From Rhizaria sp. SCN 62-66 (lineage: Eukaryota): a stretch of 64,000 nt of DNA. Positions 1 to 64,000 of the stretch are shown piece by piece; the first letter of the stretch is position 1, and every line of letters starts with the position of its first letter. Where the stretch lies: the NCBI GenBank assembly GCA_001724265.1, contig MEDY01000029.1, positions 1 through 64,000 of the forward strand. The letters run 5' to 3'. The notes under the pieces are model-generated. The model was given only the letters and a program-made list of their open reading frames with translations, was not told the DNA's origin and searched no databases. A program made the translations under genes and the position numbers.

Positions 1-1
1 G

Positions 2-97
2 TGCCGCCCCCTCTCCAAGACCGTCTCCTTCAACCTCGTCAAGATCGAGAAGGCCGGCCCTTCCCAGGACTCCCTCAAGTCCTTCGCTGGCTTCTAA
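2..97 (+). CDS. RPS11: 40S ribosomal protein S11 (uS17), 3' end only
   Basis: Translates to CRPLSKTVSFNLVKIEKAGPSQDSLKSFAGF-TAA. CRPLSKTV.FN..K is the conserved eukaryotic uS17 C-terminal motif. Truncated by the window edge. Confidence 0.9.
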   Translation, partial: CRPLSKTVSFNLVKIEKAGPSQDSLKSFAGF

Positions 98-580
98 ATG
101 CGATGTGCCCACAAGCAAAACAAAGCAGCTCCAGCTGGAGTTCAACTTGATGCTCGCTTCATAACCAGGGCGTGACCCTCACTCCAACGTGCATCGATGG
201 CGCTTCACTGTGTCGTCTCGTTGCTGGGAGAGGTAATTGCAATGGTGCTTAAGGGATTGAGAGAAGGACTCTACATTCGCAGAGGTTTACATAGCTCAAT
301 ACATCTGTGCTTCTTACTATTCTCATCTTTTATATGCTTGGCAATGCCCTTTATCCGTGTTATCACCTTCTTTTGCTGCAAACGGTTGTTGCCACCCGTT
401 GTTGCTTCTCGTCATGTTTTGTCGGGCTTTCTTGAGGAGCGTCAACCTCGCATATCCTTCGTTGTAACAGCATATATGAGATCGTTCAGAAATTTAGACT
501 TTGCGCTACCATTGGTCTTTATTTTGTTTTCTTCTCACTCCCTGATCTTCCGTGCATACTCGCTTGTTTCTTACACTCAG

Positions 581-1421
581 ATGCGCGCTTTCAATAGGCT
601 CGCCTCACCCTTCTCCGCCGCTTCTGTGCGCCCCACAACGGCGTTCCTTGCGCGCACCACGCCAGGTACTTAAACAATCTCCACTAATGTCGTGTAATCC
701 GTTACTTTTGTTTCTTTTGTTGATTTCTATATCTCGCTACAACCTTCTAACTGTTCGACTCCCCTCCCTCGTCACCTTCCCCATTGCGCCCTTCACAGCT
801 CGTCTGTTCTCCGGCATCAAGCTCACCTCCCACAAGGGCCCCCAGCAGCCCGCCAAGCTCCCCGCCAAGGGGACCGAGAGCGATCTTGACGACGACGGCG
901 CCGCCGACGACGGCAAATCCGCCGCGCCTGGGCCGGTGGACCCCGCCGACGTCACTCCGACCTACTTCCGCCTCTCCCCCAAGGCCATCGCGCGCATCGC
1001 GTCCCAGCGCGCGGCATCAGGCCCGCGCCACGCGCTGCGCGTGCTGGTCGACACGGGCGGCTGCTCAGGCTTCCAGTACCGCTACTCGCCCGCGCAGCTC
1101 CCCGACTGCGTGTCCCTCCCCAGCGACTCAACTGCTGGCGCTGCGAGCGCCGTCGATGCGGCGACGGCGGGCGCGAGCGGCCCCCTGGTCATCGCGGGCC
1201 CCGGTGAGGGCCCCCGCGTGTTCCAGGTCGAGGAGGACTTCATCTTCTCCCACGACGGGTCCGCCGTTGTCGTCGACGACGTCTCTCTGCCATTCCTCAA
1301 GTCCGCGATGCTGGACTACACCGTGGAGCTCATCCGCAGCGGCTTCGTCGTCATCGAGAACCCCAACGTGGACCTCGCGTGCGGCTGCGGCACCTCCTTC
1401 TCCCGCAAGGGCGCCAAGTGA
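581..1421 (+). CDS. ISCA2: Mitochondrial A-type Fe-S cluster assembly protein (ISCA2/Isa2-like)
   Basis: Exons 581-665 and 799-1421 with a phase-consistent GT..AG intron. Arg/Ser/Ala-rich presequence MRAFNRLASPF. Motifs GGCSGFQY, LDYTVELIRSGF and ENPN..CGCGTSF. Ends in TGA. Confidence 0.88.
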
Positions 1422-1843
1422 TGAGCGCGCGGCGGCTAAGCGGATAAGGGGGTACTTAGATGGGGACGCGAGAGCATTGGCACCTTACTGCGACTGCGGC
1501 GATGTGAGAGAGTGATTCCACTCGATATCTGTTATGTTTTTGTTGTTGTTATTGTTAATGTGTGAGTCTATTGTGAGTGCTGCTAGTTTATGCTATGCTA
1601 TGCACACGTTTTGGTGAGCTAAAGGCAAGGCCATGCTATTTGCTTTACATTAGTCAGTCAATGTCGATAACCAAACAAAACTATTTATTGTTTTAACCAT
1701 GCGTGTAATACAAAACATCAAATCTTATTACTATTTAAGCTTCCGAACTTCTTCCAAAAAGTGCAATTGTAATTCATAAACAACGAAGCGTTGTCCTCGT
1801 CAGTGCTTAATGCTTTTGACCGTTCAAGTCTAATTTAGCTCTA

Positions 1844-4800
1844 TCACCGAGACTCACCGCGAACGACGCTATTGGCAGACGCGGATGCCGCCGCGAGCGC
1901 AGCTGCCACAGCCGGTGCCACACAGTAGCCCGCAAGCATGTGTTTATCGAGGAAGCGGGCGAGTTTCTCAGCGGGCGTCAAGAATGGATCCCGCACAGCG
2001 TATGCTGCGAGCGCGAGCAGCGCGTCCCCGAAGAGCGAGTACGTCAGCACAGGCTCGACAGCGACCGGGGAGTTGCTGCCGCCGTGCCCGCCGCCATTGT
2101 TCACACTCGCTCCGTTTTCAACCGAGGGCGCCAGTGCAGCGTTGCTGTGACTCTGCGACACGGTATTGCCACCCGCGGCCGCTGCGGCGTCGGCAGAGGC
2201 GCACGCGGCGAACACATAGTGCAGCACTGAGAGCAGGGTGCTCGACCCCGCCGCAATAGACATCGAGCTGGGGAGAGAGTGGGCGACGAACTCCGCTGCA
2301 AGGGACGGCGACAACGCAACGCCCACGGTCACTTGCCCCGCCGGGCCGCCGTTCACGCCGCCATTCACGCCATACGCGCTGCTGCCCAGAGCGGCGGCGG
2401 CGTTGCTCGTGTTGTTCAGCGCGGCGGCCGCGGCGGAGACCGGCGACGGCGCGGCCAGCTCGCTGAGCGACTGGAAGAGCCGCGCAAACGCCTTGAATGG
2501 CATCGTGAGTGAGAACAGCGACTCGGCGGGCACGAGCAGCGGCAGCGCGGCGGCGCCCACCGCGGCGGCCAGCTCCACGGGCGGGGCCGTCACGCGGCCG
2601 TGCGCGGTGCCAGCGGGGGAGCGCGCGTGGGCCGCGACTGAAGCGATAAGCTTTGCACCGATATTGCGGTCGAGCAACTGACGGACGGTCTTCAGCAACG
2701 GCACGGTGACGCTGACACCGGAAGCCGTGACGGAGGGCACGCCGCCGGGGCTGTTGGGGACGGCGCTGGGACTCGCAATGGGGAGCGAACTGATAGGAAA
2801 GCAACGTGGACAAGAAAGTTGACAAAGAGAGCGTGTGTAAGAAAGATCATCAAGGGATGAAACATGATAGCAAGAATAAAAATATTGCAAAGTAATACAC
2901 GATATTTGACGCATTATGTTTGTTAAAGTGCGAAATAGCGTACCTGGCAAGCAGCGCCGTGGCCGCCGCGGCCGAGTCAGCGGCTGCGATGGCGAAGGCC
3001 GCGAACACAGTCGCAACCCACGGCCGCCGTGCAGCCAGCACCGCGGCCACCGCGGGGTCCGCAACGCGCGCGCGGAAGGCCGCCGTGGAGGACGCGGCGG
3101 CGCGGGGCAGGATGTCCCGCGACAGGAAGTGCTCCAGCTTCAGCGACAGTGACGAAGCGCCGTGGTAGCGAACATTCGCGAGCCGTAGCAGCGCCAGCGG
3201 CAGAGTGACGGCCGTCAGTGGGGGCGCTCCGGCGGTCACGGCGCTGCCGCTCGCGGCGGCTGCGGCTGCGGCGGCAGCGGCAGTGGCAGCGGCAGTGGCG
3301 GCGGCATTGGCAGCGGCTGCAACTTCGGCCGCCGCCGCACTACCGCTGCTGTTGTTGTTGTTACTCTCAGAGCCCCACAACGCTGCGTGGCGCGCCGTCT
3401 CAGCCGCGCGCGCGGTCTCCGCAGCCTTGGACGCCGCAAAGTGTTGTTCTAGCGCGGCCTGCGCCAGTTCAGCCCCCGCGAGCACGGTGGCGTGGAACGC
3501 GTGGCGGATCGTCACCGTCTTCAGGGGCTTCGCTGCGGCGGCCGCGGCGGCCGCCGTTGCTGCCGACGCCGCGGCGGCGTTGCTGAGCGTCAGCTGTCCG
3601 CCGCGCGCGTGCGCCGGGACGGGCGTCGTAAGGGCGCAGTCGTACGACAGCTGCTCAAACGCCTCGAGACTAAGCACCGGCGGCGGCAGCGACCACAGCG
3701 CCGCGCTCTCGTCGAGGTAGCTCGCGGCGCTGGTGCTCCCGTACTCGGCGCTCGGGTTGCGGCGATGCTTGTGCGACGGCTTGCGCGCCGTCCCCGGCGG
3801 ACTGTCGGCGTTCCCACCGCCGTTCGCACTGCCAGACTTGTCGTTGGTGGTCACAGAGTCGCCAGCAGTCTCGATCGCTTGAGCGTTGCGGCGGCCGAAA
3901 GTCTCATCAAGCGCGGCCGCGTGCGGGGCCGCTGCGGCCTTGCGGCTGGCGCTGTTGGAGCTGCTATGGCGCGCGGTGCAAATCGGGTCGAAGCGGCCGG
4001 GCACGGACGCAACGGCGGGCGAAGACGAATAGAAGGCGAACACGCGAGAAAGCGCCGGCGCGTGGTGCGATAACACATGGCGCACGCGCGCAATCTCGCG
4101 CTCGCGCTCGCGGGCGCTGACCGCGGGGCCGAGCAGCCGCGCGACCGTGTCCGTGACGGCCGTGGAGGCGGCGGCCGCGGCGGCGTCGCGCGCCGTGTCC
4201 GCGCCGGCCGCGAGGGCCGTGGTAAGCGAGGCTGACACGCCCGCGGCGGCCGAGGCGTTGGCGGCGGACGCGGCGGCCGCGGAGGCGGCGGCGGCGGTGC
4301 GGTGAGCGCGCCGGTGCGTGTGCACCACCGTCACAGGCGCAGGCGTCGATGGGCTCGCACTGTCAGTCCCACTGGTCCCGCTACTGTTCCTGCCTGCACC
4401 GCTGACGCTGCCGCTGCCACTGGTCTTATTCGCGCCCGTGAGGCGCTCAGCGGTGGCAAGGCCCTGCGCGAGCGCCTTCGTGGCCGCGGCGGAGGCGACC
4501 GCGTCGGCCGCGGTGGCGAACCGGGCCGCAAGCGGCGTGGCGTCGTACCCGTGGTGCCTGTGGGGGAACACGACGCCCCGGAACACCGACAGCGCGTCCT
4601 TGCCTTTCACCGCGCCGCTCCCGCCATCGGCCGCGGCGCTGTAGTCGCCGCCGCTTGTGCCGAACAGCGCGCTGCTGCTCGCGCCACCGTTGGCGCCCGC
4701 GGTGCAGTTGGACAGTGCGTCCGCGTCGTCGACCTCCTCGGTGTCGACGCCGGCCGCGCGGCGGGCGAGGATAGCCGTGACCAGGCCCTGCACCTTGGCG

Positions 4801-7800
4801 CGCACCGCGGCGCCGGCGCGCCTGCGAGCGGCCGTGCGCGTGCTGAGGGCGGAGAGCACCGCGGTGACCGTGGCAAGACGCCCGATGAAGGCGGCGGCGA
4901 CGGCGCGGGGCACCTGCGGCGCGGACGGCACAAAGCAGTTGCTGGAGTTGGCGGCGGCGGCAGTGGAGGAGGCTGGCGGCGGGAGGGCGCGGATGCGGCA
5001 CCACAGCGACTCGAGCGCGCGCAGTTCGGCGGCGAGCGCGGCGAGAAACGGCCGCGGCGGGGACTGAGCCAGCAGCGGGGGCATCACCACGGGCAGAACG
5101 GTGGTCAGCATCGGCTGCGAACCATTAGCGCCGCCAAACGCTGCCGAGGACACTGGAGCGGTCGTGGGGCGAGCGCTCGAAGACGGGAAGAGAGAACTGC
5201 GACTGGTGCTGGGATCGCTGAAGAAGTCGTTGCCACTGACCGTCTGTGTGAGCGCCTGAGGAGTGAGAAAGCTCAGAGGCTGCTGCGATGCATTAGTATG
5301 AGAGGCTGATGAATTGTTGCTGGTGGTGGGCAACCGCGACTGCGAGCTGCTGTTCGCGTTTGGCAGTGACGCGCCGAACGTAAACGCGTCGCGCCTCGAC
5401 CCGCGCGGAGTCCCACTACGACTGTCACTGCCGTTGCCGTTGCCGTCACTAAAGCTATTGCCGGTGCTGTTGCGGGAACTGCTGCGGCTCGGCGTCACAG
5501 CGCGGTGCGAGCCGCTGCCGCCGCCGCCAATGACCGTGAGCGGCTGCCTGACTGTGATGGGGATGGTCTCCCGCGGCGCAGCGGGCCGCGCCAGCATCGT
5601 CAGCGCTAACACCAACAATAACGATGAAGGTTTGCCGGCAGCAATCTCGCCCGCCGTGACCAGTCCGTGCAAAGGCACGCCGGCGACTGCGAGAACGGCG
5701 AGCACGCGCGACGCGCGGTCGCGGCCGTCCGCGATGCCGGCCAGCGGCTGCGGGCGCGCGGGCGCATACGCGCGCGCGAGGGGCCGGAGAGCGCGGCCGG
5801 CGTTGCAGAGCAGGTTGCCAAGGCGGATGACGGGCGTGACGGTGAACGCAGACGCGGCTGTGGTGTTGGCGCCGTTTGCGGGGTTGATGTTTAGAGCGTT
5901 CGAGCTCGCGCCATCCGCGCCAGTGCTGTTCGTGGTGTTACTATTGCTGTTTGTGGGCGTGGGGCTGTGCGGCGAGCCCGCAGGCGCGAGGGCAGTGGGG
6001 GCGCTGAGTTCGACGCCGCTCACCGTGAGCAAACTCATCATCACATCGCCGCCACCGCCGTCAGGACCCGCGCCGGCGCCCATCGCAAAGGCGGACACCG
6101 CGGCGGTGTAATCAGCGTTCGCCGCCGCCGCCGCCGCCGCTGCCGCGGCGCGGTCGAGCGCGCTGGTCATGGCGCTGCGCGCGGACGTCGGCCGCGAGCC
6201 GGGGGGCGTGGCCGCGGCGCTGTCACTCTCACTTTCACTCTCGGCCGCCGCCGTGGGGCCCATCAGCGCATTGCCGTTGCCGCCGCTGCCGCTGAGGCTG
6301 GACGGAGACCACATGATGGCGGAGGGCGCGGAGAGGCCGAGCAGAGCGTCCGAAGTTGCCAGGGCTGCGCGGACCGTCGTGAGCGGGAATGCTCGCACAA
6401 GCGCATTCAAATACCGGTGCAGCTTTTGTTCATACACGCTGGGGACGGCGGCGGTGGCGCCGGCACTGACGCCGGCACTGCTGCTGCTACTGCCCGCGTT
6501 TGAAGTGGCGACGGAGGCAGCGAGACCGAATGCAGGGGGCGGGTAGGTGGCGGCCGCGGACAAGGGCGGCCATGCAGCCGGCTGGGGCAGCACCAGCGGG
6601 AGCAAGCCGCCGGGAGGAGCCGGGGCGCGCCGGCGGTTAGAGCCCGCCGCAGCGCCAGCGCCAGTGACGCCGTCAGACGTCGCGGAAAACGAGCTGAACG
6701 GCGTGAAGGGCGCTGAGAATGGGGACGGAATGGGGAAGATCGCGCTGCTGGGAGCGGTAATTGTCGTGGCGCCTGCGGCAGCAGACGCCCAGGCCGCTGC
6801 CTGCGCCAACACCGCGGTTGCGGGCGCCGAGCGGGCCGCGCCGCCGCTCTTACGCGACTGCGGCTGCTGCTGCTGGTGCTGCTGCAGCGCGGCCGTGTTG
6901 CTGTTGTACCCGGCTGCCGAGCCTGGCCTGGCGGGGGCCGGGGACAGCGCGCGGCTGCTCGAGTGTTGCGATGACGACGAGGGCAAGATGAGCGCGGCGG
7001 AGGGCGGGTTGGCTGCTGCGCCCGGGACGCCGGTGCCGGCGCGTGACGACTCGAGCAGCATCGCCACGGGCGCCAGCGGGGTCGGCGCAGACAGCGCGAT
7101 CGCGAGGGGGTTCGGGCACACGACTCCGGCGCTGACGTCGGGGGCCCCTGCGCTATCGTCGTCGCCGCCGCCAAGCCCGCCGCCGCCGCCTGCGAAGCCC
7201 GCGAAGCGGTCCGCGGAGCCGGAGCCGGAGCCCGCGCGGTCTCCGGAACTGAGCCCAGCGCGGGGCCGCGCTGCGTAGGCCGAGTCGGGGAAGAGCTCGG
7301 GGAACAGCGAGCGCGCGAGCCGGGCCAGCGTAGCCGCGTCGGCCAGCGCGCCCCAGCTGTGCATGCGGGGTGGCGCTAGCGCGGCGGCAAGAGCCTCGCC
7401 GGTCGGCAGAGGGGCTACGGCGGCGGCGGCCTGCGCGGAGGCGGCGGCGGCGGCGGCGGCGATGGAGCCGCGGGCCACAGTCTCCGCGCTACTGAGACCG
7501 CTGTTGTTGCTGCTGCTAGCCTTAGGGTTAGAGCTGGCTGTGACAGGGGCGGCGGCCGAGGCGGCGGGGAGAGTGACCGGCGCGATCGGGGGCGCGCGGT
7601 CCAGCGCAGCGGTGGCCCACGACACAACCAGCTGCTGCGGCGAGAGCGCTTCCAGCTGCAGCGCCAGAGCGCGCGTCTCAATCGCCTCCTCCGCTGACAG
7701 CGCAGAGAGACGCCGCAGCAACGCGGCGCGCTGGGACTCGGTCAGAGGCTTCTTCGCTTTGACTGTGGCCACGCTGTTCGCGCTCGTCGGCGAGCGCGCG

Positions 7801-10800
7801 GCGGGCAGCGGAGCAGCGGCCGGCTGCTGCAGCAGCGCTGCGATCGTGCGGTCGACGCGGTCCGCCACTGGCACCCAGCGGCGCGCGCGCCACGACGGCG
7901 CGGGCTGCGGGGGCAGCTCCACGCTCGCCACCGTCGCCGCGCCAGCGCTCAGCGCAGAACTAGCGCTAGAGCCAGTGCTGCTGTACATGGAAGAAGACGA
8001 GGCGTATGCGCTGCGGCGGCGCGGAGTTGCGCTGTTTGCACCGCTATTTGCAGCCCCAGCGGCGTCGGCCAGCGACTTCTTCAGCGTCGCTGATTCGCGC
8101 GCGTACTGGGCGTAACTATCCGCAAACGCGTCCGCGGATGGCGGCGTCCAGCGGGGGGAGATGCCGTCCCCGGCGCTGCCACCCACGGTCACAGCGACGG
8201 CGCTGAGTCCGTCCATGGCGTTGGCGTCGCCCTCATCGTCGTAGGCGTCGTCGTTGCCGTCGATGCCACCGCCGAAGGTGCTGTTGGTGCGGGCGTGCCG
8301 GCCTGCGCTGTGACTGCTTTGCTTAGGATGCGACTGAGACTCGAGCATCGCTTCCAAATAGCAAAGCGCCTCAACGTCGTCATAGGGAAACACAACGCTG
8401 CTGCTGACGCTCACGTGCGAGTGCGCTGCAGCGCCAATGACAGCCTCGGCGTCGGCCTGCGTGGCGGCGTCGACACGCGCGGCCGCCGCAGTGTATGCGC
8501 GTGCAATAAGCCGCGCCTTAAGGCGCCATGGTGGCAGGGAACGCTCGAGCGCGCTCAGTTTCCCCGCGGCGGCCAGTGCGGCGGCGTCAGGGGCAAGCGC
8601 TCGGAGCACCTTGCGCAGCTGCGGTAAAGCAGAGCACTCCGTCACGGCGCTAAAAGCAGACGCAGAGGTCGTTGCTGCTGCTGCTGGTGAAGCTGGCGAA
8701 CTGTTACTGGCAGCATCGGGAAAACTGCTGCCACTAACCGGCCCGTTGCCGCCACGGACACCGAGACCGTCTAGGGGGGACGGCGGCGCGAGCGGGTCCG
8801 CGGTCGCCGCGGGTGCGAGCCACACGCCGCGCTGCGCCAGCACGGCCGCAAAATCATACTGATACCCGGCGCCTGCGGCCAGCGCGGCGCGGCGGCCGAC
8901 GCTGTCGCGCGCGGGCGCGAGCTGCGTCCAGTCAAGCGAGCCCTCGCTGAACTCGCTCAGGCCGAGCGCGGCGGCCTGCCCGCGCGCGCGCTGCAGCGCG
9001 GCAGTCACCAGCGGCTCTGTAAGCACCGGGTGCGGCCGCACTGGGTGGGTCGCTTCGGCCGTGAGCGCGCGGGAGAGCGCGCCGTCGATGGCCAGCGCGG
9101 CGAGACGCAGCGCCTGCGCGCGGGCGTGCGCGTCAGGCAGCGAGGAGCGCACGCGGGCGGCGGCGGCGCGCGCGGCGACCAGCTCGTCCTCGGCCGTGCG
9201 CTGAGTGCGCGATACGCGGACCCAGGCGCGCCAAGCGAGGAACACGCTCGACTGTAGCTCTAGTGAAGACGCCTGGGTAACAACAAGAGGGCCGCGGGCG
9301 CTGCTAGCGGCGTTGCTGTCGTCGTCAATGCTAGTTTGGTCTCTGGTGGACGTTGCGGGGCTTTGGAGTTGGCCAGTCGCAGCCCTAAACAAAGGTGAAT
9401 ATTGATTAAAATAAAAAACGACGTTAGGAGGTTATTATGATTCAAGTGAAATGTAAGTCCAGGTTCAAAAATGAAGATATTGTGAATTTTGGTTCAACAC
9501 GCACCGTGTCCACCCGCTTTCGCCCTGAGTCGCCGTCTTCGCTCGAGACAGCTTGCGGTCTGCATAGTCGTCGCCAGAGTCGTTGTCGCCACTCCCGGGC
9601 GCGTACACCCGGGACGCGAGCTCAGGCACCAATCCTGTGGTGACCGTGGGCTCCTGCAGCACGGTAAACCGCGCCCGCAGGTAGGCGACGTAGCGCTGCC
9701 GGCACACGCGCTCACGCGTCACTGCGCGCCAGGCGCGGATCCCCGCGCGCAGCCGCTCTTTGCGGCCCTCTTCCGTCGCCCGCCGCGCAGTACGCCGCAG
9801 CAGCGCGCGCAGGCGAGCGTGGCGGGGGCCCGCGGCGGCGATGGCGGCGGTCAGCTGGCGCTGGAGGCTGCGCACGGTCACAATCTCCTGCTGATATTGC
9901 CCCCGCTGTTGCTGCTGCTCACTGTTCCTGGCGGCGTTCGTGGTGGCGGTGAGTGGGATCAAGAGAGCGCCGGTCAAGTGTGCGAGCAACGAGCGCAGGG
10001 CACGCGCCGCAGCCGGGATCGGGGGCTCTAAGGGGTTGATCGTGACACTGGAGTCGCCGCCTCTGTTGTTATCGCAGCCCACAGTCAGAGCTTTGTGGTT
10101 GCTGGAATTGTTGGGGTGGAAGGGAGCTGTGGGTGTGCCGGCAGTGAAATCGATGTTCGACACTGAGGCTGAGCTCGGCCGAGAGCGTGGCTTGCCGCTT
10201 GCCGTAGCAGTATCAGCAGTGGAGTCAGCTAGATTGTTGTCTGTCTCATTCGGCGCGAAGGCGCGCGAGAGTGTGACACGCGATGATGACGCGATCGCAA
10301 CACTGTTGTTTGTGTTGCTCAAAGCATTGCTGTTATTGTGGTTGTGAAACGATAGAGTCAGGGACTCGAGCATCGCATCAAGCGCAGACAATGCACGCCA
10401 GTCGCCGTGTTCGTCACTCCCGTCATCATCGTTATCGTCCTCGTCGTCATCATCACCATTCGCGTTGCCGCATGAGCCGTTAACAGTCCTCTTGACTGCC
10501 GGCGGCGGCGGGGGCGGGCCAATCGCAGCCGACGCGGCCGCCTTAGCGTCTGCCTCAGCCACGGCCAGCGCCGCCGCCGCCGCCGCAGCCTGTCCGACCG
10601 CGAGCGTGCGCTTGCCCGGCGTCCTCCCGGTCGCGAGCAGCAAAGCGCCCGCGTTGCCACCCGCGGTTGACATAAACTGGCCGCTCTTATCGCCAGCGGC
10701 TGTCGCACCGCTCATGACAAGAGCGTGCGTTGTGTTAAGCGTGTTGTTGTGCGTGCTCGGCCGCAGCGTGCTGTTCCACGTCCCGTGGACGCGGCTGTTA

Positions 10801-11711
10801 ACAGTCTCGGGCAGCAGGGTAACGCCGTCCGCTGCAACTGTGTTGGCGCGGGACGACAAAGGACGCATGTAGCGGGGGCGGGACGCCACGCCGTAGCTGC
10901 GCGCGCTCAGCGCACCGGACCAGTTGCTGTTCGCCCCTGCACTCGCATTCGCGCTCGCAGCACTTGCACCAGATATGGCGCTGAGAGTGTTTGCGGTGAA
11001 GGCGTCTGTGGTCATGATGTTCGTAGTGCCCGCTAAAGTAGGGTGCGGAGTCGTGTGCGGCCGCGGCGGCAGCGGTTGCGTGCGCGACAGGCCGGGGCCC
11101 GCCGCGGCCGCTGTTGGATTTGCGGCAGCGGCGTGGCTTGCGGGGTGAGCAGGGGCGGCGAAGCCAGTGGTCGTGTATGCAGCGGCGTTATCAGGGTTCG
11201 AGTTGTTCGCGAACGTGTACGACGAGGACGACACAGTCACGGGCGCGGCCACGTGCGCGGCAAGCAAGGCGGGTGCGGGCAGCTGTTCGGGCCCGTGCGC
11301 GATGGCCTGGTACTGCTGGTCAAAAGTACTCGCGCTCTGCGACTGCGAAGACGACCACACTTTCGTCGCCGGCGTTGACAGAGTGGCGTGCGACGCCACG
11401 GATTTGCGCACGGCGATACGCGCCGCGGACACCGCGCGGGCGGAGGTGGGGATCGCGTGAATAACAGCCGTGTCACTCTCGGCAACCACGGTGCCCGCGG
11501 CGGCCGTGGAGGACGCCAGCGGGAGAGAACGGACCAGCGACTGCGTCAGGTGGTGGTTGGCGAAGGGCTGCTCCGTCGGGGCGTAGCCTAGACGCTGTTC
11601 GAAACGGCTCCGCATCGGAGATATGCCCAAGAGTGGGTTTCCGCCTGAGGTAGACGGACGCGACAGAGGGGCGCCACCGGACGTCGCGGGACGTTCGGCA
11701 GGGGCGCTCAT
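1844..11711 (-). CDS. Giant (~3200 aa) low-complexity protein with a dispersed calponin-homology-like domain; probably cytoskeletal or flagellar
   Basis: Exons 11711-9505, 9384-2944 and 2789-1844 join in phase via GTGCGT..TAG and GTACGC..CAG introns. LEALSPQQLVVSWA, LADAATLARLARSLFPE and VTAGEIAAGKPSSLLLVLA resemble plastin/fimbrin CH helices. C-terminal helical region LTYSLFGDALLALAAY..DPFL..EKL..F. Ends in TGA. Confidence 0.7.
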
Positions 11712-12158
11712 CGGGGCTATTGTTACCGTGAGCAAGTGGAGTTGAGAAAGTAGTCTGCAGAAGGGTATAAATAGGTTTGTTTAAATATTGAGCAAATCAG
11801 CTAATTAAAACAGAGGCATTTCATTCGTATTTGATTCTAACATTTGTAATGACGATCAAAATAGTGCATTGGAGTAGTTCGAACATGCTCGATTTTGAGC
11901 TCGCCGTCTGTAACGGATTGCCAGTGTAGCCCGCCACAAGCTCTGCTCCGCAAAAAGAGCACTGTTACACAATTATGTATTGTTATATCGTGTCACTTTC
12001 ATTCAAGATTGAGATATAGCATATCAAGCTAGTTTTACATATAATTTATCTGCAGAAATTATGCATGTAGCCATATATCCGGTATAAACATCTTTGTATT
12101 GAGTAGTAGTTCACGTTGATATTGAGTTATAAGAGCCCGCAAGCCCATTTAACCGCGC

Positions 12159-12761
12159 TTAGTCGGTGATGACGGCGGCCTCCTGCTTCTCCAGCAGCTC
12201 GATCTTGTACCCGTCGGGATCCTCGACGAACGCAAGCACGCGCGTGCCGTGCATCATGGGCCCGGCCTCGCGGACGACCTTGCCGCCCGCGGCCTTGATG
12301 GCGTCGCAGGTGGCGTACACGTCGTCGCACTCGAGCGCGATGTGCCCATAGGCGTTGCCCAGGTCATACTTGTCCGTGTCCCAGTTGTGGGTGAACTCGA
12401 GGACGGTGTGGGAGTCCTCGTCGCCGTAGCCCATGAAGGCGAGCGTGAAGCGGCCCTTCTCGTAGTCCTTGCGGCGCAGAAGCTGAAACGCGGACCAGCC
12501 GCAAACAAAGAGACATCAGAACGAAAGGTTAGGATTTAGCAATTATAAACAGTCAAATGCAACAAAGCTAAGCTATACAGTGAACCGACAAGATTAAGTC
12601 GATCCGCGTGAAAGAGATGCATCGACAACGAGATGATGTCGGAGAATAGGGTCTGGATGAAGAATCCAAGGGCTGCGTACCTTCATGCCAAAGTGCTTGG
12701 AGTAGAACTCAATAGTGGCCTCAAGGTTGCCCACGCGAAGCATGGTGTGAAGAAGACGCAT
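12159..12761 (-). CDS. GLO1: Lactoylglutathione lyase (glyoxalase I), short bacterial Ni2+-type, 134 aa
   Basis: Exons 12761-12681 and 12482-12159 give MRLLHTMLRVGNLE..GMK|LLRRKDYEKGRFTLAFMGYG..LEFTHNWDTDKYDLGNAYGHIA..REAGPM..FVEDPDGYKIELLE, a classic GloA sequence. Ends in TAA. Confidence 0.95.
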
Positions 12762-13094
12762 TGTGGTGCGGTTTCTGTCAAGTAGGGAAGCACATAGAAA
12801 AGGGCGAGGTTGTGGCTGTCAGCGGTCAACCGGATGCATCATGGCTGACATCGAATCTCACACGTCAACTATGATTGACTCAGACCGTTACTGCGTGTCA
12901 TATATTGATATAATAGACAATCCACAGGTGAAAACATTTCTGGTATATTATATCTCTAGCCACAAACGTTAACCTTGACTTTAACTATTTTCGTTAATCT
13001 CCTCATTGCCCTCAGTCCCCAACAGCAATAGCTCCCGAACTATCTGCTTTAGACAAGCTGAACCCGCGCCTAACAACGCTCGCTGCGGCTATCA

Positions 13095-15459
13095 ATGGCG
13101 TCAACGCGCCCGTCCATTGTGGACACGGTTACAATTCGTCTTGCTCACCGCCTCCCAGTCGATGCTCGGTACATATTCCTTCCAAAAGCTTCCCATTCTC
13201 AACCACCAACTTTGAATGCGTCAGAGCCGTTACTCCACACATTCTCTTTGTACCACAACAAACCCTACTCTAACCAAACCAACTCTGTTATTTATTTGCT
13301 GTACACTTAGTCTCGATGACTCCACGAAGGAATTGACCCCCGCGCACCTCGACGTGTACCGCATCCGCGGCCTTCTCCGCGACTGGCGCGATGAGCAACT
13401 AGCGCTGCGCTCCTTCCTCCCGCTGCTGCTGCGGCGGCCCAAGTTCTGGTTCCTGCTCTTCCTTGCCGGGTTCGCGCTTGCCATGTTCCCCGTGTCCGCG
13501 CGCCTGCGCGTTATCAAGCTCTACGTCTTCGCGTTCGTGTGCTTTGTTCTGCCCGTGGCGGCCTATGCACTGCACCGGCTCGAGCTCGAGGCCTGCTTGA
13601 TGCGGGCGGGTGCCAAAGACGACCTCGACGACCTCCGGTTCAACTACGTCACGGGCGCAGTGCTGATCGCCGAGATCACGATCCCCCGTCGCAACGCTAA
13701 CAGCTCTAACAACAGGAACAGCTCTGCCAGCAATGCTGCGAACACCCGCGACCCGAAGCGTTTCTCCTCCGCTCTGGCCAACTCCAGTGCTCTCGCGGAC
13801 AACAGCAGCGCCGAGCCTGAGAGCGACACGGTCATGATCGGCTTTGCCGCCTACCGCGCCCTCTCGGCCGAGAACCGCTCCGTGCGCGAACTGGGCGATC
13901 TGCGGTACCTGTACGTCACACCTGGCTTCCGCCGCCGTGGTGTCGCGACGCTGCTGCTGCAGGAGGCGTACGAGCACGCTTCGCACAACGGCTACAAGGT
14001 GCTCACGGCCGACGTCGACGAGGCGCTGCCTTCCGCGACGCACGCCTGCTTGCAGGACAGCGGTTACCGATTCTTCGCCACTGATATCGATGATATCGAC
14101 GACCACAACTCTGACTCTGATGACACTGACGATGGTGATACTGTGGCAGAAGGCAAAGAGAGCGCGTATGACAAGGCGCGCAAGGCCCAGCGCGCCGCCG
14201 CTCGCGCCCGCCGTTGCCGCGGCCTGCGCACTTGTTTCACCCGCATCTTCCGTCGCCTGGGCTGTCTCGGCGAGCGCAACGCCAAGCCGAAGTACGGGCT
14301 CTTTGCCGTGCCGCGCGTGCTGTCTCTGCGCGGGCGCAAGCTGACATACGAGCGCCGCGTGATGCCGCCCTGGGTGGATGACCATGACGACGGCGACGGC
14401 GACAGCGACGGGGAGGACGGTGACCACGCAGAGAGCAGCCAGAGCAGCGCGAAACAGAGTCAGAAACAGAGCCAGAGCGGCGGAATTGGGTTGAATAATA
14501 GTGGACGGAAGTTCCAGTCCGGGGCCTCGGTGTCGCGCCCGCTCGGTTACGGCATCGGCGCGGATGCGGCCGTCCCGCAGCAGCGGTATTATGGCCGCGG
14601 CGCGGCTGCTGCCACTGCCAAGGCCGTTACAGCCGCTGCGCCAGCCAACCGCCCCCGTCGCAGCAATGACACCAATACCAATAGCAATGGCGGTAGCGGT
14701 GGAGGTAGTAACAAGGTGACGAGTCCTGCTGTGCGCGCGGCGAATGCAGCGCGCAACGCCGCTAGCCGTGGCAACAGCAGCGGCGGCAGTAGCAGGGACG
14801 TGAACGAAGCACTGGCGGGTGTGATGGGCGACTTATATGGCCAGCGTCCTGAGGAGGCGTTCGACGGCCGCGACAGCGACGACGACAATGGCAATAATGT
14901 TCCAACGCTTAGTATGCGCAGTGCCCGCGGTGCTGAGGGGAAGCAGGGACGCCGTGTGCGGCAGCTGAACGGGCGCAACAACGAGTATTTCGACAGCGAC
15001 GACGATGAGGACGATGATGATGGTAATGAAGAGGAAGATGAGGATGAGTATGAGGTGCTTGACATCGATGACCGCGTGCCTTTGCGCGCCGGCGCCGCGC
15101 ACCGGGTACGCGTGGTCAAGGGTTCCCGCACCGCCACCGCGCCCGGCCCCATCCACAGTCTCAGCGGCGTGCGGCCACAGTCGCGAGGCCAGTCACAGGG
15201 ACAGGGACAGCAGCAGAGGCCGTTCTGGCGTCCGCCGACCTACGCCGAGCTCAGCAGTCACAACACATCTGGCTCTGGCACCGGTAACGGCTCTGGCGTC
15301 AGCGCCAGCGGGCCGCGGGCGCTGGGCGACGCGAGCATGTTCGAGCGGTACATGGCGCTGCGCGCAGGCGCCAACGCCGACGACCTGCACGGCAGCAGGT
15401 ACACCATTGAGAAGCACACGGTGGACGAGGAAGAGGTTGTTAAGCGGTTCTTTGGCTGA
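13095..15459 (+). CDS. GNAT-family acetyltransferase with N-terminal hydrophobic segments (NAT8/camello-like) and a long disordered tail
   Basis: Exons 13095-13168 and 13311-15459; the intron runs GTACAT..TAG with a CTAAC branch-like site. Acetyl-CoA motif A LRYLYVTPGFRRRGVATLLL and two hydrophobic stretches upstream. Ends in TGA. Confidence 0.75.
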
Positions 15460-16214
15460 GTGCTTCGATGTGGGACCTTGACGCGTGACGATTGTCGTTG
15501 CCAAACGACATCACAATGGCGATGTCAATATGTAAGATGGTCGTTTATGAATATTTAGTGGATAATAAAACATTGTACGATTTTACCAACCCTTCTTGTA
15601 GCTCTGTAACATGAGTATTGTAAGTACATGTACAAGTATTTGGAGGTGTCATGTTGGCACTATGTTGATTTACCCGCGGGCTATTTTCCCATCTCAGTCC
15701 AATCGGGGCTCGCCCGACACACCGTGGTTCATCGTGTTCAAGCCGTGCCCCGTGAGTCTGCTGCGCGGCGCCGTGCCTGTTGGGCGCGTGGAGGCGTGCG
15801 CGACTGGCAAGGCGATGACGACGGCGTATTTCGACGCAAACGTGTTGTATGAGCTCGAGAGAATGTGCCCAATATTGTGCGCGGTAGGATGAACGTGCAC
15901 GTCATATCGCGACGATTATGATGAGAATGAGGATGGAGTGACGGGGGAGTTTGACCAACTCACGTCTCCAGGAATGGGAGAGTAAAGCGACGGCACTGTC
16001 TGCCTAGTTGCAGCAAACAGGTCTCAAATGCGTTACGCGCGACACGCTTGCTTGAAACAGCCCAGATGTGCTGAGCACTGGTACTTACGTACTTGCATTC
16101 TTGATGACGGCAGTGGTTCCACGTTGTAGGAGCTTACGCAGGTGCGTGCGCTGCTTGTGCGCATGGTTGGCTGTGGTTAGGGCTGTTAAAACCTCAAAAT
16201 GGTCATCAAATCAG

Positions 16215-16236
16215 TTTTTTTTTTTTTTTTTTTTTT
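16215..16236. repeat. Poly(T)22 homopolymer
   Basis: Run of 22 T seen directly in intergenic DNA. Confidence 0.9.
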
Positions 16237-17231
16237 AATGGATACACGTACAAATCAAACCAGCGTGGTCTATTTTCCAAGTGCCAAAAGCAGCGACAAG
16301 CTCATGCTATGTTCACGACTATCTTCGTACTATCTCTCTGCCCCATCTTTGACTGACTCTAGCGTGGTTGGTGCACGATGCAATACTCCATGGATCGATG
16401 ACTACTAGTGATTGATCCACAGAGCAATATACAAATTTGAAATAGTACTACTATTCATCGACAGAAGCTCTAATCAGCTACGTAGTATTTTTTATTGACT
16501 GTTGTTGTGCCATTTCGTACTTCATATACTAGTATTAGTAGTAGGGTGCTTGCTCGTCTTGCGAGTTGAAATGTACTAGTAGACGCAGCGTCGTTCTGCT
16601 TTTCTTAGGAATTGCTTGCTAATCCGGTACTGACCACATACTACCATATAGTAATGTACTAAAGTAAGCCTGATGTGAATCATACAGCATTATGCACTAG
16701 TCATTCACACTCGTCTGACCATGATGATCATGGGGGTGACAGTGACATCTCCTTCTCGATCGACTTGCACGAAGTGGAGGCACAGAGTCGTAAACTGCCC
16801 CAGCCCAGGCCAACAGTTTATACAATGATGTACATAGCGATCTACTCTCAGTGAAACTGCGGTATAAACGTATATTTTACTTTACAGTTGCGGAAATGAC
16901 ATTATTCTTATTTTAGACGCTTCGATTTACAGGGGAAGTGTATTTCTTTCACTCGACCTTACGTCCAAGCGCGCTGCGCACGAAACCGCCAAAGTTCTCT
17001 TGATCAAACACGTCGTAAATCGGCACCCATGATCGTTTTTAATGAAGCCAGCGCAATTTGCGCGGAGAAAATGCGTGTATAGTGTTTAAACGCTGAAGAA
17101 TATGCCATCTCGATCAATGCTTCAGCCGAATTTGTCTCGCTTGTTCCTCCCTCAGAACCCATCATTTGATGATCCACTGATTGGACTGACTCGTTCCTCT
17201 CCTCAATTTTTTGCTTCCAGTTCTCTCTTCA

Positions 17232-18587
17232 ATGCGTGTCGCGTCCGCGTTTGCGCTCGTCGTTGCCGTTTTTGTTGCGGCCGCGCAGTCTGCCTCCACG
17301 ATGTGGACCGGATCTCTTTATACAAGCACTCTGGTCGCCGGTCGCACTAACGTCACCTTCACTGCGTCCATGCGCCCCGGCTCGGGCAGCACGTCGACAA
17401 CGATTGTCTCCGGTGACTATCTTGTCATGCGTCTTACGGGCGCGTGGGCAACTGAGAACGCTGCTGCGACGTGCAAGATGAGCAAGCGCACCCGCAGCTA
17501 CGACTTGGACGCAAGCTACTACACGTCAGGAACCTCGAGTTACAATGCCGAGGGTCCCGAAGAGGGCGAGCGCGTGATCGGTGTCCGGCTGAGCAACAAG
17601 TACACCGCATCTGGCAGCGAGTACACGAATCTTATCTGCCTTGTCACGATGCCCGCCTCCGCCGTAGGCAAGGTCTCGCCGGTCGTGAGCTCCGGCTACA
17701 GCTCCCCATTCGATGACGTGTACATCGGCGCCGTTAGCGCAACCACGGTCAGCGAGGAGCCGGCCACTTAGGTCGCCAACTATTGGATGAAGTTTACCAC
17801 CAACACATTACCGACTAAGTCATTTAACGCGCTTACTCAGGTATTCTTCAGCAACATCAAGAATGATGCTGGTATCCCGCTTTCCATCGCTGCGGGCATC
17901 CGTTCCGCTTACTTCTACCCCGCCGGCACGCCCCGCGCGCTATCTAAGCGCGCCGCGCGTGAGGCTGAGGCCGCCGCTGCGCTTGACATAACCCCGCGCG
18001 ACGTTTTTATTGCTGCTACTAATAGCGCTGACGAGAAGGGCTCGCTCGTTGTCGAAGTTAGCATCACACCGTCAATTGATAACACAGCGTCTGAGCTTTC
18101 GAGCGTCGTGACTACAGAGGGCTTTTCTACCACCGTCAACGCGTATCTTGCGCGTAGTATTAATGGCGAACTGACTGACACAGAGGCGTACACTCTATTT
18201 GTGCCCGGAACGTGCAGCGATGGTGTTAAGGATGGGGAAGAGACTGATGTCGACTGTGGTGGCGGCGAGTGCTACGCTTGCACACTTAAGGAAACTTGCA
18301 AGGTACGAATCATTTCTTTTATACGTACGTATTTGAACCGATCAATGAATATAAATAAACGAGTTGCAAATTCACTAATGCCAGCTCACATTGACGTTAT
18401 TTGTCAATGAATTGTTTCAATTCATACGTGTCTATATTCTACTTAGGCTGACAACGACTGCTGGACCGCAGACTGTGACTCTTCGTCTTTAAAGTGCGTC
18501 AACGCTGCCACTGCCGGAGCTGCGACCACTGCTGCACTTGCCACCGCTGCATTTGCCGCTTTTTTTGCGGCCTTCCTTGGCTTCTAA
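17232..18587 (+). CDS. Secreted, putatively GPI-anchored surface protein with a Cys-rich CxDGxKDGxETDVDCGG module (one in-frame TAG)
   Basis: Signal peptide MRVASAFALVVAVFVAAAQSA. Exons 17232-18302 (TAG at 17769-17771) and 18447-18587. The C-terminus NAATAGAATTAALATAAFAAFFAAFLGF-TAA resembles a GPI signal. Confidence 0.75.
17769..17771 (+). other. In-frame TAG (putative sense codon) #1
   Basis: EEPAT*VANYWMKFT. The flanking ORFs 17211-17771 and 17787-18410 are in the same frame with no AT-rich intron between them. Confidence 0.7.
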
Positions 18588-19479
18588 AGCACGCATATGA
18601 CATACAAAGCTCAATCGCCCGAAAACTGTTTATGAACAAGCCTATTACGTCCTTATCAAAGTCCATGTGAGCGAGGGTAGAGAGCGGTATAGTATGTACA
18701 TGTATTTCAGTGTGGTTTAGTGCGCGCTTAAATGTATGTCGTTCCATACGACGGCACAAAAAAGCGAACGCTTATATGTGTTAAAGTGGCCAGGCTAATA
18801 CAACGCGCAGACGACTTTAGCGAAGAGTTTAGATAGATAATGTGGTAGAGCTAACAAGGTGATCCAATAGAATACACAAAAACGAAAAGACACGTGTAAA
18901 TATATAATAGCACAGAAGCAGATGCAACAAAACTAGAGTAACAAGATGTTTGATCGTGACAGCAGGCAGCAGACAGAAAACGAAATCAAATCTAGAAAAC
19001 GACAATAAGTGAAAAGTTCATACAGAAGATGTGACAGTCAAGTGACAGCAGCAAAAATGAGCCTCAACAATCTCTTGAACTCCAACTCAATGAACGAGCA
19101 AGTGGAAGAGACGGCAAGCTATCAAACGGTGTGTGTTGCGCTGCAGTTGCAGCAGGATAGATATGAACGAATGAAACAAGGAACACACAAAGACGATGAA
19201 CTTACTCAAATGCATGTTCAAAAATCATATGGAGCATGATCGTAACATGAAGATGAGGTTTGCTATTTTGCGTGCTTACGTGAAAGACTTGGCAAAGACA
19301 GTGACAAACGATGGCAAATACAATAAAACAACAATACATATCCACTGGTAATATACAAAGAATAAAGGACATACATATACAATACAAACTACTATAAAGA
19401 ACTACTTTGACTAATTTCTTCGCGCAACACACACAAAAAAATTGCATTATTTGATTATAGAAAACCACAGCGCACAGTT

Positions 19480-19531
19480 TGTGTGTGTGTGTGTGTGCGT
19501 GTCCATCGTGTGTGTGTGTCCATCGTGTGTG
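19480..19531. repeat. (TG)n microsatellite with a duplicated GTCCATCGTGTGTG unit
   Basis: Seen directly in the sequence. Confidence 0.85.
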
Positions 19532-19635
19532 CTTGATGCATCGTGGACGTACTTACCCACGACTTCAAGCACCACACGTACATGGATACGAGTTTTGGTG
19601 TTGGATTCGGCATGGCCTTTTGTGAGGTTCGCAAT

Positions 19636-22600
19636 TTACGTAGTGACATTGCTATCGCCAAACACAGCTGCGTTGTTGCCCTGGTCTTCCTCTTCTTCGT
19701 CGCCGTCGTCGGCAGCGATGCAGTCGATGGGCACCATAATCCGGGGACGCCGCACGGTGAGAATGCCGCTGTTCTTGTACCCCTTCTCGTTGGCCATCTT
19801 GGGGTCGATGATCGCCAGGTTCAGCGGCTCGCCGTAGTCGTGCGCAATCACCGTCGCCGTGACGTCGCGCTTGCCGCCGCCCACGCGCTTCGACTCCTTG
19901 TCCTTGCCGCCGCCGTCGGCCGCCGCGCTCGCGCCCTCCTTGTGCTTGTCCTTGTGCTTCCCGCTCCCGGCCTTCTCGCCGTGTGCGTAGATGCTCGGGA
20001 AGAGCTTGCGCAGCGACGTCACGCAGCGGCCGATCGTCTCGCCCTCGGCGGTGCCGTCGTCGTGCGCGACGCGGATCAAGATCGCGCGCTGTGGCATGCT
20101 CGCGCACAGCGCCGCAAGCGCCAGCACGGGCGCCTGCCACGTCGGCTCCAGCGTGTGCCCGCCCGCGCCCGCCGTCTCGGAGCGGTACACAAGCCGCCAG
20201 AAGTGGCCCTCCATCGCCAGCGGGCGCCCGGGCGTCCAGGTCTCGCCGCCGCCGATGTGCCAGTACCCGCGGCGGCCGCGTGCCTGCTGCTGCTGCTCCG
20301 TCGCGCCGCTGCCCGACGCGCTGGCCGGGATTAGCGAGCGCGCGGCGCCGCCCGGCGAAGCGGGCGTCGCGGTGCCGGCCACGACGCCGCCCGTGTACAG
20401 CGCGGCCGTGTCGACCGCAAGCGCGGGCTGGCCGGCGCCGGAGTTAAGCCCCACGGTACTTGTGAAGGACGCGTCCAGCGCGCCGCCGTCGGCGTTGTCC
20501 CAGCTCGTCCCGGCGGCGGCGTGTAGCGACTTGAACGTGCCGAGCCGTGGCGACAGCGCGCCCGCGTTGGCCGCGGCGCCCGCGCCGACGCCGCTGCTGC
20601 TGCCCACGAAGCCGGGGCCCAGGCTCTGCTGCGCGGCGTTAGCGTGGGCGGCGCCGGTCTCGATAGCGTTGCGCGCGCCGCCGGACTTGTCGAGCGCGTA
20701 GATCTCGATGAACGGCTTGCTTTTCCACGCCGACCGCACGAGCGTCGCCGACAGCGGTAAGTGCAGCAGCAAGTCAAGCCGCGGCAGTGTGGCGAAGGGC
20801 GCCAAGTACTTGTCCACGGGCAAGTAGTTTGCCGTCGCAGAGGCCACCGTCGTCGCCCCGGGCGCGTGGGCTGAGAAGAGCGACATGCGGCCCGTCGCGC
20901 TCGTCGCCGCCGTCGAGGGCCGCGAGTGCCCGTCGTTGGTGCTGGCGGCCGAAGAGCGCGAGTACTCGCTGGCGTAGGCGGACCCGGCGTGGTGCGAGTT
21001 GCGCGAGTGCCCGTGGCCGCGGTCGACCCGCAGCGCGCCCGCGGCGACCGCCAGCGCGATGCCGCGGTCCGCCGGCTCCGGGTACGCCGATGCGACGACC
21101 TTGGCGCGGCACACGCGCAGCGCGCCGCCCGTCTTGCCGTTGGCGGCGCCGGAGAGCAGGAGGTAGTCGAGGTGGTCCTCGATGAGCACGCGGTCGCCGG
21201 GACCCGTCGACCTGCGAGCGTACTCGCGCACGTCGAACAAGCGGCGCACGCCGACGGCGCTCGAGTCGGCCCCGGCGACAGCAACACCGGCGGTCGCGCC
21301 GCCGCCGCCGAGGCTGTTGAGGCTCGCGCCGACCGTGCTCGCCGTCTGCGGTAGCGCGGTGCCGTGGCCAGTGACAATGGACGCACGGTACGGCAGCGTC
21401 GGCGACACGGGCAGGTGGTCCAGCTGCGCCGAGCGCGGCCAGAAGGCGAGTTTGCGCATCGTGGTGCGCGTTTGGCCGATGAAGTCGGGCGCTGTGTTGT
21501 TGCCGCGGTGGCCCAGCAGACGCAGCAGCAGCGGGCGGTCGAGCTCGCCAGCGCATAGCGGCGCCACCGCGAGCTTGAGCGTCGGCAGCACGAGGCTCGC
21601 GTTAGCCCGCGGGTCCACCTCGCCAGCCACGGGCGCAGACACGAACACGCGCTCCCAGATCTCGTCGAAGCCCTCGATCGCGGCGGCCGCACTCGCGGAG
21701 CCGTTGGCGCCGTTGTCGTGCGTGCGGACGAGCGCGGTGCACGTCGCGATGTAGTGCGCCGACACGGGCGGGTTCGCCAGCAGAGATGTCTCGTTGCACG
21801 GGATGGTGATCCGGTCGCCCTGAAGCACCGCGATCGCGTTCTGTGCCGCTGCGCCGCCGCGGCGCGCGCCAGCGCCCGTGATGCAGTCCGTCGCGGTCAC
21901 GAAGTACTGGTCCCAGTCCTTGCCCAGGTCGACCGCGCCGACGTCTGACCGACGGACGAGAGCGCAGACGGCGCGCCAGTCCTCCGGCGCGCACTGTGCG
22001 CGCGCGGCAACGAGGCGGCAGACCTCGATGTAGGGCTTCACAGCCGAGTTGAAGACGTGTTTGGGCGCGCGGATGGCCTCGGCGCGGAGTGTCACGTGCA
22101 GTTCCAGCCCGGCGGGACACACCAGCGCGTCCGGGGTAATCGTCGTGTGCGACAGACAGGGCGGCATGGCGCTGGCGTCGGGCGCCGCGAGCGCCTCGGC
22201 CACGGCGGCCGACTCTGCAGCGGCGGCCGCGGCGGCAGCGGCGGCGCGGCGGGAGGATCTATCTTTATCCTTGGTTCCCGAGGCCGCGGCGGCGTCCGTA
22301 CTAGCTGACTCGGCGGTGGAAGGGCGCATGTTGCCGGGCCGCCCGGTGTAAATGTTGCCCGGCTTGCCCGATAGCACAGGAGCAGCAGCGGCGGGGTCGT
22401 CCTTGTCCTTGTCCTTGTCCTTATGGTGGTCTTTCTCGCGCTTGCGGGCCGCCTTAGCCTTGCCCAGCTCGGCGGCGTCGGTGCTGTTCTGCCGCTCGTG
22501 CCGGCCGTGACCGTGCCCGTGACCGTGACTAAGACTGTGTGCCTCGTTGCCAGTGCCGGCGTGCGAGTACGACGAGGGATACAGCTCGGCGCCGGCCGAC

Positions 22601-24395
22601 TTGGTCGACAGCGACGCCAGTCCGCCCGTCGCATCCGCGTACTGCGCCGCCGTCATGCCCGCCGCGCTCGCCGTCACCACCGGCGGCGCGGCGCGGCCCT
22701 CGGTGGCGGCGGGCGCGTACGCAGTGGCAGGGCCCAGCACGGGGGACTCGTAGCGCGTGTCGGCCACGGCCACGATGCTGCGGCCGCGAAACCCGCCCTG
22801 CGGCGTCGTCGCCGCAGCGGGCGGGGCGTTCGCGCGCTTGGACATGACCTTAAGATGCGTGCCGTTGCCACCGCCGCCGTTGTCGTCAGCGTCTTCGTCG
22901 GAGACCGACACGTCGACGTTGAGATCGTCGAGCCGGTCGTCGCTGCCGTTGCCCGCGCTGGTGGCCGTGGCGGGTCGGGACCGGGCCTTGGGCTGCACTG
23001 GCGCCGCGGGTGCTGTGGTCGCCGCACCAGTGCCCGTCGCGACACCGCCCGCGAGCTGGGACTGGGCGGGGAGCGCGCTGCCGGTGACGGAGCCGCGCTG
23101 CTGCTGCTGCTGGCGCAGCGCGCGCAGGGAGCCCGTCTCAGAGGCAGCCGTGGGGATGTAGCCGCTCCAGTCGCCCGAGGCGGCAGAGTGGTGGCGGGCC
23201 AGCCGACCGCTGACCTCGGCCTGTGTGTACATGGTGAATTGAGACCATTGGAAAAGAAATGGAACACATTTGTGAGATTCAAATCAGTTATCTTCTTCTT
23301 TAAACAATAAATGATTTTTAGCGGCAGAAATATGAATAGATACACATTAAAAATGGTTTACATGTTCAGCACACACGATATTGACATGTTATATGAGGGT
23401 TGTGGTAAACTTACCGGAGCCTGCTGTGTCGCAGTCGGCGACGGTGTCGGCACTGCCCCAGCCGCAACCCCCGCGGCAGCCGCAGTGACGGACGGGGGCA
23501 GGCGCAGCGCGTCCGCGGTCTGCGGCCGGCTGCCGCTGTTGTTGTTGGCGCTGCTGAGTCCCCGCGCGGAAAGAGGCATCATGCGCGGGGTCAGGCCGGG
23601 GGTCGTCGAACCCCCCGCACCACCCGCGCCGTTGCCGCCGGCACCGATGCCGCCCTGATGCGACGACGGCGTTGGCGACGCCGGCCGACTGCCCGCGTCG
23701 CTGGCGACCGCGAAGTCGTCGCTGGTGTCCTTGTGCGCGCGCACGGCGTTGACCTTGGCCGTGGTGGGGCCAGAGCGCAGCGCGGTGAGCCCCGGAGTCG
23801 CGGCCTCGAACGACGCTTGCACGGCGTACAGAGAAAGCCGCGGCGCGCCCCCGTTGGCGGCGGAAAACGAGTGCGCGGGGGACGCGGCGTAGGGCGCAGA
23901 GGTGCTGCCCGAGGCTGACACGGGCCGCGACAGGGACGGCTGAGGCTGGAACTGGAGCGGGAGGGCGAAGTTGGGCGGCGCGGGGGACGAGGAGACATTC
24001 AGGCGGTCGATCGCGGCCGAGAGACCAAAAGTCGTAGCCTGGGGCTGCGTTGCAGTCGCGGGAGTGGGGATTGGGGCGCTGGGGACGTTGAGACTGGCGG
24101 GTCTGGTCACGGCGGGGCCGGAGGGCGTGGGGGAGCCGGACGGCGGCCGCGACAGCCCGGCCGGAACCGACGTCGACAGGCCCGGAGAAACAAGCGGGAA
24201 CTGCGTGGAGAGCGGCGGGATCGTCAGTACGGGCACGCGCGGCGCTGCGCTGAGAGGGGAGCTGTCAGCGAGGAGCTGGGACTTCATGGCGTTGACCTGC
24301 GAGAGCATCGCGTCGACGGCTGAGTGACTGGCCTTGGCGGTGCCCTCGACGGCGCCCAGGCGTGACGAGAGGTCGCCGCCGGTAGATGAGCTCAT
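19636..24395 (-). CDS. ~1520-aa protein with two copine-type (C2B-like) C2 domains and no vWA domain
   Basis: Exons 24395-23415 and 23220-19636 (GTAAGT..CAG, phase 0). Motifs KSKPFIEIY..WRLVYRSE..LEPTW..LC..RAILIRV..IGRCVTSLRKL..IIDPK..GYKNSGIL, plus a first copy KPYIEV..WERVF..LCAGELDRPLLLRL..DFIGQTRTTMRKL. Ends in TAA. Confidence 0.75.
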
Positions 24396-25447
24396 GAGTG
24401 GAGCGCGGGGCGCGGGAAAGCGCGGGCAAGGCGCGGAGAGCGGGGCCCGGGCGAGGTCGGCGAAGCGGGGGTTACGCTTGGGATGCTGTGCACAGGTGGG
24501 ATACGCTGACGAAAGCAAGAAGAACAAAGGAGAGCAAAGTCAATGCAACACATTGTGACAAAGATTAGATATAATATGTTGTCTAATATGTGGCATATCC
24601 AGTCTAGTGAAAATACTACGAGAGAGAACTGTGCTTCTATCGAGCTGAAGAGCGAGCCATGAGGCACGAACGACCTTGTGTGGTCTGTCGCAAAAGGCAG
24701 TATATGTCAACGCAGATAAACGTAGAGGAATTGACAATATAATTTATAGCTAAAATACTACGCGGCTCATCCTATACATATGCCATATCTCTTATTAACG
24801 ATAGAATAAGATGCAACATGAGCTTCTTATAAAGCATCAGAAAACCGTTGAGGTTTGCCGTTGCCACCCCCAGCCTCCTTGCCATCGCACTCGACAAGCA
24901 GAGGGGCACTAGACTTACAACGCAGGCGGTTCGACAATAAAAACACGCATCATGCGACTAAATGCCGGTGTATTATATATACTGTGTAATCATGAGTAAA
25001 AAAAAGAAGAATTGTCCTAAATAGCCCTAGATAGCCTCAAAAAAGTGCTATACCAGCGCATGTCACGCTCGGTAATATCAAAGAGAGCAAGGAAGGCGGA
25101 GATTTACAAGGTGAAACGAGGACGGAAACATGTGCTGCACAAGCCTCATCGCAGTCAAATGAACTGGCTGGGTGTGCTAAACATGCATGTCTACGTGCTC
25201 TTGCTTTGTAGTCGAAACAAGGCGGTAAGGCACTGGGGCCTCGCCCGTGACACAAACATCGACTGCAAAAAACATCAGCGGATGCTTGCATGCAAAAGCA
25301 CGCTCCAGTCAATAAGAAAACAATTATCACGATAAGATCACGATAAGGTATAAGAAATAAAAACTCGAATTCGAGGAGTGAAAGGAAGATGAACGCGTCG
25401 CACACGATGTGCATGTGACTGGCATCCGACCCAGCTCAGTCCCTGAC

Positions 25448-26707
25448 TCAGATGGCCTTGACCGGAGCCGGGGTGCCCGCAATCGCCTTGCGCGCCAGCT
25501 GATACGCGCCAGTGAGGCCGAGGCAGAAGTTGACGAGGAAGAGAGAGTAGTTCTTGGGCGTGATGACGAGGGAGTAGCGCGCCCAGATGAAGCCCGTGGC
25601 CGTGAGCGCAGTCTGCTGCGCCATCGAGACCGACTCGATCGGGCGGTTGAAGTCGAGGATGTTGGAGATGGACAGCAGCCACTTGAACATGGGCGCCCAG
25701 CCGTGGATGGTGAAGGGGCCCACGGGGGACTCGACAGCCTGGGGGCGGGGCGAGGCACGTGCAAAGGAACGAGAGTGACGACAATAGATGACGAGAGCGA
25801 AGAAATACAAAGTGAGATATGTTGACGTACTTGAATACAGATAAGAAATAAACGGTGGTTTATCAGTGAAATTACGCGAATATACAGGATTCAAGTTGAT
25901 ATAACTCTCTAGTGGCACGGATATCAAGTGATAGTTGGGGAATATGGAACACTATCGTACCTTCTGAACCGTGGCGGGGAGATTGGGGTTGCTCAGCAGC
26001 GCGCGCTTGATGGGCCCACCGGCAACCGCGAGACCTAGCGTGCCCGCCGTGGCCAGCGCAGCAATGACAGGGTTGAACTGGAGGTCCTTGGAGGTGACGG
26101 AAGGCGCGGCGGCGGCGGGGCGGAGGGCGGCGGCGCCAGCGGCCTCGGCAGCGGCCATGCCCTCGATGCGCGCATCGGCAACCTGAAACAGAGCGAAAAA
26201 AACATAACAGTGCAAGAATAAGCACAGCGTTAGTAATATGTGCGTAAAATATAAAATCCGGGAAGCCTGGACTTGTTTTTGGTGCATTGAGCGCGACTGA
26301 GACGGAAACAAAGTGACACGTGAGAACATGGGTCTTGACGGAGGTGAATGTGGAAGTGGACGTACTGCGGCGTTAACCTTGTGAGCAAGCTGATGCTTGT
26401 AGCCGCGCTGAAGCTGGTAAAGCTGGGCGCCAACGTTGAAGAGGTGGCAGGCGAAGAGCAGGTGGTTGCGGGGCTGCACCATCCACGCAAAGCGCATGAA
26501 GACGGCGGAGTAGGCCGCCATAGTGCAGGTCATCTTCATCGAAATCACGTCCGGGGGCTTCGTAACAGCATCCGTCACGGCTGCAGCAACAAGACCCCAG
26601 TTTGCGACGGGGCCCCAGAAGTGTGTGGTCTTCCACCCGTGCTCCGGGTGCGACATAGCGTCGATGAAGCGACGGCCGATAGAGCGGGCGGGGATGCTGG
26701 CACTCAT
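25448..26707 (-). CDS. MPC: Mitochondrial pyruvate carrier, MPC1-MPC2 single-chain fusion (280 aa)
   Basis: Exons 26707-26378, 26182-25961 and 25738-25448, all phase 0. Domain 1 THFWGPVANWG..FMRFAWMVQPRNHLLFACH is MPC1-type. Domain 2 GPFTIHGWAPMFKW..TGFIWARYSLVITPKNYSLFLVN is MPC2-type. Ends in TGA. Confidence 0.88.
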
Positions 26708-27137
26708 CGAGCTTCTGCGGGCGGGAATTCGAGCGCAACGCAGAGGAAGAAGCAACAAGGCGAAAATTAGCAAAATAATTTAAATAAATCGACACATATG
26801 GCAGCATAATCGGAGCATAACTGGAATCAAGCGCGGTTGTAACTCGTTAGGAATGCATTCGAAAAAGCAGACAACCCGAACCGTTGCCAGGATGGTCTGG
26901 CCGCGGTCAGCCTCGTTGCCCACAGTCACTAGCGCGCGCATATCAACATGAAGTGACTTGAAATTAATGTGGGTTCGTTTTTATTTTATGCGTTGTAATT
27001 CTAGTGTTTATTTTACGTCTTGTTCTAAAATACTCTGTTCGTTATCTTCGCTTCCCTCCTAGTATGCTTTCTTCTTGTAAAAGCATCAACTTGATCTTGC
27101 TTGCCGCACACGACATTGACGCGCACTGTAACTCACT

Positions 27138-30100
27138 TTACTTGTCGACGATGCTACTCGGAGTATTATTGCGGTCATCATTGGCCAATTTCTCGCGCAC
27201 GCGCGCAATGACCTTTTGCATCCGCTCTGTTTCAATGGGCTCAGGGTCCTCCCAGTCTGTGCGCGGTCACGACGAACAAAAGCAATAACATCACGATATT
27301 TACGAGAAAATATCAAATTGTAAGATATATGGCCATGAATCGTTGGCATACTATTTTTCGACGCATTATATTTAATTCTTATCAGTTTTATGAAATAGAA
27401 AATGTTCTGTTCAGTTGCATATAATGAGTTTTTCTAAACGTACCAGTCCACTGCCCCTTGGCGGCGCCGTGCACGCGCGCCACCAGCACCTCCCGCAGGC
27501 GCGCTGCCCGCACCAGCAGCAGCTCCGCGGAGCGCATGTCCCCCGCTTTATGCGCGTCGGCGCCAAAGTTCCACGCGCGGCTGCAGACTGCGCGCACGAT
27601 TACGGCCGCCATGCTGCGCGCTGTGTCGCCGCCTGCAGCAGCAGCAGCACCAGCAGCACCAGCAGCCTGTGACTGCATGCTGCCGCTTGCGGAAGGTTTG
27701 CATGAGGGCGGTTGTAAGCCACGCTGTGATTGAGCGTCAAGGATGTCGATGACTGAGTCCGAGGGCAGTGCGAAGGCTGACCACGCAAGTGCACCGGCGC
27801 CGATGCCGGTGCCTGAACCAGGAAGAGTGCTTGCGAGATCAGCATTGGCGTTTGTGAACGGGAGAAGCTTGTCAGTGACCCCGCCGGTGAGCGAGTAAAA
27901 GCTCGCGACAGCGCTGCCGCCGTCGGCCGCAAGCATATCCCACCTCACACGGTCACCGGCAGTGACCACAACACTCGCGTTAATCGGACGAGTGTCATCA
28001 CTGTCAGCGCTGTCGGACATCACGGCTCCACTGATACTTGCAGTCGTCTCTCCAGACTGATGTTGTTGTAAACGGTGTTGTTGCAGCAGTGTCTGCGCCT
28101 CCGCGGCTGCTTTGTCGAGCGTCGCAGTGAACACCCGCTGCGCACAGTCAACCGCGCCCGCAGCGTCAGCGCGCGCGACCGCGGCCTCGGCCGAAGCAGG
28201 GGGCAGCGCGGCGTCGCGCTGTGTCATGTAGGCAAGCAGTTGAGCAAAGATCGCGAGCAGGCAGAGGGGCGAGACTTTGCGTAGGTGCAAGCACAAGTTC
28301 AGCGCGTCCTAACATTCCAAAAATTGCAGTGACAGTGAACATCGTGAGATCTTATATTTTAAGGTGTCGCATGAGACAAAACGTTGATTACATGAGATAG
28401 CGTCCGTTTTTATCGAGGTACACGTACTTTGGTGAACATAATCGCAAGGTCAGCGCGGCCAGCTGCGAGCGCGGCGTCAGTAAGAAGCTTGCATGCGACA
28501 GCGTCTCGTACCAGCGCAGGATACAGCGCCTACAAATCACAAACAAAGTGAAGAAATAACCGGAAGACATATGAGGCGAAATATCAGTTCGATATAGGTC
28601 AACATTTGAACAACATATGTTGGCCTGTGATTAGATAAGGCGAACGTACCTTGATGTAAGTGTACATCTCCGCTGACTTTTTGTTCTTGCCTCCCTCTTC
28701 AAGGGTGTTCCGCATTATGAAGACAGAGAGCAGACGGCGATTCTCGCGCACCTTAGCTTCATCAACACCGACACGTTCCGCCTGCTCTACAGCCTCCTCC
28801 AGCTCCGCAGCAGCCGTGTCGGTGCTGCTGCCAGAGACATTACTGTGCGCAGATGCAGACGTCGAGCTCGAACTGGAACTCGAGCTAGAACTACTATCAG
28901 GCATGGCGTGTTGCACCGGTGTAAGTAGCGTTGTGTCACTGTGGAACGCGTCCAAGTAAGGTTGAATCACTCGGTCCAGTAGACTCTGCGTCCGTAGCGC
29001 GCGCAGACGGCTATCTCCAGTTACAATGCTCGCTGACCGTGAACCTGAGCCCAGTGGCTGCGAGCCGAGACTGCGGCCGGTGATGCTGTTGAGAGAGTGG
29101 CCGCACCATTGCACCGAGACCTGCACAGCCGCCATTGCCATCATTGCGCCCGTGCGCGCGATACGCAGCGACAGCGAAAGCAGTTCGCGCGTGGCGATGG
29201 AGTCATGTGCGCACTGTTCACAATCACTCGTGATCTGTTCATCATTTGTTGTTGCATTCGTGCTCTCATTTTCATTTGAGCTGGCACGTGCGCCAAAACT
29301 AGCACTGTCGGTGGCACTTCCTGTTTGGTCTGCATTGTTTGCGCTCGAGTCATGAGTGTCAGTCATCGCTGCTACACTAGAGTCTGCGTTACTATCTGAA
29401 TTGGCTTTAGCAGCTACACTCGCGTTGCACACGGCTTCAGTCAATCCGCGGTCATCTGTCATATCAACAGTTTCAACCCCTGGCTTGCGCTTATCAGTGA
29501 CAGACTGACTCTGTTCGTGACTGTGTGAATGCACTGGCAATGAAGCGGCAACCACACGTAGCCTCACTGCCTCGCGCGCACACGCCCGGGCCAGCGCCTC
29601 AAGCAGCAGACCGCCAGAGTACAGAAGATAAGCTGCGTGCTGTGGCACGACTGCGTTCGCGTGCAGCGCTGACAGCCAGAGCGACTGTGTGATGTCCTCG
29701 AGACCGCGAAAGGTCAGTCCGCCAATCTTGCCGCGAGCTGCCAACTTGGCGCGTGCATTGATGTTTGCGTGAGCAGTCATGTTATTACTGTTTGTTGCAT
29801 GGCGGAAGCGGGTAATTCGATCTGAGATCATTGGCATGGGCATCAACACGGTCGTCTCAGCCGCACTTACGTTGCCGCTGCTAGTGTTATCGCGCATGCG
29901 AACGCGCTGCTTGTTGTCCCAATCACGCTCGCGCTTTAGCAACGCACGCGTGCTGGCGTTGTATCCAGCGGGCGTAGAGGGCAACTGCATAAACTGCAGG
30001 AATAGCAACGCGTCCTGTGAGAGCACCGTTGCAGCACTCGCGAAGTGCTTTGCAAGAGCTTCGTCGTCGCCATCAGTAGGATGTGTGTCGGTATCGATAT

Positions 30101-33100
30101 CGTTGTGATCACCGTCATGCTTGCCGTCATCAGCGCTAACACCTTGACCATCGCCTTTGCCCCGGCGATTGGTCTTGCTCTTGGTGTGACTGCGGGCAGT
30201 TTCAGGGCCATGAGCAGTCCCATCTTCATCAAGCGACTGTGAGGTAATGGGCTTGTCGTAGAGGAGCGTCGCGGCGTCTGTCTTAATAAGAGCCTTAAAC
30301 ACAACCCCACGCTTCACTTCAAGCCTATGCTGTTCATGTGGTGCCTTCAAGTCGGTGTGCTGACGATTGCCCTCAGTCCGCTCTTCTTCCCCTTCGTTGC
30401 CGTGTGCGCAATCAATCGCATTCGTGTGGGTGTCAAGGCTCTGTGATTCAGCAAGCAGGATCTGGACGCGCTTCATCCAGGTATCCTCCTTTGCCTCACT
30501 CTCAGCAATGCTCTTGCGTTTCAGCTCCAGTGTTTCCTTGTTTGGCACCCCGCCGCCACAGTCATCGCGGTCGAAGAGCCCCACCAGCGCACGCAGCGCC
30601 GCTGACAGCACGGGGGCCACGCCGCTGGCGTGTGCGTCGTCGGCCAGCAGACAGAGCATATCTGCGCTCATCGGCGCAGCATGACTGCCGAGAGCTGTTT
30701 TCTCACCGCGCGCAGTGTCACTGCTCTCGAGAATATCCTGAGAAGTAGCAGGCACGACATCGCCAGCGTTCCCGCGGCGGCTGATAGCGTCGGCCACGTA
30801 TTGCGGCACAGTTGCCTGGTGAGACGCGTTGAACGTGGCCGTGCTCGCAGGCTCTGCGATAGAAGCGCTACTCATCGCCATTGTAGCTTCGTCGCCAGGA
30901 TTTGCGACACTTGTGTCTGCCAGAGTCAGCAAACGATTGTGAGAGCAGAAAGAGTTGTTGTCAGTTGCCGCACTCGCACCACCATCGCCATCAGCCATTT
31001 TGCTTGCGGCAACACTCGTGGCAGTTTCGCCGGTGTTCATATCACCGCGTGCGTCACCAATCTCAGTCAAAGCGCCAGCGCTAGTGTTTGACTCAGTGCT
31101 ACCGCGAGTTGACTTACACTGCTGACACGGCGGGAAAGTAACTGTGGGCACCGCAGCCGCAGCGCCGTCGGCCAATAAAGCTTCCAACAGAGACGTTGCC
31201 TTAAGCTCGCATTGTGCCCGCTTCGCAGTGCCAATGCCGCACTCTGCGGTCAGTGCAAGGAGAGTGCGCAGGCGGTGATAGTTTGCAGTTAAGCACGCGT
31301 GACAGGCAGCATCCGCAGTACTGTTGGTGCTACTGTCTATGTTGGTTGGAGCGCGACTCCGAATAGCCTGCTGCCCCCACAGCGACAATGCGGCGGCCTC
31401 GGTAGTGCTACTGCCTTGTCCGCAAATCACATCAACTTGTTCGTCGCTCCTGGTATCACTAAGGTGCATCGCAACAAGAGCGGACGCGGCGGCAAACAAA
31501 GCGTACGCTGTTGTCAGCTGCTTCAGCTCGAAGGCGACCTGCCCGCGTGATTGCAGAAGCAAAGCCGCGTTGCCCCAGTCTAACGCAGGAAACTTGTCAC
31601 TCGCCGCGGCGTCGCTCAAGGTCACGCGCGCACCATCCTCGCTCTGCTACCCACGGTCATCAGCGCTGAGATCGCGGTCATAGTGAGTGTTGTAGTAAGT
31701 GACCGTGAGCCGCGCCCCGCCAGGCAGTAAGCGCAGAGCTTGGTCTAGAAACAAGCCAGCGCGCGCTAACAGGCGGTTGCACTCGGACAGCGCGACAGCA
31801 GGCTCACTGTGCTGCGCAGCCAACTCAGCGGCGGCGCGGCTGTCAGCGGCCGACTCGCCAGCGTGACTGCCAGCAGCTGTCGAGAGACCGTGAGTGGTGT
31901 CGCGGAAGCGGATTGCGTCGCGGAAGTCAGCGCCTGCAAGGGCCCACAGGGCAGCCATCAGGCTTGAAGAGCCAACGGTCACTACAAACAAACGCAAAGA
32001 TTATATGAGCGAGCAAAGGGTAATGCGAGGCTAAGATCAAGTTTGATGACACGGCTCCAAGTATGGTATGCATCTGCCATTGATGTTGTTGAACGAACCT
32101 GTTTTAGCGGCAGTAAGAGCGTCGTCAAACCGTCCTTGGCCGACAAGCCACTGCAACTCTGCTGCCAGCAACGCAGCACCCTGGGGATCCGAGCCAGTTG
32201 TCGTCTCAGTAACTGCGCTTTCTGAACCGTCGGCAGAAGCAACAGCAGTGGGATCGCCCATGTGACTGTGAGTCGGCGTAGCCACGGGCCAGCGTTTGTG
32301 ACCGAGAGCAAACCCGTGATCTGCGTGGGCAACGGCCTCAGCACTAAGTGCAGTCTCAGCAGCAGCAGCCGCAGAGGGGTCTGTGGTGGCCGTTAGCTGG
32401 CACAGCGACTGCAGGTACTTCACAAGCCTACATGTTGCGAAGCAAGACAAAGCATTGGGCAAGTCAGTAATACGATCGTTACAAATAGACAGCAATATCA
32501 TTCATCGACGCACTCAAACAAGAATTTCCACAGACTCGTTTTATGACGTACATTTGCTCCGTCGTGTCCTAGAGCGCCACCGCCTGCTCCAGCGCCTTAT
32601 CCGCGTCTAGCCACGCCTGCGCGCGCGCCTTGCGTGCCGCGACCCCCGCCCCGCCCGCGCGCTCAGCCGCCCGCAACAGCACGCGGCACCGCAGCCACGC
32701 GTTGTCGTGCGTCGCCTGCAGCGCGAACGCGGCGTTGGCGGCCTCGAGCGCGCGCGTAAAGGCGTGGGTGAGGAGGTAGCACGTGGCGCGCAGACGCAGG
32801 AGGCGGCTGCGGCGGGGGTTGTGGTCGGGGTGGACCTGACTGAAGCACGACAGAGCCTGTGTGCCCACGCACAACGAACGGAAGGGGACGCGTTTAGTTA
32901 GATTCGGGAAATAGTAATGCTCAGGTGTGTTCAGCTTCAGTTCATAAAAAAGAAAGGGTCAGCGATATGACTTAATGTACGTACGAGGTCGATCCAGTCT
33001 AGCGCATCGGTGTAATTCTGCTTCTCACAGAGCTCAGCAGCGTTGTTAGACGCTGTCTTGTATATGCTTTCGGCTTCAGCGGCGATCTTAGGGTTGCGCG

Positions 33101-34155
33101 TGAGCTCTGCTGCACGACGCGTGAAGGCGAGAGCGCGGTCGCTGTTGTGCATCAACCAATACTGCGTTATATTTCATCATAAGCAAAGAAAGTCGGAACT
33201 TAAGCTGAATAAAATGCATGCGCTCTAAGTAACATATTTTATAATTCGCATATTTTCTTGGATATACGCTATTATTCGAGTCTAAAGTGACGTACGAGGT
33301 TGCCCATCCAGGCGAAGAGCGTGTAGCCGACGTCGGGCACAGTGGAGACGAGCCGCGCAGTGTCGCCCAGATCATCCCAGAAGCGCAGTGCAGCTGTAAA
33401 CAGCCTCTCTGCAGCTGCATAGTCTCCGGCATCTAAGTATTGAGAGGATTTGAACAAGACAGTACGCGGCGGATAGAAAAAGCTCCGTGAGACACTTGAA
33501 GTGGGAGATCTGTTGTGAATGACTTGTTCAAGTTGAATGCGCGGGGATACAAACGTACCTGAGAACGCGCGGGCAGCGCGGCCGTGGCTCTTAACTAGCA
33601 GCGTTACGTGATCATCGCTTAGCTTGAGTGTGCCCTCATTGCGGATGCTGACGCCGCCGAGACCGAGGCCGGTCGAGAGGCAAAACATGTCGCATGCCAG
33701 GGCACGAACTTGAAGAAAGCAAAGAAGGCATGAAGGAACAATGAATGTGATGTTAAAACATTGGCCAACAATATCTGCGCATCCGAACCAAAATTTACTG
33801 CGTATATTAGTCTACAGACTTACGTTTAGCGTTCTGAAGAGGGTCCATCTCCTTCTCATGCTGGAACGCCTTGGACGAGATGTAAAGGCCCTTCTTGCGC
33901 AAGTCATTACGCACTTCGCGGGGCAGGAAGTGCCCTTGATGCTTATCTGGTGTCGATGACTCAAGAAAAATAGCAACCTAAAATAAGGTGGATGAGAAAA
34001 CACATTGTATTGCATGGAAGATGTTGGCTGACGGACAAGTTGTTGGTGTGAGCATAGGAGAGCAATTTACGTACTTCTTTGAGGACTTCCTTCACGCGTT
34101 CCTTGTCGCTAAAATCATGAACAGACGTGAAAATCCGTTCAAACAATGTTGACAT
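27138..34155 (-). CDS. ZIP4: Meiotic TPR scaffold ZIP4/SPO22/TEX11-like (~1916 aa, 11 exons, two in-frame TAG)
   Basis: Exons 34155-34075, 33977-33824, 33708-33559, 33432-33296, 33161-32985, 32856-32552, 32427-32099, 31981-28650, 28529-28428, 28308-27444 and 27256-27138; all phases agree. Collinear motifs recalled from ZIP4/TEX11: NAKLRALACDMF, RSRLLRLRATCYL..RALEA..WLRCRVLL, LMAALWALAGADF, SADMLCLLADDA, VVFKALIK, DALNLCL and CSRAWNFG..AELLL. Ends in TAA. Confidence 0.72.
31647..31649 (-). other. In-frame TAG (putative sense codon) #2
   Basis: LSADDRG*QSEDGARVTLSD. ORFs 31647-31997 and 28599-31625 are in the same frame. Confidence 0.7.
32569..32571 (-). other. In-frame TAG (putative sense codon) #3
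   Basis: EQAVAL*DTTEQ-AT|GTACGT. The TAG lies 17 nt before a consensus donor whose phase (2) matches the next exon. Confidence 0.8.
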
Positions 34156-34416
34156 GTTTTCAAGCAAGATCAACGATGAGATCACGCTTTGCACATTGTC
34201 GAATCAAGAGCAGATCCCACCCAGCAGTTCCGCGCGGCCTCCCTACTCGCACCACCGCAAAGTGACGTGCGAAATTACGGCGAGGTTGCTTGAATGATCA
34301 TGGGTGTGAAAGTACGGCATGAAAACATGTTTACTGAATTGGTCATTTTTTTGTCGCAACATCATTGGCCAGCGCTACAAAGCGTGATCAAAGCGTGGTC
34401 TCCACGCAGTCACCAG

Positions 34417-37075
34417 TCACCGCGGCAGGAACATCCGCACCCCGTCCATCTCGGCCGCGCGCGTATCTTGCGTCTCAACCACCACAGCCTCAGCAGCCCT
34501 CGCGACCAACTCCTCGTACCCCATGCCCACATCGCCCGCGTCGCCGCCGTAGACATCCCCGTCCCCGTCATTGGCCTCCGCATCTGTCTCCGCATCGCCG
34601 GTGCAGCCCACGCTGCCTCCGAGGGCCCCGCGCAGCCTGCGGTCCGCCTCGATCAGAACGTCGACCGTTTTGTCGCTCAGCAAGTGGCCGGACAGGAGGG
34701 CCCCGATCGCGGCAACCACGGTAGTCGTCGCCGCACTCAGCGACAGCGACCCGCCTGCTTGCCCCACATGTCCCACATGTTCCGCCACGTGTTCCGCATG
34801 TTCTGCATTAAGTCTGCCGGTACGCGGCTGTGTCGCCGTCTCCGCGCGGGGCGCGTTCATCATCGCCAGCGGGTACAGATGCGGCGGCAGCGCTGAGGCC
34901 GCGAGCGCGATATTCGCCGGCCTCGGGTTCGTGAACGTCGCCAAGAAGGGCACGGAGTCGTCACCGGCCGCGAATCCGTCGCCCCTCACGCCGCTGCCGA
35001 AACCGACGCTGCGTAGCCCCACACCATCGCCACCGGTGTCCGGCGCCTTTTTGTTGCTGTGAACACTGTTGCCGGACGCGGCGGCGGCGACGGCGGCCTC
35101 ACCGGCGGCCTCCCCCGCTACGGAGTCCAGCCACGTCAACTGCTCCCGCAGCCCCGCTTCAGCACTCACGGACTGTACCTGCGACTGTGACTGTGAGACA
35201 ACGCCCGCGGCGGCTGCGGCGTGGAGCTCTGCGACGGAGGCCATCCACTGCCACCACAGCGTCTCGTGGCTATCCAGCTGCAGCACGTCCTCCCCCGCCG
35301 CCGGCGCCGCGTCCCCCCACCCCCAGTGACCGTGAGCGGCGCCCACGGTCGCTTGGCCCGGGGACTGCGGGGCTGCGAGGCCCGCGGTGCCCAGGGCGGC
35401 CGAGGGCGGCGCGGCGTGGGCCGTGAACCACCGGTCGGCGAAGCGCAGCAGGGGCGCAAAGGCGGCCGAGGGGACGATCGCAGTCACCACCTGCGTCTGC
35501 GTCTGACTCTGAACCGCGCTCATGTTGTTATTCGCTGTGCTTGCGGGCACTGTAATGCGCGTGCGCGTGGTAGTGAGTAGAACGCGTTCAGCCGGCGACC
35601 GCGCAGGCCGCAAAGCAGCGCTATTCTGTGCATTGCTAGTGTTGATATCACTGCTGGCATTTGCATTGTTCATGATATACGTCAGCGCGGGCGACAGCAA
35701 CGCCTTCTCGCGGCGGCTCTCCGCAATCGCAGTGCGCCGCAGCGCGGCGGCGACGCGCGGCAGCAGCGCCAGCGCCTGCGCCACGCGCGTCCGAAGGTAA
35801 GCCGTCACGGCCGAAGGGGAGGTCAGCGACGCGGCGGGCGGGGCGGTGACCGTGGGTGGCGCCACCTCGCGGGGAACAAACCGCCAGAGCCCGCCCCGGG
35901 CGCCGCCGCGCGCGCGCTGCGCGCGAGGGGCTCTGCGCGACTGGTCTGCGCGTGCGTTGTTGACGGGGGGCAGCGCGGCGGCTGCCGTGGCGCAGTGCAG
36001 AGAGAGAGCCGCCGCCAGGTCAGTGTGGCCGTAGGGGGCGCCGCCCAACGCCGCAGCAAGCGCCGGCGGGGGCAGCAGGGGCGCGGCTGCGGCACGGACG
36101 CCCGGGCTCGGACTGGGCGGTGCGGGCAGGGTGGCTGTGGCGGCGGCGGCGGGGAGACAGAGGGTGAGGCCTACCGTCGAGGGCGCGTACGGGGGCAGCG
36201 CGATATTTGTCTACAATAAAGCAAAAACAAAATGATAAGAATACTTTAGAGTGTGGTGTTAATTGTTGTACAACTATCTAACGTTATATGTGAAAAAGTA
36301 ATTGTTTGGTAGAGAAAAACGTACGTGAACGTCATGCTCCAGGAGGGCGAGATAACGATCGAAGGCGCTACAGCTGCTGTTGCGGGCCAGCATCCAGCCA
36401 ACCGCTAGCAAAAGGCAGCGAGAGCCAACTGACGCAAAGAGCTCCTCGCCGGACGGGGCGAGAAACGCGATGAAGGGAGACAAAGGCTCGCCGGCAGCGC
36501 CCTGTCCCGGCTCACAGTCATCGTCAAACTCGCCTTCGCCAGTGGAGGTCGGAGAGGACGACGAGGACGACGACAGCGAGGCGCCGTGCGCGAGCCGGAA
36601 CAGAAAACGCGCGGTGGGCGTCTCGCGCGCGGGCCCGTAATGCTGTGCGGCCGCGATGGCGTGTGCGGGGTCGCGCGGCGTGGCGACGGCGGCGTCGAGC
36701 AACCCCCACTGCAGGAGGTGGGCGCGCACGAACAGCGCCGCCGCCGCATCGGACCGCCGGGTGCGCCAGGCGCGCTCGAGGCCGCTGCAGACGGCGCCGT
36801 CGGGCGGAGCTAACGCGCGGTCCCAGCACGAAGGCGCGTAGTCGGTGAGGTGGAGCAGGGTTTGGCCGTGCAGGACGCGCCAGAGCGGGAGTGTGACGTC
36901 GGGCGAGAGGTTGTTGAACTTGGCCTGGCGCAACGTCTCGGGAGACACGTTATCGATCCCAAAGCGGGAGAGTAACTAGCATACGTAAGAAATTGTCGGT
37001 TTAATAGCAGCCATATTGGGCACACTGTTGTTGACGGACAGTTCACGGAGATATACTTACTTCAATTCGAATCAT
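34417..37075 (-). CDS. TEDC1: Tubulin epsilon and delta complex protein 1-like (centriole triplet assembly)
   Basis: Exons 37075-37061, 36975-36325 and 36210-34417; the 5' end is uncertain because the frame is open further upstream. Motifs SPETLRQAKF....LWRVL, GSRCLLLAVGWMLAR and ETLWWQWMASV match recalled TEDC1/C14orf80 motifs. Ends in TGA. Confidence 0.72.
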
Positions 37076-37299
37076 CAGGGCGCCCACCCGTTGCCGGTCC
37101 ACTACCGGCCGAACCGGCGACTCTTCGCGCCCAAAGCTATTGCAAACTTTGGTTACAAATAACTCGTTCGCATCACCGCCAACTTAACTTCTACTGATTT
37201 GCTGGGATTTAAATCTTACTTTTGTTTACTATCCTTTAATAATTATCTCACTGTCTCTGTTTCCATTGTTATTTTTGCATCTGCAGACCGGCGCCCCCG

Positions 37300-40200
37300 A
37301 TGGATTCCGTCGCGGAAGTCGCAGGTCCTCAACCGGACGTTGATCCACCCCAAAATCAAGATCCGACAGACTCCTCATCGTCCTCGAGTGTTCAGCCTAT
37401 CTCTATGGTACGTATACACGATGGTTACGTCTACACGCGCGTATCCTAATGCGCCTATCGCTGCCGCGCTCAACCCTCCTTCGTTCTAACTTCTACTCCC
37501 ACTCACCTTGCTCATCTGTTGCTATCGTCGATCATGTTCCTCTATATTGAATAACCATGTGTAGCTTGACGACGAGGCTTTGCTTAACAAGTACGCCCCC
37601 ATGATCGAGGACTCTGACGATGAGCTCGGTCTCAGTCGCCTGGCTTCCTCCTCATCAAGCTCCTCCGCATCTGCCTCTGCATCTGCCTCGGCGTCAGTTC
37701 GCTTTAACGACGACGATGGTGGCGATGATTACAGCAGCGAGCGCAAGTCTGCTGCCCGCTCTATGCGCGACCACGACGATGGCTACGACAGCAACACAAA
37801 GAGTAAGAGCGACAAGAAGGACAAGAAAGACAAAAAGGACAAAAAGGATAAGAAGGACAAGAAGAACAAGAAGGACGCCGTCGGCCCCGCCGCCGCTGCC
37901 GCCCCAAAGCCGCGCACCGTCAAGACCTTCAGCGGCCGCTCTCGCACCGAGCTCGCCGCGCTCCACAAGCCGCCCGCCGCAGACGGCTCTGCAAGCTCCA
38001 CCACGACCACGTCCACTAGCACTGCCGGTACAACCAGCAAGAGCACAGCGGCGCCGCCCAAGGCCCCGCGCCGTGCGACCTCGCTCGTCAGCAAAGAGGA
38101 CGATGATGACGATGCTGGCCTGAGCACGCGGGACCTCATCCGCGACACCAAGCTCACGGTCCTCACAACCGCGGCCGCGCCCGCCAAGCCGCTCGTGGGT
38201 TCTTTTTTTGCGAGTCTCCGCGCGCAGACGACTAACCTCGCGGTCAAGACGCGCTCCGTGGTGGACGAAGAGCTGTTCCCCGAGCTCAAGGCCAAGCGGC
38301 TGCGCGACGAGAAGCGTCAGAAGCGCGCCGCCGTCTATGAGCGCCGCAAGGCGCGGCTGGAGCGGCAGCGGCGGCGCGCGATGGCCAAGGTCGTGTCAGA
38401 GGCCAGGATGGCGCGCGCGCTCGCGGTCGCCGTGGCCAAGGCGAGCTCCGCTGCCGACGGTAGCGGCGGCGAGGGCGTGAATGTGGCGGCGACGGCGGCG
38501 GCGGCGATGGCCAGTGTGGCGCTGGGCAGCAGCTCTAGCGGCAACGGCGGCGGCGGTATGATTGCGCTTGACATGACCGACAGCGACGACGACGACGACG
38601 GCGACGACAGCGATGACGATGACGATGTTGTTCTTGCCATTGACCACTCTGCTCCGAGCAAGGCTACTAAGGATGACGTCAACACAACTTCTACAGACTC
38701 TGCGAGCGCGAGCGACAACCCGCTGACTGAGACTGACTCCAGTGGCTTTAGCTCTAGCTCTAGTGCCAGCGCCAGTGCCAGTGCCAGCGCCAGCGCCAGT
38801 GCAAGTGCAAGTGCCAGTGCTGACGTCGTTGACCTAACGGACTCAGCCAAGGCTAAGGGCGACGACGGTGGCGACTTCTCTGTCTCTCGCTCGAGCGTCT
38901 TCGCTCGTGGTGGGTTCGACTCTATTATGGGCATTAGTACTGACTCATCGAAGCCCTCTACAGCGAAATCTAACTCTAACGTCAACAACGATAGTGTTAG
39001 CTCCAGTGCCAGCGTCAGTGCGACGGACGCTGCGAGTGCTGACTCGGCCGCTGCATCTGCCTCTGCAAAGCGCGACAGTATGATGTACAAGACCCGTAAC
39101 CCGTGGGAGCAGCGCACGGTGAAGCAGGCGGACACGGAGGACGAATGGAGCGACACGTCGGACGCCTTTTCCGGTCTGTCGGACAGCGACGGCGAGTACG
39201 ACGAGTCTCGCTATGACGAGGGCGACGGCGACGATGACGAAGATGAGAGTTAGTACGACGAGGACGAGGTCGGAGCGCACCGGTGGGCATCTGACTCGGG
39301 CTCCGACGAAGACGACGACGACGAGGACAACGAAGGCGACGATGAGGACGCTGAGGAAGAGGCCGTGATCGTCGACGCCGACGGCATCGCTATCCCGCGC
39401 GACAACGTCAACAGTAGCAAGAGCGACGGCATGGACGAGGAGCAAAAGGCCGCTAAGGCACGCTTCATGGACCTCGCAGCCGTCGAGTCGGGCTCTGACG
39501 CGGAGGCTGGCGAGGACTCGGACTCCAACCTCATCTCTGACGCAGAGACCAACGCTGCGAAGTCGAAGTCGACCAAGAAGATTTCGAACGCGGACTCCAG
39601 CTCCAGCTCGGCCTCTGCTGCTGCTGGCTCTGGTGCTGAGTTGACTGCCTCTGTCTCTGCGTCTCAGTCCGAGTCCAAGGATGCTGATGACACCGAGAAC
39701 AAGTCAGTCTCTGATGTCAACGCTAGCGCGAGCAGTAACAGTGAGTTCTTGTCTCCCTTCGCCCCTGTCACTGGCTCTGACGCGCTCCCAGACAAGAAGA
39801 AGGCGTCGATTCTCGAGACTGTGCGTTCCATGCCCACAGTCACTGGTGGCTTCACTTCCGACGACCTCGATCGCGAGCAGGCCGAGCAGGCCAAGAAGGC
39901 CAAGAAGGCCGCTAAGCTTGCCCGCCGCCGCCGCGCCAAGGGCAACATCGATGGCCTGATCGCTGAGGAGGACGACGACGAGGCTGGCGAGGAAGGCTCT
40001 GGCAGTAACGGCGACGACGACGCTGACGACGATGACGAGGTTGACAGCGAGGCTGATGCCGAAAACGATGGTGACGACGATGCTAAGAACACCAAGCCCG
40101 TCAAGCCGTACTCGAAGAACGAGGCGTACAACGCCGCGATGGCCGAGTTCTCCGCCGCGGGCGCCGCCAAGCTGCCGATGCGCCGTGAGGCCGAGAGCAG

Positions 40201-42984
40201 CAACAGCAGCAGCAGCAGCGGCGAGAGCGAGACGGACGACGACAGCGCCGAGGCGCGCGCGCACCGGATGTACCTGGCTTCGCTGCACGGACTGGACAAG
40301 GCAGCCGCGGGCGCCAGTGACCGCGCGCGCAGCCGGCTCGTAGACGACGCGGCTGACCTCTCCGACGGCGACGGTGGCGTCGACGGCGCGGGCGCGGCAG
40401 GCGACGACAGTGACGCTGCCGAAGAGGAGATCGACGAGCAGGAGCGCGCCGCGATGGAGCAGTTCCTCACGGTCAAGACGGACGGCACGCGCGAGGGCGA
40501 CGAGCGCGGCCGGCGCGTGGTGCAGGCGCACGACATCCTCGACGAGGAGGAGGAGGTCGACGCAATGATGCAGCACATCAACAGCCGGCGCCGGCAGAAC
40601 GACGGCAGCGCCGACGACGGGCGTGAGGGCCAGACGCGCGCCGAGGAGCTGATGCGCAAGTACGGTGTGTCGTGGCGCGACTACGAGTACGATGAGAACG
40701 ACGACGAGGCCGCAGGCATCAAGGGCAACAAGGCGGCGGAGCGGGCGGTGCGCGCGACCGAACACATGCTCGGGGAGGGCCACAAGCTGCTGTCCTGGCA
40801 AAAGCGGCTTATCGCCGCCGGTGAAGACGTCAAGAACGAGACGCGCAAAAACCACGGCCACGACTTAGAGCTCTTCTTTGACGACGACGAGGACACTGCA
40901 GCGAATGGAACGGGCGCGGGCGCAAGCATCCCGAACACGGCGAGTGTCGACGCCGTCAGCAGTGGCGGCGCTGAGATGGGTGACGATGACGATGTCGTCG
41001 TGATCGACAGCGACGACAACAATACCGGTGCGGATGCTACCGGTGCTGCTGGTAAAAGCTCTGGCAAGAAGATCAGTCGGCGCAAGGCTGCCCGCCGGCA
41101 GATGCGCAAGCTGCGCCGGCGCAAGCAGAAGCGCGTCGTCGACGAAGACGGCAACATCGTTGACGGGTCCAACTCCGAAGACAACGACATCAGCGGCGAC
41201 GACGATGATGAGGACAACGGTAACAGCGACGACGATGACGACACCGACGTCGAGGCGGAGACCGCCGGCAGCGCGCGGAAGACCCGGGCTGAGGCCCGCG
41301 AGGACGCGCTCTTCAGCGGCGAGATCCCCCTCGTCGACCTGCTTCCGCTGGCGCCGAGCGCAGTCACGGATCCCGACGGACACGCGCGGTTCATGGCTCG
41401 ATACCGCGCCAAGGAGCGCGAGCTGAAGGAGCGGGAGGCGCATATGCACCTCTCGCTCGGCCTCATGAGCGACGAGATGGCCTATGGCGGCGCGGCGGGG
41501 GCGACGCTGCTTGACGTGCTTTCGCCGTTGGCTGCACTTGAAGACAGGACAGGTACGAGCGAAAAACAGAGTCAACAAACGAAACTTAAAGGGCCTTCTC
41601 ATGCTTGTGATATTTGTTATTTCTTCGCAATATTCATTGTACTCACTCACTTGTTTCCCTCCCTTTTTTTGCCTCTTGCTCGCTCTCAGGCGTCTCCCGG
41701 TCGCTCTCAATGACCGCACTCGCCCGTTCCCGGTCTTTCGTCACCTCTAACGCCAGCAACAACAACGCTGCCGACAGTGCAAGTGCAAATAGCACCCCGG
41801 TCTCGCCTCCCAACAGCGTCACGAGCCCGACGGACGCCTCGACCGCCGCCGCCCCTCTGAACGGTGGCAATGTGAGCGCCGCCTCAAGCTTCAATAGTTT
41901 CGGCGGCGCCACTGCAGTCGGTCTCACCCGTGTCGCGTCGTCGCTGCTGCCGCGCAACGCAAGCTCGCTTTCCGCGCTGCCCGCCTCGGCCGCCGCGGGC
42001 GCGGGCGCGTCCGTCATGTCCCCCACAAGCACTCTCCCCGGCGCCGGCGGCAGCAGCAACGGCAGCGGTAACGCGGCAGGCGTGGCCGGCGGCGGCGTGG
42101 CCCGGAGCAAGAGGGCGGTCATTCTCGCGCGCGACTTCTCTGTTGCGCCCGTGAATGACTCCCTGTCGTCGCATGGCGCCTCTGGGGACGGCTTCGCTGT
42201 GCCCCGTGGCCGCGGAGGCAACGCCAACGCTACTAACAACGCTAGTGCGAATAGCACTGGCAGTGCTGCCGCGAGCTTTGACGACTTTGACAGCTTCGGG
42301 GCCAACATCCGCGGTGCTGCAACGCACAACAACAGCGGCAGCAATGCGGCTAGCGCGACTGCGACCGCGAAGAACCAGAGCAACAATGCTGGCGGTCAAA
42401 TGAAGCGCCCCGCTGCCGTCGCCGCTGGCAGCAACAACAGCAACAACAACACCAACACCACCGCGAACAACGCGGCTGCCAACGCTGCCCAAGGTGACGC
42501 CAAGCGTGCCCGCAAGGCCGCCCCCGCCGCCACCGCGGCCACTGCGGCCCGCGTGCGCGCCAACAACGCCCTCGGCGCAAGCATGGCTCCACCCAGCGCC
42601 GTCCCGAGCTCCAACTCCGCCAACAGCAGCTTCGGCGGCCTGACGCGGTCCCACAGCGTGCTGGGGTCTTTTAAGGAGACCTTCAACTCGGGCGCGGGTC
42701 GGTCCTTTGGCGCGTTCACGGCGATTGACAGTCTGGAGGCCAGTCTGACCGTCTCGCGGGCAGCCACCAGCCTCAGTGCAATGATGCAGCCGGGACAAAA
42801 CGCACATAACTCCCAAAAGACAGCTGGAAATGCGTCCGTCGGCGTGACTGTGGGCGCGGAACGGCCGGCGATGGCGGGAGTGGCTGCGGCCGGGGCTGGG
42901 GCGGTGATGGGCCGGCCTGCCCTCACGGCTACGAAGAGTATGTCGCTTAAGTCGGTGCTTAAGGGCACCGCGCAGCCCAAGTAA
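37300..42984 (+). CDS. Large acidic, disordered protein (~1800 aa), possibly Mrc1/Claspin-like (one in-frame TAG)
   Basis: Exons 37300-37407, 37565-41552 (TAG at 39251-39253) and 41690-42984, phase-consistent. D/E tracts and basic NLS-like runs. LVDDAADLSDGDGG..EQFL..DEEEEVDAMMQHINSRRR loosely resembles the MRC1-like domain. Ends in TAA. The gene is solid; the function is tentative. Confidence 0.65.
37811..37876 (+). repeat. Coding 9-bp tandem repeat (DKK)n
   Basis: GACAAGAAG-type units encode DKKDKKDKKDKKDKKDKKNKKD. Confidence 0.85.
38751..38821 (+). repeat. Coding 6-bp tandem repeat (SA)n
   Basis: AGTGCC/AGCGCC units encode SASASASA. Confidence 0.85.
39251..39253 (+). other. In-frame TAG (putative sense codon) #4
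   Basis: DGDDDEDES*YDEDEVGAHRWASDSGSDEDDDDED. The acidic GAC/GAG codon pattern continues straight across the TAG. Confidence 0.85.
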
Positions 42985-43793
42985 GCGTCTGAAAAGCGTT
43001 TGTGGTGGAACGATTATCTAGTATAAAACAAGCAATACAGCTTAATTCACTATTATTTTATCAAATCCTATGTTGAATACGTTTATTATTTATCACATTA
43101 TGTTTTCAGCACATCCATGCATCGCTACTGCGAGGTATCTCGGGAAATGCTTTGCAACAGCTGAAATCTGTTATCTCGGCGCTCAGGCGCGTGTCTTTTG
43201 GCAGTCCGCTCGCGTGCCTTTTGGTTCGTGTGAATCGTCTTGCACCTCACGTCATGCTGATGAAGCCGGATATGATATCTGTGTTTAGGGACTGCGTAGA
43301 GTGAAGATTCAGTTTTAATTTGCTTTATGCCACTTCACGAAGTTTGGAAGGCGTCACAGACGTTCTCCGCTGGGCCAGCTCGTCTAACCTCCGACTGTGC
43401 CATCCAAACGAGGATAGGTCTCATGCGACTGACCAAGACGTCAGAAGCGTCTTCCCATAGTATACTTAGGATGTATTATAGGCGTTGTTTGTGCAGCGGA
43501 CGTTCAACTCATCTTAAACTGTGCCTGACCATCCACACGAGAGCACGTGCTGAGCCGACACTCCCGAGGGTGTGGTCGTCTCTAGCCTGCCCGCGCTATC
43601 GTGCCCCAAAGTTCCGTCATATGAACGCTTCTCGCAGCGAACTCACGTCAAACCCACATATCTCACCAATTTCACTTGAATCTGCGACTTGGATTTTGTA
43701 GACCCCCCTTTCGTTCTCTCCCCCCGTCAACTCGTGCGAGTACCGACGAGGCCTCTGCTGTTGTTGCTGCCGCCAGCCCACTCGAGCTAAGCC

Positions 43794-46700
43794 ATGCAAC
43801 ACCAGAGTCCCTACGCGACCCGTGACCAGTCGTCGGACAGCGACGATTCCGACGACGGCGCGCGCCCCCAGGGCCGCGGGTACGTTCCACCCCCACACAC
43901 TCGCCATGTCAATCAATATATCTCCCTTCTTATCTTGTGGTCTGCCAAAAACTCACGCTCTTTCATTGCATACCATTGTTTTGTCTCACAGCCGTGGCCG
44001 CGCGGCCGCCGGCGCCGGCGCCGCAGTCCCCCCTGGCGGCGCTGACGTACGCAAGCAGCGCAAGAACTCCCGCGAGCGCGCGCGCCGCCACGACCTCAAG
44101 TACCTCTTCGACATCCTCGGCACCCTGCTGGGACTCAACTCCAAGGGCAAGCCGGAAAAGTACACGGTGCTGAACGAGGCAATCATGACCATCACGACGC
44201 TGCGCAAGCAGGTTGACGAGCTTAAGGCCGAGAAGGCCGAGGCGCGGATGGACCTCTCGCGCCTCACCACCCTGCTGTCGGCGGCGCAGAACCAGCAGCA
44301 GACGCCCGGCGGCGGCATGGTGTCGGCCACGCACGCCGCCTCCGTCGCTGCCGCGGCCGGCGCCGCCGGCAGTAATGTCTCCGGCGCCGCCGCTGCTGCC
44401 GCCGCAGCAGCCGCCGCGGGCGCCAGCCATCACCACCACCACGGGGCGCACGGCCACAGCCACGGTCACGGCCAATCGGCCTCCGCCGCCGCAGGGCTGT
44501 CGGTGACATCCGCGACCGGCGCACCAGTGGCTGTCCCGCTCAGTTCCACCGCGGCCGCGGGCGGCGTCTACGGAAATGGCCTTGACATGGGCGTCGGTGT
44601 CGGTGTGGGCTCTGCGCCGCACTCGGCTGCCATGCCTACGGGGCTGCCGCTGGGGCCGCAGCTGCACAGCACCACGGCCACGGCCGCCGCGCCCGCATCC
44701 ATGTCCGCGGCCACGGCCGGCGGCGGCAACATGCTCAGCAGCCTTGCCGCCGCCGCCGCCGCCGCGGGCTCCGGCGTGGGACCGAGCAGCAGCACCGCGT
44801 TCGGCAACGTCAGCAGCGGCATGGGCACGGGCATGGTCAACACCACGGGGATCCGCTTCGGCATGCCTGGGGCCGGCGCCGCCACTGCGACTGGCGCCGC
44901 TCTGGGCGCCGGCGGTGCGCACGGTCCTCATCTGCAGCACGCCGGCGCCCACGGTCACTCGGCCGCCCACGGTCACCTCGCTCACGGTCACTCGGCCCAC
45001 GGCCACGGCCACGGCCACCACGCCGGCGTGCACGGCCACTCGGTGGCGGGCCACCACAATCACCACGGCCACCACGGTGCGGCCGGCTCGGTCATGTCCG
45101 AGACCTCGCCCGCGGGCGTCGCGGGCGCCCTCCCGGCCACCACGCCAGGTACGATCACAACTTTGAACACTGATATATCTGGATATCATATGCATACTAA
45201 AACTAGTGTATTAAATTCTCGTATAGTTTGCTAGTATCTCGTTTTGTCTTCTTTCTTTCTAAAATACTCACATATACCTTTCAAATTTTCTCTTTTATCC
45301 ATAATGTAGGCGGTTTGCTCTCTAACCTTGCGGCCATGCCCGGCTCCTCCCTCTCGCTAGGTCCCGGCTCACTCGCCGGCGCGGGCGGCCTCAACAGCGC
45401 CACCAACGCGGGCGCCACGCCCCAGGGCTTTGGCTCCAGCGCCTACAACGCCTTCTCCGTTGGCAACGTCAACATCAACAGCAACAGCGGCAGTGGCAGC
45501 GGCGGCGGTGGCGTCGCGCCCCCCATCTCGCCTACCAACGGCTCCGCGCTGGGTGGCCTGACGCTGGGCGTCGGCCAGATGTCGCTCGCGCACTCCCAGG
45601 GCGCCGCGGGCTCCGTCGCCGCCGCCGCCGGTGGCATGGGTGCCATGGGCGTCGCGCGCGGCGCAGGCGGCTACTCTGGGCTCGGCCTCGTCGGGTCCGG
45701 CTCCGGCAGCAACCTCCGCGGCTCCCCTGGCGCGACCTCGAGTCTCGGGGTCGGCGTCGGCGGGCTCGGCGCTGGGCTGGGCGCCGGTCTCGGAACCGGG
45801 CTCAGCGCCGGCAGCGCGCTCGGCTACGGCGGCAGCGGGAACCTACAGCTCAAGCTCGGCCAGTCCACCAGCGTCGGCGCGCTCGGCGGCGGCGGCGCGG
45901 CCATGGGCAGCACCAACAGTCTTGGCATCGGGCTCAGCAGCGGCAACATCGGTGCCGGCGCTGGCCTTGGCGGCGGCGGTGGAGGCGGAGGCGGTGGAGG
46001 AGGAGGCGGAGGCAGCGGCGGCTTTGGCGCGTACTCGCTAGTTGGCGGCTACGGCGGCGCGCACGGCAGCACGGGCGCGCTGGCCGCGGGCGGGCTGAGC
46101 GTGAACCCCAGCGCCAACACCGGTATCAGCACCGGCGCGGGCGCGGGTGTCGCTGGCGCCGGCGGCAACATGTTTATGTCTGCTTCGACGCCGCACCACC
46201 ACACGCACTCGCTGGCGCAGGGCAACGCGGCGACCGGCAACTCGGCCGGGGTGAATGTGAACAACAACTCTGCTGCAGCGGTGAGTTTAAACGGGGCGAG
46301 CGGTGAGGTCAGCAAGGGGGACTTCATCGCTGTGACAGACAGCGCTCGCACTGCCAACACCGGCAGTGACAACACGGGTGCAACTCTTAACAACAACATC
46401 AACTACAACTACAACAACAACAACAATGCCAATTGCAACAGCAATAGCAACAAAGGTGCGGCGAATGGCACGATGTGTGACGAGGCCAAGTCAGCGTATG
46501 ACGACGCCGCCATGCGTAACGACAACCACACGTAGCAATATGACGATAGCGCAACGACGACGACGTACACGACGGCTATGACGTCATCAAACACGCCCGC
46601 GAACGCTCATCACACCCAACAGCAGCCGCAACAGCAGCAGTACGACGTGAGCGGCCGCGCCGCGTACGAAGCGCACATCGCCGCGCTGGAGCAGCGCCTG

Positions 46701-48284
46701 AACGCGCAGACGCAGCAAATTGCGCATTTGGCCGCGCAGCAGCAGCAATGGGCCGCGCAGGTCTCGGCGCAGCACCAGTCGCAGCTTCAGCAAACGCAGG
46801 CGCAGGCGCAGCAGCTGATCCTGCAGCAGCAGGCGTACTACGCGCAGCAGCAGCAGCAGCACCAGGCCCAGCTCGCGATGGCGCAGGCGCAGGCGGCCGC
46901 GCAGGCCCAGGCGCAGGCGCAGGCCCTGGCACAAGCGCAGGCGCAAGCGCAGGCGTTGGCTCAGGTCAACGCTGCGCAACTGCAGCAACAGCAACAGCAT
47001 CAGTCTGGCGGCAGCGGCAGTGGCAGCGGCAGTAGCCGTGTGATTGGGCTGACTGCGGCGACGATGATGACGTCAACGCCGACCCAGTCTACCGCCCAGC
47101 TTCTCAGCGCTGGCCGCCAGCTGACCGCAGGCTCGATCGCCACCGGCGTCGGCCTGCCCGACCCCGTGGCCGACGACGTCATCACGCTGCTCACGGCCTC
47201 GACCTCGTCGCTCTCGCTCCGCGGCGCCGGCGTCTCCACCGCTGCCATCACCGGCGCCGGCGCCGGCGGAAGCGGCACGGCAAGCGGCAGCTCGGCGGCG
47301 GCGGCGCACCTGCAGCAGCAGCAGAGCCAGCTGCAGCGCATGGCGGCGCTGCGGCGCGAAGGTCTGGCGCCCACCATCACGGCCAGCGCCAGTACCAGCA
47401 ACGCGCACATCACCGCCGGAGCCGGGGGCGGGGGCGGCGCGGGCGGGCTGCCGATGACAGCCTCGGTCGCCTCGCTGTCCGGTGCAGCAATGACGGTACC
47501 GCTGGCGCCCATCGGCCGCCTCACGACGTCCAGCGTCACCAGCGGCGACCCCAGCAACAACAGCAACACCAGCAGCAGCAACGGCCACTCCGCGCTGTTG
47601 GCCGCCGTGCTCACCCCGGTCGGCGCGGCGCTCCACAGCGGGTCGGCGGCTCGGGCTGCGAGCGGCCTCCCTGTCAGCGCCAGTGTCAGCGGCCGCGGCA
47701 GCGGCAGCGGCAGCGGCCTGCAGTCAGCGGCGACCGTGGCTACGAGCGCGAGCTCCACCTCTAACCTCAACATGAGCAACATGAGCGGCGCGAGCGGGGG
47801 CGCTAGATCCAGCGCTATCATCGTCAGCAGCAGCAGCATGCTGATGGGGGGGCTGGGCGGCAGTGGGCCCAGCAGCGACGTGCTGGCGGCGTCGACCTCG
47901 GCGCTGCTGCCGGGACTGCCGGGCGCGCACGCCCACGGTCACTCGGCCGCTGGTCATGGTCACTCTGCTGCTCACGGTCACATGCCGAGTCATGGACGTG
48001 GTGGGAGTACCAGTCCCGCTCTTGTGAGCGCGACTAACCCCAAGAACGGCAGCGACGGTGGCAGTGCCGGCGCGAGTACTGGTGGCGGCTTAACGATGGG
48101 CTCGGCAGCGAAACTTGGCTCTGATCCCGCTCTCGTCACAGTCACCGGCATTAACACTGCTCAAGCGAACCGGTCTGCGTCGGCTACGGCCGCAGTGACC
48201 GCTGCAGCCGCCGCTGCGGCGCTGTCCGCTGGAGTTACGGTCGATCAATGGCTCTCTGCGACTACAAAGCCACAGCAATGTTAA
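43794..48284 (+). CDS. bHLH-leucine-zipper transcription factor with His/Gly/Gln-rich tail (~1405 aa, one in-frame TAG)
   Basis: Exons 43794-43879, 43992-45148 and 45310-48284 (TAG at 46533-46535). bHLH RKQRKNSRERARRHDLKYLFDILGTLL..KPEKYTVLNEAIMTITTLRKQVDELKAEK, followed by a polyQ/QA tract. Ends in TAA. Confidence 0.8.
46533..46535 (+). other. In-frame TAG (putative sense codon) #5
   Basis: MRNDNHT*QYDDSATTTTYTTAMTSS. ORFs 45228-46535 and 46578-48284 are in the same frame. Confidence 0.7.
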
Positions 48285-49290
48285 GCCAATTAGTGTCGCT
48301 GTTCTTGAATCAACTTAAGCCGTAATGTACACGTACTTCCATCGAGTGCACTCTTTTTGCATCTCGTTCTCTCGTTGTTCTTTTTGCTTCTCACAACTTT
48401 TGTTCTGTTTCTGATTCTATATGTGTGTCATTGGGCGCACACTTCCTATTTGATCTCGGTGCATATTTGTCTGTGTCTTGGTTTTGTTCAAAACAAAGCA
48501 AATTTTTTGCTGCCTTTGTTGCTGTGTATGTGCTGTGCTGGCTCGGTACGTGTACATATTGTATTCTACTCTCTTGGGCGGTATCCTGTTCTCTGTTTGT
48601 GTCTTTTTTCTATCGTGTGTAAGTAACACTTCATTTTCCGCCTTGTGAACAGCTAAATTGTGGTCACAAGTGTACATTTTAGACATATACCGGAACATGG
48701 CATACACATCATCTCATTTGTAACGAACAGCGCAAGTCAAATTGGCCTACGTTCATGGAATCTCACCTGCATGCTTTAACGAGTGGTGAGTTTCATTTGA
48801 TTTAATGAATGTAGCGCAATTTCTACCCTGCCAATCATAATACTAGTGTCAGATATGCATCAGAATGTCGTTCTTAGATATGATATCATGCTCATAATAC
48901 GACGTGGCAAACATGCACATCAGGCTTTCGCGACAATATTTTAGAGATGCAATATGGAAACGGTTCAATATCCGGGGAAAATCAATATATTTTTCATTTA
49001 ACGCTGTCATGTCACATGTCAAGTGGGTTTTTATGAAAAATGTGTCAAAAGTCCAGAGTGACCGAGCAACACACCAGTCTGTTTCTGACTCGACGTCGCG
49101 AAACCGTATTTTCTGTTTACCTTATGTGCTCATTAATGATCCGTCAAACGCGCTGCATATGAAAGTTCTAAAACGAAACACTGCTTCAATTTACTTTTTC
49201 TGTTTTAGCATTACGTTAATACTCATTCAGGCTTTCTGAACGTCTCTTCTCCAACACCTCGACTTGCACAGAGCATCGTCCCCACAGACA

Positions 49291-51066
49291 ATGTACTCTG
49301 CCACTCCCCAGCCGCCCCCGATCGGCGATCAGATGCGGTATCCTCCCGCGCCCGAGGGCTGCTATTACGGGCCTCCGTCTTGCTACGCTGACGTCATTGT
49401 GCGCCCCGGTGAGCTTGAAGGGGACGAGCTGCGCCGCGCCGAGCGTATCTCGGCGCTCTCGATGCCCACGCAGCGCGCTGTCACCATCAACAAATCCCGT
49501 ATTCGCGCCATGCAAACGCAACGTGGTACGTGTTAACAGAGTGTTACTGGCATATACTATAATAGTTGTCATAGTCTCACCCTTATCTCTCATCTCTATG
49601 CTTAGATGTGAACTTCTAGATGCATGAAGTTTGGGCACCACACGTGTTTCCGTTTCGCGCTTGGTCTCATTACATCTCTCGTCTCGCTCTTTATTTTATC
49701 CCCAACAGCGAGCCTGGTGCAGCCTCGCAGTTTCTCCGGTGCCGGCGGCTTTAACCGCACGCACCACCGCCTCTTTTCGCTCCCCGGCGCGCCCCGGCCC
49801 TCGACCGCGGCCGACGCCGCCGCTCTGCACGCCTACCAGTCCGCCGCCGCTAAGACCACCACCGAGCTCTCACACACCGGCCCGCGCGCATCCCCCGCGA
49901 CCGCGCTTCCTGCGCGGACCATGTCCAACTACGCGGACTTCCCCACGCACCGTGGCATGTCTACCTTGCGCCAGCGCACATCCTGCGCGCCCACCGAAGC
50001 CGTCGACGCGCCCCTCGGGAACCAGACTCTGACGTTGCACAAAGACGTCGACTGGATGCCGGCGCCGCACATGCAGCCCGCCGTGCCGTACGACCACCGT
50101 GGGATCCGCGCCGCGCACCGGGCCGCCAATGAGGCCGCCAAGGTCCTCGCCAAGGGCAAGCACTGGGCGACGGACTCGGCCCGCGAAGCCACAGGCCGTG
50201 AGTTCTCGCATGCGCCGCACCACGATCCACGGTACGGACTTAAGCATGGAAAAAAAAGCTGTATATTGCTTGTTCTCAATCAATCATGCTGAAGTGCTGT
50301 TATTCGTGTTGTTTTTATATGGAAACAACTTTGACTTGTCTCGATTACTAACTCGATCTCCTCTGTGTAATTTGCTTACTTGTTTAGCGTCGAGGCTGCT
50401 CGCATGGCCGCGCGCGACGCCCACACGCACCCGTACTGCCTGGGCACGCACGCCAACGAGCGCGGCAGCTGGGACGAGGACGGCCGCGTGCCCAAGGGCG
50501 ACGCGCAGCAGCGGACGACATTCCTGAAGTTAGGCCGCGGGCTGGGGGTGAAGGACCACGCGCGACTGGGCGACCAGACAGGGCTGGAGCATGTGTACGT
50601 CACCGCGCTGCCTTACACGAACAAATATCACCTGATCAGGCACTTTCAATATGAGTTACATGTTTCTTGGTGCTCCTCTTTATTCCTGTTCAATCCTGTC
50701 TCACATTAACTTCATCTTTATTGCTTCTCATGTTTTTTTTGCTACGTGTCACGTCACTTTAGCGAGGACCCTTACGAGCCGCCCGCGAAGGTGCGCTCGA
50801 TGACCGCAGTAGCGACGACGGCGCGCGCGGGCCACCGCTTCGACGCCTCGGCGCCCACCGCGCTGTCTGCGCACCACAGCGGCGGCTGGCGCGACCCCAG
50901 CCCGCTGTCGCCGCTGGTACTGAGCGACGAGTCGCGGCAGCGCCAGGAGACGGTGTGGTCCGGCGACCGCGAGTGCGCGCACCAGACGCAGGAGACGGTG
51001 CGTCGCACGGCAACGGCCAGGACGCTTAAGGCCGCGGCGCTGCTCGCCGTTGGCAACCGCGGCTAA
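49291..51066 (+). CDS. Hypothetical protein (~422 aa, 4 exons)
   Basis: Exons 49291-49525, 49709-50231, 50388-50594 and 50763-51066. The introns have GTACG donors and AG acceptors in phase, with a TACTAAC branch site at ~50346. No recognisable domain. Ends in TAA. Confidence 0.7.
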
Positions 51067-52172
51067 AGCCCGTGTACCGTCGTGCTCTCGGCAGACACCG
51101 TGGCGAAAGACTGAAGGTGGGTGCTTTCTCGCAGTGTCGAATCAAGTGAGACGCGCAGCTACTTGTCTATTTCGGTACCAGTTGCTTTGAAGCTTGAGGT
51201 TTGACTGTGGGTATTCATAAGTTTCATAGTGTTAGTTTGTTTATAAAATATGTTTCCAAAGTTTCGTGCGAACCTCCCTCCTTGATTGCTGTTCAATCAC
51301 AGGCTCGTTGCACAGTTGTAGTAAGACCGAGCGAAGGCGCGGCAATCTACGTAATAATCACGATTAGTGTCAAAAGCCATAATAAATCCTAATTAATTCA
51401 ATTGTTCCATTTTTTGTATGTGTATGACCAATTAGATGGAGCAATTATAATTTTTCTCTGACCTATAAGTCAAAAATGAGAGCGTTGGATAGGAAGTCTG
51501 TATTGATGTAACTACGCGCTATGATACGCACTATAATACGACGAGTACGCACTAAAATAAAATCAAAGTTTGTGATATAAAGCTAAAAACTAGAACATAT
51601 GTAACGGAAAAAAGTGGAATCACAAGAGAACAAACCAGGTGATTCAGATTGGTGTTTTGGAAGTTGATGTTGCAACGCTTGCGCACGACCTTCGCTTTAA
51701 CAACGCATTTAGAGCGCATCTTGTTTAGCGCATCTTGTTTATCTTTCTGACATGTGTGTACACACATCTGCGTGTAAACAAATGCGTTCACTCTTGTCGC
51801 AGCACGCAACCTCCGGGGTGAACGCAATGATACACACCGTGTTACAGTGCTGCGCAGCACACTAATGTGCATGGAGGCACAGCATAGGATCAAAAGGTGC
51901 ATTAATGCGTCCATCTTCACTTGAAAACACTGGAACACAGGCCCTCCTCTGCACTGAAGCGCTATGTAGTCTTATTGCCATGTGCAGAGTGTTGCGCTGT
52001 CCAGTGTTGCCGCAGCGTTGCTGTGGCGGACTGTGTGGCGCTCGAGGGTTGCAGGCCTTGCGGTGTGTACGTGCAATGATGTGTGCTACATTTACGCACC
52101 ATGTGCAACTGTGTGTAGAAAACTTCACTGTACATCGGCACCTTTGAAGTGAAGCGCTTACAGCTTGCACAC

Positions 52173-52846
52173 TTACATTTCGCCATCGGCCTCCATCTGG
52201 CGCAGCCGCTGCTGAAGCTCGAGCATCTCCTCGTCCTCGGCGTCGTTGTCGGCGTTGCGCTCCGTATCGGCGCCGTGGGCCTGCGCCTCGGCCTCCTCCA
52301 GACTCTGGCCGACCGGGATGTCGGCATAGTACTCCTGCTCCTGCTGCTGCTGCTGCTCGTGGTGGTGGCCGTGCTGGCCGTGCTGTGGCGAGTGCTGCTG
52401 CTGGCGCGGGGCCGCGGCGGCGGGCGCGCGGCTGCGCATCTCGCGGATCTCGCGCTCCGTGGGGTCCTCGTCCTCGGGGGCGGGCGCGCGGGCGGGCTGC
52501 GTCACGTTGGCGTAATCCTGGAGAGTCTTGAGGTTCGCGTTCAGGTTCGCGTTCTGAGTGTAATGAATAAAATGCAAAATTAATAAGTAGATATGCATGA
52601 GATGTCTGTTACTGTCTCCTAATGTTGGCATGAAGCAAGGCCGCTATGAGCTAGAGCGAGGGGGCGTACCTGGTAGGCGAGAAACTCTTGCAGCTGGCCG
52701 TTGGACATGGCAGTGAAGTAGTCCTTGGAGAAAAGCACGATGTTCTCGGGCTGGAAGCGGAGAACCTCAGTGACGTAACCAGAAAGCAGTGGGCGCAGGC
52801 CTGCGGGCTCCTTGAAGGAGAGAGGGTCAATCTCGGTCGTCGACAT
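52173..52846 (-). CDS. RIIa dimerisation/docking-domain protein (Sp17/ropporin/radial-spoke RSP11-like)
   Basis: Exons 52846-52670 and 52553-52173. N-terminal PAGLRPLLSGYVTEVLRFQPENIVLFSKDYF is a typical RIIa D/D motif, followed by an acidic/Q-rich tail and no cNMP domain. Ends in TAA. Confidence 0.8.
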
Positions 52847-53282
52847 CTGCGATGAGCAGAAACGTTAGGGGAGTCAAAGCAGGGTGAGCGGGGCATAGCA
52901 TACCAGCACAGAGAAGCACAATTGCAACGATTGAAATTAAATATTACAAATAAGTCATTAGATTCAACCTGTATGTATGCATGGCAGGTGAATATGACGT
53001 CTAATGAATGTGTGGGATTACCTGGCAGTTCGTCGTCCAGGTAGCAGTTTCTCTCGCGCAGGTGGCTAGCTGCCCAAGACAACGGCTCGGAGTCGCAATA
53101 TCTCATCATTTCAAGTCACATGTGATTTAGATCGAGATGTGTTTGAATCAAACTGTACTACTGTATACTTTCATGTATAAATTATAGGATATTGAAAGAG
53201 AGCGTGGAGATGAAGATATATAACGGGCGTAATTCCCATAAGATACTACTGTTTCTTACGGCTCTCATGGAATATCTGGCGA

Positions 53283-56200
53283 TCAAAGCTGCGGCATCGG
53301 CGTGAACTCGCACCCACTCGGCCGCACGCCCCGGTCAAACCCTTCGCGGGTGTCGTACGCAAGCAGAAACATGCGTGCCACGATGCACGTCGGGTCTTTG
53401 GCCGCCTCGGCACGCACCGCATCTAACATACTCGGGACTGGAACTGGCACGACGGCAGCAAGTCCCTCCGCCGGAGCATTCGCGCTCGCCACGGGGGAAA
53501 GCACACGCACCGGGACAAGGCGGTCTGCAATCGCGTCGAAAACACCGTTGGTCCCGCTCACGCGCTGCTCCTGGTGTGACTTGACTGCTTCGGGCGGCTG
53601 GAACACGAGGCAGAGGACGTTGTCGACGTTGGCGAGCATCCTCCCTAGCTCTGTATGATATCCGGCAGGAGTCGCTGTCGCAGCAGACGGCGCAGGGAGC
53701 TTGAATGCGATATCGTGAGCTTGTTTCGCCGTAGGCTGCTCCTTCGCCAGCTCAATGCGCCTCTCAGTGGCGCCACACTTGTTGATGCGCGCCAAAAGCA
53801 GGTCGATGGCGAGCAGCAGCGGCGAGAGCGCGTGCTTCACGGCAGGAACACTGGGGACGCGGTCCAGCGTCCAGAGGGCAGGAAGCAGGGCGCAGAATAA
53901 AGCCGCATCAAGAGCATCATCTTTGACCTTGTTTGTCGTGCTCGTGGAAGTGTTGGCGTTCGGCGGCATGCTGTCGTGGTGAGAGGCGTTGACCGTCGTC
54001 GTCGAGGCCGCGAAAGCAATCACCGCGGCCTCAGCGAGTGCTAGCACGAAGGGCCGCATCAGCGGAACATCCCGTTGCAGCACCTGCTGTTGTTGCTGCT
54101 GTTGTTGGTAAGCGAGCAGTGTCGCGCGGACCGCCATCGCTATCAGCACGTTCACGCCCACAGCCGCCATGCTGAGCCGCGGCACGATGTCGCTCGACAT
54201 CCTGACGCCGCCGGGGCCGCTGCCGGGGCCCGCCAGCCGCATCGCGCCGACGAGCGGGAGCATCTGCCAGCGACGCTCCCATCGGGCCAGCACGCGCTCG
54301 CGCCGCCACGGCTTCATGTGCGCGCCCGGCTGCAGCGCGGCCTGCGCGGCGCCAGCGTCGTCGCACGCGCAATCGAGCTCGCCCTGGGCCGCGTCGGCCG
54401 AGGCGAAGGGCGCCGGCGGCCACTGCGCGAGCGCGAGCGAGAACACGTCGATGCTGGCGAGGATGCTGAGCGTGATCGCGGGCGCGAGGCTGGGTAAGTG
54501 CCAGTTCTGGGACTTCCAGGGGTTGCGCTGTGCCCAGTTTTGGGAGGATGCACCAACAGACGCGTTTGCGGTTGGTTGCGACGGCAGCTTGCGAGGGGTG
54601 ATCTGAGGCAGCAATAAGATGTAGATGTTGCTTTCTTTAAGATCCTGCACTGACACAGGGTATTTGAACATCGACGCTTCCTTGAAATCAAATCCTTTTG
54701 TGTGGGTCACGGTCACGCCAGTCGGCCCGGGCCACAGCTCACGGTCTAAAGAAGGATCCATTGTTGCAGCAGCCGTCCCTATTGCTGTTTGAGAAAGTAA
54801 CGACGGTACCTGAGAACCCGCACTCGCAACACCTGTGGGAAGAAAAGAATCCAGTTTGCACAGTTTAGCCGGCGCGCCCTCGATAGCCAGCGCCAGCGAC
54901 ATCAACAGCGGATACAGCAGCGGCGACGCGTCGCCCTTGCTCCGGCTGGTCGCAAACGCCGACAGCGGCGCGGCCGCGCGCGCCAGCTGCAGCGGCAGTT
55001 CGCGCAGACAGACGAGGATCGCAGCGCGCACGGGCGGGTAAGAAGGCGCAATGAACGCGGCCAGCGGCAGCGCAGCAGCGGGACATGCGACCGTGAGAGC
55101 AAACTGTGACATCACGGCGTGCGTGTTCTCCTCGGTGCGCTGGCTCAAGATGTGCCTGGCCTGACTGACCGAACGCGCGGTGGCAAGCGCAAACAGCCTT
55201 TCTGAGTCGCCAAGCGCGGCGCGTTGTGTGGCGTGCGTCGCGTCGGTATTACGAAGCTGTGCCGCATCGAATAACATGCTGAGGGCTTCGGAGCACCTGA
55301 ACAGCGAAGCCAGGGCAAACTTGGCGGCTGATGCAGGGCCGGGCTTCTGCTCCCTGGCAGAGCCGCCACTGCTCGTCGTCTCGAACACCTGAGGCGGCAG
55401 CGTGGCGGCCGCGAGCGCGATGCTGACAGCCGAGCTCACCACCTCCCGCGGCAGCGCCAGGCGCCACGCCGCGGCCGCCCGGAACAGCGGCCGGACCGCG
55501 TGCATGGCGGCGACGAAGAGCAGCCGGATCGAGGTGTCGTGGTCGGCGCGGGTGAGAGCAAACTTGTGCATGCAGAGAATACTGAGCCACCACTGAATGA
55601 TTCCCTGGGAGGTAGCGGGAGTGGTGCGGGCAGGGGCGGGTGTGGACACTGAGGTGTCAAACGAAAACGCGCACGGAAGCCAGGTTGAAAGTGCTTCGAC
55701 GATTGGAATATACAAGGATCGTGTGTAGAAGTTTTCTAACTCAAAACGCTGGCGTTGGCGGACAAACTGAGCGTGTTCTTCGTGGCCGGAAGCGTCTTGT
55801 ACTGGAGGAAGCGCAAGAGGCGACGTTGCACAGTCGCGGGCAAGACCCAACAAATTGGTTAACTGCCTAAATAGCGGCCGCTTAAAAACCTCGAGCACGA
55901 GATGCATGCGCGACTCAACGACCGCGATGCCATCACTATCAGTTGCGCGAGCGCTCGCACCGTCGCGACTGTGGATGCGGCTCGGGTGCAGCCAGTTCTC
56001 CGGTGCCGCAACGCGCACCAAGCGCGCAATGGCGGAGACCATCGCCACTGCTTGCGCGATCGCAGTCGCGAAGAAAAGCGGCGCAGTCGGCAGCAAGCTG
56101 TGAAAGTCGGTGCTTTCGTGCAGAACTGAGACGCACGCAGCGGCACGCCGCTCTGCGTTGTCTGCGTAAAAGTCAGCAACGGCGGTGCTAGACGGAGCAC

Positions 56201-59200
56201 GGCTATTGTCACCGTCGTGAAGGCGGCCACTGGAAGCGTTTCTATCGCGCGCAGCCGTGCTGTCCGAAACAACCCGTCCGTTGATAAGCATGATCGACGC
56301 AGCGTCCGTGTCGCAGTGACTGGTGCGCACCCCCGTGGCCACCACAGGCTCGCTCTCGCACACCGCCAGCCGCGGCGCCGTCAGCGGCACCGCCGCGCCC
56401 GTGCTCACCACGGCGTGCAGCAGCGCCGACACGTTCGGCACCCAGGCGCCGTCGGCCACGGTCCACGCGGCGCGCACCGCGTCCGCCCACACATGCGCGC
56501 CCACTGTCAGCGCATCGCGCGCGGGGAACATAAGCCGCGCGGCCTGACTTGCATCCGCGCGGAGTGCGTGCGGCGGCAGCGTCGCTGTTGTATGCGCGGT
56601 CGCGCGGAAGTTTAACTCAGCGATGACCCGCGCCCCGCGCGCTAACAGAGCGTCGATCATACGCTGCCACTGCTTGCGCTCGCTACTGTTGTCCGCGCAG
56701 CGGCTCGCGTGGCCCGCAGCAGTCGCCGTGAGCGCAGCAGTAGTGGCGGCCAGCGATGCCGCACGCGCGCCGCAGGCCGGCGTGAGCGCCGCGCCGCGCG
56801 AGCTCGCGGACAACGCGTGCTGGGCGTCCCCGCTGCCGTCGCCGCCGCCGCCGCAAAAGCTGCTCTGCGTCTGCTGCGCGATGCTGGCCGCGAGCGCGTG
56901 CTGCTGCTCGGCCGCAAACGGCGGCAGCGGCGCGCAGAGGCCCGGCGCCGGCGCGCGCGACCAGGGCTCCCACCACTGGTCGCCGGGGTCTGCGAAGGCT
57001 CCCATGGCGTCGCCGGTGAGCTGGGCCGCAAGCTGGCCCCACAGCACGCTCTTGACGTCGCAGCAGCGCGCGTAGACCGCCAGGGCGGCGCTGTTCGGGC
57101 CGGACTTGGTGCTTGCGGCCAGTGCAGTTTTGTTGTGATTGAGAATACCGGTGCGTATACCTACTGCAACAGCGGACTGCATTGACTGCAGTAAAGGAAG
57201 AAAATGGGGCAATTCAGGTACGAGTTTCTCGTAGAACAACTCCTCATCTGCACTCGCGGAAGCAGCTGCAGAGCTCGCGTTTGCATTGGAACGCTGCGCA
57301 GCCGCTGTCGTAGACTGCACCGCAACCTCGGCGGGCACGTGCACAAGCGACGAGCCGCGACTGCAGCATGCACACCGCGGCGCGAGCGCGTACGCAAACG
57401 GCACGCGGTGCGAGCGCTGCGTCATCCGCAGCTTGGTGTTGCTGGGCGGGGTGCGGCCGAGGCTGCGAACTATGTCGTCGGGCAGGCAGCCGGTCGCGGT
57501 GAGGCAGACATCGCCGCCGAAAACAGCGGCAGATGCAGCAGCAGCAGCGTAGCCGTCTTGCATGGCGCGTCCGGGGGCACTGGCGTCGCCGCCTGCGCTC
57601 TTTGTGATATGTTGAGCGTCTGCAACCGTGATTGCGTTCAACGCCTCGTTTTTGCTGCTGTTCTCGGCAGTCAGCAGTTGTATCCACAGCAGCACCTTGC
57701 CCGCCGCAGTTGTGTCAAACGGCGCGGTGTTCTTCAGCAGCGCTCGCAGCATATCCGTGAGCGGCGCCACCCGCGCAGCGCTTGAAGTGAGAAAGCTTTG
57801 AGGCAGCAAGTTGCGCTCAGTGCGTGGAGGCAGCAGCATCTCGTTCGCCGTTTCGAGAACGCGAACGACGAAAACCTCGCAACCACTATAGAACCACTGT
57901 GCAGCATTGAAAGTTTGCTGACTTTCTGATGCTGCTGCTGCTGTCGTTGTGGCTCCTTGTGCGTCGCGCCCATGTCCTGCAGTGTCAGTGAGTTGCTGCT
58001 GCTTGTTTCGTGTCAGAGTTGCAAGCGCGTCAACAATCTGAGGGAAAAATGCGTGCAACGTAAAGCTTGACTCGCAAAACGCACACGGGTCTTGCGTGAT
58101 CGTGACGTTGCCCACGACAGTGCTCATGCCGATAGACTGGATGGGAGTGCTGCGAAATTGAGCTAGACTGATCAAAGACCGGAGAAAAATCGCGTGTGTG
58201 ATGACGGAAGTCGGAAACGCCCAGTCTGCAGCCACGTTACATGCGGTATTATTGTCACGTGCGCCAGCGCGGGTACCGAAACTGGCGCTGAAGTCGTCAT
58301 CATCTGCCATTGCGACGGGTGTGTTTGACACGTTGCTGTCGTGCGCAATCATGCTGTGATACGCTGCAATCGGCGTGTGGATGTTGAAGTGAAACGACCA
58401 ATGAGCACCGTAATGGGGTGTGATCGTGCTCTCTTTGCTCACAAACGGGTTTGACGCCACCTGCAACGGCGGTGAGTTCGACTCTAGCTGCGGTGGCGGC
58501 CCTGCTGCGGCCGTCTCTGTTGTTGTTGCGCGAGACACTGCTGTTCCCAGGAGCTTTGCCGCGTTGTCGATCTCTTTCTGCATTCGCCTTTGCATAACAT
58601 ACTGCCACAACGACTGCGTGTGTGCGTCGCCGCAGGCACTGTTGCTGCCGCTGCTGTTGGAGCTTGGAACGAAACGGGTACTTGGCTCGCACAGTGTCGC
58701 CGTCAACAGCCACAGCGGCTCGTTGCACTACGACACCAGCGCGGGGGCTGCAGCGCTAGCTATGGCTGTGGCGTCATCCGCTGTATCAGCCAGTGGGGTT
58801 GTAGAAGCGTCCGCTGATGCTGATGATGAGGCTATCGCTGAGGCGGGCGTTGTCGTTGAGGAAGCCCGTTGGTGTGTCGGAGTCATTTGACCGAGCAGAG
58901 AATGGTTCGCCGACAGTTCAACGCAACTACTACTGTCTGAGTCGTGGTTTGTTGGGCTCGCGGAAGTGCTATTTGCGTGGCCGCCGCTGCTACTGCTGTT
59001 AACACTCAGACGACCGGTACTGATGATGGAAAATGTGAGAGGAGTGGAAGCTGTGACGGCGTTGCTGCTGCGACTATTGTAATGCCAGAGCCACGGTGCT
59101 GTGGCGTAATAGCGTGAAATCAGTGCCGGAATATGTTCCATCGCAGCCGACAGCTCGCTGTACGCAGTCTCAGTCAGCGCTCCACGGTCACTCTCATTGT

Positions 59201-60326
59201 CAATGTCACTAATGCTGTCGCCGCCGCAGTCAGCACTCGCGCCTTGTGCGGCTCTTGCCTCACTAGCTGTGCTAGACGTAGCAAGCTTGTCGATATTAGA
59301 GTTGCGTTTAGGCTGGTAAGACAGGAAGGCGTTGTTGTTGCGCAGGTAGCCAAACGCCGCATTCGCGCACGCAGCGCCAAAGTGCACTGCCGTTGCAATC
59401 ACGTTTGCACAGTCACTCAACCGCGGAGACGTTGAGCTGCCAGTGCGGCTGATGCTGTCTCTGCTACCTGCATTGGTCGAGCTGCTACTGCTGTTGTTAC
59501 CGGGATCATAAAGATCGCAGAGGCGCTGTAAGTTGTTGCGCACTCGGCCGTCCGCGTTAAGGTTCGTCTTGTGATGCGTGTGCTTGCTCGCGCGAGCGTG
59601 GTCCGTGCGCGCGTGTGTGTTTCCGTTTGGGACAGGGTAGGTTGCACTCGTGAGGGCGTGTGCGCTGGCGAACGAGCTAACCAACACAAGGTGGGCGACT
59701 TCAAGCAGATCCGTCGCAAACTCTGCCTGGACCTCGGTGAGGCCGGCGCTACCTGAGACAAACGCTGCAGCGGCTGCAGGGGCATAAGCAGAGGCGGATG
59801 TGGAAGACGATGACGTGTTAGCGCTCTGTGACAGCAGCATGTCCTGGAGAATTGACGTAACGTGTGTGATCTTATCGTTGAGCTGACTGATTGTGTCCGC
59901 GATACTGAGGGCACCGTCTTGACTTGTCTTGCTCTCGGCATTGCTGACGGTGACGTCAGCATGACTGTGAGTGCGAGAGTCAGTGTTAGAGGCCGTGTAA
60001 GTCCCAGCAAGGAGGGGATCGATAGCCTGCAGTGCTGTCTTTACAGCGAGCCGGGCCTCGTTCAGCTGCTCAGTAACTGTATCAACATTATCCGCGGTTA
60101 CCGCGGAGATAAAATTGCCGATAGTTTCTGTCACTTGTGATTGCGGAGTGAAAAGCGACGGTGACCAGAGAGGTTTAGGAAGGACAAGCGGGTTGTGGTG
60201 TGGGTTCTTTGTACTGAGCACGAAAAGCTTTAGTGCAGAGGTGACAGATCGTGGCCGTAGTGCCGCAGGATTCGCGCTAGCGCTGTTCAATGCACGTTGC
60301 CCGTGATAATGCTGGCGCGATGTCAT
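53283..60326 (-). CDS. Large intronless hypothetical helical protein (~2347 aa, one in-frame TAG)
   Basis: ORFs 60326-58728 and 58706-53283 are in one frame and separated only by the TAG at 58728-58730. No recognisable domain. Ends in TGA. Confidence 0.65.
58728..58730 (-). other. In-frame TAG (putative sense codon) #6
   Basis: AAAPALVS*CNEPLWLLTATLCEP. No ATG follows until much later, and the GC-rich context is unlike the introns. Confidence 0.75.
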
Positions 60327-60606
60327 TATGAAACGGGGAGACGTGCCCGAGCGGGCTTAGTTAACGAGGTGCGAACTAGGGTCTTGACTTGGGAGGAGGG
60401 CGTTGAAAAGATGCTAGATCTACAACACAGAAGGGTACAGAAAAGTATAATTACGTGAGAGTAAATTGTACAGCGTAACAATTTAATTCTTTCGTTTTAA
60501 CTTTATTTGACGATTGCGTCACAAAGATATTCACTGCTCAATCCATCTGCTTGTGGGCGCGCAAGACCGCGACCAGGGTGAGAAGTAGAGCAATGCATCA
60601 TCAAGC

Positions 60607-60719
60607 CTAAGCTCATCACCAATGTCACCAGACCAGTACAAGTGACCTCTTGGGGGTTGATTGTACTTTGGTCTAGTCCTCATTTCGGGGCGAACGAATT
60701 CATTGACAAACGAGCTTAG
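60607..60719. other. Intergenic nested inverted repeats (possible structured RNA or element remnant)
   Basis: CTAAGCTC(60607-14)/GAGCTTAG(60712-19), AGACCA(60630-35)/TGGTCT(60669-74), GTACAA(60636-41)/TTGTAC(60661-66) and GACCTC/GGGGTT inner stem. Confidence 0.4.
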
Positions 60720-60915
60720 CCACGTTTGCTACCACATATGAATGATGTTTGCCAGCTGTTACTACACTCCATGTTCACGCTGTGAGGCTTCAAACTCGCC
60801 ACGAGTCAACGACTAATCGGTCCGTGGATAAAAATGATTAATAGTAGAATCCTAATGCACTCTGTATGATGTAGTTTTACTTTCTATGTAGTAATCGTCA
60901 AATCTATCATATACT

Positions 60916-63900
60916 TCATTCTTCGACGTCAAGTAGCGCGTCGCTGTCGGCGCCCTGGCTCAATAAGCTCGCATTAAGCCGCTCGCAGTAACCCAGAAAC
61001 GTCAGCAAATCGTTCGAATTGCGGTAATAGCCACGTGGTGTCATCCTCGCACGCTTGACAACCGCGCTCCATAGCGACGGCTGCTGTTGCTGCTGCTGCT
61101 GCGTCCCAGTTGCAGTCCCAGTCGCAGAGGCCGTCGTAGCGCTTGTGTTACTTGAGCACAGCAGCGACGCCCGCCCAAATACGATCAAGTGCCTCTTGGC
61201 GCGCGACAGCGACACGCAGAGCCGGTTCGCGTTGTCAATGAAGGACGCGCTCTCGCCGCCCTGCTGCGCTTGAGACGGGTACTGAGTCTGTGTTTTCACA
61301 CACGACATGACGATGATCTCGCGTTCACCGCCCTGAAACGCGTCCACGGTCGACACCAACACACCCGTGGGCGCATAGACAGTGTAGTCCTCTTCAGCGT
61401 TAGCTTCCACGGTCGAATCAGGAGCATATGCAGAGCCGTCATTTCCATCCAAGTTATTGATGCAACTGCTTTCGCCAGCGTTATGAAAGCTCGAGTCGGC
61501 GACAGCTGCAAGAGCCGCCTTCTTACTGTACAGCCCCGCTCCAGACTGCCCGTGAGCACCCGCACGCCCCGCAGCAGCCGCCCCCGTATTCGCAGCAGCA
61601 CCAGCAGCAGCAGCAGCAGCGGTCTGCGGCAAGAACTCGGCCGCGAACGCCCTGTCCGCCGCCAGTGTCTCAAGCGCGGTCCTGATCGCGCTCGCTTGCG
61701 CCCGGAACGGCACGATTACGCCGACGCAGCGCGCAGGTACCCGCAGCAGCAGCAGGCGCGCGACCGTGGAGACGACCGCGGCGGCCTCTGCCGGATTGGA
61801 CAGGGACCCGCTGGCGGCGGAGACGCGCTCCTCGCGGCCGTCGGGCACGTCGCAGAAGACTACCGGCGGCAGCGCGGGGATGGTGCTGACCGCGCGCGGC
61901 CCGGGCGCCGCGGGGGCTAGAAGCAGGGGCGCGCGGGCGGCGGCGGCGACGCCGCTGGTAAGGCGGCCGCGGTAGAAGAGGCCGCTGAGCAGGTCGGCGA
62001 TGGCGGGGTGGACGCGGTACTGCATGCGCAGACGGACTAAGCGGACGCAGACGGGGCCACCGGCGGTGGCCGCGCGACTGCTCGCGAAGGCGGCATTGTT
62101 GCGAGGAGTGCTTACGGCAGTCGAGATAGCGCCGGAGAGGTCGCTGGGAGTATCTGTATGTGTGTTCGTAGCTACGGTTGCGCTGCAATCGTTATCGTCA
62201 ACAGTGATTGCAAAGCGGGCGAGCCGGACGAACAGCGACCTTCCCAGGCCCGCAATCGCACCAGGGTCGCTCAGGCTCCCGCCCCCATTGCTGCTCACCA
62301 CAGCGGCAGGGTCGCCATCGCCTGCATCGGGCTCGCCAGTATCCGTGCCGACCGCGGCCTCCGCCGCCCGCGCGGCCGCCCGGTACGCCGGCGGCGCCCA
62401 GGGCAGCCCCGCGAGCGCGGTCAGCGCGGGCAGCGTCGGTGGCAGCTGCAGCGGGTCGCCCACCAGCGCCACGGCCTCGGCGCCGGCCCGCAGCAGCGGC
62501 AGCAGCGCCAGCGGCTCCGTCGTCTGACTCGCCTCGTCGATAAAGCCCAGGGCGAAGCGCTGTCCGCGCAGCGCGTCCGAGGACGAGGAGATGCAGGTGG
62601 TGCCGATGATGCGCGCTTTGAGCAGCCGCTGCGACCGCGTCTCGAGCGTCACGTCGCGACTGATGTGGCTGTATGAAGTGCTACTGTGTGCGAATAGAGA
62701 CGAGCCGCCGCGCGCTGTCTGCTTTTGAGTCGCGCCTGACTCCGACAGCGCGCGTAAGTGGGCGAGCTCGTCCTCGGCGTCCGCGATAGCAGCGCGCACG
62801 GCAGCCTCCTCATCGTCATCCTCGCTATCTACATCTGCCCTCGTGTGATTACTCCTGGCAGACGGCTTGGCTGCGGCTGCGTTACCGTTGCGGAACACGA
62901 GTTTCGCGGTGAAAAGCCCCGCCGCGGCCGTGGCGGTGCGCGAACGGCCCAACGCCGCCAGCCTGTCCCTGAGCGCGCGCAGCGATGACGTCACGGCCGC
63001 CACGGCGCTGCCGGCCGCGGACGCTGACGACGACGACGCACCGGCCTTGGTCCGCTTCCGCCCCTTCCCAGCAGGGCCAGAGCCCGGGCCAGAGTTCGCG
63101 GCGGCGGCGGCGTTCGGTGCGGCGAGGCCGTGCGCGGTGAAGGCGAGTAATCCTTTATCGATCTTCATCGCGGACCCGACGCGCGCGAACTCGCGGCAGC
63201 CAGCGCGGCGCAGGCGCAGCAACACGTTGTCCGCAGCCGTGTTGGTGTGCGCCGCGAGGAGGATCCGCACGGTGCACTCGGGGTCGAGCTCCGCCAGCGC
63301 GGTCGCGAGCATGAGCAGGCAGCAGGCGAGCAGGTGCGACTTACCGCTGCCGAAGACGCCGTGCACCAGCACCAGCGGCGCCACCGTGGCCCCACGAGTA
63401 CCATCAAGAGTACCGTGTGTTCCCGTGCGAGTGTCATGTGCTCCCGCGAAAGCGTCGTGCGTACTCGAACCATCCGCATGTGATGTCGCTGTCGCTGTAT
63501 AGAGGTCGGTGACCCACGCAGCGCACTGCTGCAGCACTGAGAACTGGTCGCCGTTGAGCGGAAACCGCGCTACCGCCGCGTCGCACGCTGCGGCGACGCG
63601 CGCGCGGGCCCAGTCAAGCCGGGACTGGGAGTGCAGCGCGCGCTGCAGCGCGGCCAGAGGCGGCAACAGCTGCGCTGCCGAGGGGGGTTCCGTGTGCAGC
63701 GCCGACCTGAAACCACCGTGACCGTGACCGTGACCTTGGACAGACGTCGCAGCGGCGCCGTCACTGCGCCAGCCAGCTGCGGTGTGCAGCGACGTGAGCA
63801 GCTCAGCCTGTTCGGCTGCGGTCGTCGGCATGGGCCGCCACAGCATCGGCGCCAGCGGCGCCGATGCCAGAGCTGCGACCACTGACAGCGGCAGCGGCGC

Positions 63901-64000
63901 CATGCCACTGCTGCTCAGAGTCGCCGCCCCGCCAGCGCCGTGCTGCGCGGGGTGCTGCGCGAACTGATGTTGTTGCCGTTGCTGCGGGGTGAGGGCGAAC
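60916..64000 (-). CDS. ZGRF1: ZGRF1-like SF1B (Upf1/DNA2-like) DNA helicase, 5'-truncated
   Basis: LNGDQ, motif I HGVFGSGKSHLL (ZGRF1-type GVFG), LLAAHTNTAADNVLL..RVGS..KI, DEASQ..EP, LVGDPLQLPP, LRMQYR, STVDAFQGGERE and NRLCVSLSRAKRHL. The frame is open to the window edge. Ends in TGA. Confidence 0.8.
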   Translation of the reverse strand, partial: FALTPQQRQQHQFAQHPAQHGAGGAATLSSSGMAPLPLSVVAALASAPLAPMLWRPMPTTAAEQAELLTSLHTAAGWRSDGAAATSVQGHGHGHGGFRSALHTEPPSAAQLLPPLAALQRALHSQSRLDWARARVAAACDAAVARFPLNGDQFSVLQQCAAWVTDLYTATATSHADGSSTHDAFAGAHDTRTGTHGTLDGTRGATVAPLVLVHGVFGSGKSHLLACCLLMLATALAELDPECTVRILLAAHTNTAADNVLLRLRRAGCREFARVGSAMKIDKGLLAFTAHGLAAPNAAAAANSGPGSGPAGKGRKRTKAGASSSSASAAGSAVAAVTSSLRALRDRLAALGRSRTATAAAGLFTAKLVFRNGNAAAAKPSARSNHTRADVDSEDDDEEAAVRAAIADAEDELAHLRALSESGATQKQTARGGSSLFAHSSTSYSHISRDVTLETRSQRLLKARIIGTTCISSSSDALRGQRFALGFIDEASQTTEPLALLPLLRAGAEAVALVGDPLQLPPTLPALTALAGLPWAPPAYRAAARAAEAAVGTDTGEPDAGDGDPAAVVSSNGGGSLSDPGAIAGLGRSLFVRLARFAITVDDNDCSATVATNTHTDTPSDLSGAISTAVSTPRNNAAFASSRAATAGGPVCVRLVRLRMQYRVHPAIADLLSGLFYRGRLTSGVAAAARAPLLLAPAAPGPRAVSTIPALPPVVFCDVPDGREERVSAASGSLSNPAEAAAVVSTVARLLLLRVPARCVGVIVPFRAQASAIRTALETLAADRAFAAEFLPQTAAAAAAGAAANTGAAAAGRAGAHGQSGAGLYSKKAALAAVADSSFHNAGESSCINNLDGNDGSAYAPDSTVEANAEEDYTVYAPTGVLVSTVDAFQGGEREIIVMSCVKTQTQYPSQAQQGGESASFIDNANRLCVSLSRAKRHLIVFGRASLLCSSNTSATTASATGTATGTQQQQQQQPSLWSAVVKRARMTPRGYYRNSNDLLTFLGYCERLNASLLSQGADSDALLDVEE

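What the first reader, a model, noticed from the sequence alone, without database searches (positions are those of the whole stretch)
17769..58730. Apparent variant nuclear genetic code: UAG is a sense codon while UAA and UGA remain stops
Seen in the sequence: six single in-frame TAGs (17769+, 31647-, 32569-, 39251+, 46533+, 58728-) split otherwise continuous same-frame coding sequence in five unrelated genes. In about 16,500 hand-assembled codons there is no internal TAA or TGA. All 16 reconstructed genes end in TAA (9) or TGA (7), never TAG. Random errors or pseudogenisation would also create TAA/TGA and frameshifts. Established knowledge: UAA and UAG are almost always reassigned together; uncoupled UAG reassignment is known only in a few lineages (Iotanema spirale UAG=Gln, rhizarian exLh UAG=Leu, a few ciliates). 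Inference: UAG is reassigned here, most likely to Gln, because contexts are polar, two TAGs are followed by Gln codons, and NHT*QYDD parallels HHTQQ..QQYDV in the same protein. Leu or Glu is not excluded. The codon is rare, which may mean a recent or weakly used reassignment.
Basis: partly seen in the sequence, partly recalled or inferred. Interest (0 to 1): 0.93.

Follow-up and report, generated by a model that had tools for sequence, protein, structure and literature searches.

The report
In-frame TAG codons read as sense
An uncultured, GC-rich microbial eukaryote from wastewater carries single TAG codons inside otherwise intact genes and never ends a gene with TAG, so it probably reads this stop codon as an amino acid, a rare kind of change to the genetic code.

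Summary
All six TAGs are at the stated places. After I mapped the spliceosomal introns, all six lie in exons of five genes. Five have continuous coding signal on both sides.

- **Only TAG interrupts genes.** Of 291 stop triplets with open flanks, 5 of 78 TAG, 0 of 60 TAA and 0 of 153 TGA interrupt the best coding frame outside introns.
- **No gene ends in TAG.** The 16 gene ends are 9 TAA and 7 TGA.
- **Not assembly errors.** Contigs from another study's DNA run reproduce 4 of the 4 TAGs laid.
- **A homologue spans one TAG.** A 388-aa homologue aligns without a gap across TAG 17769. Identity is 57% before the TAG and 60% after it.

The best reading is that UAG is a sense codon while UAA and UGA terminate (confidence about 0.65). 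This is not proven: I found no tRNA(CUA), no eRF1 and no RNA or peptide spanning a TAG.

The amino acid is unresolved. The only aligned residue is Pro, in a variable linker. Gln is favoured by precedent only.

The codon is rare, about 0.36 per 1,000 codons. The organism has no close sequenced relative and I could not place it taxonomically.

The parts
17769..17771 (+). In-frame TAG, codon 180 of a secreted, probably GPI-anchored surface protein gene
   Evidence: Homologue P0027 aligns across it without a gap and has Pro at this column. Identity is 99/174 upstream and 100/166 downstream.
17232..18587 (+). Surface-protein gene: exon 1 17232-18302, intron 18303-18446 (GTACGA...TTAG), exon 2 18447-18587, ends TAA
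   Evidence: It has a signal-peptide-like N-terminus and a hydrophobic C-terminal tail. There was no Pfam match.
31647..31649 (-). In-frame TAG in the large exon of a multi-exon gene with a helical, TPR-like N-terminal part
   Evidence: Coding score is +26 upstream and +17 to +20 downstream. X3 contig record 1 covers it with 0 differences.
32569..32571 (-). In-frame TAG in exon 3 of the same gene, 17 nt upstream of the donor of intron 32428-32551
   Evidence: The frame is continuous across the intron into ORF 32037-32501. That ORF joins the 28599-32000 ORF across a further intron at about 31981-32097. X3 record 1 shows 0 differences.
27388..34066 (-). Multi-exon gene holding TAGs 32569 and 31647; its 5' end is not fixed; introns include 33162-33295, about 32858-32983, 32428-32551, about 31981-32097 and 28463-28649; ends TAA at 27388
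   Evidence: No Pfam match.
39251..39253 (+). In-frame TAG inside a long acidic, Ser-rich protein gene
   Evidence: Coding score is +52 to +55 upstream and +62 to +63 downstream. GC3 is 0.82 on both sides. X3 record 5 shows 0 differences.
37601..42984 (+). Acidic-protein gene with one intron at 41553-41689; ends TAA
46533..46535 (+). In-frame TAG in the low-complexity part of a bHLH transcription-factor gene
   Evidence: X3 record 8 shows 0 differences.
43906..48284 (+). bHLH gene with an intron at 45149-45309 (GTACGA...ATGTAG) that joins ORF 43702-45234 to ORF 45207-48284; ends TAA
   Evidence: Pfam HLH E = 9.4e-9. Intron and frame join.
58728..58730 (-). In-frame TAG, codon 533 of a 2,347-codon orphan gene
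   Evidence: Public gene calls of the same organism are split exactly here: P0022 ends at residue 532, and P0021/P0023 start downstream. A second strain's fragment, P0024, also ends at 532 with 530/532 identity.
53283..60326 (-). Orphan 2,347-codon gene; ends TGA
   Evidence: There were no relatives among 1.84 billion representatives apart from its own two fragments.
25952..25954 (-). Same-frame TAG that is not coding: it lies 3 nt inside an intron (AAG|GTACGATAG) of a fused MPC-MPC gene
45232..45234 (+). TAG inside intron 45149-45309, not a gene end

Best explanation
[quoted passage not shown] This is a UAG-only stop-codon reassignment.

Shown here:
- Single TAGs sit inside exons of intact genes under selection.
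- TAG is absent from all 16 gene ends in the window.

Inferred from how the known cases work:
- A cytoplasmic tRNA with anticodon CUA decodes UAG.
- eRF1 has lost or weakened UAG recognition but keeps UAA and UGA.
- TAG was first purged from gene ends and is now re-entering ORFs at low frequency by point mutation. Observed use is about 6 in 16,500 codons.

The amino acid is unknown. I favour Gln at about 45%, because CAG to TAG is one transition, CAG is a common codon here, and there is precedent. Leu, Glu, Tyr, Trp and Lys remain open.
For: 1. All six TAGs are present and exonic.
2. Only TAG interrupts coding frames: 5 of 78 TAG, 0 of 60 TAA and 0 of 153 TGA among stops with open flanks, after removing two intronic cases.
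3. No frameshift occurs in ORFs of up to 2,347 codons.
4. The 16 gene ends are 9 TAA, 7 TGA and 0 TAG. TAA is the commonest stop although GC3 is 0.78. By inference, this fits former TAG stops having been replaced.
5. The TAGs are not assembly errors. Contigs of a DNA run from a different study cover 31647, 32569, 39251 and 46533 with 0 differences. A second strain's protein fragment ends at the same residue, 532.
6. Homologue P0027 (388 aa) is collinear across TAG 17769. Identity is 57% (99/174) before and 60% (100/166) after, so the downstream half is as constrained as the upstream half.
7. No unusual RNA structure follows any of the six TAGs; z-scores run from -0.01 to +1.25. Read-through therefore does not seem to depend on a local recoding signal.
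8. UAG-only reassignment has precedent in eukaryotes (abstract and section 6 of PMC5304391; abstract and introduction of PMC11687900).
Against: - No tRNA of any kind is in the window and no genome is held. The decoding tRNA and eRF1 are therefore unseen.
- No RNA contig bridges a TAG by the tool's criterion. The one polyA-RNA contig that includes TAG 32569 has only 8 letters on one side, and the same run also covers an intron.
- Only one TAG could be checked against a homologue. That homologue may be a paralogue, so this copy could be a young pseudogene.
- The sample is small: 16 gene ends and six codons.
- Given this codon usage, about 60% of random nonsense mutations would be TAG. Exclusivity of TAG is weak evidence on its own.
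- The codon is far rarer than in the published cases. For example, exLh has 384 UAG in 71 genes (PMC5304391, section 6).
Confidence: 0.65

Rival explanations
1. UAG has a dual or leaky meaning. It can still terminate, but it is read through efficiently enough to be tolerated inside genes. The reader could be a near-cognate tRNA (Gln, Tyr or Trp) or a weak suppressor. The code would then be context-dependent or in transition.
For: - In-frame TAG is very rare, about 0.36 per 1,000 codons.
- Four of six in-frame TAGs are followed by a pyrimidine, against 4 of 16 true stops. This is not significant.
- Two TAGs are followed by CAG or CAA. From memory, this resembles part of the viral UAG-CAR-YYA read-through context.
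Against: - None of 16 gene ends uses TAG.
- No structure follows the TAGs.
- The downstream triplets do not complete the CAR-YYA motif.
- Five of 16 genes depending on leaky read-through would be costly.
Confidence: 0.12
2. The TAGs are real nonsense mutations. They would be young pseudogenes, or loss-of-function alleles carried by a clonal, polyploid or heterozygous population, and the assemblers picked them up.
For: - With this codon usage about 60% of single-base nonsense changes yield TAG, so six of six has a probability of about 0.05.
- The surface-protein gene has at least one relative, P0027, so it may be a dispensable family member.
- Four of the five genes are orphans whose function cannot be checked.
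Against: - No frameshift or second stop occurs in about 16,500 codons.
- Conservation downstream of TAG 17769 equals that upstream.
- Coding signal is undiminished for hundreds to 1,800 codons after the TAGs.
- The same TAGs appear in another study's DNA run, and one recurs in a second strain.
- Five of 16 neighbouring genes being dead is implausible in a compact genome.
- TAG is absent from gene ends.
Confidence: 0.08
3. The DNA encodes TAG, but the mRNA is edited before translation. An example is A-to-I editing of UAG to UGG (Trp), as in the 'restorative' editing of filamentous ascomycetes.
For: In Fusarium graminearum, 71 pseudogenes are corrected by such editing, and editing favours U at position -1 and hairpin loops. 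I saw this only in the abstracts shown in the search listing for PMC10776026 and PMC11156358. Editing of this kind would explain why only TAG occurs.
Against: - The frequency here (5 of 16 genes) is far above 71 genes in a whole genome.
- The A of UAG is not consistently placed in a hairpin loop in folds with 20-nt or 30-nt flanks.
- Trp would be odd in these polar, acidic or linker contexts, and the homologue has Pro.
- The one polyA-RNA contig that touches TAG 32569 shows no changed letter, though it does not bridge the site properly.
- Editing does not explain why TAG is missing from gene ends.
Confidence: 0.06
4. The gene models are wrong. The TAGs would be true gene ends followed by separate downstream genes that happen to share the frame, or they would lie in unrecognised introns.
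For: The genome does have in-frame introns that mimic read-through: TAG 25952 and TAA 50707. At 39251 the letters TA|GTACGA match the donor consensus.
Against: - Introns here are 116-190 nt and 29-47% GC. The 50-nt windows on either side of four TAGs are 52-70% GC; at 17769 the downstream window is 42%.
- No donor-plus-branch pair brackets any of the five TAGs.
- Coding signal resumes at the very next codon, and the first in-frame ATG is 6 to 59 codons away.
- P0027 aligns straight through TAG 17769.
Confidence: 0.03

Closest known systems
Iotanema spirale (Fornicata): UAG = Gln, UAA and UGA stop
   Same: UAG is sense while UAA and UGA terminate (PMC5304391, abstract). If the residue here is Gln, the code table would be the same. 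That table would be NCBI table 15, which the translate tool reads as TAG = Q.
   Different: The organisms differ. Iotanema is an anaerobic metamonad. This window encodes mitochondrial pyruvate carrier and Fe-S assembly domains and is 61% GC. The amino acid here is unknown, and usage here is far rarer.
Rhizarian exLh (Sainouroidea): UAG = Leu
   Same: Only UAG interrupts genes, and the bona fide stops are UAA (56) and UGA (15) only (PMC5304391, section 6). This is the same pattern as 9 TAA and 7 TGA here.
   Different: exLh has 384 UAG in 71 genes, mostly at conserved Leu. Here there are six in about 16,500 codons, none at a conserved column. I could not test relatedness.
Phyllopharyngean ciliates (UAG = Leu in a TARA lineage; UAG = Gln in Hartmannula and Trochilia)
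   Same: UAG alone is reassigned, UAA is the preferred stop, and tRNA(CUA) suppressors were found (PMC11687900, abstract and introduction).
   Different: Those are ciliates in which UAG is widely used as sense. This window looks nothing like a ciliate genome: it is GC-rich, with long genes, yeast-like intron signals and a bHLH gene.
Restorative A-to-I editing of UAG to UGG in filamentous ascomycetes
   Same: Genomic in-frame TAG occurs in genes that nevertheless make full-length protein (search-listing abstracts of PMC10776026, PMC11156358, PMC4817773).
   Different: That process works on mRNA, is stage-specific and affects well under 1% of genes, and TAG remains a normal stop. Here 5 of 16 genes carry a TAG and no gene ends in TAG.

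Membership tests
Nuclear code with UAG sense and UAA/UGA stop | In-frame UAG inside intact, selected coding sequence of many unrelated genes, with no in-frame UAA or UGA | tested here: met
   Six exonic TAGs in five genes. Among stops with open flanks, 5 of 78 TAG, 0 of 60 TAA and 0 of 153 TGA interrupt the coding frame. One site is spanned by a homologue.
Nuclear code with UAG sense and UAA/UGA stop | UAG is not used as a terminator | tested here: met
   0 of 16 gene ends are TAG; 9 are TAA and 7 TGA. The sample is one window only.
Nuclear code with UAG sense and UAA/UGA stop | A cytoplasmic tRNA with anticodon CUA | not testable with these tools
   No tRNA gene lies in the window and no genome is held. 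No other contig of the organism was reachable.
Nuclear code with UAG sense and UAA/UGA stop | eRF1 with altered stop-codon specificity | not testable with these tools
   eRF1 is not in the window, and there is no way to reach the rest of the genome.
Nuclear code with UAG sense and UAA/UGA stop | UAG positions fall on one particular residue in conserved alignment columns | tested here: inconclusive
   Only one site has a homologue, and it shows Pro in a variable linker. The 2,347-codon gene has no relatives among 1.84 billion representatives.
Nuclear code with UAG sense and UAA/UGA stop | UAG is kept, unspliced and unedited, in mature mRNA | tested here: inconclusive
   The polyA-RNA run X8 gave no listed contig with 31 or more letters on both sides of a TAG. 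No changed letter was reported at any TAG, but cover is unproven.
Fungal restorative A-to-I editing | The edited A sits in a hairpin loop with U at -1, few genes are affected, and TAG is still a normal stop | tested here: not met
   U at -1 is trivially met. Hairpin-loop placement is inconsistent. Five of 16 genes are affected. No gene ends in TAG.

The most novel reading that the evidence does not exclude
This is a young UAG reassignment caught early, in a eukaryotic lineage with no sequenced relatives. UAG has already been cleared from every terminator, and TAA has taken over even though GC3 is 78%. UAG has only just begun to re-enter reading frames, at about 1 codon in 2,800. That would be a natural 'codon capture' intermediate. 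The encoded residue might be neither Gln nor Leu.
Probability: 0.3. Interest if true: 0.85.

Novelty: new member of a known kind. Interest (0 to 1): 0.72.

Why it matters
Cases where UAG and UAA have different meanings are rare. PMC5304391 and PMC11687900 describe two non-ciliate lineages and a few ciliate ones. These cases bear on whether the two codons are mechanistically coupled.

A further, non-ciliate, GC-rich case with very sparse UAG use would give a view of how a reassignment starts. It would show which comes first: loss from terminators, a suppressor tRNA, or a change in eRF1.

There is also a practical point. Standard gene callers split this organism's proteins at every TAG. This is visible in public protein sets, where P0022 and P0021/P0023 are two halves of one gene. 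Eukaryotic bins from wastewater metagenomes would therefore be mis-annotated.

Tried and rejected
**Homology searches**
- The 2,347-codon gene, residues 300-900, by word search: no hits. Only proteins of 1,296-4,125 aa were scanned.
- The first 1,200 residues of the same gene, with TAG read as Q, against 1.84 billion representatives: only its own two fragments.
- Pfam on all five TAG-bearing products: nothing except the HLH domain.

**Looking for relatives or more of the genome**
- The metagenome scan with the MPC exon found 19 loci. The best was 69% identical, and 18 of the 19 loci were AT-rich (36-45% GC), so none was a close relative.
- The GTDB contig scan and the viral contig scan found nothing.
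- Earlier notes of this scan held nothing.

**RNA evidence**
- The listed polyA-RNA contigs do not bridge a TAG. One contig (32561-32844) includes TAG 32569 unchanged, but only 8 letters from its end.
- Another contig of the same run covers intron 32858-32983. The run therefore holds unspliced RNA or DNA. I draw no conclusion from this.

**Other checks**
- No tRNA or Rfam family is in the window.
- Downstream RNA structure is not unusual.
- Hairpin-loop placement of the TAG is inconsistent.
- The Atlas search on homologue P0027 gave no usable hit. Its stored model is poor, with pLDDT 0.51.
- I considered a giant-virus origin (Pandoravirus-like GC and ORFans, from memory) and dropped it. The window has cellular genes (MPC, bHLH, Fe-S assembly, RIIa-like), and there was no viral-contig hit.
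- I considered a trypanosomatid origin and dropped it once cis-spliced introns were found.
- Taxon: unresolved. A link to the dung- and sewage-dwelling Sainouroidea, the group of exLh, is only a thought prompted by PMC5304391. I did not test it.
- Supplements of the cited papers were not seen.


Full report
**What the window is.** The 64-kb window is 61% GC. It has long GC-rich ORFs on both strands separated by AT-richer stretches. No genome is held for it.

Public runs that hold it are bioreactor, wastewater, activated-sludge and fuel-cell metagenomes from six studies. It is therefore an uncultured organism.

It is a cellular eukaryote. Pfam finds the following:
- a bHLH domain;
- two mitochondrial pyruvate carrier domains in one gene;
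- Fe-S assembly, glyoxalase and GNAT domains;
- an SF1 helicase.

By eye there is also an RIIa-like N-terminus. Most of the other large proteins have no Pfam match.

The helicase and the largest protein have no close relatives in very large protein collections. I could not name the taxon.

**Introns.** Contrary to first appearance, the genome has spliceosomal introns with very uniform signals:
- donor GT(A/G/T)CG(T/A);
- branch-like TACTNAC;
- acceptor YAG;
- length 116-190 nt and 29-47% GC.

The introns join several of the ORFs into single genes:
- 37601-42984, intron 41553-41689;
- 43906-48284, intron 45149-45309;
- 17232-18587, intron 18303-18446;
- 11588 down to 1844;
- a gene of six or more exons from about 34000 down to 27388.

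With these joins I count 16 genes.

**The observation.** TAG stands at all six stated places. Reading TAG through fuses neighbouring same-frame ORFs into five long frames.

I trained a codon-usage log-likelihood score on long uninterrupted ORFs (7,773 codons, GC3 0.78). At 17769, 31647, 39251, 46533 and 58728 the score stays positive in the TAG frame on both sides and negative in the other frames. This also holds when no TAG-bearing gene is in the training set. The signal at 58728 is weak.

TAG 32569 lies 17 nt before a GTACGT donor. The frame continues correctly across that intron and the next one into the large exon that holds TAG 31647. Both TAGs are therefore internal to one gene.

None of the five strong sites looks intronic. 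The flanking 50-nt windows are 52-70% GC, and no donor-plus-branch pair brackets them. The exception is the AT-richer stretch after 17769, and that stretch is covered by homology, as described below.

**More than chance?** In all six frames, 291 stop triplets have at least 40 open codons on each side: 153 TGA, 78 TAG and 60 TAA. Seven of them lie in the best-scoring frame with positive score on both sides: 6 TAG, 1 TAA and 0 TGA.

TAG 25952 (AAG|GTACGATAG) and TAA 50707 lie in AT-rich in-frame introns. That leaves 5 of 78 TAG against 0 of 213 others. My own hypergeometric arithmetic gives about 0.0013.

Gene ends are 9 TAA, 7 TGA and 0 TAG. Other same-frame TAGs, at 36211, 45232 and 52619, are intronic or acceptor TAGs.

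With this codon usage, 949 of 1,580 single-base routes from a sense codon to a stop lead to TAG (counts). 'Only TAG' therefore has a probability of about 0.05 under random nonsense mutation. Stronger evidence is given in the next three sections.

**Not an artefact.** Contigs built independently from a DNA run of another study (X3) cover 28500-33709, 38779-39534 and 44943-48013 with no differing letter. That reproduces the 4 of 4 TAGs in the stretch I laid. Sites 17769 and 58728 were outside that stretch.

In public protein sets the large orphan gene is split exactly at TAG 58728. A second strain has 530/532 identity upstream and 980/981 identity downstream, and its fragment ends at the same residue.

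**Read through, not dead.** No frameshift or second stop occurs in any of the five genes. One of them stays open for 1,814 codons after its TAG.

The surface-protein gene has a 388-aa relative, P0027, from other public contigs. It aligns collinearly across TAG 17769 without a gap. Identity is 99/174 (57%) upstream and 100/166 (60%) downstream. Similarity is lost exactly where the intron begins. The part after the TAG is thus as constrained as the part before it.

**No local recoding signal.** The 120 nt from each TAG onward fold no better than shuffles; z-scores run from -0.01 to +1.25. The A of UAG is not consistently in a hairpin loop.

**What is missing.**
- No tRNA and no Rfam family is in the window.
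- I could not reach other contigs of the organism.
- The RNA contigs listed do not bridge a TAG, and the polyA run also covers an intron.
- Only one TAG could be placed in an alignment, and there the relative has Pro in a variable linker. The residue is therefore unknown. Gln is my prior, not a result.

**Comparison with known cases.** The pattern is in-frame UAG only, with stops UAA and UGA only. [quoted passage not shown] It also revealed UAG = Leu or Gln in phyllopharyngean ciliates, where UAA is the preferred stop and tRNA(CUA) genes were found (PMC11687900, abstract and introduction).

The case here differs in three ways:
- the organism is GC-rich, intron-poor and not ciliate-like;
- UAG use is very sparse, about 0.36 per 1,000 codons against 384 in 71 genes in exLh;
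- tRNA and column evidence are lacking.

Fungal restorative editing of UAG to UGG is the nearest alternative mechanism (search-listing abstracts). It affects few genes and leaves TAG as a normal stop, so it fits poorly.

My literature searches listed no report of such a code in a wastewater eukaryote. These searches cover open-access text only.

**Verdict.** The reassignment reading is the best explanation at about 0.65 and is not proven. The amino acid is unresolved. If true, this is a new member of a known kind of code change, possibly at an early stage.

Noticed in passing
window 25448-26713 (-); L001 3704-4519: Two mitochondrial pyruvate carrier domains are encoded in one gene with two introns (Pfam MPC, 2 stretches, E = 2.6e-62). 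The nearest metagenomic relative, L001, is AT-rich at 37% GC and 69% identical in the second domain. It has the same fusion as a single 271-aa ORF.
   Followed up: partly
window, for example 41553-41689, 45149-45309, 32428-32551, 33162-33295, 28463-28649, 18303-18446: Introns are few and strikingly uniform: donor GT(A/G/T)CG(T/A), branch-like TACTNAC, acceptor YAG, 116-190 nt, 29-47% GC in a 61% GC genome. Several keep the reading frame and mimic stop-codon read-through (TAG 25952, TAA 50707).
   Followed up: yes
window, 16 gene ends (listed): TAA is the commonest terminator (9 of 16) even though GC3 of coding sequence is 0.78. Twelve of 16 true stops are followed by a purine, against 2 of 6 in-frame TAGs. 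This difference is not significant.
   Followed up: partly
window 18200-18302 (+), C-terminal part of the surface protein: The Cys-rich motif (DG.ETDVDCGG.EC.AC) before the hydrophobic tail is the only part shared with many other proteins. These include two named by NCBI as coming from myxobacterial MAGs (Sandaracinaceae, Kofleriaceae; P0032, P0035).
   Followed up: no
window 53283-60326 (-): A 2,347-codon gene has no detectable relative among 1.84 billion representative proteins apart from its own two fragments. Public gene calls split it at the TAG.
   Followed up: partly
window 39251-39258 (+): The letters TA|GTACGA at TAG 39251 match the donor consensus exactly. There is no branch-like motif, no AT-rich stretch and no loss of coding signal for the next 2.3 kb, so I treat the match as chance from a Tyr-Asp codon pair.
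   Followed up: yes
window 32828-33084: A contig from the polyA metatranscriptome run X8 covers predicted intron 32858-32983 in full. Either that run contains DNA or unspliced RNA, or this intron is retained.
   Followed up: no
window 52173-52864 (-): A small two-exon gene has an N-terminus that looks, by eye, like an RIIa dimerisation/docking domain. I ran no Pfam check on that exon.
   Followed up: no
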